This document shows, piece after piece, positions 1-64,000 of a stretch of 64,000 nt of DNA (positions are counted from its first letter, which is position 1; each line of letters starts with the position of its first letter). Under the pieces are notes generated by a model that ran no database searches, was not told the origin of the DNA, and saw only the letters and a list, made by a program, of their open reading frames with translations. The DNA is from Candidatus Latescibacterota bacterium. Lineage in GTDB: Bacteria > Latescibacterota > UBA2968 > GCA-2709665. The position numbers and the translations under genes are program-made. Where the stretch lies: contig CBDCOX010000002.1 of NCBI GenBank assembly GCA_965219995.1, positions 1,536,001 through 1,600,000 on the forward strand, in the 5' to 3' direction.

Positions 1-174
1 CCCCTGGCGTTCAGGGGTTCTCGAATCGAAATAGGCACTTGGAATCGTTGAATCAAGATAAACACTCTGTCTGGCTATTTTCACCGGCTGTCACCTTGAT
101 TACAGAAACCGACGGACGTATTGTGTTGGTAGATTTACGCTCTTCCGTCTTGTAGGACTCTGATCCTTCTTCAT

Positions 175-1140
175 CTATCTGCCGAGACAACAATTCTTAT
201 GCTTTTTTCCACTACCACATGGACATATCTCGTTTCGGCCAACTTTTCTCCCATTGGCTTTCGATGTACGATTGGCCACTTGATTGACGGCAAAATCGAG
301 TCGCTTAGCCCCCCAAATGTTGCCAGTGAACCGCTTACATTGTTCAGGACTATAGGGTGTACGAGGTAACTCTTTGATTGCGTTCCATGACGTATTCACA
401 TCAATGGCGAATTCGTTTGCTGTATCTTCGCTGGCTCGTAGCGTCTGTTTAAGCAGGGGATACCTATACTCCGTAACGGTTGACCCAGGCAAGAGAACTA
501 GCGATCCTGCAAAAATTCGGACCTCGGTATTTTTACCACTACCGGCCGTGTTTACTGATTGACTGCCCAAATTGTGATGAACGTAGTCGCAGAGCGATTC
601 GTACCTTTGCCAGATTCCTTCGAAACCCTTGGTATTCGTTAGGTTCTTTATACACCCGACAATATTGATGGGTTTTAGGACCGAATTGGACACACCCTGC
701 TCTTTGAGTATTCGTTCGAATTCTGGATTTGACGTCGCAAATCGCGCTCTAACTATGTTCTTAAAGAATGACTCGCCACCACCTCTCCAATCTTGAGTCG
801 CGCGATTCTTCGCGGAATCAAGCCTGGATTTCACTTCGACCAAAAAGGCACACAATTCCAATGCACTACGACCCGCCAGATAGAGGCCAATAGAACTGGT
901 ATTCGCGAGCGCGAGATAGGTGTCAATTAGTTGTATGACCTTTATTTGGTTGCAGATGCGAAAGTTGTTGGCGTGTCCTAGACAGGATTGATGGATGTGT
1001 TTAAAAGTCCTCCCCTCTGAGTCAGATCGTGACTCTAGATCAAGACACTGCTTTGGCTCAGGCAACTGTATCGGAAGCTCCAAACTATCCAACATCCCCT
1101 GCCGCATACCGATGATTTTCTGGATCGCTAATTTGGACAC
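175..1140 (-). CDS. Hypothetical protein with C-terminal SEC-C metal-binding motif (N-terminal part possibly HEPN/DUF5677-like)
   Basis: 321 aa ORF ending KVGRNEICPCGSGKKHKNCC (SEC-C); internal YESLCDYVHH motif; lower GC than neighbours. Confidence 0.75.
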   Translation of the reverse strand: MSKLAIQKIIGMRQGMLDSLELPIQLPEPKQCLDLESRSDSEGRTFKHIHQSCLGHANNFRICNQIKVIQLIDTYLALANTSSIGLYLAGRSALELCAFLVEVKSRLDSAKNRATQDWRGGGESFFKNIVRARFATSNPEFERILKEQGVSNSVLKPINIVGCIKNLTNTKGFEGIWQRYESLCDYVHHNLGSQSVNTAGSGKNTEVRIFAGSLVLLPGSTVTEYRYPLLKQTLRASEDTANEFAIDVNTSWNAIKELPRTPYSPEQCKRFTGNIWGAKRLDFAVNQVANRTSKANGRKVGRNEICPCGSGKKHKNCCLGR

Positions 1141-1475
1141 TTCACATATCCCTCAGGATTTGCGTTTCTCATTTTTCCCTGTCTGTTGGTTGTGGCGGTG
1201 AGAATTTAACGGGTACGTTCATCAAACGTAACGCAATGCCCGAATCATTAAAACATGCACGGTGGTACGGTGTCAAGCGCCGTTGCGAACTCGGAGAGAT
1301 ACTCCCGTAGGAATCTTCAGCTCATTTGTCTCCTGTCAAGGATCTTGAAGACTGTTGCTGCTACATTGGGCGAGAAATGCCCTACGTATTGGGCCTGCGA
1401 CTAACGGGTATAAACCAATAGTGCTCCCCGTATAATCTACACTCTCCATAGCAGCGGGCACTCTCGCAGGACCGT

Positions 1476-1590
1476 TTCGACACGCTCAATGACGGCGTTT
1501 CGACAAGCTCAACGAACGTCATTGAGCCTACTCTCTGAGGCTGTGACTCGAGAATCCTGCCGTGAACCGCTCCCTGAGTCTGTCGAAGGG
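1476..1590. repeat. REP-like cluster (TTCGACAAGCTCA / CTGAGyCTGTCGAAGG family)
   Basis: tttcgacacgctcaa, tttcgacaagctcaa and inverted ccctgagtctgtcgaaggg; same motif recurs near 25457, 25523, 31757, 46974, 54941. Confidence 0.65.
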
Positions 1591-1719
1591 ACGGCGAGTG
1601 GCAGTCGAAAAACGGCCAAACGCGGCCGTTCTCCAGATCGATGTTGATCGGAGCCAGTCCCTACGGGATTCCTATATTTCCCGCCGCGAGATTTCGCAGC
1701 CGCAATTTCAGCGGCGCTG

Positions 1720-2187
1720 TTACTGCGGTTTCATGAATTCCATTCGGATGAATTCGAACTCACCCCCGTTCGTACGGTTCATATAGCGTTCGACTTCCCT
1801 GAAACCGACGCGTTCGTAAACCTTTATCGCCCGCTGGTTGAACGCCGCGACGCGAAGTTGAATGGTCTTCGGCGAGAACCGGGATTGCGCGAAATCCAGT
1901 CCCGCACAAACAAAACGCTCCCCCAGTCCCTTCCCCGTCAGATCCGGATGAAGACCCAGACCGTAATCCACGACGCCGACTGAGATTTGATACGCAAAAA
2001 ACCCGACCAATTCGCCAGCGTCATCCCGTACGGCGAACATGGAGTCGCCCCGAAGTGCGGGATCAAGAAGTTCCGCCAGGTCCTCGGCATCCGCTTCCGC
2101 GTCATAAAACGCATATTCGCCCTCGTAATGCCACGAAGCGATCGTTTCAGCGTCCGATTGACTCAGAGGTTCGATATCAAACCGCAT
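1720..2187 (-). CDS. GNAT family N-acetyltransferase (RimJ/RimL-like)
   Basis: GLGLHPDLTGKGLG acetyl-CoA motif, FNQRAIKVYERVGF; start overlaps end of upstream decarboxylase. Confidence 0.85.
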   Translation of the reverse strand: MRFDIEPLSQSDAETIASWHYEGEYAFYDAEADAEDLAELLDPALRGDSMFAVRDDAGELVGFFAYQISVGVVDYGLGLHPDLTGKGLGERFVCAGLDFAQSRFSPKTIQLRVAAFNQRAIKVYERVGFREVERYMNRTNGGEFEFIRMEFMKPQ

Positions 2188-3580
2188 CGGCCAACTCCCG
2201 GAGCACGTCGACTGCCAGTAGAACGTCCTCCTTCCGGCAATCGAACTGCCCGACCTGGAAGCGGATGACGAATCGTCCGTCGTGGATCGTATGTGTCAGG
2301 TAGATCCGGCCGTCGTCGTTCACCGCGCGGAGCAGGCGCTCGGTGGCCTCGTCGGCATTCCGCCCTTCCGGGGCGAACTGGAACGTGAAGAGCGAGAGGC
2401 GGCATTCCGTGGTCAGGCGGAAGCCGTCGAGCGATGCAATTGCGGCGGCGGCTTCCCCGGCCCAGGCGACGTGGTTCCGGATCCGATGTCGCAGATCTTC
2501 GAGACCGTGGGCGCGCAACAGGAACCAGAGTTTGAGGGCCCGAAAGCGGCGCCCCAATGGAATCGTCCACTCGCTGTAATTGGTGATCTCGGACTGCCCG
2601 AGCGTCTCGAGGTATTCGGGACGGATACCCAGGGTCCGGACCTGCGGCTCCGGGTCCGCGAGAAACTGGATCGAGCAATCGAACTGCGCGCCGAGCCACT
2701 TGTGGGGGTTGAAGACGATGCTGTCGGCGCCCTCGACGCCTTCCCACAGCTCCCGAAGTTCGGGACAGATCATCGCGGAGCCGGCCCACGCCGCGTCCAC
2801 GTGCACGTAGAGGTCATGCTCGCGCGCGACTGAGATGGCCGGGGCCGGACGGTCGGACGCGCCCATCGACGTACCGCCGATGCAGAGGACGACGCCGGCC
2901 GGCAGAAATCCCGCCGCGAGGTCGGCGTCGATCGCCGCCCCAAGCGCTTGGGAATCAAGCGCGCCGGAACCGTCGGTATGGACTTTGACGAGATTCCGCT
3001 GGCCGATCCCGGCGATCCGGATCGACTTGTCGATAGACGAATGGGTCTCCGGCGACGCGTAGATCCGCAATTGTCTCTCGCCCGTGATTCCGGAGTCGAT
3101 CCCGCGCCAACCCAGCGCGCGCTCCCGCATTGTCAGAACGGCGCAGAGGTTGGCCGACGTTGCGGTGTCCTGAATGACCCCCTGGAACCCTTCCGGCAAT
3201 CCCAGGGCCTGGCGCATCCAGTCCACCATCCGCGTCTCCATTTCAGTCGCCGCGGGCGAGGTCTGCCAGAGCATGCACTGGGCCGCCATCACCGCTGTCA
3301 GGTTCTCGGCGATCATCGAAACCGGCGCGGCGTTGGCCGCGAAATAGGCGAAGAAGCGCCGGTGCTGCCAGTGCGTCATCCCGTCCGGCACGATTCGCTC
3401 GAAGTCGGCGAAAATCGTCTCCATGTCTTCCGGCGCTTCCGGCGGCGCATCGGGAAGCATCGCGGCGATCTCACCAGGCGCGGTCTGTGCCCTCACGGGC
3501 CGCTCGTCGAGCGTGGACAGGTACTCAGCACCCCATCGGGCGGTTCGCTCAGCCCATTTATAGTAGTCTTCTCTTCTCAT
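2177..3580 (-). CDS. PLP-dependent group II decarboxylase (aromatic L-amino acid decarboxylase-like)
   Basis: THWQH..FFAYF, SPAATEME, HVDAAWAG, FNPHKW (PLP lysine), PLGRRFRALKLWF. Confidence 0.9.
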   Translation of the reverse strand: MRREDYYKWAERTARWGAEYLSTLDERPVRAQTAPGEIAAMLPDAPPEAPEDMETIFADFERIVPDGMTHWQHRRFFAYFAANAAPVSMIAENLTAVMAAQCMLWQTSPAATEMETRMVDWMRQALGLPEGFQGVIQDTATSANLCAVLTMRERALGWRGIDSGITGERQLRIYASPETHSSIDKSIRIAGIGQRNLVKVHTDGSGALDSQALGAAIDADLAAGFLPAGVVLCIGGTSMGASDRPAPAISVAREHDLYVHVDAAWAGSAMICPELRELWEGVEGADSIVFNPHKWLGAQFDCSIQFLADPEPQVRTLGIRPEYLETLGQSEITNYSEWTIPLGRRFRALKLWFLLRAHGLEDLRHRIRNHVAWAGEAAAAIASLDGFRLTTECRLSLFTFQFAPEGRNADEATERLLRAVNDDGRIYLTHTIHDGRFVIRFQVGQFDCRKEDVLLAVDVLRELADAV

Positions 3581-4139
3581 AGTAACGTTGACTCAATAAT
3601 CTTTACAGTTCAATTCGTTTCAGCTCCATTTCTGACCCAGACCCGCCGACCGTCCGGTGCTCGCTGCCGCGCCGATACACGAGGTTCAGACCCAGTCGCG
3701 ACTGTGGCCCATTGCTGAATTTCGCCGGCCTTGCGTAGATTTCATCGATTGATCACAACCATAGGGCTTTATTGTAGAAATTTCACATTTATTTATTATA
3801 TTTATTAGAATAACGCATATCGGCACGTCGAATGCCGATTTCGCGTTACCGTGCGGCTGTCCCGTGGCCACGACGGCAAGCATACAGCATGCTGCCCGCA
3901 AGATTCCACTCTCCAAGGGAGACCTTTATGGAAGACAAAGGGCCGATCCACCGCAGTTTCCCCGCAAGTTGATCTCGTCGATGCGGTCCACTTCCTCGAG
4001 GCATATATACAGCAAGAGCCGCGACCCGCCAAAGTCGCGGCACCCAGACATTAACCTCGCCCCCTCAAGGTGTGCTGAAATCTAACACAGTGAGAGCGCC
4101 AGGGCAATAACTTTCGGTCAAACGGAAAAGGAGGCGATC

Positions 4140-5531
4140 ATGTCAATGCGTGTCGCAATAATCGCACTTGCCGCATGCGTGAGTTGGAGTTGTGGTGGTG
4201 AGCGTGTTACGCAGATGCAGGAGCCAGAAGGTCAGGTGGGACGACCGCTGGGTAAAGTGGCCGCACAGTATGATGGCGGACATGCAGCGGTGATGGTCAC
4301 TCTAACGCAGGATGGCGCCCCGGTGATCGGCGCAACCGTAGAATTCGCGCGGTCTGTTTCCGGACAGGCGGCAGATTACACGGAGTTCGCCGGCGGGCCG
4401 AATACGACCGATGAGAATGGCCGGGCGAGACTGAAACTTTCAGGTAACAACGTAACGGGTTATTTTCGGGCGCGAGCCTCGAAAGATGGAGTTCAAGTCG
4501 GTTCCTGGTCGAGCATACCGATTAACGCCGGTTACAGGGTGTTGGTGAATCTGCCCATTGGCGACAAGGCCCGGCTGACAGGCTCATTCGCGCTTTCTGA
4601 ACAGACCATCGTCTTCAGCGAACTGAACTGGGCCAGTGCCCAGTTGCAGAACCGCATCGCACAATATATCGTGGAGCTGGGCTACGACTATCCTACCGAT
4701 CTGATCGCCGGCTCCACGCTGCCCCTGTTCGACAGCTTGCGCAAAGGTGACACCCATGTTTTCATGGAGGTCTGGCTGCCCAACCAGGACGAAGGCTGGG
4801 CAGAATCTCAGGCCGCCGGGGACGCGATTAACGTCGGCCCAAGTCTTGGCAGCGACTGGCAGTCGGCGTTTGTCATTCCCGCGTACCTCCAGGAGCAGTA
4901 TCCGGATCTGGACAGCGTAGAAGATCTCAAGGAAGACCGTTTCAAGAACCTGTTTGCGACCGCGGAGACGGGCGGCAAGGCGCGCCTGATGTCCTGCGTC
5001 AGCACCTGGGGCTGCGCAGAAATAAATGCAGCCCAGATTGAAGGCTACGGCCTGTCGGATCACGTACAGATCGTCACCCCCGAGGATGCAGAAGCGTTGG
5101 ACGCCGACCTTTACAGCGCCTACGAGAACGGAGATCCCTGGCTCGGTTTTCAGTGGGGCACCAACGATCCGGCCTTGCTCCTGAACCTGGTACGGCTCGA
5201 CGAGCCCGAGTATAGCGACGAGTGCTGGGAAACGAACAAGGCCTGCGCCTACGAGGCCGCAACCATCCTGATTGCGGTGCATTCCAGTCTGCCGGCCAGG
5301 GCCCCCGACGTCGTCGACATGCTCCGGGCCTGGGGCCTCGACATCGACCGCTACAAGGAGGTTGCCGTCTGGCAGAGCGAGAACCCGGAGGCCGGAATCA
5401 ACGACGCGGCTCTCTGGTGGCTGGGCGCCAAGTCCGATCATTGGAGCGGCTGGGTTACCGGCAATGCTGCTGCCGCCATCAAGACCGCCCTCGATGCCAA
5501 CGAAATACCCGATGGCTGGCCTGAAGAGTAG
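4140..5531 (+). CDS. Lipoprotein: N-terminal Ig/carboxypeptidase-regulatory-like module fused to glycine betaine ABC substrate-binding domain
   Basis: RBS aaggagg; signal/lipobox-like N-terminus; LNWASAQLQN, MEVWLPN, C..TWGC typical of ProX/OpuAC-type binding proteins. Confidence 0.75.
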   Translation: MSMRVAIIALAACVSWSCGGERVTQMQEPEGQVGRPLGKVAAQYDGGHAAVMVTLTQDGAPVIGATVEFARSVSGQAADYTEFAGGPNTTDENGRARLKLSGNNVTGYFRARASKDGVQVGSWSSIPINAGYRVLVNLPIGDKARLTGSFALSEQTIVFSELNWASAQLQNRIAQYIVELGYDYPTDLIAGSTLPLFDSLRKGDTHVFMEVWLPNQDEGWAESQAAGDAINVGPSLGSDWQSAFVIPAYLQEQYPDLDSVEDLKEDRFKNLFATAETGGKARLMSCVSTWGCAEINAAQIEGYGLSDHVQIVTPEDAEALDADLYSAYENGDPWLGFQWGTNDPALLLNLVRLDEPEYSDECWETNKACAYEAATILIAVHSSLPARAPDVVDMLRAWGLDIDRYKEVAVWQSENPEAGINDAALWWLGAKSDHWSGWVTGNAAAAIKTALDANEIPDGWPEE

Positions 5532-5609
5532 GTCTGGTCAATGTCCGCGTCAGGGACGCCAAAAACATCGTTCGTAAAGATCACTTTCCGACTGACAAGG
5601 AAAAACCAA

Positions 5610-6884
5610 ATGGATACCCTTCCGCTACCTGCCCGTCCCGTACTCGCGCACTACGTGAAACGCGCCAAGGACCTCGTCAGCGCCGCTCATTCGGAGAACA
5701 CGAACGCAGTTAAGGAGTTCTGCAACAATTGGCTCGACGAGATTGTCCGCGTGTCCGGGCCCGACCTGACGGACTTTGTGCGGGGCAGCTGGGAACGGGC
5801 CATCGGCGAAGTCGAAAAAAGCGCCGGTGACGTGTCGGCGAAGGCTGGAGATGAGAGCCATCGGTTTTCGATTGCGGACGCTCAGTCGCTCATCGCAGGG
5901 GCGCATAGCTTCGAAGGCTGGGACGCGTTTGCCGACTTCATTAAGCGCGACACGCGCCAGACGCCCGAGGGCGCCGAGTTCGAGGTCGCGGCCGACGCCG
6001 TGGTCGATGGAGACCTCGCCAGGCTTGAGCCCCTTCTGCGCGGGAATCCGGCCCTGGCCCACGCCAGATCGGCGCGCATTCACCGGGCGACGCTGCTGTA
6101 CTATCTCGCCGCCAACGGCATCGAGGACTTCCGCCAGCGGTCGCCCGCCAATGCGCCGGAGGTCGCGCGGTTTCTGCTGGATGCCGGCGCCGAGGTGGAT
6201 GCCCTGTGCGGACCGGGCGATTCGGGAGACACGCCGATGCTGGCGCTCGTAACCAGCGTTCATCCGCACTACAGGGGTGTTGCGACCGAACTGATCGAGA
6301 TGTTCGTGGAGGCGGGTTCGAAGGTGGATGGGGTCAACGGAGACGGCGCGCCGGTCCGTCTGGCCTTCAAGTTCGGGTATCCCGAGTCTGCCGCCGCACT
6401 GGTGCGTCTCGGGGCCGAGGTGAAAACCGTAGCGATGGCCGCGGGGCTGGGCCAACTGGACCTGACAGAGGAATTCGTGGAAGAACGCGGCGTTTCTGAG
6501 GCAGACCTGGCGGTCGCGTTTGAAGATGCCTGCCGGTTCGGACGGACGGAGATCGCCGAATACCTGCTGGCGCAGGGCGCCGACGTGGACGGACAGGGCA
6601 CGTGGGATATGACGGGCCTGATGTGGGCCGCTTCCCAGGGACATCTCGACACCCTGTCACTGATCCTCGATCGCGGCCCGTCGCTTGAATTGAAAAACGA
6701 GTTCGGCGGCACCGCGATGGGCACGACCCTGCATTTCGCGATCAATTCGCCGAACCCCGGGGCGGACTATCCAGCGGCGATCGACATGTTGCTGAACGCG
6801 GGGCTGAAATCCGAGGGCTCCAGGAAAGGAACGGGGCGGGATGATATCGACGCCGTGCTTCGCAGGCACGGTCGGATCGACTGA
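5610..6884 (+). CDS. Ankyrin repeat protein
   Basis: TLLYYLAANG, LLDAGAEVDA, TGLMWAASQGH repeats; start chosen at MDTLP after aagga. Confidence 0.85.
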   Translation: MDTLPLPARPVLAHYVKRAKDLVSAAHSENTNAVKEFCNNWLDEIVRVSGPDLTDFVRGSWERAIGEVEKSAGDVSAKAGDESHRFSIADAQSLIAGAHSFEGWDAFADFIKRDTRQTPEGAEFEVAADAVVDGDLARLEPLLRGNPALAHARSARIHRATLLYYLAANGIEDFRQRSPANAPEVARFLLDAGAEVDALCGPGDSGDTPMLALVTSVHPHYRGVATELIEMFVEAGSKVDGVNGDGAPVRLAFKFGYPESAAALVRLGAEVKTVAMAAGLGQLDLTEEFVEERGVSEADLAVAFEDACRFGRTEIAEYLLAQGADVDGQGTWDMTGLMWAASQGHLDTLSLILDRGPSLELKNEFGGTAMGTTLHFAINSPNPGADYPAAIDMLLNAGLKSEGSRKGTGRDDIDAVLRRHGRID

Positions 6885-6916
6885 TCCGGCAGTCCATTGA
6901 CCGGCATCACAAAAAC

Positions 6917-6945
6917 AAGGCGCTGCCATCACGGCGGCGCCTTTT
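6917..6945 (+). terminator. Rho-independent terminator-like hairpin
   Basis: aaggcgctgcc-atcac-ggcggcgcctt followed by short T run, 32 bp after ankyrin stop. Confidence 0.5.
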
Positions 6946-7133
6946 CCGTTGAGCCTCGGAAACAGACGGGCGAACTCTTGCGTTGAGCCTGTTGAAATGG
7001 CTTGTCGAAACGCCCGTATACCGGGTTCCCAACGAACCCGCGCCGCCTCGGCATGACCTTCCGGGCGCAAACGTGCCGCCTTTCAGGCTTGGGACACGTA
7101 CAAATCACACTGGTGTGTACCGATGCCGCAGTA

Positions 7134-7197
7134 GATCCTTCGTCAGCCGGCCTGCCGGTGATTCGGTGGCAGGCCGGACCGCTTCCTCAGGATGACA
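7134..7197. repeat. REP-like palindrome (GATCCTTCG...CTCAGGATGAC) with internal hairpin
   Basis: Inverse of the gtcattctgag...gaagaatc motif at 7250/7471; internal ccggcctgcc/ggcaggccgg stem. Confidence 0.6.
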
Positions 7198-7231
7198 GTT
7201 TGGGCTAACGGATGACGGATACATTTCAACG

Positions 7232-7638
7232 ATGGCTATTGCAAGACATGTCATTCTGAGCGAAGCGAAGAATCTCCCGTCTTCTCGGCTTGACGTGTGG
7301 CGGAAGCCTTCACCAACCCATATGCGCGGAGGCCTGGTTTCCCTGGCGGCTTTCTCACAGTCTGGGCGCACGTCGGCAGACAGGAATGTCTGCCCCACCC
7401 TCACAGCGGCTTCTTCACAGTTCGGCGCAGGCATGGCCGAGACATTTCGCCCATGGCAATCGCCCTACATGTCATTCTGAGCGCAGCGAAGAATCCCCCG
7501 TCTTCTCGGCTTGACGTGCGGCAGAAGCCTTCGCCAACCGGTATGCGCGGAGGCCTGGTTTCCCTGGCGGCTTCCTCACAGTTGCAGCGCACGTCGGCAG
7601 ACAGGAATGTCCGCCCCACCCTCGAAACGGCTTCTTCA
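7232..7638. repeat. Two direct copies of a 186 bp composite REP unit (period 221 bp)
   Basis: 7232-7417 and 7453-7638 align; each has gtcattctgagcgaagcgaagaatc and ggcagacaggaatgtctgccccac. Confidence 0.9.
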
Positions 7639-7657
7639 TCGTCTACACCGTGCACGT

Positions 7658-7682
7658 GTAGGGGCGTCCCTTGTGGGCGCCC
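7658..7682. repeat. GTAG-type REP palindrome
   Basis: gtaggggcgtcccttgtgggcgccc; inverted copies at 29562 and 34439. Confidence 0.75.
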
Positions 7683-7694
7683 TGCGATATGATC

Positions 7695-8078
7695 TTACGT
7701 CTGCATGATTTGGATGAGATTTCCGCATGTATCGTCGAAGATCGCCAGCATAACGTCCTGATAGTTGGTCGGCTCCATCGTAAACGAGACGCCGAGCGCC
7801 TTCAATCGCTCAAACTCGGCTTGAGTATCCTCAACGCCGAACGATGCCGCGGGGATGCCCTGTTCGAAGAGTCCCTTTTGGTATGCCTTTGCCACCTGAT
7901 TCCCGTTCGGCTCGAGCAAGAGTTCGGGACCGTCGGGGTTTTCGGGAGAGACGACGGTGAGCCATTTGAACTCCCCGACGGGAACGTCATGCTTCTTCAC
8001 AAAACCCAGCGTTTCCGTATAGAACTTCAGGGCTTTGTCCTGGTCTTCCACAAATACGCCTGTGAGTACGATTTTCAT
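7695..8078 (-). CDS. VOC/glyoxalase family protein
   Basis: VEDQDKALKFYTETLGF, FDDTCGNLIQI; RBS aggag. Confidence 0.9.
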   Translation of the reverse strand: MKIVLTGVFVEDQDKALKFYTETLGFVKKHDVPVGEFKWLTVVSPENPDGPELLLEPNGNQVAKAYQKGLFEQGIPAASFGVEDTQAEFERLKALGVSFTMEPTNYQDVMLAIFDDTCGNLIQIMQT

Positions 8079-8171
8079 ATCGCGATTCTCCTGGTTATCG
8101 GTCGGTTTCGGGTACGAACGTTTGATGGTATTGCGACAGCTCCAACAAGCGATCGATCGCTACTGTAATTC

Positions 8172-8972
8172 TCACGCGGCCATGAAGGCGGCAAAAGTAC
8201 ACCCCGTTGGATGACAGTAGTTGTATTTGAAGTACGACCTGAATCCAATCTTCCGGTAGACCGGCTCTCCCATCTTCGACGCCTGCAGTACGGCAATCCT
8301 GTACCCCATTTGGCGAGCGTCCTTCATAGGCGCCAGCGTCATCGCAGTTCCGATTCCCTTCCTTCGATGCTCCGGCGAAACTTCCACCTGATAGATTCCC
8401 GCAACCCCGGATGACAGAAACAACATCGAAGTCCCGACCGGCTCGCCGTCGATCCGCCCCACGTAGAGTCGCACCAGGGGCGATTGGATGAGAACCTTGA
8501 ACATTTTGAACTCGAACAGAGTGAAGAAAGACAGCCATTCGCGCAGTCCGTTGTCATCACCCACCCGTTCTAATCTGAGGTCGAGCGGAAATGGACGCAC
8601 TCCATTCATCGCATCCAGTTCCATGGCCATCCCGGGAGGATTGTGATCCATCGCCACGAAGCCGTTTCTCAAGAGTTCATTTCTCAGATTCGCCGGCTGT
8701 GCCTTAGGACCGAACTTGAGAAGCGGCGGCAGCTCCCTTTGCTCAATACCCTCGCGAATACATTGGATACGTTTCTTGAGCATCGCTTCGTGGAAGCGCG
8801 GTTCGACCAGGTAATTCGGCCACCACGGTTTGCCGATGACGCCGGTGTAATCTTCCTCTCTCAGGATCGTCTTACCTCCCGATTCCGCGGCGAAGAGAAA
8901 CAGATCGATGTTGTTCTGCTCGATCGCGACAGTGACAGCGGAATCCGAAGAATCATTCAATATATCTGTCAT
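8172..8972 (-). CDS. GNAT family N-acetyltransferase
   Basis: VSPEHRRKGIGTAMT, LQASKMGEPVYRKIGF. Confidence 0.85.
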   Translation of the reverse strand: MTDILNDSSDSAVTVAIEQNNIDLFLFAAESGGKTILREEDYTGVIGKPWWPNYLVEPRFHEAMLKKRIQCIREGIEQRELPPLLKFGPKAQPANLRNELLRNGFVAMDHNPPGMAMELDAMNGVRPFPLDLRLERVGDDNGLREWLSFFTLFEFKMFKVLIQSPLVRLYVGRIDGEPVGTSMLFLSSGVAGIYQVEVSPEHRRKGIGTAMTLAPMKDARQMGYRIAVLQASKMGEPVYRKIGFRSYFKYNYCHPTGCTFAAFMAA

Positions 8973-9045
8973 TCAGGAACCTTTCTCGCCCGATCCAGTG
9001 TCAATAGCAACCGCGTCTGCGACTCCCAATACCCGGTTAAGGCAT

Positions 9046-9453
9046 TCATCGCGGTTCGGCTTGAACCGTTTTCGATATGATCGATTGCAGATCCGGTTCG
9101 GTAAACCGATCCGACTTCAACACTTTGCCGTCCTCCCTGTATATCGGTTTACCGTGCTCATCCAGTTTACTCATGTTGCTCCGGTGGACTTCGTCAAAGA
9201 GCTCTTCGGCAATGTCCTGCAGTCCATGGGTGATGAATGTGCCCAGGAGTACGTAGAGCAAATCGGTAAGGGCGTCCGCGATCTCCACGATATCCCGGTC
9301 TTGTACGGCCTCTCGATATTCCTCCAGTTCCTCCAGGAGCATCCTGACCCGCCATTCGCTTAACTCCGCGGGTACGATTGCGGTAGGCGTGCGCTCTATG
9401 TGCGCTCCGAACACCTCATGAAATCGTCTCACGCTATTCAGTTGATCTTTCAC
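9046..9453 (-). CDS. MazG-like nucleoside triphosphate pyrophosphohydrolase (PRA-PH family)
   Basis: EELEEY, EIADALTDLLYV, EVHRSNMSK, REDGKVLK; GTG start after gggaga. Confidence 0.85.
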   Translation of the reverse strand: MKDQLNSVRRFHEVFGAHIERTPTAIVPAELSEWRVRMLLEELEEYREAVQDRDIVEIADALTDLLYVLLGTFITHGLQDIAEELFDEVHRSNMSKLDEHGKPIYREDGKVLKSDRFTEPDLQSIISKTVQAEPR

Positions 9454-9621
9454 ACGGCATCTCCCGATAGGCTCTGCCTCAAATGTTGTCGGAATGTCTA
9501 TTGTCTCGCGAACCCAATGATTGTCGTCCCGGCTGATTGGGCGACCGTGAACCCTCTCAGCCGAAGCGCAGACCCTCACGGCGCGCCGATGGGGGGTCTC
9601 CAGTCGGAGCGTCGATTCAAG

Positions 9622-10410
9622 CTATCGTCGATGCTTCAGCAGGAAGATCATCTCAGGCGCTGCCGGATCTATCGGTTTCCGGTCAAAAGACCCGAATTCC
9701 CCCACGGTCTCGAGACCGGCGGCGTGAAAAAGCGCCTTGAGATGAGGATAGGTATACACGCTCATCCTGAATGGCTCTTCTTCCTCGGACAGTACGCGGC
9801 CGCCTTTATACAGCCGGAAGATAAACCTGCCGGCGAAACCCATGTTAACCGGATCGAATCCTTCCTTGACGAAGAATCTCCGGATGGTCCGACCGGTCCC
9901 GTCGCCGGCCGACCATTCCAGTTCCAGGTGTTCCTCGCCGTCGCCGGATAGAAGCTTGTCGAAGCGGGGATTGAACACGTCGAACGCGAGGACGCCTCCA
10001 TCCTTCAGATGTTTCCCGGCGTTTCTCAGCGCGGCCAGTTGATCTTCCACGGTGTACATATGCTGCATGGGTCTGAATGGAATGATTACCAGGGAGAAAC
10101 GATCCCTGAGAGAAAGGGTCCTGAAATCGCCCTCGACAACGCGTACCCTGCGTCTGGCGCCTGCAGGTTCTTTGGCGAGCTTTGTGCGCAGAGCCTCCAG
10201 CATCGCGCGAGAAGCATCAACCCCCGTGACATCGTGGCCCTGCCGCGCAAGCGGCAACGTGATTCTGCCGGTCCCGCAGCCCAGCTCCAGTACAGGCCCG
10301 CCATATTCCCCGGCCAGGTCCAGATAGAAGTCTCTGTCAACCAGGTCTTCCTTAACGCTGTATGCGGCGTCGTAGTGCTTCGCCGCCAGACTGTAGGCAT
10401 CATCGATCAT
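9622..10410 (-). CDS. Class I SAM-dependent methyltransferase
   Basis: VLELGCGTGR motif I; ATGA overlap with upstream gene. Confidence 0.9.
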   Translation of the reverse strand: MIDDAYSLAAKHYDAAYSVKEDLVDRDFYLDLAGEYGGPVLELGCGTGRITLPLARQGHDVTGVDASRAMLEALRTKLAKEPAGARRRVRVVEGDFRTLSLRDRFSLVIIPFRPMQHMYTVEDQLAALRNAGKHLKDGGVLAFDVFNPRFDKLLSGDGEEHLELEWSAGDGTGRTIRRFFVKEGFDPVNMGFAGRFIFRLYKGGRVLSEEEEPFRMSVYTYPHLKALFHAAGLETVGEFGSFDRKPIDPAAPEMIFLLKHRR

Positions 10411-11240
10411 CGCGAGTTTCCGATCACATTCTCAGAGCCAACCAGTTTCTCCCTCAGTTCAATCGCTGCCTGGAAGGCATCCGCAAGGAATTCAGAAGGG
10501 GCTTGAGCGAAATCCTGGGGCACTGACTCGATCATAATGGGACCCCGGCGGGATGCGGGATATGCTCTTGCAACGGTGTCCCAATTGACAATTCCCTTCA
10601 TCGGCAACCAGTGAACGTCGCCATGGCCGTCTGTATCCGAGAAATGGGTCGTGATAAGACGATGCGCCCATTTCTCAAGCACGGCGCCGGGCGTACTGGA
10701 ATACAGGAAATCGTGCGAGCTATCGTAACACAAGCCGAGGCTCGCCAGAGGAAGCTCAGTCAGAATGAAATCCAGACGATCGGTCAGCCTTGTATTCTCC
10801 AGAGCCAGCGCGACCCCACAGTTTGCCGCCTCCTCGCCCAACCGCCGTAAGGTTTCCAGACCTTCCGCACAAGGCGGAGGCGGCGATGGCCCCTTCGTTA
10901 CGTGAAGCACGATGCGGGAAATGGAATGCCGGCTGCAATACTCGATCAGCTTGACGTTCTCATTCACCAACGCGTCACGTTCTCCCTGCCGATCGGACCA
11001 GAAAGCATTCGCGTTGTCGTAGGGTGCGTGGACGTGATCGACGGCGAGCCCGGCATCTGCAACCATTCCCGGCATTTCGTGGGCACGACCCGATGCAACC
11101 AGGGGTTCTTTGTTGCCCATCCAAAGAAAGGTGTGACTGAATCCACTCTGTCTGATCAGACGTAAGCGTTCATAGAGAGGCAGTTCGTAGCCGAACCATG
11201 AGAATATTCCGAGAGGGGCCCGGGCGCTACCGGAGGTCAT
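10407..11240 (-). CDS. Sugar phosphate isomerase/epimerase (xylose isomerase-like TIM barrel)
   Basis: ALENT, CYDSSH, HFSD, DVHWLP metal-binding motifs. Confidence 0.85.
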   Translation of the reverse strand: MTSGSARAPLGIFSWFGYELPLYERLRLIRQSGFSHTFLWMGNKEPLVASGRAHEMPGMVADAGLAVDHVHAPYDNANAFWSDRQGERDALVNENVKLIEYCSRHSISRIVLHVTKGPSPPPPCAEGLETLRRLGEEAANCGVALALENTRLTDRLDFILTELPLASLGLCYDSSHDFLYSSTPGAVLEKWAHRLITTHFSDTDGHGDVHWLPMKGIVNWDTVARAYPASRRGPIMIESVPQDFAQAPSEFLADAFQAAIELREKLVGSENVIGNSR

Positions 11241-11318
11241 GGGTTGCTCTTTTTTTCATGTTGTACCATTCGTTTCGTCCATTTCTGTCTCAAGCTGTCG
11301 CTCCGATACAGCAGGGCA

Positions 11319-11732
11319 TCAGAGCCGTTGTTGTTTCTTGAGTTCCGGGACGATGTGGTTCCGCAGAATGGGATTCAACTGGTATTTCCCGGATTCGAGA
11401 TCCGCCATGGATGCCCAGGCGATCTCGAGTACTTCGTCCTGGTCGGGAACGGGTTCTCCTTCAAAACCTGCGACGTAAGCCCTGACCCTCACGATGTGCC
11501 GGTCTCCGGATTCCTCAGGGTTGGCCAGACGCTCGTATTCCCCGAAGAATTCAGCGTCCGTCGGGGTGATGTTCAGCTCTTCCTTCAACTCTCTTCGCAG
11601 TGTATCCAGGTCCGACTCGCCGTCTTCGACCTTTCCGCCCGGCAGGAGATAATCGTCGATGCCGTCGCACTTCACGAGCAGGAGGCCATCGTGGGAAATC
11701 AGAATTCCCGAAATGCGAACGAATGTCTTCAT
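11319..11732 (-). CDS. NUDIX hydrolase
   Basis: PGGKVEDGESDLDTLRRELKEEL Nudix box. Confidence 0.9.
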   Translation of the reverse strand: MKTFVRISGILISHDGLLLVKCDGIDDYLLPGGKVEDGESDLDTLRRELKEELNITPTDAEFFGEYERLANPEESGDRHIVRVRAYVAGFEGEPVPDQDEVLEIAWASMADLESGKYQLNPILRNHIVPELKKQQRL

Positions 11733-11747
11733 TGCCTGCTTTCAGGT

Positions 11748-11984
11748 ACCCGATTTATTCATGAACCGGAACTTACATGGATGGACAGGATCGACAGGAT
11801 AAAAACCAGGAACCGGAATAATTCACCCAATTCAAGGTTATCGCGATGAATCGGTCTACCGTAAGCTACACCACGAGACCCCGATCGTACCATGTCTCAG
11901 GTTGACGAAATTCCCTAAGGCAAATTTACTGAAAAGCAGCCGCTTATAAAGTAGACGATCACGATTTGTGGGAAAACTACCGGT
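11748..11984 (+). mobile_element. MITE-like intergenic element, copy 1
   Basis: acccgatttattcatgaa end, aacttacatggatggacaggat core, degenerate aaaagcagccgcttata box; aligns loosely with copy 2. Confidence 0.55.
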
Positions 11985-12072
11985 ATTGACATAAGACGAA
12001 GATCTGTAATCTTTCTATTCTCTCCGGCGGCTGCGCCACCGATCCACAGTCCGCCGGAATTGCCCTTCCTGT

Positions 12073-12567
12073 TTACGCCAATTCCTCCACCTTCAGGGAC
12101 TTAACCGTTACAGTGGACCCCCACCCCGGTCCGATACATACCGGCCCAATGAGGCCGTTGTAGTTATTTCGTTGAAACTCATCCGGGGTCTCGCCTTCGT
12201 TGCTGTAACGCAACTCACCGTCGACCAGCACCCGCATGAAATCCTCCTTTATCTCCCACGTCACCCTCACCCATGTATCCCGCGGAACCTGCCCCTGGCC
12301 CTCCGCGAAGAACGTATGGCCGTAGACCGGTTCGTAACCCGCCATCTCTTCCAGTGCGACTTCCCAGTTCAAGATCACGTGCCCCTTTGCAAAATGAAGC
12401 CGCAGGTTTGTGGAATCCGTCTTCGCCACCGCTTCGATCCGCAGCGGCACGGCGTAAATACCAGGAGTGCGAACGTATCCGTATCCCGTAAGGCTCAGCT
12501 GCTCACTGTTGCATTTTGCGACACATTCGCTGACCGGGACCAACCGGGAAAGTGGTATCTCCGGCAT
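12073..12567 (-). CDS. Hypothetical protein (beta-rich)
   Basis: 164 aa ORF with strong RBS aggagg. Confidence 0.7.
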   Translation of the reverse strand: MPEIPLSRLVPVSECVAKCNSEQLSLTGYGYVRTPGIYAVPLRIEAVAKTDSTNLRLHFAKGHVILNWEVALEEMAGYEPVYGHTFFAEGQGQVPRDTWVRVTWEIKEDFMRVLVDGELRYSNEGETPDEFQRNNYNGLIGPVCIGPGWGSTVTVKSLKVEELA

Positions 12568-12581
12568 CTCAACCTCCTCTT

Positions 12582-12868
12582 AACCCCTTTAATTCATATA
12601 ACGAAACTAACATGGATGGACAGGATGGACAGGATGAAAACCAAATCCGATCAGGAATTACAGGATTAGAAGGGATTAATAACCAGGAGCAGAGCAATTG
12701 CTCACTCTTCCAAGCAACAGCGATGAATCTGGCCACCCTGAGACCACGACAATACCCTGGTTGACCCGACTCCTGACTATTCAAGGTTTTCGTCATATAC
12801 ACTGCTAATGTTATTCAAAATCAACCGATTATACAACAAACTCACTGGTCTTCATGAATAATTCGGAT
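12582..12868 (+). mobile_element. MITE-like intergenic element, copy 2
   Basis: Aligns at both ends and through much of its length with reverse complement of 33141-33394; imperfect terminal inverted repeats; contains aatcaaccgatta. Confidence 0.75.
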
Positions 12869-13707
12869 CAAATCAGTCCGATTTTCCTGAACAGAAACAG
12901 GGCTTCAACGGTAAAGCTCGCCCGGTGTTCCTCACCGTGGCCGGTAATCCAGCCCCCGTCCTCCTGTTGGTTGCTGGTCACGCTGGCCAACGAAAGTTTA
13001 AAGAGGTCTTCCGCAACGTCACCGGCAAGATGGCTGGCGTGCGCAATGGAGATGACGTCTCCCGGATCCCCTTTGCCCTGTTCCACAGTATCATACAATA
13101 TCCTCCTGCATCCGCTGACAATCTCTTCGTCCGTCCCATTGCCGGATTCGTGGAGATGAAACAGTGGCAGCGCCATCCAGTGCGTGTGGTTGTAGTCCGG
13201 AAATCTCTCGCCATTCCATCCTCGCCGGATGAACTCCACGGCTTTTGCGAAATCCACCTCGTGCTGCATGCCCGATTCCATCAGTTTGCAGCACAGCGCC
13301 GAGGTCAGCCAGACCTGATTTCCGTACCGGCCGGGCAGCATCCAGAACGGCGGATTGAAATCCACAATGGCTTCCGGCTCATCCCAGCTTCCGTCTTCGC
13401 GCTGGGTTCTTCGGAGATAGTCGAGTGTATTCAGCAACACTGAACTGTCGCGATCTCCAATCCAATTCAGCCATTGAAGCGCGACGAACGTCGCGGTGAT
13501 GATCGACAGGTCGCCCTGAAAGTCCTTGTCCGTTCTCGTCCAGCCACCGTCATCTCTCTGATTGAAGGCGAGGGCCTCGATAACCTCGCCGCGACTGCAA
13601 TCTCCCGTTGCAAATCTGGCCAAACTCGAAAGTGCGGGATCGTCGGAATCAAGGACGAAAGCCACGGCTTTTAGCGGATCAATTCTGCTCACGATTCCTT
13701 CCTCCAA
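12868..13707 (-). CDS. Prenyltransferase/squalene oxidase repeat (alpha-alpha toroid) protein
   Basis: QRDDGGW, QREDGSW, QQEDGGW repeats. Confidence 0.75.
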   Translation of the reverse strand: MEEGIVSRIDPLKAVAFVLDSDDPALSSLARFATGDCSRGEVIEALAFNQRDDGGWTRTDKDFQGDLSIITATFVALQWLNWIGDRDSSVLLNTLDYLRRTQREDGSWDEPEAIVDFNPPFWMLPGRYGNQVWLTSALCCKLMESGMQHEVDFAKAVEFIRRGWNGERFPDYNHTHWMALPLFHLHESGNGTDEEIVSGCRRILYDTVEQGKGDPGDVISIAHASHLAGDVAEDLFKLSLASVTSNQQEDGGWITGHGEEHRASFTVEALFLFRKIGLI

Positions 13708-13771
13708 CGGTCATTCGAACTTGGTGGCCGAAGAGCGGGATTCCTTGGCTGCTCGCGTCCAGCCACGCGCT

Positions 13772-14830
13772 TCAACTGGCAAGGCTGGGCAACACGTCTT
13801 CCGCCCTTCCAGCCAGGTATAGGTCATCCTCGTGCAGAAACTCCGGGCGGTCCGGAGAGACCGCGGCGACTCTCAGGCCACTGTCGCGCGAATAGCTGAT
13901 CAATCCGTGTTCATCTCTACCAAGACCGATCGCGAGGAGAACCTTCCCGTCCTTGAACCACCCCCATCCACGAGCGCCGGGCTTGAAGTCATCCGGATTC
14001 TTCACGTGGACGTTGACTGATCCCGCCCGTTCGTGGAGCCTGTCTCCATTCCCTGTAATAACGCGGAGAACGAAGCCTCTATCCTCCAGGTTAGCCAATG
14101 CTCGATGTGCGCCATTTGGTTCCGCCTGCAGGAAGGCGGCTTGAAAACTCCCAAGAATCTCCGCGAGTTTACGTGGCTTTTCAATCATCAAGTCCGCGAC
14201 GGCGCCCGGAAACGGTTCATGCAGCGGGAAATGGCGCTCCAGACCCTCGGAACCCCTGAAGCTGGGGATCCCGCTCCCTGTGGATATTCCGGCACCGGTG
14301 ATTGCGACCGCGGGGTTTTGAGACACGAGCGTCTTCAGGTCCGAAATCGTGATGCTCTTTGCAGCTTCCGGACGCGCATTTGCGCTAACCGGATAGTACT
14401 GGTTTCTCGCGGCGAGACCGCCTCCTGACGCCGAAACCCTCGGCTCGAATCGACGGAAGTGCGATTCTTGAAGATCCTCTGAGTCCCCGTAGGTGAGGAC
14501 GAGGTGACTCGCCATTGTTCCGCGGCCGGTATGTGAAGACAACAGTTCAATCCGGAATTCGACCGTTCCACTGCCGGGCGCGGTGGAAACGGAAGCCAGC
14601 TTCCGTCTGAGCTGTTCGACCTCGTCATCGAACTCATCTTTCGCATATTCTCCGGAACAAGCGACGCATAGATCGAGCAATTCGACCGTTCCCGCTCGGT
14701 CCACCCCGAGTCGGCCGTAGAATCCAAATGTCCTTCCCCGACCCACAAAAGTCCAGTCGAAGTCAGCAAAACTCCCCCAGATCAACCTGTAGGATTCAAG
14801 CTGCGAGTTTGTGAGATTGACAACAAGCAT
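13772..14830 (-). CDS. Atypical SIR2/sirtuin-family protein with N-terminal extension
   Basis: TGAGISTGSGIPSFRG, EPNGAHRALA, TGNGDRLHERAG. Confidence 0.75.
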   Translation of the reverse strand: MLVVNLTNSQLESYRLIWGSFADFDWTFVGRGRTFGFYGRLGVDRAGTVELLDLCVACSGEYAKDEFDDEVEQLRRKLASVSTAPGSGTVEFRIELLSSHTGRGTMASHLVLTYGDSEDLQESHFRRFEPRVSASGGGLAARNQYYPVSANARPEAAKSITISDLKTLVSQNPAVAITGAGISTGSGIPSFRGSEGLERHFPLHEPFPGAVADLMIEKPRKLAEILGSFQAAFLQAEPNGAHRALANLEDRGFVLRVITGNGDRLHERAGSVNVHVKNPDDFKPGARGWGWFKDGKVLLAIGLGRDEHGLISYSRDSGLRVAAVSPDRPEFLHEDDLYLAGRAEDVLPSLAS

Positions 14831-14926
14831 ATTTCAGATTGTGCCGGGTGAGCAACCGCCGACGTTTTCGCCGCGCGCGAGTCGTAACTGCTATCCTATA
14901 GTCCGAAAAACCATCGTCGATTTACC

Positions 14927-15490
14927 CTATGCTTTTCTTGCCTGCTTCAAGTCATACGCAAATCGGTACAGTTCACCGAAGTCCGGGGATTCCGGACCGA
15001 ACAGCGCCGGCACCTCGCTAAAATGGACGGCCCGGACTTCGACAATCCCACTATGCGGATCAGGATCAGATCTGTCTTCGGTGTTCGGGACCACGTCCGC
15101 CCACGATACCACTCGCACATGGACCGGATGAGGGACGTGGGGCAATCTTGGTCGGTCGTTTCGAGAGACGCAATAGTACATCCCCATGGGATGAAGCTTT
15201 CCCGGAACCCACCCGGTCTCCTCCAACAGTTCGCGACGACCGGCCTCCTCCCAGCTCTCGCCAGGCTCGACGGTGCCTCCCGGCAGGACCCATTTTCCGT
15301 TAGACCGCCTGGTCACGAGACAATGCGTATCCGATACGAAGGGAATGACATAAGACGAGCCGCAAGCGGTCGACGCCATTTCAGCTTCGAACCCGCGGAA
15401 GTGGACGTCGGGACGCAACTTCCCCTTCTCCCCGCTGAGCACGGGGTATTTCGCTATCAATTGATCGAACTGCGCAGGATCCACGTTCAA
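14927..15490 (-). CDS. NUDIX hydrolase
   Basis: PGGTVEPGESWEEAGRRELLEETG. Confidence 0.9.
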   Translation of the reverse strand: MNVDPAQFDQLIAKYPVLSGEKGKLRPDVHFRGFEAEMASTACGSSYVIPFVSDTHCLVTRRSNGKWVLPGGTVEPGESWEEAGRRELLEETGWVPGKLHPMGMYYCVSRNDRPRLPHVPHPVHVRVVSWADVVPNTEDRSDPDPHSGIVEVRAVHFSEVPALFGPESPDFGELYRFAYDLKQARKA

Positions 15491-15571
15491 TCTGGTCCGT
15501 TTCCCGAGTCGAGTCCTGCCTCGCAGCGATGACAGTCGTTCAAGCCCGGTGGCGCGCGTCGCGGTTTCGTT

Positions 15572-16375
15572 TCAGTCGAGTGGCTTTCCCCATGTTACTC
15601 TCGTTTGAAGATCGAAGCTGAGAATCCCGCGTTCGTCGGCGTATTCGAAGAGGACGTCCGATAGCCGGGCATCAAAAGCCGCAGCGTTGACCTCCCCCAT
15701 GTGTTCCACGGACATGCTCTCACGCGAGTGAAAGGAACCGACGTAGTCCCGAATCGACTGCAAAAAAGGAACGGGCGCGGTCAGTACATCCGCCAGCCGC
15801 AGAAAGTGTCCGCGGTCCTCGAGCTCTTGAATCAAATCAATGTCTTCGTAATGCGGGTTCGTCGAATATTCGCGAATCAGCGAGAGCTCTGCTTCCCGCC
15901 ATGGCGGTTGGATGGGTCGATCGCCGTCGATAATGACAACGTGCCCGCCATCCGGCATCGCTTTCCTGAATCTCGGAAAGACGGTCTTCCACTCCATCCA
16001 GTGGATGCTTGCGCCCGCTGTCACGAGGGTGTAGGGCGGGTCCCATTCCACCTCCTCGACGCGTCCGTGAATCCATCTGAGGCGCGTATGTTCTCCGTTG
16101 GGCAGCGACTTTCCCACACGAATCATGTCTTCCGAAAAGTCGATTGCATCCACGCCATCCGCGTAATCCACAAGCCTTCGAGCGATCTTGCCCGTACCGC
16201 AGCCGGCGTCCAGGACTCTGCCCGGCGCCCGCCCGAGCAAGTCTCTGAGTATTTTGAACACTTCTTCCGGATATGGAGGACGTAGCTCGTAGGCGTCCGC
16301 AAGGCTCTTATGCTTGAACCGCGACGCATAATCATCCCAGTACTGACGCGGCCTCGTGGAGATGTCTGTGGCCAT
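15572..16375 (-). CDS. Class I SAM-dependent methyltransferase
   Basis: RPPYP, VLDAGCGTGK, SIHWM. Confidence 0.9.
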   Translation of the reverse strand: MATDISTRPRQYWDDYASRFKHKSLADAYELRPPYPEEVFKILRDLLGRAPGRVLDAGCGTGKIARRLVDYADGVDAIDFSEDMIRVGKSLPNGEHTRLRWIHGRVEEVEWDPPYTLVTAGASIHWMEWKTVFPRFRKAMPDGGHVVIIDGDRPIQPPWREAELSLIREYSTNPHYEDIDLIQELEDRGHFLRLADVLTAPVPFLQSIRDYVGSFHSRESMSVEHMGEVNAAAFDARLSDVLFEYADERGILSFDLQTRVTWGKPLD

Positions 16376-16439
16376 CCTAATCAGCCCTATAACGTAGCGT
16401 GGCTATTTGGACCGGTCCACCTGTTGACGTCCGTGAAAT

Positions 16440-17153
16440 CTAACGGGTTTCCGTGATCGAATGGATCGCCGAAGGCAGGGAATACAGGTTGGAAATTGTC
16501 TCGTCCGGGAATTCATCTGGCACGCGAGGTTCCAACGCCGCGTATCTGCCTTGCCGCATCCAAACGGTCCGAAGGCCAACCTGCTTCGAGGGAATGATAT
16601 CGTTGTCGAGGCGATCGCCGATCATAATCGCCTCCGAAGGCGCAAATCCCGCCCGGTCAAGTAATGTGCGGAAGAATCGCTCATCAGGCTTCTTGATCCC
16701 GAGGCTGCCTGACACGTCCGTATGGCGAAACCATCGCAATACACCAAGATCGTCCAGGACGTCAACAATACTCGCGGGCGCGTTACCGGCCAGCGCGAGC
16801 GTGTATTCTCCGGCCAAGCGTTTGAGAACCACATCGGCCCCGGGATACAGCTGGCAACCGAGTGCCCGGATCTCCGGGTAGTGCGATCGCACTTCCCCGG
16901 TGATCTCGTTGAAGAGGCGCACATCAGACCCGGCGAAGTGCCACGTGATCGCGTGCATGGCGCTCGGAACGAACCGCGAAATCTTGTCGCTGTCCAACTG
17001 TCTGTACTCTGCAATGGACAACTCAAAGCCGAAGTTGCCAAGCGTGGTTCGATGCACCTCCATCAACGCATCCTGTTGACCGGCAGCGTCGAGAAGGGTC
17101 TCTCCGATATCGAACAGCAGCACCGAAATCATGGGAGTCTCAGCTTGGTTCAT
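16440..17153 (-). CDS. HAD-superfamily hydrolase
   Basis: FDIGETL, KKPD, IGDRLDNDI. Confidence 0.9.
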   Translation of the reverse strand: MNQAETPMISVLLFDIGETLLDAAGQQDALMEVHRTTLGNFGFELSIAEYRQLDSDKISRFVPSAMHAITWHFAGSDVRLFNEITGEVRSHYPEIRALGCQLYPGADVVLKRLAGEYTLALAGNAPASIVDVLDDLGVLRWFRHTDVSGSLGIKKPDERFFRTLLDRAGFAPSEAIMIGDRLDNDIIPSKQVGLRTVWMRQGRYAALEPRVPDEFPDETISNLYSLPSAIHSITETR

Positions 17154-17198
17154 CCAATATACGGCGCGAAGTCATCCAACGTCGTCAGCTCTTGCAAG

Positions 17199-18173
17199 TC
17201 AACTCTCCCCGTATGACGTTAACACGGCGTCCCATGCGAGCTCGGAAGCGATGAATCCGATGTCGAATTCATCCAGGGTTTTCGTCTTGACTTCATTTGT
17301 GGTGACGGCATACAGGATATCGCCGTCATATTGGGTGTGAAAGGGCTGAATCGCCTGCGACATGGAGCTATGCACCTGTTTCGCCAATTGATGGAAAGAT
17401 CCCGAATCCAACTGACGGTTGGTGACGACCAACGTCAGGGTCGTGTTTTCGCGAGAAGGGATGCTCTTTTTCGATCTGCCAGATCTGCGTTCAACCCGAT
17501 CGCGTATATGAACGCGGTTTCCTGTCTTGGGATCCCGATTCCCCCTGACGACCCGCCCCTGCCGATCGACAATCGCCCCGAGCGCATTCACAACGGTAAA
17601 TACAGCAATTCTCGTACGTCCGATCTGTCGAAAGGCGGCGCCCTGTCCGGATGATTCCCGAACACCCAGCCCGGATCCGCCGCCCACGTTCGCCGAACGA
17701 CCTGCACCGCGCGCGCCGAGCGGAAAGGCGCCGGTTCGGCCTGCTCTCAGAGCGGCACGACCTAGTCTCATATCCGGATAGATGGCGTTGTTCCTCCCTC
17801 TCCAATCCCAGATAATAGCTCCCGACACAAGGGGAATATTCTCCCAGTTAATGGAATAATTCTGCATCGCGAGAAGCTCGGCGCGCACGCCGAGGGCTGC
17901 TTCAAGGCCGTAAAGCGAACCGCCGGCAAAGCAAATGGCGTGGGACCAGCCATAGCCCGTCTCGATTGCGCCAACGCTGCCTCCTCGAATATCCACAGCC
18001 GTGGAAACCCCTTTCGGGAAGTGGAACACGGTACAACCGGTCGGACCCTCTTCATACTCAGCGATACCGACCTTCATCATCGGAAAGTTGAACTCGAGGG
18101 TTGGACCGTCAAAGTCGGTCTTTGGATTCAACTGCACGGTATCATGTGAGACCGGTTTTCTTCGCTTTGCCAT
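17199..18173 (-). CDS. P1/S58 (DmpA-like) peptidase
   Basis: GPTGCTV, DIRGG, GGSLYGLEA, VVNALG, ENTTL, PFHTQYDGD. Confidence 0.85.
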   Translation of the reverse strand: MAKRRKPVSHDTVQLNPKTDFDGPTLEFNFPMMKVGIAEYEEGPTGCTVFHFPKGVSTAVDIRGGSVGAIETGYGWSHAICFAGGSLYGLEAALGVRAELLAMQNYSINWENIPLVSGAIIWDWRGRNNAIYPDMRLGRAALRAGRTGAFPLGARGAGRSANVGGGSGLGVRESSGQGAAFRQIGRTRIAVFTVVNALGAIVDRQGRVVRGNRDPKTGNRVHIRDRVERRSGRSKKSIPSRENTTLTLVVTNRQLDSGSFHQLAKQVHSSMSQAIQPFHTQYDGDILYAVTTNEVKTKTLDEFDIGFIASELAWDAVLTSYGES

Positions 18174-18176
18174 TGC

Positions 18177-19520
18177 TCAATCCTGCTTGGAATCGCCTTT
18201 CGCCAGGCTGGCGCAGACAAGCTCCTCATCGTTGCGGACGAAAACGTGTTTATAAGCGAACGCGGGGTGCGCCCATGTGACGCCGCCTCGACGATTCAAC
18301 TGATCGCGCGTCGGTTCGATCAGTTTCGCGCGACTGATGACATTCAGTCCGTCCGGTGAAAGGGTCGTAATCAGGAGTTCGCCGCGCTCATTGAACATCC
18401 AGACCCTGTCGCCGTTCCTGATGAAATGGATATTGCTCCAGCGGGCTTTGGGTACCGCTGTCAGGTCTTCCCAGATCCGTTCGCCGTTGCGGGCATCCAG
18501 GCAGCGGAGTTCTCCGTAACTGTCCACCCCGTAGATGTAATCACCAAGTCGGACCGGAGTCGACATCGTGGAATGCAAGGCATCCGTGTTCCGCTCGTCC
18601 TTGCCCTTACGGTGCCACCCGAATTGCATCTCCGGCTTATCCGGATTCACCTTCAGCAGCAACGATCCATCGAAGAAATCCGTAAAAAACAACTCGTTGC
18701 GATAAAAAACCGGGGATGCGATGCCGATCTCCATGCGTTTCGGCGGAAAAGGATGGCGCCAGTACACGCCGCCGGTCGCCGGGTTGAGTCCGACGATACT
18801 CTCGGCCGTCCGACAGACCAGGACGCGCTTATTGCCCTGCGTAATCGCAATCGGCGCCGAGTACGATGCCTTGTCGTCCAGTGCCTTCCATTTCTCGACG
18901 CCGGTTTCGCGGTCGAATGCGACGATGCAGGCGCCCGGCGTTCCGCCGGCCTGGACGATGACGTTTGAACCTTCAACGATCGGCGCGCTTGCAATGCCCC
19001 AGGTCGGCATCGCGATATTGTATTCGGAGTTCAGGTCTCTCTTCCACTTCAATGCGCCTGTGGCCGCGTCGAAGCAGTGGAGGTGGCCCATCGCGCCAAG
19101 GGCGTACGCCAGGCCGTTGTGAACGGTTACCGTCGCGCGGGGTCCCGCGACATAGTTGATCCGGTACTCGCAGTCGTACGTGTAGGACCAGATCAGTTCT
19201 CCCGTTTCCCACGCAAAACAGTGGACCCGTTCGACCTGTTTCGGTTTCGGGAGACGGTCCGTCACGTAGACGCGCCCGTTGACGACGCTCGGGCCGCTAT
19301 AGCCGCTGCCGATCGGTACTCGCCAGCGGACCGGGATCTCCGGACCGTCGAACACATCGATGATCCCGGCCTCTCGCCAGACACCGTCCCTGGCCGGTCC
19401 CCGCCACTGCGGCCATTCGTCGGCCGCAATCGAAGAGATGGGGATCAATACTGCCAACAACAACACCGCAATTCTCAATTGAACCACTCTCCTGCTTCGT
19501 CCTGTCTTCTGGTCTGACAC
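18177..19520 (-). CDS. PQQ-binding-like beta-propeller protein (secreted)
   Basis: Signal peptide then WPQWRGPARDG; repeated DAATG..KW; WAHPAFA. Confidence 0.88.
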   Translation of the reverse strand: MSDQKTGRSRRVVQLRIAVLLLAVLIPISSIAADEWPQWRGPARDGVWREAGIIDVFDGPEIPVRWRVPIGSGYSGPSVVNGRVYVTDRLPKPKQVERVHCFAWETGELIWSYTYDCEYRINYVAGPRATVTVHNGLAYALGAMGHLHCFDAATGALKWKRDLNSEYNIAMPTWGIASAPIVEGSNVIVQAGGTPGACIVAFDRETGVEKWKALDDKASYSAPIAITQGNKRVLVCRTAESIVGLNPATGGVYWRHPFPPKRMEIGIASPVFYRNELFFTDFFDGSLLLKVNPDKPEMQFGWHRKGKDERNTDALHSTMSTPVRLGDYIYGVDSYGELRCLDARNGERIWEDLTAVPKARWSNIHFIRNGDRVWMFNERGELLITTLSPDGLNVISRAKLIEPTRDQLNRRGGVTWAHPAFAYKHVFVRNDEELVCASLAKGDSKQD

Positions 19521-19679
19521 ATAAATCTCCTTGAGTTATCGACGCTTCCAGCGTTTGCGGCCGCCGCGAGCCTGACGGGCACGAGCGGCACGAGCGGCGT
19601 CGCAGACCTCGTCCTTCGCGCTCGATTACAAGCCGCCGATTCCGCCGTGAAACCGAATCGTCTTTGACGGCGAGATCCG

Positions 19680-19728
19680 GTAACGAGACCCAGCCCGATC
19701 ATCACAACCTGCTATCGGGTCTCGTTAC
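19680..19728. other. 12 bp perfect inverted repeat overlapping VOC stop codon
   Basis: gtaacgagaccc ... gggtctcgttac. Confidence 0.6.
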
Positions 19729-20108
19729 AGTCTCTGACCAATGTCGATTCGGTTGCCATCGGGATCTGCGATGACGAAATCCCGAAGACCGTATTCCTGA
19801 TCGCGAAGACCCTTGATAATCCGTACTCCCGACTTGCACAGGTGATCATAGAGGGCGCTTGCATCGCTCACGATGAGGTGCGCGACATTGTGCGTCGTGG
19901 GCTTCGGATCGCGCGACAACGACAGGTGCAGTTCAGCCCGGTCCTTTTTCAGGATCACGAAGCCAACCGGATTCCCGTTCTCGAACGTCTTGCGCATTCC
20001 CAATATGGAAGTGTAGAATGCGACGGATTTCTCAATATCACTGACTCGAATCCCGGGCGCCATGCGCCCGAACTCAACTGAATCGGGGAAATTCGATGAA
20101 TCGCCCAT
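19725..20108 (-). CDS. VOC/glyoxalase/bleomycin resistance family protein
   Basis: VSDIEKSVAFY, YGLRDFVIADPDGNRI; RBS aaggagg. Confidence 0.88.
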   Translation of the reverse strand: MGDSSNFPDSVEFGRMAPGIRVSDIEKSVAFYTSILGMRKTFENGNPVGFVILKKDRAELHLSLSRDPKPTTHNVAHLIVSDASALYDHLCKSGVRIIKGLRDQEYGLRDFVIADPDGNRIDIGQRL

Positions 20109-20257
20109 GAACTCTGCCTCCTTCAATGGCCACACGCCCGGAACCAAGGCAATGCTCAATGCAGGACAATGGCCGGCTATAGGAAGCCGAGGCGGTGCTC
20201 GGATCGATGATCGGGCTGAGTGCTACGTCGTCAGACGGCAAATCAATCGCCCCGGTC

Positions 20258-21376
20258 TCAGAGCGCTGCGGTCGTCTCATTCAACGACCGGAGCAGCCTT
20301 CTTACTTCGGATCCATATGAAGGTCCGCCGTTTCCGATGGCCTTTCGCGCGGTCAGAGTCCAAATGAGTTCCTGCAGGCTGTAAAGGAGATGGACCGATT
20401 CCCACGACGGACCGTCAAGTCCCCTCGTGTGCAGGTACTCGCCCCAAAGAGCCTCTCTGAACGCCGAAAAATCGCTTCGGTATCGCCAAAGCTCCCCTCC
20501 CCACTCACCGAAGTTGAACTCGAGGACCGGATTTCCGATCCCGGCGTTTCCCCAATCCAGGATTCCGGTGACTTCCAGGTCCACGTCTGATCGGACCAGA
20601 ATCTGGTCCTCGTGGATATCCCCGTGAAGTACCACGTCCTCCATCGCGGCGAGCGCTCCAAGTGCCCGCTGCCATTTTTCGTAACTCGCTGCGGAATTCA
20701 ACGCTCCGAATTCCTCCGTGCTGTCCTCGGCAGCCAATTCCCGGATCGACGAAGCAACTGAATCCGGTGCGATTCCCAGGGTACCCGATTTGAGCGCTCC
20801 GTACAGCCATCGATACGAGTCGCCATGATCGCCGTCGACGTCGTGAGACTGTGGTTTCAGGAAGGCAGTTTCGGGACCCAATGGCAGGTTGTGCCAGATT
20901 CCGGCGAGCCGTCCGACGGCGCAGATCACATTTCCATAGTCGGTCGTACTGCACGCATGTTCGATACTGCCAAGCAGCACCCCTTGCAGACGCGTGACAA
21001 CGCCGAACCTGTACGAGCTCATCTCGCGGTTTTCGACCCATTCGACAAGCCTGGGAACCGGCAATCCGTTCAGTCTGTTCAACAGGTCATATACTGCAAG
21101 CTCTAGATCCAGCGAACACTGGTACCTGGGATGCCTTGGAAACAGAAACGCATGATCCCGGGACTTGATCACGTGCTTGGACCATCCGGTAAAGTCGGCT
21201 TCAAGCTCACCAGGTTTCAGCCCGAACGCTTCACAGAAACGATCGAGTTGAGGCCTGATCAATATGGCTTCGAGTGCATTAGAGTCTGCCACGATGCGGT
21301 GATCCCCGTACGTACGCCGATTGCTGATTCTGCGGGACGTCCGCGGTCCAGCAGATCCAGTCGGTGAATGCGCCAC
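20258..21376 (-). CDS. Aminoglycoside phosphotransferase (APH)-like kinase
   Basis: LHGDIHEDQILV and ILDWG; start uncertain. Confidence 0.8.
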   Translation of the reverse strand: MAHSPTGSAGPRTSRRISNRRTYGDHRIVADSNALEAILIRPQLDRFCEAFGLKPGELEADFTGWSKHVIKSRDHAFLFPRHPRYQCSLDLELAVYDLLNRLNGLPVPRLVEWVENREMSSYRFGVVTRLQGVLLGSIEHACSTTDYGNVICAVGRLAGIWHNLPLGPETAFLKPQSHDVDGDHGDSYRWLYGALKSGTLGIAPDSVASSIRELAAEDSTEEFGALNSAASYEKWQRALGALAAMEDVVLHGDIHEDQILVRSDVDLEVTGILDWGNAGIGNPVLEFNFGEWGGELWRYRSDFSAFREALWGEYLHTRGLDGPSWESVHLLYSLQELIWTLTARKAIGNGGPSYGSEVRRLLRSLNETTAAL

Positions 21377-21400
21377 GGTTTGACTCGTTTGGAGGGCATA

Positions 21401-21772
21401 TCAGATCTGAGTATCTGCATAGAAGTTGACGATGTTGCCATCCGGATCGCGGAACCACACGGACCGACGCCCCCAAGGCTGGGTTGTCGGCGGTTTGACA
21501 AACTTGACATTCATGGCCTGCAGACGTACGAACTCCCGGTCGACGTCGTCTACTTCAAATTCGACCGTATAGCTGCCGGTACCAGCACCGTTCAGGCATC
21601 CGGGCGCCATCTTCTCCGTGCGTTCCGAGGAGTAGATGGACAGAACCGCACCCTCCGTCGGGATGATCTCGAAGATATTCGCCTCTTCAGGCTCGAGTTC
21701 CAGGATTTCCCTGTAGAACGCGCAGAGACGAGGCACGTTTTCTGTTACAATACAAATGCCAGTGAACCGCAT
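21401..21772 (-). CDS. VOC family protein
   Basis: EFEVDDVD, PWGRRSVWFRDPDGNIV. Confidence 0.9.
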   Translation of the reverse strand: MRFTGICIVTENVPRLCAFYREILELEPEEANIFEIIPTEGAVLSIYSSERTEKMAPGCLNGAGTGSYTVEFEVDDVDREFVRLQAMNVKFVKPPTTQPWGRRSVWFRDPDGNIVNFYADTQI

Positions 21773-21856
21773 GGTGACCCTCAGTGAGTCTTCGTGGGAT
21801 TATCACTCGCACGGAGCCGCCGTCGCACATGCCCCCGAATAGAAAGAACTCGATTG

Positions 21857-22669
21857 TTACGCCTCGAGCAACGGTCCCCAATCGGCGGCGAAGTCATTGG
21901 AAGGACCGTTGGAGAGATTGACCAGGTTCCCACCGTCAACATCGATCCGGTAAATCTGCTGCCGGCCGTCTTCGTGGCCTGTAAAAACGATCTGTCGGCC
22001 GGTCGGAGACCATGAGAGTTCTGCTACGCCCGTTACCTGGTCAGTGAGGCGTTCGGGATCCGATCCGTCGGCTTTCATAACGTAGACCTGCCTGACACCG
22101 TCACGGTCAGAGTTGAAGGCAATCCACTTTCCGTCCGGCGACCAGACAGGGTCTCCGTCATCGCCCTCCGAAACGTGCAGGCGTCGCTGCCCGCTTCCGT
22201 CCCCGTTCATCACGTAGATCTGCGAGCGTCCGTCACGGTCGGACGTGAAGGCGATCCGGGAGCCGTCGGGAGAAAAGGTCGATTCCAGTTCGCACGCCGG
22301 ATGATTTGTCAGGTTTCTCTGGTTGGAACCATCGCGGTTCATCGCGTAGATTTCGACGTTGTCGTCTCGATCGGTGGTAAAGATGATCGTCTCCCCGTCC
22401 GGCGACCAGTGCGGCCGGAGATCCGGCGCCGTATTCCGGGTCAATCGCACGGGCCGGCTCCCGTCCGCGTCAATCAGGTAGATTTCCCCTTTCCCGTAAC
22501 GTCTGTCGCAGTAAGCGATGCGCGTGCCGTCGGGCGACCATCGCGGATGGTCTTCCTCCCAATCCTCGGTACGGGTGATATTCGTCTGATTGCTTCCGTC
22601 CTCGTCCATGACGAAGAGATCGAACGTACCATCCCGATCGCTGACAAACGTGATCTTCGAAGAATTCAT
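21857..22669 (-). CDS. TolB-like PD40 repeat protein
   Basis: Repeated WSPDG..IAF.SDRDG; start moved to MNSSK because the longer ORF runs through REP sequence. Confidence 0.88.
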   Translation of the reverse strand: MNSSKITFVSDRDGTFDLFVMDEDGSNQTNITRTEDWEEDHPRWSPDGTRIAYCDRRYGKGEIYLIDADGSRPVRLTRNTAPDLRPHWSPDGETIIFTTDRDDNVEIYAMNRDGSNQRNLTNHPACELESTFSPDGSRIAFTSDRDGRSQIYVMNGDGSGQRRLHVSEGDDGDPVWSPDGKWIAFNSDRDGVRQVYVMKADGSDPERLTDQVTGVAELSWSPTGRQIVFTGHEDGRQQIYRIDVDGGNLVNLSNGPSNDFAADWGPLLEA

Positions 22670-22679
22670 GACGGCGCCC

Positions 22680-22735
22680 ACGTCGACTGGTCGGGTTTTG
22701 GATTCAAGCTGATTGGTGAACGCTGATCGCTGCTC
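22680..22735. repeat. Dispersed repeat with GCTGA heptad periodicity, copy 1
   Basis: gggttttggattcaagctgattggtgaacgctgatcgctg resembles 47034-47093. Confidence 0.55.
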
Positions 22736-22747
22736 TTGCTCCGCTTC

Positions 22748-22787
22748 CTCCCCTCTCCCCTTGGGAGATGGGGCTGGGGCGTGAGGG
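22748..22787. repeat. REP-like palindrome (CCCTCTCCC...GGGAGA...GTGAGGG type)
   Basis: ctcccctctccccttgggagatggggctggggcgtgaggg. Confidence 0.55.
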
Positions 22788-22875
22788 TCACCACTTCGCA
22801 ACAGACGCATCCAATGCCGAATCGAGACATGATGCAATAGGAAAGTGATATGAATTTTCGCAACATAAGAATCTA

Positions 22876-23123
22876 TGATGGATTATTCGCGAAAACCCTG
22901 GTTTTGATGTATAACGGGTTGTTTTTCAATAGATTCTGCGAAATATCACGCGTCAGCATTTCATGAATTACGAAATTGATTGGTCAGGGAGATGTTTTGT
23001 AGCCCACCGAGGTAAAGATCCATCGGTTTGGCCCGGAATAGTGAGCATTTGTCCTGCTCTTGGTCTTTATCCTGTTCATCCTGTCCATCCATGTAAGTTC
23101 ATGTTTAGTGAATTATTCAGGCT
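22876..23123 (-). mobile_element. MITE-like intergenic element, copy 3
   Basis: gattattcgcgaaaacc...gtataacgggttgttttt at one end, atcctgtccatccatgtaagttc...gaattattcagg at the other. Confidence 0.65.
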
Positions 23124-23802
23124 CTATGTCATGTTTCCTCAGGACGAGAAGCTCATCTTCCTGGGCCGCCTCCAGGGTAAAATTGAACCGGTCCGCGTCC
23201 AGACACATATCGACGTCTCGTGGATTTATGCCCGGGTAGTCCTCTGCCGCTGCCTGACGAATATCGTCTGCAGCCCCGGACTCGGTGGCTCTCCGGATAT
23301 ACGGGGCTGGATCGGTCTGCGGGTCCCGAATGAGCGCATCGATGTACTGGGCGCACGCCAGGTCCTCTTCAGCCGCCCCGTCCTCGCCTGTCACGACGTA
23401 GGTCAACTCCTTCGGCGCCAGTTCGCGCAATCTGCGAGCGACAGAAGATGCGCAGACGAAACCCGTGCAGATCAGCGGCTTGCAGTGGCGCACGGCAACG
23501 GCGCCGATTGTGCCGGCCGTTGTCCGTTGCACGATGGTTTTCCCGCGAATGTCCGCTTCCCGCAAGTCCGCGGGTGAATTGTACAGATCGAATCCCTTTG
23601 CAGGCGCGCCGTCCTTCAACGCCAGGGATCCAGGAATCCGCGCCTTGATTTCAAGAGCTTCCTTGAGGTCGTCAATCAGAATCATCCTCGACGCGCCAAT
23701 GTGCAAGGCCCATGCAGCAACGGTATACGCTCGCATCACGTCGATAACAACTGCTGCGCCGGAGACCGAGTCACACTCACCGATTCCTAAAAACCTTGCC
23801 AT
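23113..23802 (-). CDS. 2-phosphosulfolactate phosphatase (ComB-like)
   Basis: VVIDVMRA, GFDLYNSP, TTAGT, EDLACA. Confidence 0.85.
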   Translation of the reverse strand: MARFLGIGECDSVSGAAVVIDVMRAYTVAAWALHIGASRMILIDDLKEALEIKARIPGSLALKDGAPAKGFDLYNSPADLREADIRGKTIVQRTTAGTIGAVAVRHCKPLICTGFVCASSVARRLRELAPKELTYVVTGEDGAAEEDLACAQYIDALIRDPQTDPAPYIRRATESGAADDIRQAAAEDYPGINPRDVDMCLDADRFNFTLEAAQEDELLVLRKHDIEPE

Positions 23803-23814
23803 GAAATAGTCCCT

Positions 23815-24621
23815 TCAATGAACGCGTTCCGGATATGGATTCTCGGGAAGTCTAACTCCCCCTACCCAGGCTACATGGTGTGTGGTCTCGATTTCACCGG
23901 ATGATGTCGTGTTGCGTTCAGCGAACAGCTTCAGGCGAGGGTCATCATAGCGGGGAAGGGATCCCCCGCCCCAGGCCCAGATGGAACACTGGAACTGAAG
24001 CCAATCGTAGATATCCGGATAGATCCTTTTCTCAATGACGTCGGCTGCGAAACGAATCCCTACACCGCTCCTTTCCATTGAGACGCGCATCTGGTCCTGA
24101 ACAGTTATCGTCTGGGATAGCCGTGTACTATTCCCGAAGATTTCCTTCACCTCCTGATGGTGCAACTCCCCAATCAGTTCAAAGAAGATCAGACCTTCCG
24201 GCTTCAGGACACGCAGTGCGGCCTGAACACCATAGATGTCGTACCCGATGGGCGCGCGTTCGGAGTAGACGAAGTCGAACGATTCCGGCGCCAGGGAGTC
24301 GCTCTCTGCAAGGAAATCGAGACGCCTGAATTCAACGTTCTGCGCATCACTCTTTCTCAGGGCGTTCTCGGCCAGTTCTAAGTGTCTGGGGTCGTTTTCG
24401 ACACCGAGAGCCGAGTCAAAGCGAACGGCATTCTGCAGTAGCATTCCGCCGTTCCCGCACCCGATGTCCAGGACTCGCATCTGAGGGCGGAACTGAGACG
24501 CAATGATCTCCGTTGCCCGAGGCGCGATGTTTCCATCGGTCCGGTATTTCGCCGGTCGCGATCCGTAGTAGGAGTGTTCCTCATTCAGAATCGACTTCAG
24601 GCGATTCTGGTCAAGTTCCAC
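23815..24621 (-). CDS. Class I SAM-dependent methyltransferase
   Basis: VLDIGCGNG. Confidence 0.85.
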   Translation of the reverse strand: MELDQNRLKSILNEEHSYYGSRPAKYRTDGNIAPRATEIIASQFRPQMRVLDIGCGNGGMLLQNAVRFDSALGVENDPRHLELAENALRKSDAQNVEFRRLDFLAESDSLAPESFDFVYSERAPIGYDIYGVQAALRVLKPEGLIFFELIGELHHQEVKEIFGNSTRLSQTITVQDQMRVSMERSGVGIRFAADVIEKRIYPDIYDWLQFQCSIWAWGGGSLPRYDDPRLKLFAERNTTSSGEIETTHHVAWVGGVRLPENPYPERVH

Positions 24622-24708
24622 AGATTGAATCTCCGTTCGGATAGAGCTGAACTGAAGTGGGGAGACGCGCCAAGGCTTCGAGCCGCAGGCTACATCAAAA
24701 ATACCTGA

Positions 24709-25371
24709 TTACGGCCGCGCACCTCTCACGGCAAAGAAAAACGGATGGACCTCTTCCGCAGTATCGGCACCTTTAAGCCCGGCGCCCACGACACCTTCCT
24801 GTTCAATCTCAAACCCGGTTTCAGCGAGAATCTTCCTGTACGTTCCGGGCCCAAAGTTGCTCCAATACATGGTTTCGCCGAAGAAGTCATCCTCCGTGTA
24901 TCCGGGCCCGTCATCTTTCGGTGCGACCGTAAACAGAAGGAGTCCACCCGGCCTGATCCACCGCGCGAACCGCCGAAAGAGTTCCCGATGCTCCTGTCTC
25001 GGAATATGGAAGATCGCGTAGTAGCTGACAATTGCGTCAAAGCTGCCTTCGGGGAATTCGGTCTCCGTAACGTCAGCGTGGATGAACCTGGCGGTAGAGA
25101 CGTTTTCCCTGGCCATGGCTATCATGCTCGAGGAGATGTCGATCCCCGTAACTGAAAAATTATCAGCAAGTTCCTTCACAAAGGGGATACCTGACCCACA
25201 GCCGACGTCAAGAATCCTTGAACCCGGTTCCAGGCGCCCCGCGATCAGGTTGATCTCCGCCCAGGGCCTGGCACTTCGTTGGCTCGCATATTCCGACGCG
25301 CATCGGTCGTAGGCCGCTCTGACAAACGCTCGATAATCGGCCTCTGGATCGTTTGCAATCTTGAAAGACAT
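24709..25371 (-). CDS. Class I SAM-dependent methyltransferase
   Basis: ILDVGCGSG, YAIFHIP. Confidence 0.88.
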   Translation of the reverse strand: MSFKIANDPEADYRAFVRAAYDRCASEYASQRSARPWAEINLIAGRLEPGSRILDVGCGSGIPFVKELADNFSVTGIDISSSMIAMARENVSTARFIHADVTETEFPEGSFDAIVSYYAIFHIPRQEHRELFRRFARWIRPGGLLLFTVAPKDDGPGYTEDDFFGETMYWSNFGPGTYRKILAETGFEIEQEGVVGAGLKGADTAEEVHPFFFAVRGARP

Positions 25372-25448
25372 TTCTCTTCACCCGATTCTAGTGTTTCGTC
25401 CCAAAAATTCCTCACCATTCGACCGGCAATTCATCCCGTCTATTGACG

Positions 25449-25540
25449 TTGCTTGCGCTGAGCTTGTCGAAGTGCCCTCGCTCGCCGACTATACGCATGT
25501 CGCCTGCACTCAGGCGCTGGGTCCTGAGCCTGTCGAAGGA
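25449..25540. repeat. REP-like cluster (CTGAGyyTGTCGAAG)
   Basis: gctgagcttgtcgaagtg and cctgagcctgtcgaagga; first half resembles 46966-46998. Confidence 0.6.
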
Positions 25541-25718
25541 TGCGAGACGGGCGACTCGGCGGTCGAATTTAGGCAACTTATTTCCGGGACAGAACACCAG
25601 GAATTCGCTTCGAAAGCAGTTATTCGGCCTTTCCCGGGAGGAAACTCGCCATCTGGCATATTGATATCCAGGCGATATTGTGACCGTCGCAATCACGGTT
25701 CCGGGACAGCAGTGATCA

Positions 25719-28088
25719 TTACTCGTCGCGAAGGGCGTCTACGGGATTCAGCCTTGCCGCCCGAAGGGTTTGTCCGGCGACAATGAAGACAACGATCGAT
25801 AACGCGAGCAACGTCGAATAGACAAACACATCGACAGTCATCTGAATCCTGTAGGAGAAATCCTGCAGCCATCGGGACATCACATAGTATGCGACAGGCC
25901 ACGCCAGGACGCTGGCCAGGAGTCCTGCAAATATAAACTTCCCTGAGTACATCGCCACAACACGCCATTTCGATGCGCCCAGAACGCGACGAACGCCAAT
26001 TTGCTTCGTATCCCGTTCAAGGGTCGATCTGACGAGTCCCGCCAGACCCATTCCGGACAACAACAGCGTGATGCATACGCAGATGCCAACTATCCTGTTT
26101 AAGCCACGTTCTCTTGCGTACCATCGCTCAAACCTCTCGGTCAAGAACCCGCTATTTGACGAGAATGCCGTCTGTGGTGCAACTTTGGACCATGTCAGAC
26201 GAATCCAATCCACGGCATCTTCCACACGTTCCGGATGAATTCTTGCCAGAATGACTGGACCGCTTTTGACGAGGAAAATGCCCAGTGGTTCGACCGGATT
26301 TTGCGGTGACATAAAATGGAAATCCTTGACAACACCCACGACCGTTCGGCGTCTGCGCCACCAGGTGATTTCCTCCCCGATCGGCGAGTCCAGTCCCAGC
26401 AGTCTTACGGCTGTTTCATTGAGCAGACAGGCGTGCAGGGTTTCATCCTGGGCGGAAAAACCTCGTCCCTCATTGATTTCAATGCCCAGGGTCTCCAGGT
26501 AGCGACGACTCGCCGCGAGACTTCGGATGGATACATTGCCGGAAACGGAACGACCCCGCGCCGTATAGCTTTGCAGATTACCTCCCGGGATGCCGCCGGA
26601 TGCAACATACAGAATGGATGGCGATCGATTCAATTCCCGCTCTATCGTCAGGCGTTGATGCGTCGAAAAGCCCGGCGTGGAAAAATAGAAGACCTGTTCG
26701 GGCGACAGACCCAGGTTCCCTTTGTCGATATGGTCCAACTGCAAGTATACGATTGAAGCAACAATCAGCAGAAGTGTGGAAATCCCTACCTGAAACAGGA
26801 ACGGCACATTCCGCAACCACGCTGCCGTTCTGAATGCCAATCTGCCTTCCACGATATTTGCGGGCTTTCCCCTGACCAGCCAGAGGACGGGCAAACTCCC
26901 GGCGCCGATACAAACCAGGAAGACTGGCACGCAAAGTGTGGTTAATACTCCGGTAACATGTTCGAACCCGTAAGATCGGACCGTAAGTGTGATACGATTC
27001 AACCAGGGCAGACACAAGTAGGCGAGTGCGATAGCAAACAATAACGCAATTGCGACAATCAAGAGTGAGTCGGCCACGAAATGCAATGCCAGTTCGGTTC
27101 GATCTCCTCCGAAGACCCTCCTGGCTCCAATTTCCCTCGAGCGGTCCAGAAATCGGGCCGTGTTGAAATTCACAACATTCGTACAGACACCGACCAAAAT
27201 GAAAAACGCCAGGACTGCAGGGACGTAGATATAGACGGATCGGCTGAGACTCACGTTTGCCGAGAACTGTTGATTCTGCGATGGGTCAAGATGGATATCC
27301 GTCAATGGCTGGAGAGAGAGCTGAAAGCGCCTGGCGTCTCGATTTCCATAGAATTCCCGGATGAATTCGCGCTCCTGAAGATCGAAATCGTCGGATGTAT
27401 AGCCTTCATCAAGCAGCACGTACGTGTAGACGGACATCCAGCGTTTGGAATTAAAATAGGTCGGGAGATGGCTGGTAACGCTGTTTATCGAGAAAAGATA
27501 GTCAAAGGAAATGTGCGAATTCCGGGGAATGTCCTTCAGGACACCGGTTACCGTCAGGAAATACGCTTTGCCCTTGAATTCTCCCGCTTTGATTACGCTT
27601 CCCATGGGATCCGAATCCCCAAACAGCCTTCTTGCCAGGGATTCTGTAATCACAATCGAAAAGGGTTTTGCGAGCGCAGTCCGGGCGTCTCCCCTGACCA
27701 GCGGGAAGGTGAATATATCGAATACGTTGGCGTCGACGCTGTAACCTGACGCACGAAATTTACGATCATCGTGCTCAACCACCCGGTTAAAACGGAAAAA
27801 ACGGACGTAATCAAGAATATAGGGATATTCTTCAGACAGACGCGTGCCCATAAACCACGCGGATTGATGCCAGATGCGCTCCCCGTTTTCGAATTGTCGT
27901 CGTACGGTAAGGCGATATATCCGGTCGGCATTCTCATGAAAACGATTATAGCCGAATTCATCCAGCACGTTGACGCCGTTCAGCAATACAGCAGCAATAC
28001 CGACGGCCATCCCTGAGATATTTATGGTTGATGCGACTTTGTGCCTTTTCAGGTTTCGCCAGGAAACGATGAGGTGCGATTTCAACAT
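25719..28088 (-). CDS. ABC transporter permease (duplicated MacB/FtsX type), no cognate ATPase adjacent
   Basis: SWRNLKRHK, FHENADRIYR, LQPLTDIHL, REIGARRVFG, IGVRRVLGAS, NPVDALRDE. Confidence 0.9.
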   Translation of the reverse strand: MLKSHLIVSWRNLKRHKVASTINISGMAVGIAAVLLNGVNVLDEFGYNRFHENADRIYRLTVRRQFENGERIWHQSAWFMGTRLSEEYPYILDYVRFFRFNRVVEHDDRKFRASGYSVDANVFDIFTFPLVRGDARTALAKPFSIVITESLARRLFGDSDPMGSVIKAGEFKGKAYFLTVTGVLKDIPRNSHISFDYLFSINSVTSHLPTYFNSKRWMSVYTYVLLDEGYTSDDFDLQEREFIREFYGNRDARRFQLSLQPLTDIHLDPSQNQQFSANVSLSRSVYIYVPAVLAFFILVGVCTNVVNFNTARFLDRSREIGARRVFGGDRTELALHFVADSLLIVAIALLFAIALAYLCLPWLNRITLTVRSYGFEHVTGVLTTLCVPVFLVCIGAGSLPVLWLVRGKPANIVEGRLAFRTAAWLRNVPFLFQVGISTLLLIVASIVYLQLDHIDKGNLGLSPEQVFYFSTPGFSTHQRLTIERELNRSPSILYVASGGIPGGNLQSYTARGRSVSGNVSIRSLAASRRYLETLGIEINEGRGFSAQDETLHACLLNETAVRLLGLDSPIGEEITWWRRRRTVVGVVKDFHFMSPQNPVEPLGIFLVKSGPVILARIHPERVEDAVDWIRLTWSKVAPQTAFSSNSGFLTERFERWYARERGLNRIVGICVCITLLLSGMGLAGLVRSTLERDTKQIGVRRVLGASKWRVVAMYSGKFIFAGLLASVLAWPVAYYVMSRWLQDFSYRIQMTVDVFVYSTLLALSIVVFIVAGQTLRAARLNPVDALRDE

Positions 28089-28191
28089 TCAGCTGCTCAT
28101 CCTGAAAGACAACTCCAGCGTATCGTACTCGCCGGATATCTTAGTCATATAACGAGTCGGAATTTCGGCGCTGTGTTCCACGGACCGAGTT

Positions 28192-28560
28192 CTACGCGTT
28201 CTTGTCCTGTGCAATACACAGACTGTTACCGTCGGGATCCTCGAAGCTGAACTCGATATTTCCCCAGCTCTGGTCCCAGAGCTTTCCAACAGGAATACCC
28301 GCCTGCCTATACTCCTCGTAGACGGCCGCCGCGTCCTCGACGTAGATCTGTACCGTCCGCGTCCCCGGCGGACCGTCGCCGGGAAACGAGGAGACGACAA
28401 TGTGGGCCGAATCCCGGACAACACCCATGTAGCACGGGTCCCGCTTTGTCGAGTGTGGCCGCCAGGCGTACACGCGGCGAAACCCGAGTTTTCCGCAGTA
28501 GAACTCCTCCGCAGCCACTGAACTCGATACACCCAGAATTGGTACCGCCTCTTTGAACAC
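28192..28560 (-). CDS. VOC/bleomycin resistance family protein
   Basis: EFYCGKLGF, WGNIEFSFEDPDGNSL; GTG start after ggaggt. Confidence 0.85.
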   Translation of the reverse strand: MFKEAVPILGVSSSVAAEEFYCGKLGFRRVYAWRPHSTKRDPCYMGVVRDSAHIVVSSFPGDGPPGTRTVQIYVEDAAAVYEEYRQAGIPVGKLWDQSWGNIEFSFEDPDGNSLCIAQDKNA

Positions 28561-28704
28561 GCTATAACCTCCAATTTTGCTTTGCAATCGGAAGGACCGG
28601 CACTGAAGAACGGGGCTGCGCAACGGCCGACTCCAGTCTGCCTGTTTCACGCAACCCCAATGCTCCGCCAGTTTGAATGACAACACACCGAGCGCTGGGG
28701 ATGA

Positions 28705-29502
28705 TCACGTCTTCCGGAGTATCACGTAGACGTTTCCATGTTCACCGGACACATGCTCCCTATCCCCGAGTGCTACGAAATCCTCTCCGTAAATCGCGGC
28801 GACTTCGAATTCTTCAGATTTGTGTGCCAGTTTCTCCAGATCAGAAAATAGCCAGAGCCTCAACGTATGGCTCTCCTTGTATCGATCCGTTTTCCCGTTT
28901 TGCTCGACCGCAATCGTGCATTCCTGGTGACATAATCTCGATTCTCGGTCTTCGTCGAGAATTCTCCACCAAGTACTCACTCGGACGCCCTCCCGTTCAC
29001 TTGTCCAATGATCGCCATCCGGAAGTACGGCTTCGTGGGCGAAGTTGAGGTGGACAATGTAGATTCCGTTCTGACGAAGTGACGAACCTGTAGCTCGCAG
29101 ATGGGAGACGATTTCGTCATCCGAATGGAGATATCCGATGCTGTTGATCGAATTCAGCGCGGCATCGAATACGCCGGGGACCTCAGCGGATACCATTTCC
29201 CCGGGCACGACGCGGACAATCAGGGCGTATCCTGCCGCTGCAACCGAGTCGATTGCATATTGAACCATATAGCGGTTGGCGTCATACCCTGCAACGTCGA
29301 ATCCACCCGCAGCCAGGGCCCTTAGCATGCGCCCCGTTCCACAGGCGGGTTCCAGAATGTGCCTAACTGGGAAGGGAACGTGCGATTCAAAGACGCGTTT
29401 GAAGAAGCGTATCTCCTCGGACAGATCCCATGAGAACGCGATGTCATAGATCCGAGGATGGTTGTAGAGCTCGAACCTGTCAGTCCGTTCGTGCGTAGTC
29501 AC
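28705..29502 (-). CDS. Class I SAM-dependent methyltransferase
   Basis: YNHPRIYD, ILEPACGTGR. Confidence 0.88.
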   Translation of the reverse strand: MTTHERTDRFELYNHPRIYDIAFSWDLSEEIRFFKRVFESHVPFPVRHILEPACGTGRMLRALAAGGFDVAGYDANRYMVQYAIDSVAAAGYALIVRVVPGEMVSAEVPGVFDAALNSINSIGYLHSDDEIVSHLRATGSSLRQNGIYIVHLNFAHEAVLPDGDHWTSEREGVRVSTWWRILDEDRESRLCHQECTIAVEQNGKTDRYKESHTLRLWLFSDLEKLAHKSEEFEVAAIYGEDFVALGDREHVSGEHGNVYVILRKT

Positions 29503-29561
29503 ATGATTCTCCCTGTCGTTCAAGGTTCCCGGCGCCCCCGACCTCGCGATTGTCAGGCACA

Positions 29562-29650
29562 GGGCGCCCACATGGGACGCCCCTACAAGACGAGGGGGTT
29601 GTTTCAGACCCGAAGACGCTTGATCACGTAACGCAAACTGTCAGTTTGCG
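29562..29650. repeat. Composite REP unit (GTAG-type REP + CGCAAACTG.CAGTTTGCG palindrome), copy 1
   Basis: Same two palindromes at near-identical spacing (70 vs 71 bp) at 34439-34528. Confidence 0.75.
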
Positions 29651-29900
29651 CTGCTGTCGCAGAGCCGTTGTCCTGAGTTTACGGTTCCTGAGTGTCGTAC
29701 CGGGGACGGATGTCGCGTGGTTGGCCGACCGGCGTGGTTCAGGCTAGCCGTACTGTTCCTCCAGCCACGCGACCACGAAGTCCGCCAGGTCCCTGGCGTC
29801 GATCAAGCAGGAGTCTGCGGCGCCAACCGGACCCTCTGCGCAGCGTCCCAGGGCCATATACGCAGACGTTTTGTTGGATACAGACCTGCGCGAGTAATTA

Positions 29901-30581
29901 CTACGAATCCCACCCCCAACTTTTGACCAGACCCCGGTCCGCGCCCCCCTGAACCAGCAATGGTATCAGCTCCGGATGCTTCTGGCGCACGGCCGTATTG
30001 CACAAGAGCCGGGTATAGGGCTTCACGAGTGCGCCTTCTCCGATCAGCCACCGGGCGAGTTGCTCGTGGCCTCCCGCCACGGCAAAGTGCAGGGGGGTCA
30101 CGCGCCAGACGGTGTCGTCCTCCTGTTCCCCGGTCAACAGGTCCGGCTCGGCATTCAGATGGTGTCGTACCCGTTCAGTGTCACCCAAGTAGCACGCCGA
30201 GTAGATATCCAGTACGGTCCCTGCTTTTTCCAACATCCGGGCGAGTTCCAACCGACGATAACGTCGCGCAATACAGTAGGGCTTCAGGAGAACCGTGATC
30301 TCTGCCCGGATCCGCCCCGGGATATTGGGATCGGCTCCCTCGCGCAGCAGGAACCGCACGACGTTGATCCGATTGCCGCGCGTTGCCTCCCAAAGAAACG
30401 TCCTGTTGTGCCCGCCGCTCTTGGCATGCAGGAGCGTCGGATCCTGTCTCAGATACCGCTTCAAGGCCCTCAAATCGCCGCGCCGTACCTCCTTTAATAT
30501 CTTGTCGATACCGAAACGACCGCTGTGGCCCGCGCGCGGCTTCGTCTCATTTCCCCATCCGTTGTCGTCCGAAGACATCAC
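29901..30581 (-). CDS. Ankyrin repeat protein
   Basis: LLREGADPN, TPLHFAVAGGH. Confidence 0.85.
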   Translation of the reverse strand: MMSSDDNGWGNETKPRAGHSGRFGIDKILKEVRRGDLRALKRYLRQDPTLLHAKSGGHNRTFLWEATRGNRINVVRFLLREGADPNIPGRIRAEITVLLKPYCIARRYRRLELARMLEKAGTVLDIYSACYLGDTERVRHHLNAEPDLLTGEQEDDTVWRVTPLHFAVAGGHEQLARWLIGEGALVKPYTRLLCNTAVRQKHPELIPLLVQGGADRGLVKSWGWDS

Positions 30582-30808
30582 TCATCTTCCTTTGACAGTT
30601 TAGGGCGGAGATTGACCTTGATTCGTCATTCTTCCGGGACGTTAATTCGAATATATGCAAGCGAATAAAGACGATTTGACGTCGGATTTCCACGAACCTT
30701 CAGGTCACTGGACGTGAACAAAAAAAAATGTGCTTCCGGACGACCTTTACGCCCCGTTTCGAAAGTATTCTCCACAGTGTCGGCTTGCTGGATTTTTCGA
30801 TGCAAGGC

Positions 30809-30956
30809 AAATTGCCACAAGAGGCACAAAAACAGCTATTCTGTTACAGAGCGTATCGCCGAAAGACAAGGAAATACGTTCAGGGTCACGGCGTTACGAC
30901 ACACGCCGTTTCGCACCGATACCCTTTGTGTCTTTTGTGCTTTTTGTGGCCAATTT
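30809..30956. repeat. Inverted repeat pair (GCCACAA.AGGCACAAAA type)
   Basis: aaattgccacaagaggcacaaaa versus ttttgtgctttttgtggccaattt. Confidence 0.65.
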
Positions 30957-31100
30957 TTCGATTTTCTTTTTTTTAAATTGAGATTGATAGCTGTGGAGAT
31001 TTCCCGGTGCGCGAAATTCCGGTGGCTGCTGTTTGAAGGCCTGAATGCGCCGCGCCCGTCGCCTTCGAATTGGCGACCTGCACGGAAGTCGTGCGAATGT

Positions 31101-31556
31101 TCAGCCGGTCTTTCGCAGTTCAGCGTTCAGCCTGTCCAGGCTGTCTTTAGGCCATGTCTCAATCCTGTCATACCCCTTATCAAACTGAGGAACGTGGGCC
31201 GGCAGTCCGAGCCAGGCGTGCTTTTCCCTGGTCCAGATGTGTGCGTTAATTTCCAGAACCCTCAAATCGTCCAGCGTCTGCGACCGCAATAACGCCGTGC
31301 ATGGGTGATGAGTCGCAGTACTGTAGATCACATCCTCGCACGACTGGCAGATGAACGTCGTTCGATTCGCCGCGACAGACTTCGAGACGAACTCTCCCTT
31401 GTCGCACGTTACATCGGTTTCCAACACAATGATGGTAATTCCAAATGCCGAGCCGGAAGCCTTTTGACAGTCCACGCAATGACACGCATGCACAAAGAGA
31501 GGCGCATTCAGAAGTCTGTAACGCACCTCTCCGCACCGGCAGCCACCGGAATACAT
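31101..31556 (-). CDS. GFA family (glutathione-dependent formaldehyde-activating-like) protein
   Basis: GGCRCGEVRY, CHCVDCQKASG, CQSC, AHIW. Confidence 0.9.
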   Translation of the reverse strand: MYSGGCRCGEVRYRLLNAPLFVHACHCVDCQKASGSAFGITIIVLETDVTCDKGEFVSKSVAANRTTFICQSCEDVIYSTATHHPCTALLRSQTLDDLRVLEINAHIWTREKHAWLGLPAHVPQFDKGYDRIETWPKDSLDRLNAELRKTG

Positions 31557-31756
31557 ACGGTTCCCGTTCACCGAATCAACCGAAGGATTATGGTGAGTTA
31601 ACTGAGAAAATCGATCGTTTATCCGTATAGCAAGTTGCACTTAGACGGGTTTGAGTCTTGCAGTAATGCTTCTCTGAAAAATGCGTTCATGTTTCTTCAT
31701 GCTGTGTACAACAATCGATGTGCTGCGATCCCCCCACCGCATCAGCCGTCGCCGGT

Positions 31757-31860
31757 CCTTCGACAATCCTTCGACATTTCGACAAGCTCAATGCAGGCAT
31801 GCTCAGGACAGTGGCTCAGGGGACGGCTCGGCTTCTGCGACTCCCCCTCAAGGGGGGAGT
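31757..31860. repeat. Nested REP cluster (CTTCGAC...GCTCAGG) plus ACTCCCCCTCAAGGGGGGAGT palindrome
   Basis: Three ttcgaca followed by three gctca; palindrome at 31840-31860. Confidence 0.65.
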
Positions 31861-31935
31861 GATTCGACCCTAAGACGGGCTCGCGCTTTTGCAACGATCT
31901 ATTTGGTTGCGGCTGAACACCTCGAAACCGGGCTG

Positions 31936-32160
31936 GGTAACTTATCGCGGAAACCAATGGTTTTGTTATATAACCAGTTGTATTTCAAGAAATTATGGGA
32001 CATGGAACCGGAGCATTTTTCCTGCTCCTGGCTTTTTCCTGGATCGGGTTCTTATCCTGCTCTTGGTTTCTAATCCTGATAATCCTGCAAATCCTGATTG
32101 GTTTTGGTTCTTATCCTGTCTATCCTGTCCATCCATGTAAGTCTGCGTCTTTGAATTGTA
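31936..32160 (-). mobile_element. MITE-like intergenic element, copy 4
   Basis: tataaccagttgtatttcaa box and atcctgtctatcctgtccatccatgtaagt core. Confidence 0.6.
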
Positions 32161-32172
32161 GAAACCCAGGTA

Positions 32173-33117
32173 TCACCCCAACCGTTTCACCAGCCCGTAA
32201 TCCACCAGCTGCCGCACCCGGTATCCGGCGCCGAAATAAATCTCCTGCGCCGGATTGTTGAGCCCCGTATGGAGCGTATTGCGTACCACACCCCGTTTCT
32301 TGAACTCCGCACACATCAGATTGAACAGAACCGTACCGATCTTGCCGCGCCGATAGTCCGGATGCGTGCCGATCCCCGTAAAACTGCTCCTTCCATCCGT
32401 TCCAACCCGGACCGGTCCGGCGAATCCCACCACCGCGGGGCCGTCCGTCGCAATGAAAACGGGATACGGGGGAACTCCGTCCAGGCATGACTTTACAGAA
32501 GCCTCCCAGCCACCGGGGAACAATGCCTCCATAAACGCACACAGCGCCTCGCGGTGTCCGGCGTCGCATTGCCCGAACAGAATTCCTCTGGACCGGTTAT
32601 TCTCGATAGCGCCCACGATCTCCTCGCGAAGTTCAAATTCGGCAAACGTCGTTTCCATAAACAGACTTACCGAACCTCGGTTGCGGAATCCCTGATTCAG
32701 GAAAAACGTATAGGCCGGCGTCTTAATATCGACGCCGGTCGCGAACGTGATCGGGTTTCCCTTGTAACCGATCCGCATTTCCGTACACCCACGTCCCGCC
32801 AGAAATTCTCCCGCGGCATCCAGGAGCCTGCCCCCAAACCCATTTTGCCGAAAGTCCGAATCCACCATCAACACGCTCAGGTAGCCCGTCTCTCCAGTCC
32901 CGGGCGCAACCGCCAAAGCAAACCCGACAACCCTTGTATCCATCCGCGCAACCAACGCCCCCTTCCGGTCATAATCCGAATGGGCCAGGACCCGCTGTCG
33001 AAACCCCGCTTCATCCATCCGGAAATCGTACTTCCGGTCCGCAAACGCCCGCTGCCAGAGATCCATCACCGGCGCCAGGTCTTCATCCTTCCAGGATGAA
33101 ATCGAAAAAGTGCTCAT
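32173..33117 (-). CDS. Tandem-domain GNAT N-acetyltransferase
   Basis: VDSDFRQNGFG and THPDYRRGKIG motifs. Confidence 0.85.
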   Translation of the reverse strand: MSTFSISSWKDEDLAPVMDLWQRAFADRKYDFRMDEAGFRQRVLAHSDYDRKGALVARMDTRVVGFALAVAPGTGETGYLSVLMVDSDFRQNGFGGRLLDAAGEFLAGRGCTEMRIGYKGNPITFATGVDIKTPAYTFFLNQGFRNRGSVSLFMETTFAEFELREEIVGAIENNRSRGILFGQCDAGHREALCAFMEALFPGGWEASVKSCLDGVPPYPVFIATDGPAVVGFAGPVRVGTDGRSSFTGIGTHPDYRRGKIGTVLFNLMCAEFKKRGVVRNTLHTGLNNPAQEIYFGAGYRVRQLVDYGLVKRLG

Positions 33118-33140
33118 ATCAAAACCCACCAATCCACTTA

Positions 33141-33394
33141 ATCCGAATTATTCATGAAAACCGGTGTGTATGTTGTATAATCGGTTGATTTTAAATAACA
33201 TTAGCAGAATATATAACGATAACCTGTAAGAGTCTGGAATCGGGTTGGCCGGCGTAATGTTGGGGTTTCAGGGTGGTCGGAATTACGACGCGCGGTCCAT
33301 GGTGAGTCGATTCACTGCCGTTGCTCGTTTTGTCGCGCTATTTGGTTTTCATCCTGTCCATCCATGTAAGTTCCGTTTTATGAATTAGAGGGTT
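33141..33394 (-). mobile_element. MITE-like intergenic element, copy 5
   Basis: Inverted homologue of 12582-12868; atccgaattattcatgaa ... tatgaattagagggt ends. Confidence 0.75.
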
Positions 33395-33789
33395 TAACTG
33401 CCGGGAAGGAAAGCGACGGCTTCGATCTCCACCAGGTAATCCGGATGGGCGAGACCGCTGACGAACAGCAGCGTGTTCGGGGGAAAAGCGTCCGTGACGA
33501 AGCGGTTTCGGACGCGGCGAAAGGCCTCGAGGTGGCTGCGTTCGGTGAGATATGTGGTCAACTTGACGATGTCGTCCAGACTGCCTCCGAGTTCCTCCAG
33601 GATGGCCTGAAGGTTCGCGTAGACCTGCCGCGTCTGCGCCTCGATGTCGCCTTGCCCTACCAGGTTGCCGTCCGGGTCGAGGGCGATCTGACCGGCAATG
33701 TAACAGGTGTCGCCGGCCTTCGCGACGTGCGAGTACCCCACACCCGCCGTCGAGTGGACACTTCCCGGATGTATGATCTCACGCGCCAT
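33394..33789 (-). CDS. RidA/YjgF family protein
   Basis: YSHVA, IAGQI, LVEIEAVA; RBS aggaggt. Confidence 0.9.
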   Translation of the reverse strand: MAREIIHPGSVHSTAGVGYSHVAKAGDTCYIAGQIALDPDGNLVGQGDIEAQTRQVYANLQAILEELGGSLDDIVKLTTYLTERSHLEAFRRVRNRFVTDAFPPNTLLFVSGLAHPDYLVEIEAVAFLPGS

Positions 33790-33805
33790 CGATCCCCACC
33801 TCCTG

Positions 33806-33835
33806 TATAATAGTCTCCAATATAATAGTCTCCAA
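33806..33835. repeat. Perfect 15 bp tandem duplication
   Basis: tataatagtctccaa x2 just upstream of the RidA RBS. Confidence 0.9.
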
Positions 33836-33891
33836 TTTCGCACGCTACCCGTCCCTCGAACCGGCGTTTGTACGGGCCCAGGAACCGATCC

Positions 33892-34302
33892 TCACGACCT
33901 TCCGGATAATCTTGCACCAATCCACGCCATCGGGATGTAAGCGCCAACCAGATCCACGACATTGAACAGGACCGGGCCCCCTATCATGATGACATTGGCG
34001 ATTCCTCCGATCAGGAACAGCCCGCCTACAACCATAGCCACTGCCATCCTGCAGCTTGCGGCGATCATGGCGGCCAGATACGCGCCCACGAGGGTCCCCA
34101 GCGCATGCGCCACCCATGGGAATATGAAGTGCCTGAATTCAAACAGGTGCATGGACGCCTTGATGGATTCCACGTTGGTCACGTCGACACCATCGGGAGG
34201 CGGGATGATTACAGGTCCGATCATGACCACAATCATATTGGCGATGCTACCCACCACGACACCGACGACGACGGCCAAGACATTCTTCAGCTTGGACTTC
34301 AT
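33892..34302 (-). CDS. Hypothetical membrane protein
   Basis: Four hydrophobic segments; RBS aggagagg. Confidence 0.75.
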   Translation of the reverse strand: MKSKLKNVLAVVVGVVVGSIANMIVVMIGPVIIPPPDGVDVTNVESIKASMHLFEFRHFIFPWVAHALGTLVGAYLAAMIAASCRMAVAMVVGGLFLIGGIANVIMIGGPVLFNVVDLVGAYIPMAWIGARLSGRS

Positions 34303-34438
34303 AAATCACCTCTCCTGTGTGATGTTAAGTTACACCGGCAAACATGCTCATCAAATGGCTCCATCATAGACTCGCACGAGATCGGACGACACCGCGCCCC
34401 CAAAAGGCTACGGAGGACCATCACCGTAGCCCGTGGCC

Positions 34439-34528
34439 GGGCGTCCACAAGGGACGCCCCTACAAGGCGAGGAAGAGTGAATCGGGGCTGAACGTGCTTG
34501 ATTCGGTACCGCAAACTGGCAGTTTGCG
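34439..34528. repeat. Composite REP unit, copy 2
   Basis: gggcgtccacaagggacgcccctac ... cgcaaactggcagtttgcg. Confidence 0.75.
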
Positions 34529-34634
34529 GTGTGGTCGCCGGACCGTCGCCACAAACATACCAGGCGAACCTCAAGCCTTCAAATACTCGAAATCGACACC
34601 CCAGGAAACCCGACGGGGAACTATCGCGGATGCC

Positions 34635-35843
34635 TCAGGCGCGCATTCGATTGAGGCAATCCTCATAAGCCTCGAAGCGCTCTCCTTCGCGTTCTTCGGG
34701 ATCGACCTTCTTGAGGAACAACGCGCTGCCGGGCTTCTTGCCGGTGAATTCGCGGTGGCTTTTGATGTGCGCCGGGTTTTCACCGCTCCACTTAACCTCG
34801 CCGTCCTGCAGATATACGAAATTTCCTCCGTGTTCCTCGATCATCGCATGCATGCGATCGCGATAGAACAGTCCCTGCTCGCAGGCCGTTTCCCTAACCG
34901 TGGCCATGATGGCAGGCGGATCTTCCTCTTCCGAGTCGAATTCGTTCAAGGGGCCCTCGACCTCACTCTTGAAGTCAATTTCGTCGAGATCGACCGTTCC
35001 GAATCCGCTCTGGGCGGCCACGAGGAGATGGTTGCGGTCGCGACGGAATGGCGGCGTGGGCCAATCGGAAGTGGGCTCGTGCCCCATCAGGCGGGCGCCG
35101 ACGGCATCGGTGGCGATGATCTGGTCGCCCGCAATGAGGGCGTTGCAAACGCGGCCCTCGCCGTCCCACTCACGACCCCATTGACCGGTCGTGGCGTCCA
35201 CGATATTGAGACACGGGTTGGTGATGCGCGCCAGGTCGGGGAGCACGTAAGACAGGCGGATTGCATGGTGGAAGTAGGTTCGCACGCGTCCCTCAGGTGG
35301 GATTGTGGGTGTGAGGCCAAACAGATTCTTGGTGCAAAGCGTGACCCCCATGAAGAGGTGATTCTTCATCTTGGCGACGGAAACGACCTCATCTGCTTCG
35401 CTGAAGCAGCGGCTGAGCGTGTAGCGTTGAAACATACAGCCGCCGCCCGGAACGTCGTACTCTGCGAAGGGCGGGAAGTTTGATTCCACGTGCTCGACGT
35501 CGAATTCGTCGAGCAGCGGACGGTAGTTGAAGTAGTCCGTCGCGGCCCCGGACGCGTCACGGCAAAATGTGTCGGCGGCGACAAGGTCCGCAGAGGTCCG
35601 CTCGCGCAGGAGCCGAAGGACGGCGCGGCAGACGGCATCGTCGACGAGTTCTCGGCGGCGGCCCTCGAAATGAGTCACGTTTGTATGCCCCATGTTGAAC
35701 TTCAGGGCGATGCGCCCCGCTTTCTGCAGCTTCTCCCAGGAACGCGCCAGGGGGGCGGTTGCCCGTACAAGGTTCTCGTAGACCTCTTCGTCGGAGGCCC
35801 GGTGATCGCAATGGACTGCACGAACGCTGAATTCATGGTTCAT
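34635..35843 (-). CDS. DUF362 domain protein
   Basis: ALKFN, VAKMKNH, TLCTKNLFG, IVDA, ATDAV. Confidence 0.85.
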   Translation of the reverse strand: MNHEFSVRAVHCDHRASDEEVYENLVRATAPLARSWEKLQKAGRIALKFNMGHTNVTHFEGRRRELVDDAVCRAVLRLLRERTSADLVAADTFCRDASGAATDYFNYRPLLDEFDVEHVESNFPPFAEYDVPGGGCMFQRYTLSRCFSEADEVVSVAKMKNHLFMGVTLCTKNLFGLTPTIPPEGRVRTYFHHAIRLSYVLPDLARITNPCLNIVDATTGQWGREWDGEGRVCNALIAGDQIIATDAVGARLMGHEPTSDWPTPPFRRDRNHLLVAAQSGFGTVDLDEIDFKSEVEGPLNEFDSEEEDPPAIMATVRETACEQGLFYRDRMHAMIEEHGGNFVYLQDGEVKWSGENPAHIKSHREFTGKKPGSALFLKKVDPEEREGERFEAYEDCLNRMRA

Positions 35844-36067
35844 CTCAATGTTCTCCTCTAGTAAACGGCGGTTCCGGTGTAGATCCGTCAGAGTCAATTG
35901 TGTCGAGTTTCAGAACGGTGCATCTGTCGATAACGGAAGCGGAGTTGTCTGCTGAACGGAAGCGCTTGATGCGCGCAGTCAGGGGTGTGCTGTTGCAAGC
36001 AGTCGGGTGGGACAATATACCTCAATCCACTCGTGGGACACCATTGCCATCTGTCATCGCCGCCCGA

Positions 36068-36775
36068 TCAGTCCTTGAAATCGTCCCGAACACAACGGAA
36101 TCCCAAATTGCCCGACCCACCCTTCAAGCGCACGCCTCCCCGTCTGGAACACCGCTTATGAAACGGGCTGGTATACCAGTCGCCACCCCGCGCCGACCGC
36201 GTTTCACCGCCCAGGGGTCCTACGGGACAGTACCTGCGGTCTTCTGTATACAGTCGCCGGTCATCTCTGCACCATTGCCACAGCGATCCAACCATGTCGT
36301 AGAGACCAAACCCGTTTGGTGGGTACGCGCCGACGTCGGGCGGGCCTTCGTCTCTCTCGCGATCTGCCGCCTGCGATCCATCAAATGCACCGTCACCCCA
36401 CGGATAAAGTGCATTGACCAGGCCTCCTCGGGCCGCCTTCTCCCATTCAGCCTCTGTGGGTAGCCTTTTTCCCGCCCAATCACAATATTCGAGCACATCC
36501 GGCAATGAAATACTCCTGACAGGCTGCAGAGGGGCATTCAGCCAGCTGTCCTGCCAGGTCTCCGGACGATAGTCTGCTGCCAGCATGAATCTATGATACC
36601 GATCTACGGAAACCAGGTGTACATCAATAGCGTATGCTTCCAGGTTGACGATATGTTGGGGCTTCTCGGCAAGGAAGGCTCCAGTGTAGCCCATATCATC
36701 GTCATTCACTGCGCCCATCAGGAATTCACCGGATGGTATCAGCACCATTTCCGAATCATCGTTCCGGGTGTACAT
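36068..36775 (-). CDS. Formylglycine-generating enzyme (SUMF1/FGE-sulfatase) family protein
   Basis: GEFLMG, RLPTEAEWEKAARGG, PNGFGLYDMVG, LGFRC. Confidence 0.92.
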   Translation of the reverse strand: MYTRNDDSEMVLIPSGEFLMGAVNDDDMGYTGAFLAEKPQHIVNLEAYAIDVHLVSVDRYHRFMLAADYRPETWQDSWLNAPLQPVRSISLPDVLEYCDWAGKRLPTEAEWEKAARGGLVNALYPWGDGAFDGSQAADRERDEGPPDVGAYPPNGFGLYDMVGSLWQWCRDDRRLYTEDRRYCPVGPLGGETRSARGGDWYTSPFHKRCSRRGGVRLKGGSGNLGFRCVRDDFKD

Positions 36776-37075
36776 ACGTGTTCCGCCGTCTGTATGCGTA
36801 CGTCTGCATCGTCAGGAAGAAGGGAGTCCTTTGGCTGTCTCAGTTCAGGCTCCGCCGCCCCCCCCAACGCACCTGAGCCAGTTTGCGTCGATGCGACTCT
36901 CACGGAGCGAACGAACAGGTCTGCCGACACATCGACGTCTATGAAGCAATACTCACTCGCCGACTCGGGGATCTACCGATGTGGTCTCGTCCTGTCTTTG
37001 CACATAGCCTGCGGATCACCGTCTCTGGCGGCAGAGCTACCGAAATCCAGACAGATGGGAAGTAGATGTATACCG

Positions 37076-37423
37076 TTAACCTCCGTTTTCATCCATTTCC
37101 TGCGATAGATCCACGAGCAACTGCAATTCTGTCACCGATCCTCGAGCCCACGTGTCTCGCTTGAACCGCTGGTGAAAGGCATCGATTTCATGTCTGGATC
37201 GCCCGGCGACCTCACGGGCGCGCTTCAGATCTTCGGATCGCATGTACGAAAGGAGATAATCTTCGCCACCCAATGTCAGCAGGAACCAGGACTCGACCTG
37301 CACTCCTTCATCGCGTAGTGTGTCCAACGCTTCGACCTTGCGCGCATTGATGGTGCTTGCCCATTTCGACACCCGGTCGCCGGAGTTTTTTTTAAGCTTG
37401 ATCAGGTTCGCTCTTACGTCCAT
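37076..37423 (-). CDS. Small hypothetical protein (DUF6176-like)
   Basis: EALDTLRDEGV..ES.F, HEIDAFH; family recalled, not searched. Confidence 0.6.
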   Translation of the reverse strand: MDVRANLIKLKKNSGDRVSKWASTINARKVEALDTLRDEGVQVESWFLLTLGGEDYLLSYMRSEDLKRAREVAGRSRHEIDAFHQRFKRDTWARGSVTELQLLVDLSQEMDENGG

Positions 37424-38457
37424 GGTCGCTCCGGGAATTTATCCGTACGGTATGTTATCTCATTTGATGATTCTGTCAGTCGACTGCCTGCCGCTGACGA
37501 ATCGAGAAGCGTCAGCACGGTTGTCCGGTCCCAGCCTCCCGGCCCCGGACCCTGGTACGCGGCGAGGATGTCCAGCAACCTTGCCAGCGAATGTAGTTTT
37601 AGAACCAACTCTTGCTCCGCACTCAACATTCCATAAGTTCGCCAGAAACATCCGGATATTTCCGGTGTAGTGATGAATACGGTAAGATAAAGATCTCTGG
37701 AGTCGGTAAATGCCGGAGCAATTTTGGCCTTTCCGAAATCGAGAACCGCTACCAGATTCAAGGTTTCCGGATCTACACGAAGATTATGCAACTGAAAGTC
37801 ATGATGGACAAGGGCATCAACTTCCGCTGCTTCCATAGAATCGACCTGGTCGGTCCAGAGCGCAATGCAGCGATCGAGCGTGTCTTTCCCCAGCCAGCCT
37901 TGTTTCCGTAGAAGCCCTATTGCGCGATGGAATCTGTTCTCCTCGGACTTCCGCCACTCGCTTCCGCTAACCGGGTCGCCGAGAATGGCGGCGACATCCG
38001 GCCCGATAGGAATTGCGTGGAGGTCCCTCATTTGCCCGGCGCATTGCGTGAGAATCTTTTCCTTGTCTTCGAAGCCAATCTCACTCCACACCCGGTCGCC
38101 ATCGACGCCTGCCGTGTACTCAATCAGCGCGTGAGGATACGGGACAGTGGCGTCACCCGATGAGACGCAGATCCACAGTGGCGTAGGCACCGAGGATTCA
38201 CGTTGGACTAATCTGACAACCCGTTCCTCCCTTCGCATCACCTCATCGTCCGAGCATCTGACCCAAACCTTTAATATGAGCGAATCACCATCAGGCAAGT
38301 CCAGAAGAAAAATCGCATTCGCTTCCCCTCGCTTCAATCGCCGGATCGAAGTCGGTTCCCGGATGCCGGCTTTTAAACAAACGGCCTGCGCGATTGGGAG
38401 CGAAAGATCATAATTGACGAATTCCTGGTATGTCAGCAGTGGCTTTGGTGAAGTCAT
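37414..38457 (-). CDS. APH-like phosphotransferase
   Basis: LVHHDFQLHNL, VLDFG. Confidence 0.8.
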   Translation of the reverse strand: MTSPKPLLTYQEFVNYDLSLPIAQAVCLKAGIREPTSIRRLKRGEANAIFLLDLPDGDSLILKVWVRCSDDEVMRREERVVRLVQRESSVPTPLWICVSSGDATVPYPHALIEYTAGVDGDRVWSEIGFEDKEKILTQCAGQMRDLHAIPIGPDVAAILGDPVSGSEWRKSEENRFHRAIGLLRKQGWLGKDTLDRCIALWTDQVDSMEAAEVDALVHHDFQLHNLRVDPETLNLVAVLDFGKAKIAPAFTDSRDLYLTVFITTPEISGCFWRTYGMLSAEQELVLKLHSLARLLDILAAYQGPGPGGWDRTTVLTLLDSSAAGSRLTESSNEITYRTDKFPERPWT

Positions 38458-38482
38458 AAGCAAGTGAAAAATGGTCCGACAA

Positions 38483-38854
38483 TCACCTCGACCAATGGCT
38501 GTCGTAGGCCGCACGAAAATTCAACGGTGGTGATGTGACTGACATATAGATAAAGGTCCGGGTACCGGAATTGTAGAACCCATGAAGGTCACCTTCCTCA
38601 AATCGAACAACGTCACCTTCAGCGAACTCTGCGACCGCCCCATTTTCCAGAATCAGATTTCCGGAACCTTGCAAGGCGATCCATATCTGTTCCGATGCGT
38701 TATGTCGATGCGCAGGATTCGTGCCGCCAGGAGGGACAGAAACCTGTGTAATCGTAACCCTTTGCGACGATGAGTTTTCCGGAAACAGCAGTTGTCGAGA
38801 AACAATTCCAGAATTGCTGAACACCTGGATTTCCGCCGAGCGAATCAGTTCCAT
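38483..38854 (-). CDS. Cupin domain protein
   Basis: HRH.ASEQIW, GDLHG. Confidence 0.88.
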   Translation of the reverse strand: MELIRSAEIQVFSNSGIVSRQLLFPENSSSQRVTITQVSVPPGGTNPAHRHNASEQIWIALQGSGNLILENGAVAEFAEGDVVRFEEGDLHGFYNSGTRTFIYMSVTSPPLNFRAAYDSHWSR

Positions 38855-38979
38855 ATCGAATCCTTCCCAACCACTTTTCGGATAACGCGGTGACGGTTAA
38901 CGAACCGATGCGGATTTCCATAGGCCAAGGTGCCCGACGAATGGTGCAGCGCGGCACCGAACACCTGTTTGACTAAGCT

Positions 38980-39420
38980 TTACTTACGTGCCTCCATCGA
39001 CTCGATCAGCAAGTCAATCTTGTCGTCGTAACCGGCAACGAGCTTTGGAAGTGCCCTGACATCGGCCCAAAAGAAATCGAACGGATGAATGAAAGATCCG
39101 TCCTCCGAATGCTCACCGTGACGCCACGTTTCTGCCGTTGGTCCCACCAAAGACAGATGAGAAAACCAGCGGTACTGTAGTTCATCGCTCCCACAGTCCC
39201 GCATATCCCGGGTGTCCTGCGCCAGAAAACGTACAAATCTGATCCGCGATAATCCCGTTTCCTCCTTTGCTTCTCGCAGCACCGCATCCCGGGGATTCTC
39301 CCCCGGCTCGATCGTACCGGCGGGCACCTGAATGCCAGCATCAGGCGCCCCGGGTTGCGTAAAGAGGAGCAGGCGGAGCTGAAAGGTAATATAGGCGAAA
39401 GCTCTGTGACGGATTTTCAT
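38980..39420 (-). CDS. NUDIX hydrolase (paralogue of 46317-46757)
   Basis: PAGTIEPGENPRDAVLREAKEETG. Confidence 0.9.
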   Translation of the reverse strand: MKIRHRAFAYITFQLRLLLFTQPGAPDAGIQVPAGTIEPGENPRDAVLREAKEETGLSRIRFVRFLAQDTRDMRDCGSDELQYRWFSHLSLVGPTAETWRHGEHSEDGSFIHPFDFFWADVRALPKLVAGYDDKIDLLIESMEARK

Positions 39421-39562
39421 CGGCGTTGGGGTTGGGGAGACCCGTGTTTCACAAGTCCTGTAACATCGTCGGCACCCCCGTTGCCGGAAGTGCCGTGTCA
39501 ATCGGTGAGGAGATTTGTCAGTTTAGCCAAGGGTCAGGAACCAGACATTGCCCTTGGTTTTC

Positions 39563-39868
39563 TCATTCATTTCCTGCTTGTGCTTCTGACCAACGCGTGG
39601 CCATTCTCCTCAATTCTTCCTCATGGTCCGGCCAATCGTGAAGCGTGGCAGGATCGAAGTCAGCGCCATTAGGCCAGAAGAGAGTATGTACCTCAGAGTC
39701 AATACGCACCTGATTAAAGAGTACTTCATCCGTCAGAGGTCCGAACAACTCGCCCTTAAGAACTGGACGAAAATCAATGACCTGAGTCGTTTTATCGTTG
39801 AATCTGACATGGATCCGATGAGGCCCAACAATCTTAAATTCAACGACTTTATAGATTGGATGACTCAC
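39563..39868 (-). CDS. DUF2442 domain protein (TA-associated)
   Basis: F.PL.D..LFNQV, WPNGADFDPATL. Confidence 0.85.
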   Translation of the reverse strand: MSHPIYKVVEFKIVGPHRIHVRFNDKTTQVIDFRPVLKGELFGPLTDEVLFNQVRIDSEVHTLFWPNGADFDPATLHDWPDHEEELRRMATRWSEAQAGNE

Positions 39869-40159
39869 TCCATTCTCCCTTACAAAGGGATCTTATCGGT
39901 AACATCCCGCGCGAAATGTACCGAATTCTGCATTGGCAGGCAAAATCCAAATTCGTAGGGTTGCGAGGTTCTTCTGGTCCTCAGAGCTTCTCGAATACGC
40001 CGTTCATACCTCCATGTCGTTAGACTTCCTCGCGGACTGCAAAACCTAGAAGAAGGTCAGAGGACGGGTCCGTTACCTCGAACCCTGGGGCACGTTGTCA
40101 CCAGTGTACGCTACTTCGGTTGGGGGACGGTATGTATCGGGTTGGCTGATTCTCGCCTT

Positions 40160-41138
40160 TCAATCTATGCCTTCGATTGCAGCCTCACCCATACGAATCG
40201 CCGTATCCGGGAGCGCGAGTATCCGGTCTTCCAGGGCCCAGGTCGCCCGATTAGGCGAATTCGGTCCCCACTTCCGGTGGAGTTGGGAGAGACGCCTGGC
40301 ATAGTAGGCGGCAAAGATGAACGGGAGTGCGGTACGTTCATCTTCGGAAGGATGTCGTACTGAGAAGTACCCCTCCACGAACCGCTGCATTTCCTCATCG
40401 GTAAGCTGTCGACCCACGGTCCCCATCAGCCATTGCATCCGTACCATCACGACGTCTTCGAGCGCCGGAGCGAAGTGAGCCGAGTTGAAGTCGGTGAATC
40501 GGATTTCGCCCGAAGGGGAAGCAATCGTGTTCCAGCTTCTCACGTCTCCGCGGCAGAAGAGCCACCGGACATCCATTTTATCCGGCATGCCGTTCAACTG
40601 TGCTCGAAGCCGGGTAACAGCATCCGCCATGTCCAAGGAAAACGTCGTCCTCTCGCAATACTCGAGCGCCTCGGAGATGTACGTCCGCGCATCTTTGACT
40701 TCTGAACTGCAGGCTGGAAAGTCTTCGCTCGCATCGTGAACCCGTGCGAGAGCCTCCCCCACGTCGGCGAGCGTATCGACGCGGTCTACGACCTCTCCTT
40801 CAAGGAAGCTCTCGACCGATATCACCAGGTCTCGAACGGACTTGCAAGCGCCTCCCATCCGTGGTCAGGCGGATGTCGGGGCACGGCGCGCCGCGACAGG
40901 CAAGGTGTCGTACGAACGCCACGATGGTTTTGGGATGGGTCGCGCAGTCCCACCCCGGATTTGCGAGAAACACAACGCGTCCGTGCCGCAAGCTGTCGCA
41001 AAAGAAGACACACCGGGAATTCGCCCTGCGGACGCTGGTTACCTCCAGATCCCAGAATCGCTTGCAGAGATCCGTGATTTCCCCCTGATCAGGCAGCGGC
41101 CCCGTTTCGTCTCTGGATCTGGGATAGCGTGCATCCAT
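40160..41138 (-). pseudogene. Phosphotransferase (APH/homoserine kinase-like), frameshifted
   Basis: ORF 40800-41186 gives the N-lobe and ORF 40160-40858 the RGDVRSWN/TDFN part; frame changes near 40850. Confidence 0.7.
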
Positions 41139-41245
41139 TGGTTTTCCCGGGCCGGGTCCCGGCCTTAACGGCGCATTGCCGCTCACGTTCCCCCGGGCGA
41201 CGACCTGCCGAAGCGCAGCTTAGAAATGTCGGTACGACGGCGCCT

Positions 41246-42244
41246 CTAGCCTTCAACGCCGCGTCCGTAGACCGTGCGAATTACGTCCTCGATGTCGGGC
41301 TCCTGGACGGACACGTCGCGCACCCGATAGTGGGCCGAAAGCTCCGCGATGAGTGCCGACGCAGACACCTGGCTCCTCGCAAAGCGGATGCGGGCGACAT
41401 TGTTGCGACGTTCGAGAATCTCTGCGTTGGGATGCGCGAAGCCACTCAGCGGCTCTCCGGCGCCTGGATCGCATTCCACGATCAGATAACGGTGCGGGGT
41501 GATCGAGTCGACGAGCGTGGCCAGTGGTCCGTCTTCGATGATGCGTCCCTGGTTGATGATGATGAGTCGCTCGCAGAGCTCCTCCACGTCGTCCAGGTCG
41601 TGCGTGGTGAGCAGCACGGTGGTGCGCCGGCGCCGGTTGATGTCGCGGATGAATGCCCGGATCGCAGCTTTCACCTCGATGTCCATGCCTATCGTGGGCT
41701 CGTCGAGAAACAGGATATCCGGCGCGTGCAGCATGGAACCGGCCAACTCCCCGCGCATGCGTTGCCCCAGGGACAACTGCCGCACCGGTGTGTCGAGGAG
41801 GTTGCGGATGCCGAGAACCTCGCAGAGCTCTGCCAGGCTACGCTCGAAGTCGTCGTCGGCAATGCGGTAGATCCGCTTGAAAAGCTCGTAGGATTCGCCC
41901 AGGCGAAGGTCCCAGTTCAGTTGGCTGCGCTGACCGAACACGGCGCCAATGCGCTGTACGACCGCCCGCCGTTGCCTCTGGGGCGACAGGCCGACGACGG
42001 AGACGCGCCCGGACGTGGGATAGAGGATTCCGGAGAGCATCTTGATCGTCGTCGACTTCCCCGCGCCGTTGGGACCGATGAATCCGACCAGTTCGCCCGG
42101 CTGAATCGCGAAGCTCACGTCACGCACCGCGTGCACCTCACGCCGGTTCGGCCGAAACAAGCCCTTCACCGCACCGGCCAGTCCCTTTTCCTTCCCGGTC
42201 ACACGGAAGGTCTTGCAAACCTTCTCCAACTCTATATGGGTCAT
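41246..42244 (-). CDS. ABC transporter ATP-binding protein
   Basis: GPNGAGKS, LSLGQ, LFLDEPT. Confidence 0.95.
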   Translation of the reverse strand: MTHIELEKVCKTFRVTGKEKGLAGAVKGLFRPNRREVHAVRDVSFAIQPGELVGFIGPNGAGKSTTIKMLSGILYPTSGRVSVVGLSPQRQRRAVVQRIGAVFGQRSQLNWDLRLGESYELFKRIYRIADDDFERSLAELCEVLGIRNLLDTPVRQLSLGQRMRGELAGSMLHAPDILFLDEPTIGMDIEVKAAIRAFIRDINRRRRTTVLLTTHDLDDVEELCERLIIINQGRIIEDGPLATLVDSITPHRYLIVECDPGAGEPLSGFAHPNAEILERRNNVARIRFARSQVSASALIAELSAHYRVRDVSVQEPDIEDVIRTVYGRGVEG

Positions 42245-42247
42245 AAA

Positions 42248-43063
42248 CTAAGATCCCGCGCTTTCGTAGCGGCGAAGGCCGGCGGCAAAGACGGCCAGCG
42301 CCAGGGCGAGCATGGCGACACCCACTGCGGGGGTCCACAGTGCCACGTCGAGGGGCAGAGAAGTGTTCGCACTCTGGCCGAGGAAGTCGCAGGCGGGGTA
42401 GAACCCGATGAAGCCGAGGGGCAGTACGAAGGTCAATAGCGCCTGCAGGGGCCACGGGTACACGGTCAGTGGGTAGAAGGTGCCGCGCGCCATCAGTTCC
42501 ATGCTGGCGTCCACGAGGGGCTGGCTTCGCATGGTCCAGAACGCGATGGAGCTGATGAGAGTGAGGTTGGACCAGTAGATCAGGGTCCCGCCGGCAATGA
42601 CGAGGAGCACCTCGGCGACGTGCAGCGGTGTCCAGACAAACCCGGACAACCGGGCCCCGTAGAGGAAGTAGCCCGCGCCGATGCCCAGATGCACGAGACC
42701 GACCACATTGATTCGATGGCAGGAAAAGTGGAATGTGATCTCCAGGGGTCTGAGAAGCATCAGGTCGAACTCGCCGCGCGTGACAAAGCGATCGATCTGC
42801 CGCGACTGAAATGACAGGATGGACATGACGCCACGGCTCATCAGGCTCAGCCCATACAGAAAAGCGAGCTGTGGGAAGGTCCATCCCGAAAGCGGCTGGA
42901 ACCGGTCGACCAATACCTTGAGGGCAACGCCAATCCAGATGTAGTTGAAGCCCAGTCCAAGGCAGATGCTCAGCAGCGAGAACGGATACTCCAACGCCCG
43001 CTGAATCGACAAACGGCCATACAGAGCTCCAACGGACAAGTGATGACGCACGTTTGCGATCAT
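42248..43063 (-). CDS. ABC-2 type transporter permease
   Basis: Hydrophobic; GEFDLMLLRP, YPLTVYP. Confidence 0.85.
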   Translation of the reverse strand: MIANVRHHLSVGALYGRLSIQRALEYPFSLLSICLGLGFNYIWIGVALKVLVDRFQPLSGWTFPQLAFLYGLSLMSRGVMSILSFQSRQIDRFVTRGEFDLMLLRPLEITFHFSCHRINVVGLVHLGIGAGYFLYGARLSGFVWTPLHVAEVLLVIAGGTLIYWSNLTLISSIAFWTMRSQPLVDASMELMARGTFYPLTVYPWPLQALLTFVLPLGFIGFYPACDFLGQSANTSLPLDVALWTPAVGVAMLALALAVFAAGLRRYESAGS

Positions 43064-43071
43064 GGGCTACC

Positions 43072-43863
43072 CTATCCTCCCTGCACGAAGACCCGCCGCT
43101 GAGCGCGCATCCAGACGAGACCCGCGAGCAGGGCGAAGACCAGAACCCAGAGCGCCTGCACGGAGAGGACGTGGACAACCTCTGCGGCAGAGACGCGACC
43201 AATGTAGATCTCCAGCGGCGCCTGGAACGTGTACTGGAAGGGCATCCACCGCGATGCATCGGCGATGAAGTCGGGGAACAGCCACATGGGCACCAATCGT
43301 CCCGACAGGGCGAAGACGAGGCTGGTCTTTACTGAACTCACGTCCCCAAAGTCGGTGACCCAAAACGCCGTCATGCCAACGAGGACGCTAAGCAGCCACA
43401 GCAGCAGGAAGCTCAGCGCACAGCTCGGCAGAAACAGCAACCACGCTCCCATCCCCGCCGGCAGCGGCGGAGCCACAAAGAGGAGCGAGATGGCCAGCAG
43501 GGGCATGGCGAACTGCGTGACTGCCGCCAGCGAACGCCCCACGTCTTCGGTCAGCCAGTACCAAACGAGATTCACCGGTCGGATCAGATCGAGCGCGATC
43601 TCACCTGCGCGTATCTTACTAAAGAGCACGTTGTCGATGCTGACAATGAAGCATGCGTTCATCAACACGGCGACGACGGCATAGGTGACCATCTGCGCCT
43701 CGGTGACCCCGGCGACCTGGTCGATACCGCGATACGCGGTGCGCCAGAGGAAGACGGAGCCGAGGAGGAAGAACAGGTTCCGTCCAATAGAGGACAGATA
43801 CTCGAAGCGGTAGGCCAGCGCGTTCAGCAGCTGGAGCTTCAGCAAGTAGGGGTACAGGTTCAT
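43072..43863 (-). CDS. ABC-2 type transporter permease
   Basis: Hydrophobic; IRAGEIALDLIRP, C-terminal VQGG. Confidence 0.85.
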   Translation of the reverse strand: MNLYPYLLKLQLLNALAYRFEYLSSIGRNLFFLLGSVFLWRTAYRGIDQVAGVTEAQMVTYAVVAVLMNACFIVSIDNVLFSKIRAGEIALDLIRPVNLVWYWLTEDVGRSLAAVTQFAMPLLAISLLFVAPPLPAGMGAWLLFLPSCALSFLLLWLLSVLVGMTAFWVTDFGDVSSVKTSLVFALSGRLVPMWLFPDFIADASRWMPFQYTFQAPLEIYIGRVSAAEVVHVLSVQALWVLVFALLAGLVWMRAQRRVFVQGG

Positions 43864-43969
43864 GGACGGTTAATTTTCTGTCCCGGAAACTGGTTGCGTG
43901 AATTCAGTTGAGCAGTATCCGGTAAGTCCGGAACCACGAACGTGCCCTCGTCGTCTCCCGGGCCAACCC

Positions 43970-44578
43970 TCACAGGATCTCCTTGCCGAAGTCGGCGTAG
44001 GTCCCCGCGGCGGAAAGCCTGATCGGGGCGTTGATTCCGTCCAGTTCGGTGGCCACGGAACCAAGTGCTGCGAAATCAGGGATGGTCCACACAGCCAGTC
44101 CGCCGGGTTCGGGTGCCAGCATCCCGATTCTCTGGACGAGGAGATTGAGAGTGAACTCAGGATGTTGTTCTGCGCGGCTTTCGTAGAAACACCTGACGGC
44201 ATCCGCGGTGCCGCGGGCATCGAAAAACTCGGCGTAGTAGGTGCCGTTGCGGGCCGGGACCGGTTCGAGCAGCGGAGTGTAGCACCCGGCAACGTCGATC
44301 CGCGCGACCTGAAAGAACGGAAGTTCCAGGTCGTCCGCCTCGCCGCTGCGAAAGATCCGGTCCCACGCGTCGATCCTTTCAAGGCCGGCGTTGCGCGTGT
44401 GCCAGACCGTCATGTAGCCCGGATCGGGCCCCAATCGCCAGGTGCGGCCGACGGACAGAACAAGCTCGTCCTCATACCCGCTGTCCCACCCCTCCTGCCC
44501 CTGTGCGGCCTGCGAGCGAAACGTCTCCGGATCGACGCCGGGCAGACGGCTGATGTACTCGATGTATACAAGTCCCAT
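43970..44578 (-). CDS. Hypothetical protein
   Basis: 202 aa ORF co-oriented with neighbours. Confidence 0.65.
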   Translation of the reverse strand: MGLVYIEYISRLPGVDPETFRSQAAQGQEGWDSGYEDELVLSVGRTWRLGPDPGYMTVWHTRNAGLERIDAWDRIFRSGEADDLELPFFQVARIDVAGCYTPLLEPVPARNGTYYAEFFDARGTADAVRCFYESRAEQHPEFTLNLLVQRIGMLAPEPGGLAVWTIPDFAALGSVATELDGINAPIRLSAAGTYADFGKEIL

Positions 44579-44599
44579 CGTGTGTGTTGTCCTGTTGCC

Positions 44600-45652
44600 T
44601 CACGGCCTGGCCACAGCGACCTCTTTCCCGGACGCCGCCGAGGCATAAAGCGCGTCCATGAGTCGCTGAATTCGCACGATCTCCCTGCCCGATACGGGAG
44701 AAGCCTCACCCTGACGGACGGCACGCAGGAATTCGACGATCAGCGGCCTCATATCGTAGTCGCACGGCTTAACGTCGGGGGTCTCCTCACGCCACGATCG
44801 TCCATCGTCAGTCCAGATTCGAAGTGGTGAAATAGACGCGGCACCGCGGTCGCCGAGAAGGGTCCAGCCTTCGTGTCTGTCAGAAGGCGCCTGAAGAAAA
44901 TTCGCTTCCACAGCCAGGATGGTGTTCCCAGACAACCGAACGAAGCCCGCGCCGAAGTCCTCGAAGTCCGGATCGAGCGACGCCGGGTGGATGTGATCTT
45001 GCATGGGTCCGGCCGCCATCGGGAAATTGGAAACCCGCTGATGGCAGAATGCGCTGGCAGTGAGCGGTTCGGGGTTGCCAAGCAGCCAGAGCACGAGGTC
45101 GAGGTTGTGAATCGTCCAGTGTGCGAGAACGCCTCCGCCGCACGATCCACGCGACCGGTGCGCCATCGCCGGCAGTCCGCGGGCACACCCTCCCCACGTT
45201 CGAACGGCGTGTACGTGACCGAGTACGCCGTCTGCGATCCGGTCTCTCAGATACCGGGACTCGTCCCAGGTCCGGTATTGGAAACAGATGCTCAGCAGTC
45301 GATTGTTTGTTTCGGCGGCATGGATCATGTCCCGTGCCTCGTCCGCATTCATCGCCACGGGCTTTTCGCACAGGACATGGCATCCCGCCTCCAGGCACAT
45401 CACCGCGAGGTCTCGATGACTCGAGGGCAGCGTCGCAATGCTCACGACGTCGGGCCTGGTCCTTTCGAGCATCTCTTCCGCATCCAGAAATCCGGCGACT
45501 TCAAACTGTTTTCCGGCCCGCGCCACCCGTTCGGGTACCAAATCGCACACGCCTACAAGCGAACAGACTCCGGTCTCTTCCGCCTCCCGGTAGGCTGGCA
45601 GATGTTGTGCGGTCGCGATCTGGCCGCACCCGATCACCGCGACTTTAGTCAT
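44600..45652 (-). CDS. Gfo/Idh/MocA family oxidoreductase
   Basis: VIGCGQIA, HVLCEKP, GGGVL..WTIH.LD. Confidence 0.92.
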   Translation of the reverse strand: MTKVAVIGCGQIATAQHLPAYREAEETGVCSLVGVCDLVPERVARAGKQFEVAGFLDAEEMLERTRPDVVSIATLPSSHRDLAVMCLEAGCHVLCEKPVAMNADEARDMIHAAETNNRLLSICFQYRTWDESRYLRDRIADGVLGHVHAVRTWGGCARGLPAMAHRSRGSCGGGVLAHWTIHNLDLVLWLLGNPEPLTASAFCHQRVSNFPMAAGPMQDHIHPASLDPDFEDFGAGFVRLSGNTILAVEANFLQAPSDRHEGWTLLGDRGAASISPLRIWTDDGRSWREETPDVKPCDYDMRPLIVEFLRAVRQGEASPVSGREIVRIQRLMDALYASAASGKEVAVARP

Positions 45653-45894
45653 GAGCCCCTCGCAGCAGTAGGCTAAACTTCACGCCGGATCGCAACACCG
45701 ATGCGTTGTGCGCCATCGCTCGGGCGTTCGAACCGCCCATCGTCAACGACTCGACGATTCATGGAGCCGCGCCAGTCACGTCGAAGCTCTTAACGGGACC
45801 AACGTTTAGCGCACATCATTGATGATTGTATTGGGTTTTGGCTCATTCACTTCCTGTAAACGACATCTACCGGGCGTGTTGATGAAAACTCTCA

Positions 45895-46071
45895 TTAGAC
45901 GGCAAAGGGCGCTTTGGTTGGTTTGCGACGTGGAAATGACACGGGCTTCTGGGACAATCGGGCTTGCCGCTTTTGAATATCTTCATAAATAGCATCAATA
46001 TCGTGATGAAACTTAGCTGCGTATTGCTCACGGAGCTTTCGTGTTTCTTCTACAATCGGATCTTTCCACAT
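45895..46071 (-). CDS. 58 aa protein of the type found downstream of PIN toxins (putative antitoxin); absent from ORF track
   Basis: Hand translation MWKDPIVEETRKLREQYAAKFHHDIDAIYEDIQKRQ...PFAV*; starts 3 bp after PIN fragment stop. Confidence 0.7.
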   Translation of the reverse strand: MWKDPIVEETRKLREQYAAKFHHDIDAIYEDIQKRQARLSQKPVSFPRRKPTKAPFAV

Positions 46072-46074
46072 GAT

Positions 46075-46240
46075 TCAACCCTCCATCAGTTCCTGAGGTG
46101 TGCAGATGATAGGCGGTTCAAAGCCTTGTTGAAAACAGATCTCTTCTATGCGCGGTCTCAAGGCCGCATTTGCAATGTGCGTGCAAATCCAGGTGAGCAA
46201 ATAATCCATGCCGTTTACCGCTGCAACTGCGATATGGTAG
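46075..46240 (-). pseudogene. C-terminal remnant of PIN/VapC-like toxin
   Basis: HIAVAAVNGMDYLLTWICTHIANA...IICTPQEL; N-terminal part missing. Confidence 0.75.
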
Positions 46241-46316
46241 GTACCCCGAGACCCGGCGAGGGGCAGCCGCGGGATATGGCGAAACAGACGCGCCAGCGCG
46301 CAACAGGAGGATTGCA

Positions 46317-46757
46317 CTACCTGGCCGCCTCCATGGACGCTACCAGCAAGTCAATCTTGTCGTCGTAGTTGGCAACGAGTTCCGGAAGTGAACTGACGTC
46401 GGCCCAAAAGAACTCGAATGGATGGATGACGGTTCCGTCCTCCGCATGTTCTCCGTGGCGCCATGTTTCTTCCGTCGGCCCTTCCACAGACAGATGAAAG
46501 AACCAGCGAACCTGCAGTTCATCGCTGCCACAGTCCCGCATGTCCCGCGTATCCCGGCCCAGGAACTGTTCAAATTTCAGCCCGGTTAATCCCGTCTCCT
46601 CCCTTGCTTCACGCATCACGGCATCCCGAGGACTCTCTCCTGGCTCAATCGTACCCGCCGGGACCTGAATGCCTGCATCGGGCGCGCCGGGTTGCGTAAA
46701 GAGAAGCAGCCGGCTCCCGCTGGTTATATAGGCGTAAGCTCTGTGGCGCGTCTTCAT
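46317..46757 (-). CDS. NUDIX hydrolase (paralogue of 38980-39420)
   Basis: PAGTIEPGESPRDAVMREAREETG. Confidence 0.9.
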   Translation of the reverse strand: MKTRHRAYAYITSGSRLLLFTQPGAPDAGIQVPAGTIEPGESPRDAVMREAREETGLTGLKFEQFLGRDTRDMRDCGSDELQVRWFFHLSVEGPTEETWRHGEHAEDGTVIHPFEFFWADVSSLPELVANYDDKIDLLVASMEAAR

Positions 46758-47033
46758 TGGAGTAGGAGTTGGCTAGCCCCTGGTCCCCCATATGGGCTAT
46801 AATATACTCGGCACCCCGAAGCCGGAGGTGCCGCATAAACCGATGTGGAGTTCTGCCGGACCATCGTAAAATTCAAGACGCAATGAACACGCGAAGCGCG
46901 GTCTGAGCAGTTACAGGACGCGTGCACTACTTGCGGGCATCCGTCCTCCATCCATTCTCTCTGCGTTGCTTGTGCTCAGCTTGTCGCAGTGCACTCACTG
47001 CGGGCGTACTCGTCCTGCCTCTTCACGGAGCTG

Positions 47034-47093
47034 ACGTCAACCGACTGGGTTTTTGATTCAAGCTGAGTGCTGATAGCTGACGGCTGATAGCTG
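47034..47093. repeat. Dispersed repeat with GCTGA heptad periodicity, copy 2
   Basis: gggtttttgattcaagctgagtgctgatagctgacggctgatagctg. Confidence 0.55.
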
Positions 47094-47143
47094 TTTCTGC
47101 TGCTTCCGGTCGGTCGAATCCCGACAGTCAATCACGGGGGCAT

Positions 47144-47785
47144 CTAGGGCCATTTGTAGTGACGTATCTTCGGATCGCGGTATTTCGCTCGAGTGTCCCA
47201 CCACATTGCAATGCCGATCCCTCCCCCGTCGTAGCTGGCATCGGTCACCTGGTTGACGAGTCTACCGTCAATATAGGTCGTCAGCGAGCGGTGCCGGGCC
47301 GAGATGATGAGGTGGTATTCGCGTCCTTTCTCAAGCGGATAGTTGACGACACTGAGCTTGGTGACACCGTGTCGGTCCGGCTCACGCAACGTGACGTTTA
47401 TCGACTGCCAGGCATAATCGAACTCCACGAAATAGAAGCCTTTCCTGTCGTCAGTCACGCGGAACGGGAACTGCATGCACGAGCCCTTTTTCAGCGTAAC
47501 AAAGAGCGAATATTCGTAGTTCTTCCAGTTGGAATCACCCTGAAACAGATGGGACTTGCGTTTGCCATCCAGGTTCCCGATAACGGCGTCGCCATCGCGA
47601 GCCCATGCGCCGGATGACGCGGTCGGCCCCCAGCCTTCGAGGCCGTTACCCTGAAGAAGCGATTGCCAGGGGATGATCAGGCCGTCGGGCCGGCTCCGGC
47701 CATAGTCGTCGCGGGCGCCGGACTCCGCGTCGATGGTCGAAACCGGGAAAAGAAGCACAAGCAGGCAAACAAAGAGAGCATTCAT
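47144..47785 (-). CDS. DUF1080 (3-keto-disaccharide hydrolase-like) secreted protein
   Basis: Signal peptide; WQSLL.G..LEGW, W...DG...G, YIDG. Confidence 0.7.
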   Translation of the reverse strand: MNALFVCLLVLLFPVSTIDAESGARDDYGRSRPDGLIIPWQSLLQGNGLEGWGPTASSGAWARDGDAVIGNLDGKRKSHLFQGDSNWKNYEYSLFVTLKKGSCMQFPFRVTDDRKGFYFVEFDYAWQSINVTLREPDRHGVTKLSVVNYPLEKGREYHLIISARHRSLTTYIDGRLVNQVTDASYDGGGIGIAMWWDTRAKYRDPKIRHYKWP

Positions 47786-47887
47786 GTCTTCGTCCCATTT
47801 CGTTGCAATCGCGTGTCGGCGGCCGGCGGCGATGGAAACGCCACCGTGACGGTAGTCACCTTCAACATTCGCGCGTGGACACATCTG

Positions 47888-48949
47888 TCACAGTCGCACC
47901 CAATCCTTAAGGTTTGCATGCTCGAATATCATCTCGTTCTGTAATTGCAGATCCTGTCCCAGGCCGGCGTCGAGGGATCTCTCATACATGGCGATGGCGA
48001 TCCCGATGTCAACGTAGGCCAGGCCAACCGCATTAAAGTAAATTCTCTCGTCGTCATCTTCCCTTCCCGGCTTCGAGCCGCACACCAACTCCCCAAGATT
48101 CGCATACAGGTCGCTATCCGTCAGCAGACCCTCCTTGTACATGCGACTCAGCGTCTGTGTTCTGTGTTTCACGGTCTCCCAGTCATCGCAGACGATCTTA
48201 TCGCACTGTTTCGCCACGTTGTATTCATCTTCCCAGCCGCCAATATGACTGTAGAAAGCTCCGGGTTTCATCCATTCTGCCTTGAGCAGCGGCGCCTGTG
48301 CGCTTGTTGCCGTGACGATGATATCCGCTCCGTCAACCGCACGTTCGAGGTCTGAATTCGCGATCGAAAACTCCATATCGGGAAGGATCGCAGACATTTC
48401 CCGTGTGAACTGTTCTTCCTCAGCACCCAGTTTCGCGGCCACACGACATGTCGTAAGGGACGGTATGGCGGCCTTCATTGCGATCAGGTGCATCTTTGCC
48501 TGTTCACCGGCGCCGATAAATCCAATCGATGTTGCGTCCTGCCGCGCCAGATGCCTGGCAGCCAGCGCGCCGATGCTTCCAACTCGAATGTTGGAACAAA
48601 GCGTTCCTTCCATAAACGCAATCGGAAATCCATGGACAATCTCGGACAAAATGATCACCGCCGAGAGATTCTGAATCCCATGGATGACCGGATTCGGCGG
48701 AAAGACCGACACCCACTTCATCCCGCATATTCTCTTATCCTTGAACGTCGCCGGCAGGCAGTTGATCCTCTCCTGGGTTTCATCGTTGAAGATTTGCACG
48801 ATCTTGTCAGGAAACAGAATGTCTCCTTTATCGAAGGCACGAATTGCCGATTCGGCAGCGTCCATCGCCATCCGGATATCCAGGCATCCGGCGGCGAGGA
48901 GATCTTCCTGTGAAAGGAAACGGCAATGAATGTCATGACGTGGCATCAA
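47888..48949 (-). CDS. Ornithine cyclodeaminase/mu-crystallin family protein
   Basis: GMKWV..FP.NP, IGAGEQA, ADIIVTAT, GLAYVDI. Confidence 0.88.
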   Translation of the reverse strand: MMPRHDIHCRFLSQEDLLAAGCLDIRMAMDAAESAIRAFDKGDILFPDKIVQIFNDETQERINCLPATFKDKRICGMKWVSVFPPNPVIHGIQNLSAVIILSEIVHGFPIAFMEGTLCSNIRVGSIGALAARHLARQDATSIGFIGAGEQAKMHLIAMKAAIPSLTTCRVAAKLGAEEEQFTREMSAILPDMEFSIANSDLERAVDGADIIVTATSAQAPLLKAEWMKPGAFYSHIGGWEDEYNVAKQCDKIVCDDWETVKHRTQTLSRMYKEGLLTDSDLYANLGELVCGSKPGREDDDERIYFNAVGLAYVDIGIAIAMYERSLDAGLGQDLQLQNEMIFEHANLKDWVRL

Positions 48950-48973
48950 TGATCCTTCCGTTTGTAGTTGGTA

Positions 48974-49552
48974 TCAGACTCCCCAGTTCGACACATAGGA
49001 TCGACTCTTGAGTCGCTCCGCAAGCTCAATCAATACCGAAACTGACTTTCTTAACCTCGCCGTAGTTGCGTCGTCAAGTTCGCCTTCCTCACCCCAATTA
49101 TCGCCGTGCGCATAGACATTATACGGGCTGACAATGCACTTGAAATCCAGCATAAGGGACGTTGCCAGCGACGCAAACGCCATATAGCTGTGCGGCAAGC
49201 TGGCCGAATTGACAAACATCACGACCTTGTCATAGAAAGCGCCTCTGAGTGATCCGCCTGGAGGCGTAGAGCCTATATACTCGACGAATTTCTTGAGCTC
49301 TGAACAACATGCCCAGTTGTAGACCGGACTGGCCAATATGACCGCATCAGCTGCCGCAATGATCCCATGGCACGATTGGTAAACCTCGGATGAATAGATC
49401 TCGTCGTCGTCGAAATTTGGCGGATCGAGTTGTCGAAGATCGATGAAGTCAACAGAATGCCCCCGGTTCTCCAGGGCGGTCCGACACATGGCAGCAAGCA
49501 CCCTGCTGCGACTACGGGCATCGAGACTGCTGCTGACGACTGAAATCCTCAT
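48974..49552 (-). CDS. NADPH-dependent FMN reductase
   Basis: SSS....SRSR, ASPVYNW, LKKFVE. Confidence 0.85.
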   Translation of the reverse strand: MRISVVSSSLDARSRSRVLAAMCRTALENRGHSVDFIDLRQLDPPNFDDDEIYSSEVYQSCHGIIAAADAVILASPVYNWACCSELKKFVEYIGSTPPGGSLRGAFYDKVVMFVNSASLPHSYMAFASLATSLMLDFKCIVSPYNVYAHGDNWGEEGELDDATTARLRKSVSVLIELAERLKSRSYVSNWGV

Positions 49553-49588
49553 CTGAGACTTCCTTTAGATCGGCCCACTTCGCAGGGC

Positions 49589-49682
49589 CTCGAACGTTAT
49601 CACCACCTGCGACCCCGTGCATGCGGGGTGCGCGCAAGCGCCAGGCACAGAATGTCGTGCAACGCAAATGGACGTGATATAT
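49589..49682 (-). mobile_element. attC-like site with non-canonical R'' (ATATATC)
   Basis: Minus strand ATATATC-acgtc-CATTTGCG ... CGCAGGTG-gtgataac-GTTCGAG; same 5 nt and 8 nt spacers as neighbouring sites. Confidence 0.7.
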
Positions 49683-49726
49683 TACGTGGGAATTCTCACT
49701 CAGTCAATTCTTTGCCGGTGTATTGC

Positions 49727-50623
49727 TCAGTTCGGGGCTTGCGCAAAAGACGCGACAGATGACGTGTACGCGTGGCCTCCCGCCTGCCTTCGCTTCTCAA
49801 GACTGCTATGAAGTTCGTTAGACTCCCAGTTCCCGCTCTCTGCCTCCTCACGCCACTTCATGTTGTATGTCTCTCGCTTGCAAACGTCCAGGTGCTTCGG
49901 GGCAAGCGTGAGCCACGTCTTCCCTGAAGTAACACATCCGAAACCGTTAACGCATGGCGAGTGCATGTAGAGCAGGTTCTTCGCCAGGTACGTCAGATAG
50001 TCTTCCGAACAGTACCTGGCTCCGTTATGACTCAGTTCGTCGTTGCAGTTGATGGTCTTGTGCCGGCAAAGTCGGTCCCTTGTCTCCCATGGATTCAGGA
50101 TCAGTCCGTCGGAGTCACACAGATACGCATTGTAAGAAGGGTCAACCATCACCCAATTCGAGAGAGTCGAACACCAAACCACCGTAACAACATGATTATC
50201 ATAGTCATACGGATTCAGAGGATTCAGAGATACCAATCTGCTCGGCAATCCCAGAGACAGGCAGGCTTCTGTCAGCACGATAGAAAGCATGTAACAGTTG
50301 ATGCCGTAGTCCTCGCCTTTGCCGAACGAATACCTCAGAAGTCCCGAAGCGTTCATGGGCAGGGATTTGCAGACTTCGGGCAGCGATTTGGTGATGTCGC
50401 CTCTGTGGCATACGCCCTCAGACATCCACTGCATCAAGTTCAGGACCCTGGACCATTCGTCTCCACCTCCGGCAATCCGATCAAGTCCATATACTTTGCG
50501 CAGGCGCTCGAGCTCTGGATGTGAGAGTTCATACTGGAAGCCAGGTGCCAACTCGTCCGGAAACGAATCAAACTCGTCAAATAGGCGTAAGAGCCCGCAG
50601 TATAGCCTGAACTGGTTATTCAT
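49727..50623 (-). CDS. Transglutaminase-like domain protein (cassette)
   Basis: INCY, NHVV, WVMVDP catalytic triad pattern. Confidence 0.85.
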   Translation of the reverse strand: MNNQFRLYCGLLRLFDEFDSFPDELAPGFQYELSHPELERLRKVYGLDRIAGGGDEWSRVLNLMQWMSEGVCHRGDITKSLPEVCKSLPMNASGLLRYSFGKGEDYGINCYMLSIVLTEACLSLGLPSRLVSLNPLNPYDYDNHVVTVVWCSTLSNWVMVDPSYNAYLCDSDGLILNPWETRDRLCRHKTINCNDELSHNGARYCSEDYLTYLAKNLLYMHSPCVNGFGCVTSGKTWLTLAPKHLDVCKRETYNMKWREEAESGNWESNELHSSLEKRRQAGGHAYTSSVASFAQAPN

Positions 50624-50664
50624 CGTTGCTTCCTCAAGTTATGTTGATTCTATCTTCCCATTTT

Positions 50665-50750
50665 ATATATCGTCCTCGCAGGCTGCGAACCTGCGAAGCG
50701 GGTTGAGCGAAGGCGCGAATACGCAGGAGCCACAGCCCGTCGTGTTATAC
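50665..50750 (-). mobile_element. attC-like site with R' GATATAT
   Basis: Minus strand GTATAAC-acgac-GGGCTGTGG.cctgcg ... cgcagg.CGCAGCCT-gcgaggac-GATATAT. Confidence 0.75.
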
Positions 50751-50763
50751 GATGGCGGCCTGA

Positions 50764-51180
50764 TCACGCGAAGCCCAGGAGGGCAATAGTCTTCATAACC
50801 TGGGTCGCCAGTACCAGCATGTGGTACACTTTTCCGCCTCCGCTTTCCTCAACGTCTACACAGGAGAACCCAATCTCACGAGCCGTCAGCAAGAAAGCTT
50901 CCGTGTTCCTGGTTAGACGGCGCGACGCGTGCATACGGTTACCCAGGACGGCGGGCATGGGAAGGTGCTGAAGAGCTTTTCAGTGACGTCTCCAGTCTGA
51001 GCAGGGCAAGGAGGTGTTATAGGAAGTGCCAAACCTGTTCCCTTACCACAGCAATCTCAATTCCGCACACATTCCCGCCAGACGGCTTTGAAAGGCTTTC
51101 CTGTGTAATTCCATCAGGTACGAATAGGTGCTCGATCTCGAGATGCGTCCACTCTTGAAAGTGACCTTCAAGCTCGGATT
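50764..51180 (-). pseudogene. Probable 3' remnant of a cassette gene
   Basis: 64 aa ORF 50764-50958 ends 13 bp before an attC; no full-length ORF or start recognisable upstream. Confidence 0.4.
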
Positions 51181-51184
51181 GGGA

Positions 51185-51204
51185 GCGGCAACAGGTTGTT
51201 ATGA
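51185..51204 (-). mobile_element. Truncated attC (R''-L'' half only)
   Basis: Minus strand TCATAAC-aacct-GTTGCCGC; same L'' as at 60642-60649; complementary to GTTATGT at 52178-52184. Confidence 0.6.
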
Positions 51205-51230
51205 GAAAGTTTCATCTCGGTCGGCTGCCG

Positions 51231-52148
51231 CTACTCGGGAGCCCCAAGTTCACGGAGTCTATCAATTTCCCGGTAGACCGCACGTTGTTCACGGTCCAGA
51301 GTGCCGTCCGGCCCGGTGCGCCATCTCTGACGCGCCAATGCATAACCCAAGGGCGTGACTTCCTTGATTTCGCTGCCTACATAACATCTCGCCCGCATGG
51401 ATAGATCCGGTCCGTGTCGCAGGAGACAATCGAAGGCTTCGTAGCAAGAGCCAAAGGCGCGCCCAATTGTGTGAAAGATGGGCGTCTGTTCACCGGTTCC
51501 ATCAAAGATGATCTGGGTACGTCGCCCATCATTCGTCTCATGGATCGGACCGATCGCATCAATGTCAGCTCCATAATTGAGCAACAGCTCCACGAACTCC
51601 GCATCGTTGTGGGCCGCAGCCACGTGAAGCAACGTGCCGCTGGTTGGTATGGCGTGCGAAGTGTCTTCGTGGATCTGGTGAATCAATAACGGGTCCCGTT
51701 GAATTCGCCGCTCAAGGGAACTCAAATCGCCGCGATGAATATCCATGTAGGGTCCATCTTCATAATCAGCTCCGGCGTCGATGAGAACATTCACGAATTC
51801 GTAACGCCACTGACCGGCAGAACCCAACCCGGCCATGAGTCCCGGATTGGGTCGCACGCCACGAGCGAGTAGACGCTTGACCTGCGCCATGTCCCGATTC
51901 CCAACGCAATGGGCAAGCGAGTGGTTCAGGAAATCAAGGTTTGCGCCCGCGGCTAATAGCGCATCAATGCTTCCCTGTTGATCGCGCGCATTTGCGTAAC
52001 GGATCGGCGTGATCAATCGCCGGCGTCCCTTGCTATCGGTCCATAGGAACTCCTGGCCGATCTGAGTTGGATCCCGATCCAGAAGTTCATTGATGCGCGA
52101 GATATCGCCTTTCTCAATGGCTCTCTTCAACGGATTATCGGTGCCCAT
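51231..52148 (-). CDS. Ankyrin repeat protein (cassette)
   Basis: TLLHVAAAHND, LLNYGADIDA, TPLGYAL. Confidence 0.85.
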   Translation of the reverse strand: MGTDNPLKRAIEKGDISRINELLDRDPTQIGQEFLWTDSKGRRRLITPIRYANARDQQGSIDALLAAGANLDFLNHSLAHCVGNRDMAQVKRLLARGVRPNPGLMAGLGSAGQWRYEFVNVLIDAGADYEDGPYMDIHRGDLSSLERRIQRDPLLIHQIHEDTSHAIPTSGTLLHVAAAHNDAEFVELLLNYGADIDAIGPIHETNDGRRTQIIFDGTGEQTPIFHTIGRAFGSCYEAFDCLLRHGPDLSMRARCYVGSEIKEVTPLGYALARQRWRTGPDGTLDREQRAVYREIDRLRELGAPE

Positions 52149-52525
52149 GCCTATTCGATGTTGTGATTTGGAATTTCACATAACTACGGTATTACCAAAC
52201 AGTTACGGTAATTTGTATCTGGTCGGAGGATCTGCGAACGTTCGATTACGTTGGCACTTATAGCCGAAGATGTTGCGGATCCCGGATCTTCTGTCAACTG
52301 ACTCGACCACGTGATTGTGGGCCACTGTCCAGGTCGCTTAAGCGGTCGTAGCGTCCCGGCTGCGCGAGGGTTTCCCACGTTATTCCCCTGCCCTGAGACG
52401 ACCCAATTCGATCACGGTCGGCATCGTCACCTCCCCCTTGGGACCCAATCCCGCAACCGTCCGGAAATTTCTCAACGCCTGACGTGTGGCCTCGCTTAGT
52501 TCACTGTCCACCAGCCCGGTACGAT

Positions 52526-53026
52526 TCACGCCTCATCAGCGCAGTCGTCCTTCTTCTCGTGGCGTAATGTGCGTTCAAGTTCTGCCAGGAATCCGCTCTC
52601 ACTAATAAATCCTGAAAATCCTCCGTAGTCGCTCAAGTCTGAACAGGCTGTCAGAATCGAATTTGCCGCCATATCACTGGATATCTTCGCTTTAATCCCA
52701 TTCAAATAAGATTCAAGATCCGGACGGTCCTGCAAAGCGCCTAACGCTCTGGGCCTGATTCCGGCGATTTCACGTTCCACGTCAATTCGCCATCCCTTAT
52801 GCTTGAGAAATGACCGAAACGCGATTTCCTCGGCTTTTTCCAGATGACCATCGATATAGAGCGTCATCACCGCAGCTTCAAGAAAGGCCAATTGTTCATC
52901 TGTCGTAAGCTTTCGCGGATCGATAATTGAGCGCATTCTGGAACTGAAGAGCTTAAAGAGAGTGCCTACGAGGATTGGTGCAAGAATGAAAATAGCTATC
53001 ACTGCAATTGAGTCATCTGAGAACAT
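52526..53026 (-). CDS. Hypothetical protein with N-terminal TM helix, TerB-like
   Basis: IDGHLEKAE motif; start at MFSDD after aggggg. Confidence 0.55.
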   Translation of the reverse strand: MFSDDSIAVIAIFILAPILVGTLFKLFSSRMRSIIDPRKLTTDEQLAFLEAAVMTLYIDGHLEKAEEIAFRSFLKHKGWRIDVEREIAGIRPRALGALQDRPDLESYLNGIKAKISSDMAANSILTACSDLSDYGGFSGFISESGFLAELERTLRHEKKDDCADEA

Positions 53027-53230
53027 CGATCCCCCTGCAACAGGTGTTTGTCCTATTTGTCTGACGTTCGGCGAACATACCGACGGCAAGTCGGGTGAGG
53101 GATGGGACGGACCGAGCCGCAAGTGCTGCCGTCACCCGACGCCGGGACGATCGTGCTGCACTCCATGACGCCGAGGCCGCGAACCAGCGACATCCGCTAA
53201 TCGATTCAGCCCCGCGCGTTTCACATTGTT

Positions 53231-53857
53231 TCACATCATCAGGAAGTTCCTGCCATACTGATACGCGGTCTCGAGATTTCTTGCCCTGTTGCTCGATGTT
53301 GCAAAGTGATCCGCCATACCAGGGAGGAGCGCGAACTCACAATGCTTCACACCCGCGTCAGGGCGGAGGCGATCATGGGTGTATAACCGCCTCATGGCTT
53401 CAGCAATTCCAGTCTCTTCCAAACCTTCCAGAGTATTCCCCACCGGACAGAGAACGAGAGCCCTTTCGACTGAGAGTCGAGGAAACGGATAGGTCTCCCC
53501 GGCAAACTGGTACTCGTAGGCGTATCCGCAGACCCAAACCCGGTCGAACCATCCCTTCAGCTTTGCCGGACAATCGCTCCACCAGACGGGAAAGACAAAG
53601 GCCAGGCCGTCTGCCCTGCCGATCTTGCTGTGTTCGGCCTGCACGTCCAATGGTATGGGGAGAGTGGCGCGATTGCCCTGGACGTTCATCTCGCGAACGT
53701 ACTCATCCGGACTCATCTCGCATTTGAAGTCCATTTCATACAGGTCGCCGATCTCGTATGAATGCCCTCCGTCGTCGAGTCCTCGACACAACTCGCCCAA
53801 GACCTTCCCGGTAAAGGACCCTCTCGTCGGGTGCGCAAAGACGACGTATGCATGCAT
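53231..53857 (-). CDS. NAD(P)H-dependent oxidoreductase (flavodoxin-like, quinone reductase type)
   Basis: FAHP, DLY, FPVWWSDCPAKLKGWFDRV. Confidence 0.9.
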   Translation of the reverse strand: MHAYVVFAHPTRGSFTGKVLGELCRGLDDGGHSYEIGDLYEMDFKCEMSPDEYVREMNVQGNRATLPIPLDVQAEHSKIGRADGLAFVFPVWWSDCPAKLKGWFDRVWVCGYAYEYQFAGETYPFPRLSVERALVLCPVGNTLEGLEETGIAEAMRRLYTHDRLRPDAGVKHCEFALLPGMADHFATSSNRARNLETAYQYGRNFLMM

Positions 53858-53986
53858 AAAAAGGTTCTCCGTCAAAAGCGGTGTGGGACACGCCGCCCAT
53901 GATTTTGATATCTATCCCCGGTTGGGCGTATCGACAATCCGTTAACTGACCCCTGATGCTCGGTTAAGGGTTCGCGCCGGCGACAT

Positions 53987-54859
53987 TCATCCTCCCATCA
54001 TGTCCGGTTGAGGAAGTCCAAGTTCCTGAATCGTCCACTCAAGACCTGTAATTAGATGCGCCCTCTGCAGTTTGCGAACCAACGTTGTATGAGGCAGGTC
54101 CGGCAACCCTGCACGCGAAGCGAAATAACCCGTAACGTACGACGCCAGGTGACCCGCGCCCGCAAGGATATCCCGTGGTGGCGGTCCACCCTCGTGGCGA
54201 AGGCCGGGCAGCCAAAAGGCAATGTCGAGGTCGGGATTGCCGGAGCAGGCGTTGTTCCAGTCGATCAATACAGCCCGGTCGGCGCGAAAGCAGATATTGT
54301 CACTTCTCACGTCAAGATGGACAAGCGCCTTGCCTTCCGGTTCAACGCGATCGTGCGCCTCCAGAAGGGTGGGTAGACACTCTGTCAACCACGATTCGCT
54401 TGCAACGCGTATCGACAGGAAGGCCTCGGGGTGCTCCGCAACGTCGTGCCAACCTCTATGGGCAAAGGCCTCGCGATATTCAGGCACACTCGCCTGGCTC
54501 CCATGTATCATTGCCAGGCTGTCAAGAACCATATCGATACCTGAGGTCGTCCAGGGCGGAGGCCATAGGTTCCCGGACAGATCCTCCAATATCAGCAACG
54601 GAGGTTCCTCCTCGTCCCACGCAAGAGCGGCCGCCATGAAATCGCCGGAAAGTTGGCGATAGATCGAAATCTCGGAATGTAGCCACCTACTGGTGCGCCG
54701 GTCCGTCGCACACTTCGCAAATGCCGTGTTTCCGTCCCGGAAATTTACGATTCTTCGGCAGGCGTTTGTGTAACCTCCCTGAACCGGTAGCAGCCGGTCC
54801 ACTTCTCGTCCGGTCAGATCCGCTATTCGCGATTCAAGTACTTCGCAGCTATAATCCAT
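53987..54859 (-). CDS. APH-like phosphotransferase
   Basis: LVHLDVRSDN, LIDWN. Confidence 0.85.
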   Translation of the reverse strand: MDYSCEVLESRIADLTGREVDRLLPVQGGYTNACRRIVNFRDGNTAFAKCATDRRTSRWLHSEISIYRQLSGDFMAAALAWDEEEPPLLILEDLSGNLWPPPWTTSGIDMVLDSLAMIHGSQASVPEYREAFAHRGWHDVAEHPEAFLSIRVASESWLTECLPTLLEAHDRVEPEGKALVHLDVRSDNICFRADRAVLIDWNNACSGNPDLDIAFWLPGLRHEGGPPPRDILAGAGHLASYVTGYFASRAGLPDLPHTTLVRKLQRAHLITGLEWTIQELGLPQPDMMGG

Positions 54860-55012
54860 GGCCCGCCTGAAGGAGATAACAGACAACGTGGCGCCGTATT
54901 GCGTACCTCGAAGGTGATTGAACAAGACCAGCGCGTCATCCGTCAAGCTAAGGACAGGCTTTGCCGCAAAGCGGAAGCCGGTTGTCAGTCGGTATACGGG
55001 GTTTTGCGGAGC

Positions 55013-55633
55013 CTACCGGCAGGCCTTCGACAGCGGCTGGTCCTCAGACACCGTGATATACCTCCTCGGAATTGTGATCCCCTTGTCCTTTCTGATCGCC
55101 TGCACTCCCGGAGCGACGTGCCCTCCACGGTAATCCAAAACAGGAACCAGGGAGTGGACAGTCGCACGCACGACTTCGTGCCCCGTTCGACAGTCGTATC
55201 CGAGATCCATAGCCGGGCGCCCTCGCCTGGTTACATGCTTGCACTCGAAACCGTGCGCGTGATCGACGACATACAGACCGGGAAAATTAGACCGCACCTC
55301 TATCCGAAGCAGGTAGTCGCCCACGGCATGTCGTACCATTTCAAGTGGCAGATCGCCGAAATATGACCCGCTGAGCCATTTCGGGTCCGGCGACAGCAAG
55401 CCCTCAACAAAGAAACATCCCTCGAATTCCGGCGTCAGATCGGTCGCGAGAACCGGAAGCCTTGCCCGCAGGCCTCCCGAGTCCATAATCTCGTCGAGTT
55501 TGTTCCGGTGCGTGTAGTGGTAGAATACGACGTTGCCCGCGTCGGATTTCTCGATCCTGGCAGGATCGCCTTTGTACCCGAGGTCGGCCAGGAACGTCCC
55601 CCTGCACGTAAGAAAAGTCTCGCAGACTCTCAT
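55013..55633 (-). CDS. Hypothetical protein with YHYT motif
   Basis: VFYHYTHRNKLDEIMDSGGL. Confidence 0.65.
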   Translation of the reverse strand: MRVCETFLTCRGTFLADLGYKGDPARIEKSDAGNVVFYHYTHRNKLDEIMDSGGLRARLPVLATDLTPEFEGCFFVEGLLSPDPKWLSGSYFGDLPLEMVRHAVGDYLLRIEVRSNFPGLYVVDHAHGFECKHVTRRGRPAMDLGYDCRTGHEVVRATVHSLVPVLDYRGGHVAPGVQAIRKDKGITIPRRYITVSEDQPLSKACR

Positions 55634-55686
55634 TATGCCAAACCAGAATTCAAGATTGAAAAGGGATGGAAACTCCGGTGTATTGC

Positions 55687-55938
55687 TCAGTTCGGCGCTT
55701 GCGCAAAGGACTCGACGGATGACGTGTACGCGAGGCTTCCGGTCTGCATCGCATTCAAAACCTTCGACAAGTCGTCACCGCCTCCTGCGACCTGATCAAG
55801 TCGATATGCTTCGCGCAGCCGCTCGAGCTCAGGATGTGAGACCTCGTATTGGAAGCCTGGCGCCGACTCGTCCGGTAACGAATCAAACTCGTCAAACAAG
55901 CGTAAGAGCCCGCAGTTTAGCCTGAACTGGTAATTCAT
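55687..55938 (-). pseudogene. Internally deleted copy of the transglutaminase-like gene
   Basis: First 65 and last 18 residues match 49727-50623; 215 codons missing in frame. Confidence 0.9.
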
Positions 55939-55979
55939 CGTCACTGCCTCAAGTTATGTTGATTCTCTCTTCCCACTTT

Positions 55980-56080
55980 ATAAATCGTTCATCCGTTACC
56001 GAACCCCGGGAGCACAGCGAAGTGGGTTGCCGGAGGCCAAGCCGCCACCGGCCCCGCAGCGCAACACCGTGCTGTTAGAC
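55980..56080 (-). mobile_element. attC-like site (R'' GTCTAAC, R' GATTTAT)
   Basis: Minus strand GTCTAAC-agcac-GGTGTTGC, matching the site at 57554; upstream gene stop TAA lies within R''; L' degenerate. Confidence 0.75.
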
Positions 56081-57523
56081 GGTGTCGCCCCCTGCATTCA
56101 GATGCTGATCAGCAAATCTTTGGTAGACATCAGAGTCCGGTTTGCTCGCGCTGTGGAGCCAATTCACTGATGTCGCCATCATATAGGGACGCCACATTGG
56201 ACTTACGATTCCGTAATTTTGGAATATCGCGACTGGGAACTTGTAGTCGTGTGCGTCAGGGTTGGCCTTTCTCTGGACAAGCTGACGCGATCTGCGCAAA
56301 AACGTGTCCAGGCCAAACGCCTTCTTGCCATATGTGAACGCCAACTTCTCCGCTTCTTCAATTCCAGACCTGTCCTCTATCTGTTGCCTCATCTCTCGAC
56401 TTGGGAGCAGCGAGAACACTTCCTCCGTCGCGTCCTCACTCGATTCAATGCCTTCCTTCGGGGCAAGGTCCGTAATCTTCCTGTCCCGCAAATTCCCGTG
56501 TTCGTGCTCAATGCCAATAAAGTTCGCGACCCATCCCACCGCTTGCAACAGAACGAAGAGCCGAGTCGTCTGACTCACAGTATCCTCGAACGCATAGTGC
56601 ATCGCGTTGGCTACGGTATTCGAATGCAATGGACGCGTGTTAATGCCTCCGGATCCTGCGTATCCCCCCTGTTTATGTCGGTGCATGAACTCACCAGCCG
56701 AAAGGAAAACTGCGTCCCAGACTGCTCCGGCAGGCACCCCAGAATCGACTATCTGACTGTACGCCATATCAGTGGCGCGATCCATCTCGCCAGCGCGAAT
56801 CTCCGAAAGCAACTCCAAAGTGGAGGTCTCATCGAAGCCTGCTCTCACCCAATCTGGCGCCAAACTCGAAGCCCTCGTGGCTCGTTCCATGTTCTCTCGG
56901 TATGGTTGCGAATCCAAGTCCCCAACGCGAGACATCAGATCCGATACGATGAATCGAAGGATTGGCTCAGAGTAGTGCCATCCCACGGTTTGGAGACTTC
57001 GCCAACAATTAGCGACAGCTATGATCTTGTGGCCGATGAAGCCCCATTCCTTCGCCCCATAGTGCCAGAGTTCCTCGATAATGTCACGCGGGCTCCACGA
57101 CCTACTCAGCCCAATCAGGGATCGCTCGGCTCGCCCTTGATCCCAGGAGTCCATCGCTTCTCTGAATTCCAGCAATGCTTTATCGCCCGTTGGGTATACG
57201 CCTTCCAGAGCGTCACGTGGCGGCTTTGCGTAATTCTCTTGAGCCCTCTTCAGGCTGTCGAGACCCCAAAAGACAGGGATGAGTCGATCTGCCCCAACTG
57301 AATCCAGGCTCATCTGATGAGCGGAATAAACCAGATACACTTCGTGATGCGTGCCTTCACAGGAACTGGCGGCAACCAGTAGGGCTGCAAGTGCCTGCCT
57401 GTACGTGAGCCCCTTTCTGAACTCGTCGGCAAGCATCTCAACCGCTCCTTCACGCGGCACATCTATCATTCGCTTGACAATGGGCTGAAGAGCCTCGCTC
57501 AGCTCTGTATGTCGTAGCGTCAT
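56075..57523 (-). CDS. Hypothetical alpha-helical protein with recurring His motifs (cassette)
   Basis: GHKII, HSNTVANA, HDYKF; flanked by GTTAGAC/GTCTAAC. Confidence 0.75.
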   Translation of the reverse strand: MTLRHTELSEALQPIVKRMIDVPREGAVEMLADEFRKGLTYRQALAALLVAASSCEGTHHEVYLVYSAHQMSLDSVGADRLIPVFWGLDSLKRAQENYAKPPRDALEGVYPTGDKALLEFREAMDSWDQGRAERSLIGLSRSWSPRDIIEELWHYGAKEWGFIGHKIIAVANCWRSLQTVGWHYSEPILRFIVSDLMSRVGDLDSQPYRENMERATRASSLAPDWVRAGFDETSTLELLSEIRAGEMDRATDMAYSQIVDSGVPAGAVWDAVFLSAGEFMHRHKQGGYAGSGGINTRPLHSNTVANAMHYAFEDTVSQTTRLFVLLQAVGWVANFIGIEHEHGNLRDRKITDLAPKEGIESSEDATEEVFSLLPSREMRQQIEDRSGIEEAEKLAFTYGKKAFGLDTFLRRSRQLVQRKANPDAHDYKFPVAIFQNYGIVSPMWRPYMMATSVNWLHSASKPDSDVYQRFADQHLNAGGDTV

Positions 57524-57553
57524 GGGTTCACCTCATACCTATTGGGCGATACC

Positions 57554-57645
57554 GTCTAACGTCTCGCCGGTTTGCGAACAGCGAAGGTGGTTGCCCAAGG
57601 CAAAGGCGATAGTAGCCGTCGCAGCGCAACACCGTGCTGTCAGCG
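57554..57645 (-). mobile_element. attC site (best preserved)
   Basis: Minus strand CGCTGAC-agcac-GGT(G)TTGC ... GCAAACC-ggcgagac-GTTAGAC; extrahelical base at position 4 of L''; R' fits GTTRRRY. Confidence 0.85.
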
Positions 57646-57682
57646 GACGTGGCATCCTGGTCGGGCCTTACAATGCAGACCG

Positions 57683-58291
57683 CTATTCAGACAGAAACCG
57701 TTGCCAGCGATGACCCTCGGGATACAAGACTTCCAACCCGGCTCCCAACCATCTCTTTGCCTCGGCGGACATCAGCGGCAGGCAGGTCTGAAAGTCCAGG
57801 TCATCTTTCGAACGAGGATTCTTGGCTTTGTGCAGAAGCTGGACCTCAATCCGTATACAGGGAACACTCCCGTATGCAACGATCAAGTCGCCTCGCTGCC
57901 CGCCAATCAGTCTGCTGCGCTTGCTGAACCACCTGTCGCCTTCGCTTTCGGTCAACATGATCTGAAGCTGCCATACCTGTATGCCGGCATGGCCCCATAT
58001 GTCATGTATCCCGTAAGGCAAGTATTCTGATTCGGCCCATGGTCGCAATGAACCGGGCGGATCGGCCGCGTACAGATGCCAATCCGAGAGCCAGCGCTTT
58101 ACCTCGAGTTGTTGATCCCGGTACACGATGACGTCAATATCACCGTGGTCCCGTACACGGGTTCCCACGAACTGCTCTACCGCATGGCCGCCGGCGAGTC
58201 CCCACATGAAAGGAGCGTTGGCGAACAATTTCGTCAACTCCTTGACGGACAAGGGTTTCCATTGGCTGAAGGGAATCTCAGGAGTGGTCAT
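57683..58291 (-). CDS. Nucleotidyltransferase, ANT(2'')/lincosamide nucleotidyltransferase-like (cassette)
   Basis: WGLAGGHAV....G...RDHGDIDV, QLLHK, KD..D. Confidence 0.8.
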   Translation of the reverse strand: MTTPEIPFSQWKPLSVKELTKLFANAPFMWGLAGGHAVEQFVGTRVRDHGDIDVIVYRDQQLEVKRWLSDWHLYAADPPGSLRPWAESEYLPYGIHDIWGHAGIQVWQLQIMLTESEGDRWFSKRSRLIGGQRGDLIVAYGSVPCIRIEVQLLHKAKNPRSKDDLDFQTCLPLMSAEAKRWLGAGLEVLYPEGHRWQRFLSE

Positions 58292-58317
58292 ACAGTTCGC
58301 ATTCTGCGCACAAACGA

Positions 58318-58346
58318 CGTCCGCTAATGCGCGAGCATTGCGGACG
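58318..58346. other. Hairpin between sigma-factor gene and nucleotidyltransferase cassette
   Basis: cgtccgc(t)aatgc-gcga-gcattgcggacg. Confidence 0.6.
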
Positions 58347-58439
58347 CAGCACCTTGTCGATCAGTGTATGAGATTCCTGGTACTCAGTCAACGACTCTCG
58401 CAGGTCCGTTTGGGCGAAGTGACGAAGGAGCGGAGAATC

Positions 58440-60254
58440 TTATAGATCTTCATTCGGCATCTGCGGATGTTGGGCAGGAAAGAGCGCATCCAGGAGCTCT
58501 GCCGCATCTCCTGTAAACAACATGCCCAACCGTTCGGCAATTTCACCAGGTGGTTCTTTTCCAATGATGATTTGTGCAAACTCATGACCACATTCAATGG
58601 TGTTTTCTGCTTTGCCGCCGGGCTGCACAGAGATTTCACTGTTGTCGATGGATAGCACTGCAGACTGGTCCGGGATAGAAATCTTCAATGTGCCCATGAA
58701 ATCTCCGAGACCCGATTTTCGTATACGTCGAGACAGTTCAGGTGCGATCTTACTCAGCGTCGTCTCCAGGTTGATGATGCGAATCTGGTTCCCCGTCCGA
58801 CCATTGTGGTTTCTGGCTGAATAAAGATGAGGCAACTGTCGCACGCGTCGTGCCAGCGCGCTGCGCCAGGGGAGTCGGACGAATTGCACCCTGGGTCCCT
58901 GGTATTGCCGGGCAAGTTGCCCTAAAACGCGCAGGATCTGTTCCGGATCACCGGCTGAATCCGTATGACGCAGGTCGCGTCCCTCGTGATCTTTCTCTGT
59001 ATTCGGGCCATCGTAGAGATAACCCACCGCACGTCCGGTTTTATCGTTGAAAATGTACGCTGTCCACGGATCGTCGTCTTCCGGCGGGCATTTGCCTCTT
59101 CGGTATGTTGGACGGACGGTCGTGCCGGTCAATCCGTCGTGCCATCGATTGTGAAGTTCGGCCAGGTCTCTGCGCCCGTGAATCACGTTGACATGTACTT
59201 CCTCCAGCTCTATTTCCGGCGCTGCTTCAGGCAGGTGCTCGGTGTCTATAAAATACGTCTCCTGATCCGGCCAGGCAAGCACGTAGCCGAAATTCGCAAA
59301 GCGATCGAGCGGTTCGGTACGTGTACACGACATATCATAGCCATGGGCATACATGGCGTCCAGCGCCGCCTGAATTGTTGCCGCGTAGATCCCCTCATCC
59401 CGATAGTCGGGATGCACGGTCGGCAGATTGATGCCCCCGGTCCGGACTGTTGCGCTGCCGATGCGCATCGACAGATCGTAAATGCCCGCGTGCGTGACCA
59501 CATCACCATCCATCGTTCCGATCCGCGACGTCAGCCAGTCGTAGTGACTGTGCGCGATGCGTCCTGCGCGACACTGACGGCTGATGGCGTTCCAGCGCCT
59601 ATCCAGCAACTCATAGATATCTTCGCTATGATCCGCTTTATCCGGCGCCAGGATTTCTCGCACACGGTCAATGAACCGCTCGTCCCGCGAAGGCCGGTTC
59701 TCATGTATATTGTCCTTCACCATATCGAATAGCCTTTCCTTGAGCCGTTTCCGCGCCGACCGCAAACGGTTCTTCACGACGGCGACTGACACACCCAGAA
59801 AAGCGGCCACTTCCCGCTGTGAATAATCCGAAATGTAGAACAAAGACACGGCCTGACGTTCGGTTTCGGGCAATGTGTCGATCGCTTCTCGCACAAGGCA
59901 CCGCATCTCGTTTTCTTCTGTTGTCCGATCCGGATGCCGGTCTTCCGATGCGATCTCGACAAGCTGTTCCATGGATACGATCTCGACCTTCTTTCCCCGG
60001 CGCGTGATCCGATCGCAATATTTGAACACGATCCTGCGCAACAGGGCAGGAAAAGCAAAGACATCGTACACGCGCTCCAGATTCACCCAGGCCTCTGTAA
60101 ACGCCTCCTGCGCCGCGTCCTGCGCCAGGTGAAAATCCCTCAACAACGCGAATCCGTATCCCACGGCGAGATCCTGGAAGTGTGTCACAATCTGCTCGTA
60201 GGCCTTCAGATCTCCTTGCTTCGCGCGTTCGAATATCGGTTTCAGTGTCTCCAT
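58440..60254 (-). CDS. ECF sigma-70 factor fused to Eis-like GNAT acetyltransferase
   Basis: AQDAAQEAF (region 2), YSQREVAAFLG...VKNRL (region 4), then TVHPDYRDEG and SCP2-like tail. Confidence 0.85.
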   Translation of the reverse strand: METLKPIFERAKQGDLKAYEQIVTHFQDLAVGYGFALLRDFHLAQDAAQEAFTEAWVNLERVYDVFAFPALLRRIVFKYCDRITRRGKKVEIVSMEQLVEIASEDRHPDRTTEENEMRCLVREAIDTLPETERQAVSLFYISDYSQREVAAFLGVSVAVVKNRLRSARKRLKERLFDMVKDNIHENRPSRDERFIDRVREILAPDKADHSEDIYELLDRRWNAISRQCRAGRIAHSHYDWLTSRIGTMDGDVVTHAGIYDLSMRIGSATVRTGGINLPTVHPDYRDEGIYAATIQAALDAMYAHGYDMSCTRTEPLDRFANFGYVLAWPDQETYFIDTEHLPEAAPEIELEEVHVNVIHGRRDLAELHNRWHDGLTGTTVRPTYRRGKCPPEDDDPWTAYIFNDKTGRAVGYLYDGPNTEKDHEGRDLRHTDSAGDPEQILRVLGQLARQYQGPRVQFVRLPWRSALARRVRQLPHLYSARNHNGRTGNQIRIINLETTLSKIAPELSRRIRKSGLGDFMGTLKISIPDQSAVLSIDNSEISVQPGGKAENTIECGHEFAQIIIGKEPPGEIAERLGMLFTGDAAELLDALFPAQHPQMPNEDL

Positions 60255-60579
60255 CTCGCTCCTCTGATTATGAAGGCCTTCACCGGTAATATCCCAATTG
60301 GGGTGGATTGGGTGTACTTATCCTATGTATTTTGGTCTCCTGAGAGGAACAGGAAGATCGCAAAATATTAATAAACAATGGTTTAAAAGATTCCAAAAGA
60401 CGAACGCCACATTGTGCTATTCGATGATATTGGGCCTGCCCGGAGAGTGTTCGGGGCTGGCAGTCGGAAGGAAATGAAGGGAGGGCCTAAAAAGGCTGGG
60501 TTGTTGGGGATTATTGTCAATGCCTGTTATATGTCGTCTTTTTCAGGGCGGTCAAATGTCGGCCTGCATTCCCGCCACT

Positions 60580-60661
60580 TGCTAACCCGCCCGGCTCTAT
60601 TGGCCGGGCTGCCCGCGGGACCAGGGCGAGAATGGGCCGCAGCGGCAACAAGCTGTTACAC
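60580..60661 (-). mobile_element. Degenerate attC-like site
   Basis: Minus strand GTGTAAC-agctt-GTTGCCGCtgcgg ... GTTAGCA; right half poorly paired. Confidence 0.5.
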
Positions 60662-60696
60662 GATTATGATTCACAACCGACACCGGATGGTGCCAT

Positions 60697-61464
60697 TCAA
60701 GTCGGCCTTTCCTTTTGCGCTTCGATCAGGAATTTCCTTGCCGTAAACGTCAACTCATCGCCGCCATCAAGTCGATGTTGCAGGCTTAACAGGTGCTGCA
60801 TGTGGGTTTCGACTGAAAACCCGGGTACCAGCCAGGGAACAGCCTTCAAGTAATAGACCACGGCGCCCACGTCGGCGAAAGCCAGCCGGCCAGACCATTC
60901 TTCGGCAGTGAAAATGGTCAGGCCCGTCGTTCTCAATTGAGTCACAACCCTTTCAAGTGTGGATCCGGGCCATTGCGGTTTAACGTCAAACGCTGCCAGT
61001 AAGTCACAGGCCCATAACCCGTGAACCTGCTGTGTCAGGAACGTGCCGCCAGTCGTGAGAATACGGGCAACTTCATTAGGGTTGAATGCAGAGTGGCGAT
61101 TTAGAACAAGATCAAACTCGCTATCGGGAAAAGGCATCGGATCGCAATCAGTCAATCGAACATCTGCAACTTTCGCTCCCAACGGAACGAGACGATTTGT
61201 TGCCAACTTGAGGTGAGGTGCATATTCCTCCTTCGCCACAACCTCTTCAGGCCAGAATTCCTGTAAGTTCAGGAACCGCTCACCACCACCTGTACCCAGG
61301 TCAATGACAGATGAACAACGACGCAAGAGCTCGGCAGCCCGTAAAGAATAAGACCATGGCGTCTTCTCTTCGAACATCCTGCCATCCAGCCAGGAAAAGT
61401 CCCATCCCGAGAAAGGCTGTTCTTCTTCACCCTTCCACGTATCAACAAGCTTGTCCAAGCCCAT
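60697..61464 (-). CDS. Class I SAM-dependent methyltransferase
   Basis: FSGWDFS, IDLGTGGGE, FDLVLNRH. Confidence 0.88.
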   Translation of the reverse strand: MGLDKLVDTWKGEEEQPFSGWDFSWLDGRMFEEKTPWSYSLRAAELLRRCSSVIDLGTGGGERFLNLQEFWPEEVVAKEEYAPHLKLATNRLVPLGAKVADVRLTDCDPMPFPDSEFDLVLNRHSAFNPNEVARILTTGGTFLTQQVHGLWACDLLAAFDVKPQWPGSTLERVVTQLRTTGLTIFTAEEWSGRLAFADVGAVVYYLKAVPWLVPGFSVETHMQHLLSLQHRLDGGDELTFTARKFLIEAQKERPT

Positions 61465-61495
61465 ATTGCACGCTATCCGTGAACATCGAAGGCCA

Positions 61496-61595
61496 AATTA
61501 TCGTTCAGGCACTCGTTTTACGTGTTGTGCATTCCCGCAGCCGCGAATCGATTAGGCGAGGGGAATGCCCGAAGTAGAAAACGCTGCTGTTACGC
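61496..61595 (-). mobile_element. attC-like site
   Basis: Minus strand GCGTAAC-agcag-CGTTTTctAC..gcattccc ... gggaatgc..GTAAAACG-11 nt-GATAATT; R' assignment uncertain. Confidence 0.6.
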
Positions 61596-61678
61596 CACGT
61601 GGAAAAATCGAAAACATAGCCCACTCCGGTGATTCGCTTTCTTGAGGTGGCGACTTTGTTGGCAGTGTTTCACATCAC

Positions 61679-62433
61679 TCATCCAGGTCTGGTTGGTAAC
61701 TTATCTGCCATGTCCGATATCACGCTGATGCAGAGCCCCATAAGATCCTGAGCGCTTTCCACATCATACCGAGCCTCCGGATGTTGAGTTGGGTTCCGGT
61801 ATTCCACCCTCACTAGGTCGAGCGTGTCCAAAAGGTTCGCTGGAGGCTTGTTCCGTGACTTAGACCTTAGCGCGTAAACCATTGCCCCCACGTTGGATTC
61901 TCAAGGCGATTCCGTCGGATGTGGAGCCGGTAGTAGGTTCGCAATACATCCTCGGTCGCCCGGAGCCAGTGAAACGCAGCAGCAGTGCCTTCACCAAAGA
62001 GGACGCATCGACCAGCACTCCCGATATCGAATTGGGCTAGGTCAGGCAGCTTCTGAAAGACGCTGTCGCGAAAGAACTTGGCCGGCTCGTTGAGTAGCCA
62101 GGTGGTGTTATATCTTCGTTCTGGCAATATGTAGATGGACTTCGTTCTGGACTCAGCGAAGATGATCTGTTCAAGGATCGCGATGTTCGCAACAATGTCC
62201 TTGGCTCTGGGCCCGAGCAACTCAGTTGGTTCGCACTCGGAAAGCTCTGTCTTGATAGCAATTAGCTTGGCCATTCCACTGATTGACACGGTGAGGCCAG
62301 CGCCCACGATCTGTCGCTCAAGAGCTGTGATGTTCCGAACCGCATAGTCGATGTCGTTGGACGCACTGGTATGGCGAAGGTGCCTAATCAATAGACCCAC
62401 ATGAATCAGTGAGTAACTGTTTCTTGATTCCAT
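61679..62433 (-). pseudogene. HEPN-like protein, frameshifted in a G run
   Basis: ORFs 61867-62505 and 61679-61891 join at PTWG/GAMV if one G is added; distal part has RNPTQH (R-x4-H). Confidence 0.7.
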
Positions 62434-62497
62434 GTAATCCTCACGCTTTACGCTGGATCGGTTAAGAACGAAAACGGTGTTAAAAGAAGATCGATCG

Positions 62498-63439
62498 CTA
62501 TTCAAGACTCTCGATGTGAGGCTTTAGCGAAGAGACGAAGTTGCCCATTGCTGTAATCATGACATCCTGTATGTGAGGCCAATTGTCTTCTTCAGATTTC
62601 AGCCCGCCTTCTTCAATGACATGTCTTACCCTCGAAGCTCTTCGCTGATCCAGCCGCTCCCATTGAAGCTCCCGTCCAAACCGCTTTTCAATTTGCTCGC
62701 GCTTTGCCGCCAGCGAATCGAAGTGTCGCTTGTTCTTCTCGCCGTCGCCGGTGTCGATATAGAGTTCAACAGCTGTCCTGTGCTTTAGCCAGACCACATA
62801 ATTGAAGGAAAGACCTGACTTGCCTGCCCCGGCGCCGATCCAATGTTCTTTAGTGGGCGATCTAGAACTGTGGATGGCAACGCCATGGCTCTTGGCACGT
62901 TCCAGCAACTGTTGCCAGAATCTGATTCTAAGATGATGTCGCTCTGCAAGATCCTTCTTGGATTGACCGATGGACGTTGGCTCCTCACTAGGTCCAACAA
63001 TCACGGTGAAGAGCGGCGCGGGGTCTGAATTCCCAATCTGAAAGGCTGTCAGCTTCACCAAATAGAATGCTGTATCGGGTGGAGTCGACTCGTTCAACCA
63101 GGCGATTGCTCTTGCATGTTCTGGTCGAGCGTGACTGGTGATCCAGACCGCGGTTTTCGCATTTATATTTGAAAGATAAGTAAGAACTTGCCCAAGGTGC
63201 TTGTGATCCGTCTGTTCAATTTGGTTTTCGATCACAACCACCTCACCGCTACCATCCTCGGCAACCAGATCGATCTCGAAATCCCCCGCAGATTTCTCTT
63301 TCTGGACTTCGGCAAGTCTGATGTCGAGCTTATCAGCCAGTACTTCGATGTTTTGCTCTAGCCACTGGGAGAAACCTCGTTCTTCATTCTCCCACACTTT
63401 CCGTAGCGGCACCTCATCCAAATTTCCAATACGTGTCAT
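62498..63439 (-). CDS. DUF4268 domain protein with N-terminal PD-(D/E)XK (NucS-like) nuclease domain
   Basis: W..E...FS.WL, IDLVAED, VIENQ, DHKHLGQVLTY, FWQQL, AVELYID, LQWERL. Confidence 0.85.
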   Translation of the reverse strand: MTRIGNLDEVPLRKVWENEERGFSQWLEQNIEVLADKLDIRLAEVQKEKSAGDFEIDLVAEDGSGEVVVIENQIEQTDHKHLGQVLTYLSNINAKTAVWITSHARPEHARAIAWLNESTPPDTAFYLVKLTAFQIGNSDPAPLFTVIVGPSEEPTSIGQSKKDLAERHHLRIRFWQQLLERAKSHGVAIHSSRSPTKEHWIGAGAGKSGLSFNYVVWLKHRTAVELYIDTGDGEKNKRHFDSLAAKREQIEKRFGRELQWERLDQRRASRVRHVIEEGGLKSEEDNWPHIQDVMITAMGNFVSSLKPHIESLE

Positions 63440-64000
63440 CTGTTGAAGCTCCCCCCTTGTAGTTTGGATTACGTAACCTCAGACTTTGTCGTGATTCTTC
63501 GGTCACTTCGATATGGCCAACTAGAACACGGCAAGAATGCGGAAGTTCTCTAACAATTCAGGCCTACCCTATATATACCCATCGTATCGCGTAAAAGGAC
63601 GGTACGCCGTCCGCGTTCAATGAAAGCTTCCACAAGTTCACCGCCATTCGGTGTAGAAATGCCGGGGAAGGCGTCCAAAACACGGCGACAACATTAATCA
63701 TTTCCGCCGATCGTTACATCGTTCGTGCCCTGCACCCAGCCCTGTACCAACGGCAGTTTCATACGAGCCATCGGGGCGGCGTCGGTAGTGTCACGGATCG
63801 CCCCAGTCAGGCCACCCATGATCGGCATAATGGAGCCACCTGGCCTACTGTTCGTCCAGCAGTGCGTACAGGGTTGAATTCCATCCGCCAATCGTACCGA
63901 GCCGACCATTGTCTCAATTGGAGTTCGACTCAATCAATGTCCCGGATCGTTGCGGAAGCAGTGGACACTTTCTTGAGTACCTCAGTTAGCTCCAACGCGT

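Follow-up and report, generated by a model that had tools for sequence, protein, structure and literature searches.

What kind of locus places about 56 kb of mostly unrelated small genes on a single strand of a Latescibacterota genome? The initial annotation of the window (the whole 64,000-nt stretch of DNA that was analyzed) had read positions 7695 to 63439 as a giant integron-type array with a gradient of attC decay. Our analysis indicates that this locus is very probably a sedentary chromosomal integron-type gene-cassette array, with the span making up its distal, older half. In the genome under study (G000; positions above 64 kb continue the window numbering), the array measures ~115 kb with ~105 genes and extends from 7.7 kb to ~122.6 kb, i.e., 58 kb past the window end.

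All credible genes of the span had been placed on the minus strand, and a codon-score gene caller bore this out: 56/57 gene calls at 7.6 to 63.5 kb were minus, and the sole plus-strand call (45964-46368) scored 5.3 against a caller threshold of 5. Comparison with the remainder of the genome, proposed as a check on the strand bias, revealed no equal run outside the locus. The genome's longest same-strand run is the array itself (41 genes strictly, 50 when calls scoring <10 are ignored), while the longest runs elsewhere comprise 22 to 24 genes. In the two 100-kb bins at the locus, 95/102 and 76/84 calls were minus; the remaining genome bins were 27 to 80% plus. GC skew is negative throughout, making minus the leading strand here, and the core flanks are mostly minus too. 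At 0.52 to 0.59, the G+C content of the span falls below that of the contig (0.607) and of the left flank (0.60 to 0.62). Pfam matches were obtained for 51/60 minus-strand ORFs scanned within the span and reproduced the mixed family counts given initially: six SAM methyltransferases, four NUDIX, four VOC/glyoxalase, and four APH proteins. Also matched were one ANT(2'')-like protein, GNATs, three ankyrin proteins, a MacB-like permease, and a sigma-70/GNAT fusion (58440-60254). Rfam gave 0 matches for the window. The REP/MITE sequence that had been noted is present as a dispersed MITE-like element of ~240 nt, with 6 of its 70 genome-wide matches inside the array (Table 1).

Sites of a single attC family (~20) follow minus-strand genes at their 3' ends, and none of the family was found elsewhere in the 5.43-Mb genome. 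Sites were called with nhmmer and with covariance models (R1 and R2) built here, not with IntegronFinder's model. Iterated whole-genome nhmmer gave 17 matches at E ≤ 0.01, every one of them minus-strand and located at 49.6 to 119.2 kb in window numbering; the covariance models added a site at 111.9 kb and a weak one at 38.9 kb. Attention had been drawn to attC-like sites only at 49.6 to 61.6 kb. Five solid sites of the window do lie there (49588-60665), but weak ones also occur to the left, at 38879-38974 and 46223-46307, in addition to one at 54877-54992; left of 38.8 kb in the window, no attC was detected. The homologue of NUDIX gene 38980-39501 in G013 has a strong attC, and the alignment extends into the site. 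Homologues of NUDIX gene 46317-46757 in G013 and G014 likewise bear attC, and a joint in metagenome run X4 begins at 46241.

Each site is an imperfect palindrome built from an R'' box (terminal TAAC), an L box, a pair of inner hairpins, and an R' box (initial GTT). Lengths range from 74 to 147 nt (median, 92 nt), and most sites lie 0 to 40 nt past stop codons. The attC box consensus is RYYYAAC / GTTRRRY; within one mismatch of it were 40/69 R'' boxes and 33/69 R' boxes in a set drawn from G000 and relatives (10 loci/genome sets), the alignment of which was fitted to the model. Over these 69 sites, pairing was observed in 80.5% of cells versus 32 to 43% with slid partners, and covariation as 151 double-change cells versus 68 in shuffles, with 0/500 shuffles reaching 151. 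Sites that fold, have a G|TT crossover, and follow a gene in the same orientation sustain the integron-type reading. The proposed gradient of attC decay was not seen: density at 49 to 119 kb is patchy, not graded, and ends abruptly near 39 kb. Overall, ~20 attC accompany ~70 genes at 49 to 122 kb, most of which have no detectable site; where the array bears attC, there is one every ~3.5 kb.

Table 1. Features of the window discussed in the text
Feature	Position	Strand	Details
Ankyrin-repeat gene, conserved left array boundary	5541-6884	+	Pfam; homologues edge the array in four relatives
Boundary spacer	6885-7694		Two tandem ~220-nt copies, 7200-7417 and 7421-7638
Distal attC-less block	7695-38854	-	34 co-oriented small accessory genes: methyltransferases, NUDIX, VOC, GNAT, APH, MacB-like, others; low G+C
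MITE-like element copy, ~240-nt type	22838-23112		Related pieces at 11733-12072, 12568-12867, 32099-32142, 33133-33393
Weak attC, leftmost detected	38879-38974	-	5 nt downstream of NUDIX 38980-39501; R1 E 0.004, R2 E 0.031
Three-gene ABC-2 transporter operon	41246-43863	-	Pfam; multi-gene unit without internal attC
Possible decayed attC after NUDIX 46317-46757	46223-46307	-	R1 E 1.8 only
attC after gene 49727-50623	49588-49683	-	nhmmer E 9e-4; R2 E 0.002
attC after 64-aa ORF 50764-50958	50660-50755	-	nhmmer E 1e-11; R1 48.7 bits; R2 56.9 bits
Partial attI-like copy ending at G|TT near 52181	52178-52295	-	blastn 87.5% over 52181-52244 to G013 integrase 3' end and attI
198-aa ORF	52526-53122	-	No Pfam match
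Weak attC after gene 55013-55633	54877-54992	-	nhmmer E 0.052; X4 and X19 contigs join 54980 to 57595
attC, R'' box overlapping stop codon of gene 56075-57523	55978-56084	-	78 bits (R1); nhmmer; R2
Single 482-aa cassette between two attC	56075-57523	-	100% identical in G010; bridged over by X4 contigs (57579 to 56024/56025)
attC after ANT(2'')-like gene 57683-58291	57549-57650	-	73.4 bits (R1); nhmmer; R2
attC after methyltransferase gene 60697-61464	60553-60665	-	nhmmer E 9e-9; R2 E 0.14

The entry point had been predicted to lie to the right of the window, and an attI-like remnant was indeed located at the array head, ~122.6 kb (122547-122652), adjoining the PolB gene. Further attI-like sequence occurs in G000 at 115162-115332 and 52181-52244; given these internal relics (~52.2 and ~115.2 kb), the array may be composite. 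Cassette 51231-52148 begins directly past the attI-like copy near 52.2 kb, and one X4 contig lacks 52168-53211. Most of 25 aligned recombinase 3'-end copies have ~130 to 190 nt in common up to G|TT and then diverge, with nine different continuations. The post-attI cassette of G013 is the cassette found behind attC 102819-102921 in G000 (97% identity, junction at G|TT). Sister genomes have an attI beside an integrase gene, with a cassette joining at G|TT. Cassettes would have entered at the head by attI × attC recombination.

Flanking decarboxylase and PolB genes were present in 14/14 genus genomes, at a distance of 108 to 180 kb in those having both on one contig. The attC family was found, in array orientation, in all five arrays examined in detail (G000, G010, G013, G014, and G009). 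The suggested comparison of gene order with sister genomes showed a largely conserved distal order and patchy head-proximal cassettes. At 95 to 122.5 kb, 0/20 genes occurred in all four relatives and 10/20 in one only, with 95 to 97% identity if shared (right flank, 85 to 88% in the three more distant relatives); at 7.7 to 39 kb, 17/34 genes occurred in all four, with a median identity of 78 to 89%, like the flanks. The polarity attributed to the array is supported: species differ in the cassettes near the head, whereas the distal genes are fixed.

Counting synteny-block ends that lay ≤40 nt from attC/attI, we found 20/88 at such sites in G010 (4.3 expected; the other 68/88 were not at a detected site), 6/42 in G013 (2.1 expected), 11/73 in G014 (3.6), and 11/67 in G009 (3.3). 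Contigs of other metagenome runs, taken at 90% likeness and with attC sites being repeats, join attC to attC (57579 to 56024/56025 in X4, 57595 to 54980 in X4 and X19, and 57579 to 50726 in X1). The junctions of cassette differences fall at or inside attC/attI sites, and by these comparisons the cassettes appear to be independent units bounded at the crossover that differ between species and metagenome populations. The 482-aa cassette 56075-57523 was not found in G013, G014, or G009, and the ABC-2 operon is 92 to 99% identical in G010 and G014 and has no close homologue in G013 and G009 (just a 29% match to the ATPase). At the opposite end of the array in G013, the ankyrin-repeat boundary gene is followed immediately at its 3' end by a NUDIX cassette with an attC. 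Sequence of this lineage occurs in sponge and marine metagenome runs.

The distal block is conserved across the genus, its gene order largely kept in relatives. Within these 31 kb (7.7 to 38.8 kb), no attC was found by nhmmer, PWM, or the broader covariance model. A test for attC at homologues of the left-side genes had been proposed; in the four relatives, strong sites followed 0/34, with weak matches for 3. The proposal that older cassettes lost attC and became fixed holds for the fixation of the distal genes but not for a detectable attC relic, since half-site matrices gave 3 matches at 7.7 to 38.8 kb versus 2.55 expected. Conserved gene order in relatives, similar co-oriented runs elsewhere in the genome, and a lack of IntI and attC-bearing homologues had been named beforehand as findings that would speak against a cassette array; two of these three were made for the distal part (7.7-38.8 kb).

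The window contains no tyrosine recombinase, as had been stated, and the recommended search beyond 64 kb and genome-wide yielded two in G000, both distant and both below the IntI cut-off (92 and 61 bits versus 265 for TIGR02249). Canonical IntI (TIGR02249 above cut-off) was found in 0/14 genus genomes and in 17/168 genomes of the phylum. G000 has lost the integrase gene beside attI, and its array is therefore a CALIN without the means to move its own cassettes. The array head bears an IntI-like recombinase gene in G012 and G013 and a fragment of one in G003, and 14 such genes (13 genomes, 9 genera) have this attC family within 7 kb. This recombinase, the enzyme that accompanies such arrays in relatives, does not qualify as canonical IntI: it scored 214 bits against TIGR02249 in two stretches (cut-off, 265), the IntI-specific domain was not found, and 25 residues stand where IntI4 has 171-237 (the I2 helix), with no counterpart. 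The family alignment shows the catalytic residues to be conserved.

The full-length form of the recombinase (376 aa) has an extra N-terminal domain of ~95 aa, for which the best fold matches, albeit weak, were the branched-DNA-binding N-domains of T4 UvsW and XPB. The G012 and G013 proteins are N-terminally truncated (matching residues 106/108-373 of the 376-aa form), and a full-length copy was found in 0/14 genus genomes in the search set. In G000, the first 53 residues of ORF 52526-53122 have as their homologue (62% identity) the N terminus of the G013 recombinase ORF. The family is very large (7537/8000 scored candidates at E < 1e-20) and extends into other phyla, including Chloroflexota and Bacillota; a repeat search beside two Bacteroidota members found no array. 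The truncated G013 protein scored below the curated cut-offs of the NCBIfam Xer models, with 218.6 for NF040815 (cut-off, 220), 194 for XerC (335), and 186 for XerD (330).

Several other explanations deserve consideration. The sites might be REP/MITE-like or terminator hairpins spread between genes rather than recombination sites, with co-orientation stemming from replication. Dispersed REP/MITE elements do exist in this genome, some within the array, and the sites are GC-rich hairpins after genes; however, a family limited to one locus and one strand, homology between genomes that breaks at the sites, a cassette that follows attI or attC depending on the genome, and boxes matching RYYYAAC / GTTRRRY make this explanation hardly credible. 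A stronger competitor, still rather unlikely, has the cassette array begin only at ~39 kb and regards the distal 31 kb as a vertically inherited leading-strand accessory block that never consisted of cassettes. No attC or relic was found there in five genomes, order is largely kept with divergence equal to that of the flanks, and minus is the leading strand by GC skew, with core flanks mostly minus. Yet the block has the low G+C of the array (0.52 to 0.59 versus 0.60 to 0.62 in the flank), a same-strand run unmatched elsewhere in the genome, and the same family range as cassettes flanked by attC in G000 and in G088 (APH, VOC, NUDIX, GNAT, ankyrin, and MacB-like). In G013, moreover, it lies inside the array, with an attC-bearing cassette abutting the left boundary gene, and single genes occur elsewhere in relatives' arrays with orientation kept, although paralogue confusion is possible. 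We infer that the distal block is made of former cassettes; this third of the array would have stopped moving, its attC no longer there.

As for the enzyme, the array could have been built by a canonical IntI since lost, the insertion-less recombinase being a bystander or a mobile-element gene that hit the same place. The phylum's canonical IntI genes include one in the same family (G017), where a short family recombinase lies directly downstream of IntI in two copies; the recombinase family is multi-copy in G020 and G017, and attC and attI look canonical, with a G|TT crossover. We consider this improbable, as canonical IntI is found in 0/14 genomes of genus g1 and 0/21 of genus g6, both of which bear arrays, and every copy of the insertion-less gene, even a fragmentary one, has attI physically attached at its 3' end. 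Additionally, among 150 of 548 attC matches listed, 0/24 IntI places had family attC within 7 kb, and the closest attC-IntI distance in G017 was 18.7 kb among the matches listed, although IntI may use attC types that the model misses. The enzyme of the array would instead be the IntI-like recombinase beside attI in sister genomes, without the IntI-specific insertion. That Latescibacterota harbor a second integron lineage, with canonical-looking attC and attI and with an IntI relative as its enzyme, in which I2 (the insertion regarded as necessary for reading folded attC) was lost or never present, is a tentative proposal, to which we assign slightly less than an even chance.

At ~115 kb and ~105 genes, this array is among the largest cassette arrays described, and a literature search (titles and abstract starts) found no paper on integrons in Latescibacterota. 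It offers a natural series on array ageing, from a variable, recently exchanged head through a patchy middle to a fixed tail turned ordinary genome, and among its cassettes, APH/ANT-type, GNAT, VOC, and methyltransferase genes are abundant. According to PMC4792948, the I2 helix is the structural adaptation for single-stranded attC substrates. Should a working integron without I2 prove true, the defining feature of integrons and their detection would change, with a bearing on the origin of integrons from Xer-like recombinases; part of the "orphan" CALINs in surveys would belong to integrases that current detectors exclude.

Relative to known systems, the locus has the attC hallmark of integrons, i.e., imperfectly palindromic sites (usually ~57 to 141 nt) with R''/R' and L boxes 3' of co-oriented ORFs. 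The Vibrio cholerae superintegron is a chromosomal integron with VCR sites. As in such sedentary chromosomal integrons, one chromosomal locus is conserved across the genus, a ~100-kb array holds co-oriented, promoter-less-looking small genes with homogeneous attC, and cassette content varies by species. As a rule, attC bottom strands lie on the leading-strand template, and the negative GC skew suggests the same here. Unlike sedentary integrons, G000 has no integrase; its attC are sparse, and the distal 31 kb has none; in relatives, the integrase is encoded on the cassette strand and has no IntI-specific insertion; and the phylum, Latescibacterota, differs from that of known examples. Cury et al. 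(2016; PMC4889954) class integrons as sedentary if present in all genomes of a species or if they have >19 attC; here, ~20 attC and flanks conserved in 14/14 genus genomes were found, while the required integrase is missing from G000.

With at least two attC within 4 kb and no integron integrase nearby, the G000 array is a CALIN by the usual definition. The same paper (PMC4889954) mentions a few very large CALINs, with up to 114 attC, and loss of intI as one proposed origin. The array resembles those CALINs in having at least two attC, no IntI in reach, and a genome without intI, and differs in that the former platform can be located via the attI remnant. The sister-genome recombinase would probably not be counted as IntI by IntegronFinder's intI_Cterm criterion. 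Integrons of the inverted integrase group, of which Treponema is an example, have canonical IntI integrases. As in this group (named in PMC3575428), the integrase gene has the orientation of the cassettes and points its 3' end toward attI in G012, G013, G088, G090, G017, and G020; in class-level relatives G101 to G106, by contrast, a short form of the recombinase is oriented divergently from its array. Both sequence and fold place VchIntIA/IntI4 (PDB 2a3v) closest to the recombinase among solved structures, with 151 bits and, in Foldseek, E 4e-15 at 33% identity, followed by XerA (125 bits), and, unlike both IntI and Xer, the full-length recombinases possess the ~95-aa N-terminal domain.

Codon-score gene calling trained on the long ORFs of the genome under study (G000; assembly size, 5.43 Mb; G+C content of contig C2, 0.607; window, C2:1536001-1600000) placed 56 of the 57 genes called at 7.6 to 63.5 kb on the minus strand, with the sole exception scoring at threshold. 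The single-strand organization described in the initial annotation was therefore borne out, and the bias also held up against the rest of the genome. The longest same-strand run of the genome lies at the array locus (41 genes by a strict count, 50 with weak calls ignored), versus a maximum of 22 to 24 genes elsewhere; the two 100-kb bins that take in the window have 93% and 90% of their calls on the minus strand, and the remaining bins are 27 to 80% plus. A Pfam scan of 65 ORFs reproduced the listed family content (six methyltransferases and four proteins each of the NUDIX, VOC, and APH families), together with an ANT(2'')-like protein, GNATs, ankyrin proteins, an ABC-2 operon, a MacB-like permease, and a sigma/GNAT fusion. 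The G+C content is 0.52 to 0.59 in the span versus 0.60 to 0.62 in the 2- to 8-kb flank. The REP/MITE sequence remarked upon between genes is explained by a dispersed element of ∼240 nt with 70 matches genome-wide, 6 of them inside the array. We note two cassette-borne ECF-type sigma factor fusions of unusual architecture, one with a GNAT (window positions 58440-60254) and one with about ten ankyrin repeats (L012:12608-14887, in the right part of the array).

All-against-all BLAST of the intergenic spacers revealed a family of related sequences extending well beyond the right edge of the window. An attC HMM seeded with 13 spacers and iterated across the whole genome gave 17 matches at E ≤ 0.01, all on the minus strand and all at 49.6 to 119.2 kb in window coordinates, with no significant match elsewhere in the genome; two covariance models contributed two more sites, at 111.9 kb and, weakly, at 38.9 kb. 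The sites lie directly 3' of minus-strand stop codons, one R'' box overlapping the stop codon itself. RNAalifold returned only a 3-pair hairpin from a plain MAFFT alignment; because that alignment is not structure-aware, the structure (R box, L box, and two inner hairpins) was set by hand from one alignment, A3. Across 69 sites from this genome and its relatives (10 loci/genome sets), in an alignment fitted to the model and thus favoring the structure, pairing was 80.5% versus 32 to 43% with partners slid, and double-change cells numbered 151 versus 68 in shuffles. These sites are 74 to 147 nt long, and 40/69 R'' boxes and 33/69 R' boxes have at most one mismatch to the attC box consensus RYYYAAC/GTTRRRY. 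A first attC scanner requiring at least 14/25 ungapped arm matches found no site, its filter being too strict for bulged sites, and Rfam had 0 matches in the window.

At its right end, the array meets a peptidoglycan-binding-domain gene and a divergent PolB gene at +123.8 kb. Sister genomes G012 and G013 carry a recombinase gene, on the cassette strand, between these genes and the cassettes; in a third, G003, the 3' end alone of that gene remains. In most of 25 aligned copies of the recombinase 3' end, ∼130 to 190 nt are conserved 3' of the stop codon and end exactly at G|TT, beyond which nine different continuations follow. On sequence grounds, this conserved stretch behaves as an attI site would. 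An attI-like remnant of this kind persists at the head of the array, in agreement with the entry point predicted to the right of the window (see the table). The cassette following attI in G013 shares 97% identity with that following the attC at 102819-102921 in G000, the junction falling at the crossover. G000 encodes only two tyrosine recombinases, both far from the array and both under the IntI cutoff. An IntI remnant was rejected for this genome: tblastn with a true IntI (from relative G017) and the G013 recombinase as queries recovered nothing beyond these two distant genes, which are of Xer type, and a match of 53 aa to a cassette ORF. Modules composed of an integrase 3' end and attI are repeated near the head and within the arrays of G013, G003, and stretch L073, and the G000 array holds three attI-like copies or relics (at 52.2 [52178-53122 region], 115.2, and 122.6 kb). 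Several platforms may have been concatenated to form the array.

Array segments compared with four relatives, and attI-like sites (window coordinates; L012 is the right part of the array)
Feature	Position	Genes in all four relatives	Identity	Remark
Array segment	7.7-39 kb	17/34	78-89%	Left flank, 78-91%
Array segment	39-64 kb	5/26	83-90%	
Array segment	64-95 kb	7/25	92-95%	
Array segment	95-122.5 kb	0/20	95-97%	10/20 genes in one relative only
attI-like site	122547-122652 (= L012:18547-18652)			Array head; integrase gene deleted
attI-like site	115162-115332 (= L012:11162-11332)			With last 40 nt of recombinase gene
attI-like site, partial	52181-52244			Inside window

The G013 recombinase scores 214 bits, in two stretches, against TIGR02249 (cutoff, 265) and 218.6 against NF040815 (cutoff, 220). 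Compared with the canonical IntI of G017, it shows 35% identity and lacks ∼45 residues at the IntI insertion. A full-length form of 376 aa, which shares 94% identity with the G012 copy, bears an extra N-terminal domain of ∼95 residues; in G012 and G013, the copies align with residues 106/108-373 of this form only. In the AlphaFold model of the full-length form, the mean pLDDT is 84 and the N domain (residues 9-75) is confident; when modeled alone, this domain best matches the fold of the T4 UvsW N domain (Z, 5.6; rmsd, 2.1; 59 aligned), with further matches to the XPB N domain (Z, 4.2 to 4.3) and SMARCAL1 HARP (Z, 3.5). These likenesses, all weak, would indicate at most a common arrangement and serve as a lead.

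Within the phylum, the recombinase family occurs in 27/168 genomes and the attC family in 63/151. Canonical IntI exceeds the cutoff in 17/168 genomes, including 0/14 in the genus of G000 (g1) and 0/21 in another genus (g6). Among the 150 of 548 attC matches listed, at least 14 recombinase genes (13 genomes from 9 genera, related genomes not being independent) have a family attC within 7 kb, as do 0 of the 24 IntI places listed. Among these same matches, the recombinase is co-oriented with the cassettes in G012, G013, G015, G017, G020, G088, and G090 and divergent from them in G016, G101, G102, G103, G105, and G106. A direct-repeat search found no array beside two Bacteroidota family members (L075 and L081). 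In G017, a short insertion-less member (314-aa open frame) lies immediately downstream of a canonical IntI (G017:C1, ∼2.4936-2.4957 Mb, L016/L113-L114), with a second copy of the pair at ∼2.1586-2.1604 Mb; in G020, the short form is present six times. Both genes may reside on a mobile element.

The locus itself is shared across the genus: the decarboxylase gene (window 2177-3580) and PolB occur in 14/14 genomes, 108 to 180 kb apart where one contig carries both. On the array strand, the arrays of G010, G013, G014, and G009 contain 23, 25, 8, and 8 attC family matches, respectively, at E < 0.01. Every G000 gene was compared with these four arrays, with identity taken as the median per relative (see the table); right-flank identity is 85 to 88% in the three more distant relatives. 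Because the head-proximal cassettes are patchy yet more alike than core genes, their sequences indicate recent exchange, while the tail of the array behaves like vertically inherited genome. In G013, three strong attC sites occur to the left of the decarboxylase flank (∼8.8, 9.9, and 11.5 kb of L042, G013:C1:4600001-4620000); the counterpart region in G000 (window −25.6 to −24.9 kb and −1.3 kb) has no attC, yet belongs to an almost pure minus run that starts at about −45 kb. At one time, the region with cassettes may have reached past the left boundary used here. GC skew reverses sign repeatedly along C2, whose last ∼230 kb (∼5.2-5.43 Mb) has a G+C content of 0.68 versus 0.59 to 0.62 elsewhere, and contamination is stated as 7.6%; the assembly may be partly chimeric. 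At the array locus itself, G000 is collinear with complete genomes from relatives.

Homology blocks between genomes end at attC/attI sites. Block ends within 40 nt of a site numbered 20/88 for G010 (4.3 expected), 6/42 for G013 (2.1 expected), 11/73 for G014 (3.6 expected), and 11/67 for G009 (3.3 expected), with the majority of ends lying away from any detected site. Contigs at 90% likeness from four public metagenome runs (four studies) were also compared over 45 to 64 kb, where the sites are repeats and parts of 61.5 to 63.4 kb are without contig cover in these runs. Joints from attC to attC were found in run X4 (57579 to 56024/5, omitting exactly the 482-aa cassette), in X4 and X19 (57595 to 54980), and in X1 (57579 to 50726); one X4 contig is without 52168-53211, which comprises an ORF and an attI relic. 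These joints show differing cassette orders in related populations, not events. Contigs of X1 and X2 (both labeled sponge metagenome), X4 (metagenome), and X19 ("organism B") cover most of window positions 45000-64000, partly at ≥99% identity. A host-associated lifestyle would be consistent with the wealth of ankyrin cassettes. Gene 55687-55944 (region 55675-55988) duplicates gene 49727-50623 (region 49715-50673) but has an internal deletion; the ends are 84 to 89% identical, including the 5' leader after the preceding attC, and the two are a duplicated cassette with one copy decaying.

The initial annotation further proposed that older, left-hand cassettes had lost their attC sites. No test applied showed former sites at 7.7 to 38.8 kb. 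Over 7.6 to 38.9 kb, neither half-site matrix was enriched (3', 3 matches versus 2.55 expected; 5', 21 on minus versus 34 on plus); thus, spacer "relics" picked by eye (e.g., near 14.87 and 16.4 kb) were dropped and are not claimed. The absence of demonstrable former sites would also suit a distal block that was never made of cassettes. We consider that origin less likely in light of the composition and family spectrum of the block and of its position, with the boundary gene on one side and the attC-bearing part on the other; at that boundary gene, G013 has an attC-bearing cassette. Single distal-block genes are, moreover, found elsewhere in relatives' arrays with their orientation unchanged. 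It is on composition, family spectrum, place, and relocated single genes that the case for the distal block belonging to the array rests. A GC-rich hairpin motif of ∼30 nt, unrelated to the attC family, recurs in the spacers of this block (window 7670, 29562-29595, and 34439-34472).

Large chromosomal integrons have already been described. Judged by titles and abstract openings in the full-text literature outside subscription journals, no paper was found that describes integrons in Latescibacterota, and likewise none that ties attC/attI arrays to an insertion-less IntI relative. Clusters of attC sites without an integrase (CALINs) are described, including a few very large ones, with intI loss as one origin (PMC4889954), as is an "inverted integrase" group of integrons (PMC3575428). 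The solved protein nearest to the recombinase, by sequence (151 bits) and by fold, is VchIntIA (2a3v), with residues 171-237 of IntI4 unmatched in the recombinase. The insertion that this family does without, I2, is presented in PMC4792948 as the adaptation to single-stranded substrates.

Follow-up and report, generated by a model that had tools for sequence, protein, structure and literature searches.

A paired GAT/ATC core variant inherited with a gene cassette in an integrase-less attC array of a Latescibacterota-like bacterium

The cassette array and its sites

The window analysed here is a 64,000-nucleotide stretch of DNA from the genome of an uncultured Latescibacterota-like bacterium (G000), and holds the distal part of a large array of co-oriented, integron-type gene cassettes. 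The sites and genes relevant to this study are all on the minus strand:

49589..49682, minus strand: the own attC of the transglutaminase-like cassette, placed by alignment of homologous sites; R'' ATATATC at 49682..49676, R' GTTCGAG at 49595..49589; 51.4 bits with covariance model R2
49595..50670, minus strand: transglutaminase-like cassette, 1076 nt between crossover points (after G 50671, through G 49595)
49727..50623, minus strand: ORF of 298 aa, weakly transglutaminase-like (PF01841, E 2.9e-4, 21.5 bits)
50665..50750, minus strand: attC of type A, belonging to the upstream cassette; R'' GTATAAC at 50750..50744, R' GATATAT at 50671..50665; 84.5 bits with model R1, 84 bits with R2
55675..55985, minus strand: remnant of a second cassette copy (repeat families D1 and D2), with about 640 nt deleted and its own attC absent
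55980..56080 (model 55980-56077), minus strand: attC of type B, belonging to the cassette of a 482-aa protein; R'' GTCTAAC at 56080..56074, R' GATTTAT at 55986..55980; 26.1 bits with R2
57554..57642, minus strand: attC with canonical R' GTTAGAC (57560..57554); 45.3 bits with R2
60561..60663, minus strand: weaker attC with modelled R' GCAGGCC; 22.3 bits with R2
61515..61595, minus strand: doubtful attC ending GTAAAAC; 11.3 bits with R2, E 0.049 (local 3.7-kb search, filters off)

The transglutaminase-like cassette is delimited by synteny breaks among its copies at both ends, as well as by the ends of the models. Its 298-aa ORF falls below the 23-bit gathering cut-off of PF01841, covering only profile positions 52-108, and a PDB sequence search returned no match at E ≤ 0.1; thirteen further full-length homologues share 82-90% identity with it, and two share 66-68%. 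The original prediction for this locus, made from the window's sequence, had read GATATAT at the cassette start as R' of the preceding attC and ATATATC as R'' of the cassette's own attC, and both assignments are borne out by the models, which place the former in the last seven positions of the attC at 50665-50750 and the latter in the first seven of that at 49589-49682. The G of GATATAT belongs to the upstream type A attC, for which orthologous sites occur in five other genomes, and ATATAT constitutes the first six bases of the cassette. For the cassette's own attC, GATAACG was considered as R' and rejected, as alignment of homologous sites places R' six bases further on, at GTTCGAG. This attC is the last of the array detected by the models, and is followed by an FMN-reductase gene in a conserved flank.

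A second copy of the cassette had been described as diverged and as starting with GATTTAT behind an unrelated attC. The GATTTAT at 55986..55980 is indeed modelled as R' of another attC, of type B, but what follows is a deleted remnant rather than a whole cassette: a 5' part of 245 nt (55744-55988, 84%) is joined to a 3' part of 73 nt (55675-55747, 89%), and the copy runs into an ORF at 55013-55633. The type B attC is a weaker site (R2 E 0.0014-0.0085), and its R'' GTCTAAC is complementary to GTTAGAC, the start of the 482-aa cassette at 57560..57554. Aligning both copies with their flanks confirmed that similarity begins at GAT, with no upstream hairpin in common; it stops at 50673/55988, two bases (AC) past the GAT, and these two bases are part of the family consensus (...GAgAAC|GUUAgac), so that nothing upstream of the site is shared between the copies. 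G010 carries a full-length version of the arrangement, and its counterpart of copy 2 likewise has no attC. Since this arrangement is common to both genomes, and the neighbouring 482-aa protein is 99.8% identical between them, copy 2 is likely to be of segmental origin. A third GAT core, suggested at 61496-61502, is not supported, as the only model match there is the weak one at 61515-61595, which ends in GTAAAAC 13 nt before the GAT.

Absence of an integron integrase

Complete integrons comprise a cassette array and an adjoining intI, which encodes a tyrosine recombinase with an IntI-specific extra domain. No intI adjoins the array in G000: a profile search of the genome for IntI gave a best TIGR02249 score of 92 bits against a cut-off of 265 bits, the only two PF00589 genes of the genome are both far from the array, and tblastn with an IntI from G017 recovered only the same two genes. 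None of the 15 genomes of the genus (G000 and 14 others) exceeded the TIGR02249 cut-off. With 16 R2 matches at E ≤ 0.01 across 124 kb of G000, each of them on the minus strand, the array is a CALIN, i.e. a cluster of two attC sites or more with the integron integrase absent, here from both genome and genus.

CALINs as described by Cury et al. (2016, PMC4889954) reach 114 sites, and half of them sit in genomes without IntI; the array resembles them in its co-oriented attC sites, its cassette ORFs and the lack of intI nearby or elsewhere in the genome. It differs from the CALINs described there in belonging to a Latescibacterota-like MAG lineage, in that its site calls come from a home-made model rather than IntegronFinder, and in that one third of the conserved triplets in this genus deviate from GTT/AAC. 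A literature search (supplements excluded) found nothing relevant on integrons in Latescibacteria. Sedentary chromosomal integron arrays carry homogeneous, lineage-specific attC sites, such as the VCRs of Vibrio. The array studied here is also long, with related and mutually alignable attCs, but has neither intI nor a recognisable attI, and its sites are more diverged. Around the two G017 IntI genes (~60 kb), R2 identified no site of the family; it gave three matches in the whole G017 genome and none in G036, so that no link between this attC family and a real IntI could be established.

The attC family and its core triplets

An attC site is an imperfect inverted repeat that opens at its 5' end with R'' (RYYYAAC) and closes at its 3' end with R' (GTTRRRY); to our knowledge, the GTT/AAC triplet alone is regarded as invariant among the sequence features of integron recombination sites, and site-finding programs lean on it. 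A regular expression written strictly in this form (RYYYAAC...GTTRRRY) yielded a single pair on each strand of the window and two pairs in a locus of G017, and was abandoned as too strict; the 1501 matches of a naive two-stem scan were discarded as noise. Sites were scored with home-made covariance models and not with the attC model of IntegronFinder, the standard in the field. Model R1, built from 15 seeds with 60% mean column identity, gave 152 matches and was rebuilt as R2; across 759 kb drawn from 13 genomes of the genus, R2 gave 195 matches at E ≤ 0.01. In the window, R1 recovered only its own seeds and R2 added two more sites; BLAST of seven window sites against G000 revealed no close repeats, and the sites are therefore diverse.

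All 195 R2 matches lie on the array strand of their own genome. The family consensus (acaUAAC...GAgAAC GUUAgac) conforms to the attC end motifs, from which the transglutaminase-like cassette departs at the middle base only (GAT/ATC). A count of GAT against GTT cores, as proposed with the original prediction, gave GTT in 130 of the 195 R' boxes, GTC in 24, GAT in 18 and other triplets in 23, and AAC in 136 R'' boxes, GAC in 11, AAT in 6, ATC in 5 and others in 37; the 13 genomes in this census are kin and so not independent, and the seeds, taken beside the transglutaminase-like cassette with nine of the 15 ending in GAT, were included in the count, which may inflate the share of GAT slightly. 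Sister genera harbour 40-69 attC matches per genome, with GTT in 81 of the 85 cores examined. GTT/AAC is the norm throughout the family.

Because the junction of a circular cassette lies within attC, a cassette is expected to begin with bases complementary to its own R''. This rule holds across the genus: the start of a cassette matched the reverse complement of its own R'' at 4.12 of six bases in 108 adjacent pairs (3.08 ± 0.08 when shuffled), and at 3.93 of the six bases after the G of R' in 91 distinct adjacent pairs (3.02 ± 0.09 with shuffled partners). For positions 4-7 alone, the distinct pairs averaged 2.45 against 1.60 in shuffles, and none of 2000 shuffles reached the observed start-to-R'' match. 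Complementarity is 7/7 for the window cassette and extends over 10 of 11 bases in G008. A folded attC bottom strand should show an R box, an unpaired spacer, an L box and extrahelical bases. Single-strand folds of four sites as they stand in the array were weak (z -1.9, -1.6, -1.65 and 0.05), and RNAalifold on the seed alignment returned a 4-bp consensus hairpin only. Idealised circular forms showed the R box and an inner imperfect stem with a side hairpin, extrahelical bases not being identified; for the window's own site in this form, the minimum-energy fold took another register (TATCAC/GTGATA) and not the R box. The ATATAT motif itself is of low complexity and self-complementary.

Inheritance of the GAT/ATC pair

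The self-complementary GAT/ATC pair travels with the cassette across genomes, in agreement with the original prediction. GAT starts 10 of the 14 full copies of the transglutaminase-like gene, and other starts occur at single tips of the protein tree, whose backbone is unresolved: GTT in G003, AAT in G014 and GGT in L031. The sisters of G014 and L031 carry GAT, and G003 is unresolved among GAT copies. ATC is present in the own R'' of the cassette in five genomes (G000, G008, G013, G006 and G004), and the four adjacent GAT and ATC pairs are all of this cassette's attC type. In G008, a mid-array ORF of 286 aa, unrelated to the transglutaminase-like gene, is also enclosed by the same GATATAT start and ATATATC R''. 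Of the GAT sites, 18 in all, 12 are followed by an attC lacking ATC or by no scored attC, and GAT-starting cassettes belong to six different families, most of them without an ATC partner. Cores also drift within the genus, one and the same downstream cassette starting with GTC, CGG or CAG in three genomes.

Copies of the transglutaminase-like cassette sit behind at least five different attC types, namely A, C, D and F among copies with a model-supported upstream site, and B via the ortholog in the window. Sisters in the protein tree can stand behind different types, e.g. G006 (type C) and G014 (type A), with support of 99/94. The claim that the variant had integrated at least twice is weak and cannot be read from the window, where copy 2 is a remnant without attC. 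In G000 and G008 the cassette is immediately followed by the FMN-reductase gene, and in G006 and G014 one further cassette stands in between, a distal-flank position that would suit a long-resident cassette. Several genomes have the gene at the conserved distal end of their array or adjoining it, so that its shifting context can in part be put down to the replacement of neighbouring cassettes.

Origin of the variant

The consensus of secondary recombination sites is GWT. Frumerie et al. (2010, PMC2811028) report that IntI1 recombines attC sites changed from T2 to A2, with the complement also changed, with attI1 at raised frequency and cleaves them in vitro, that GAT is a preferred secondary site, and that GTT was conserved in all integrons characterised up to that time. 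Their engineered sites carry the same substitution as ours, again with the complementary base changed, but are laboratory constructs in attC-aadA7 and VCR backgrounds, whereas the variant described here is natural, inherited across species and known from sequence. Secondary-site recombination, as presented in the same paper, likewise has the integrase crossing over after the G of GAT; those sites, however, are bare short motifs in double-stranded DNA, whereas the GAT reported here forms the R' of a complete attC whose R'' matches it. Natural GAT cores yielded nothing relevant in a literature search (supplements excluded).

The best explanation, and one we consider probable, is that an otherwise ordinary attC in an integrase-less array carries a core change that is compensated and heritable. 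The transglutaminase-like cassette would be an ordinary array member in which the second base of R' changed from T to A and its pairing base in R'' from A to T; once the molecule is circular or folded, its R box would still be fully paired, GATATAT with ATATATC. Strand exchange would occur between G and the next base, and both changed bases would belong to the cassette and move along with it, which would place GAT behind many upstream attCs and leave the cassette's own attC ending in a normal G|TT junction. We infer that the variant was formerly moved by an integron integrase, either from an ancestor or in trans. Such an enzyme need not have been unusual, because IntI1 is known to accept T2 to A2. 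The array would since have become frozen and begun to decay, and the GAT/ATC cassette is probably now immobile.

An alternative that we regard as unlikely, yet as the likeliest of those considered, is that the cassette is a long-resident terminal one, beside the chromosomal flank since before the genus diverged, which never moved with a GAT core; its upstream neighbours would have changed by turnover of other cassettes and by segmental or homologous exchange, and GAT and ATC would be a pair of neutral changes in an array that selection had ceased to act on. The position of the FMN-reductase gene is in keeping with this, as are the lack of attC in copy 2 and its G010 counterpart within a 99.8% identical flank, the drift of cores (GTT at only 67% in the genus versus 81/85 in sister genera) and the six families that start with GAT, most without ATC. 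Yet two transversions at both pairing positions are unlikely to arise together, ATC being found in 5 of 195 R'' boxes and four of these being of the one attC type. The same attC type and start surround an unrelated gene mid-array in G008, any exchange bringing in a new upstream attC must still cross exactly at G|AT, and L030 holds a GAT copy with other flanks behind a strong attC (58.9 bits).

Rather less probable is that the homogeneous attC arrays of this bacterial family are maintained by a non-IntI tyrosine recombinase without the IntI-specific domain, with core requirements that would differ from those of IntI. A candidate is an Xer-like protein, which stands alone at or near array heads: in G012 and G013, full-length genes are located on the same strand as the first attC and 0.9-4.8 kb upstream of it, one gene lies inside the array of G016, and fragments occur in the arrays of G008, G003, G011 and G015. 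The gene is also carried as a passenger by IS91-family elements in arrays. Sister genera, moreover, keep GTT in 81/85 cores with no IntI over the cut-off. Against this role, the protein has no stretch matching positions 175-234 of TIGR02249, its orientation relative to the cassettes is inconstant (G016), and no copy exists in G000; the case is further weakened by a 51%-identical relative in G020 that is found inside a 2.5-kb, six-copy IS91-family element with a Y2 transposase. If such maintenance were nonetheless real, the tolerated cores, GAT/ATC in this case and GTC/GAC in others, would follow rules set by a non-IntI recombinase.

The original prediction inferred an integrase of relaxed or shifted core specificity, and we find it very improbable that such a cognate enzyme, one that prefers or requires GAT, mobilised the cassette. 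Among the cores of the genus GAT ranks third (18/195), but no integron integrase was found among the 15 genomes, GTT remains the majority (130/195) and accounts for 95% in those sister genera that share this attC family, and the acceptance of T2 to A2 by IntI1 (PMC2811028) renders a special enzyme unneeded. That the sites are some other intergenic repeat with a GAT/ATC match by chance is close to refuted, for although the fold statistics are weak and the strict pattern recovered a single pair per strand in the window, all 195 matches are co-oriented, the consensus ends in UAAC and GUUAgac, start-to-R'' complementarity holds and one or few ORFs lie between sites.

Significance

A GAT/ATC core alone does not point to a new enzyme. 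As a natural, paired GAT/ATC attC lineage kept across species and around two different genes, it offers field evidence that matches the 2010 mutagenesis of IntI1 substrates, the lesson of which, in our reading, is that the second base is unconstrained provided the site remains able to fold. Searches with strict GTT/AAC patterns overlook real cassettes, as the single pair per strand found in the window illustrates. Perhaps the more useful lead lies in the arrays themselves: large, IntI-less collections of attC sites in a phylum that has received little study, in decay in one genus and well preserved in the sister genera.

Recognition of the attC sites

Neither a strict RYYYAAC...GTTRRRY pattern nor a naive stem scan was of use for finding sites, and the folding proposed in the original prediction gave little: single-strand folds of the sites as they stand in the array were unimpressive, and RNAalifold returned a small hairpin only. 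Whether these sites are attCs was settled by comparative data, through junction alignments across genomes. Fifteen sites delimited by synteny breaks (mean column identity 60%; 9/15 ending in GAT) served as seeds for a first covariance model (R1), which identified 152 sites across 759 kb of array sequence from 13 genomes. A second (R2), built from 150 of these, brought the tally to 195 sites at E ≤ 0.01, and in each genome all of them lay on the strand of the array. The scores come from these two models built here, and the GAT-ending majority among the seeds is a weak point. The model consensus starts acaUAAC and ends GAgAAC GUUAgac, and its ends are the canonical R''/R' pair. As a cassette-defining test, the six bases that follow the G of the R' upstream of a cassette were compared with the reverse-complemented R'' of that cassette. 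Over 108 adjacent pairs the match was 4.12/6 (33 perfect) vs 3.08 ± 0.08 for shuffled partners; among 91 distinct pairs it was 3.93 vs 3.02, and 2.45 vs 1.60 at positions 4–7 alone, with 0/2000 shuffles reaching the observed value.

Cassette boundaries and the second copy

49595..50670, minus strand: transglutaminase-like gene cassette
50671..50665, minus strand: GATATAT, cassette start
49682..49676, minus strand: ATATATC, complementary R'' of the cassette's own attC
55675..55985, minus strand: second, partial copy
55986..55980, minus strand: GATTTAT, start of the second copy

The predicted GATATAT start and complementary ATATATC are both present on the minus strand. We located the cassette and its flanks in 10 further genomes of this genus and aligned both junctions: at the 5' junction synteny was lost right before or at GAT, and at the 3' junction after ...RAC G, so that the cassette's own attC ends G|TTCGAG (49595..49589). 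The diverged second copy does begin with GATTTAT as predicted, yet it is not a whole cassette. A repeat search split it into two shared blocks (50429-50673 vs 55744-55988, 84%; 49715-49787 vs 55675-55747, 89%), identifying it as a remnant that has lost ~640 nt internally, is without its own attC and continues into the next ORF. Similarity between the copies extends just two bases (AC) past GAT, within the attC consensus, upholding the claim that they share nothing upstream of the site. The proteins flanking the remnant, of 482 aa (56075-57523) and 206 aa (55013-55633), are 99.8% and 91% identical, respectively, to their counterparts in another species' genome (L036, G010), likeness that hints at a recent exchange of an array segment.

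Core triplets and their inheritance

Across the 195 sites, a genus-wide count, wider than the genome-wide one advised in the original prediction, gave R' triplets of GTT (130), GTC (24), GAT (18) and others (23), and R'' triplets of AAC (136), GAC (11), AAT (6), ATC (5) and others (37). Six cassette families follow the 18 GAT sites, the transglutaminase-like gene following 8, perhaps 9. In adjacent pairs, GAT occurred with ATC four times, always with the attC type of the transglutaminase cassette, and with AAC six times. Arrays of the same attC family in three sister genera (G015, G016, G020; L080-L094; 40–69 matches per genome) are near-uniform (GTT 81/85, AAC 74/85), indicating that cores in the genus studied here have drifted; none of the three carried an integron integrase (IntI) over the cut-off. 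In three genomes, for example, a single downstream cassette has GTC, CGG or CAG as its first triplet; the junction at the FMN-reductase gene is GTT or TTT. GTC, the second commonest R' triplet, was paired with GAC in only two adjacent pairs; as IntI1 did not cleave a T3->C3 site in PMC2811028, GTC/GAC cores probably mark decay.

Homologous cassettes elsewhere mostly retain GAT: 10 of 14 full copies of the transglutaminase-like gene start with GAT and one each with GTT, AAT and GGT, the remaining copy (G002) not being in a cassette. In that genome (L038) the gene follows an FMN-reductase gene outside any cassette frame, with a 5' region unrelated to the cassette leader. Five attC types (A, B, C, D and F) precede the copies. 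Type A has three different upstream coding flanks, in alignments read by eye; the L030 site of type F reaches 58.9 bits; for type B, the G010 site is absent from the E ≤ 0.01 list that includes its ortholog in the window. Contexts L028/L031 and L041 had no attC upstream. The backbone of the protein tree was without resolution, and the three non-GAT exceptions are single tips: G014 is sister to the GAT copy of G006, L031 to the GAT copy L028, and G003 is placed without resolution among GAT copies. Sister copies sit behind different attCs. ATC in the cassette's own attC is kept in the genome under study (G000), G008, G013, G006 and G004, mutated in G001 and lost in others. In G008, a second cassette (L045:10455-11393) holds an unrelated 286-aa ORF with no Pfam match, starts GATATAT and closes with a homologous attC whose R'' is ATATATC. 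The next cassette along is similar to the one behind the transglutaminase-like cassette in G013.

Homologues of the transglutaminase-like gene came from records titled Candidatus Latescibacterota, and two titled Gemmatimonadota. Two further homologues (66–68% identity; L039, L040), in MAGs titled Chitinophaga and Stygiobacter, had no neighbouring site of this attC family, and their reading frame seems to begin further upstream.

An array without an integron integrase

The window corresponds to C2:1536001-1600000 of G000. From ~12.8 kb to the window's end, nearly all long ORFs lie on the minus strand, many without a Pfam match and others matching APH-family kinases, NUDIX, cupin, FMN reductases, an ANT(2'')-like protein, methyltransferase and ankyrin, a mixture typical of cassette arrays. 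Weak to moderate similarity to aminoglycoside-modifying families was seen for four cassette-like genes (57683-58291, 53987-54946, 40160-40858, 37414-38514): one predicted ANT(2'')-like protein (PF10706, E 9e-7) and three predicted APH-family kinases. R2 found 16 sites in this genome at E ≤ 0.01, from window position 49589 to C2:1,655,161; the last is the transglutaminase-like cassette's own, followed by an FMN-reductase gene as conserved flank. Small co-oriented genes continue for 37 kb below it (12800-49588), where no model match exceeded 13 bits (best, 38880-38973); these genes belong either to ordinary chromosome or to cassettes with sites too degraded to recognise.

The best TIGR02249 match in the genome reached 92 bits vs a cut-off of 265. 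Only two PF00589 genes were present, at 2.16 and 3.16 Mb, and tblastn with a true IntI of G017 (465 bits) found nothing beyond them. As 0/15 genomes of the genus exceeded the TIGR02249 cut-off, the array is a CALIN, a cluster of attC sites lacking an integron integrase, as defined in PMC4889954.

A solo Xer-like tyrosine recombinase stands beside or within the attC arrays of several genomes, and a relative lies in an IS91-family element:

L010:1171-1983 (G012): Xer-like gene, array head
L008:1171-2172 (G013): Xer-like gene, array head
L007:1171-2139 (G016): Xer-like gene of the same family, inside array
L045, L046, L050, L053, L062, L079: Xer-like gene fragments in other arrays
L081:2840-5345 and five copies (L080, L083, L085, L086, L087; G020): 2.5-kb IS91-family element

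The protein scores 210–219 bits against NF040815 (XerA-type NCBIfam), just below the cut-off of 220, leaves TIGR02249 positions 175–234 (the IntI-specific region) unmatched, and shares 36% identity with the G017 IntI. A 51%-identical relative sits in the IS91-family element, which encodes a tyrosine recombinase and a Y2/Zn-finger transposase. Its six copies share 94–99.6% identity; five have a co-oriented attC 0.6–1.5 kb beyond the transposase end, one also ~0.6 kb upstream. In G017 (L005/L091, L092), the element's gene pair directly follows both IntI genes.

Origin of the GAT/ATC core

Strand exchange between G and the next base places both changed bases, the A of the start and the T of R'', in one cassette, which accounts for all junctions seen. 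The original prediction invoked an integrase with relaxed or shifted core specificity. Frumerie et al. (PMC2811028) describe the same substitution, T2 to A2 along with its complement, which with IntI1 raised attC x attI1 frequency and was cleaved in vitro; they also refer to GAT being preferred as a secondary site and place the need for identity between partners at the first base only. No special integrase is therefore implied. None is present now, and we infer that some integrase acted on the cassette in the past.

Part of the changing context may reflect neighbour turnover and segmental exchange rather than repeated integration of this cassette, because in four genomes its place is at or beside the conserved distal flank, and the second copy and G010 have a common, 99.8% identical neighbour. 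Pure decay fits GAT/ATC poorly, ATC being rare among R'' sites yet paired with GAT in two different cassettes. The literature searched held no earlier description of a natural GAT/ATC core and no paper linking integrons with Latescibacteria. The GAT/ATC core is real, heritable and compensated, a variant form of an ordinary attC that sits in a decaying array with no integrase.
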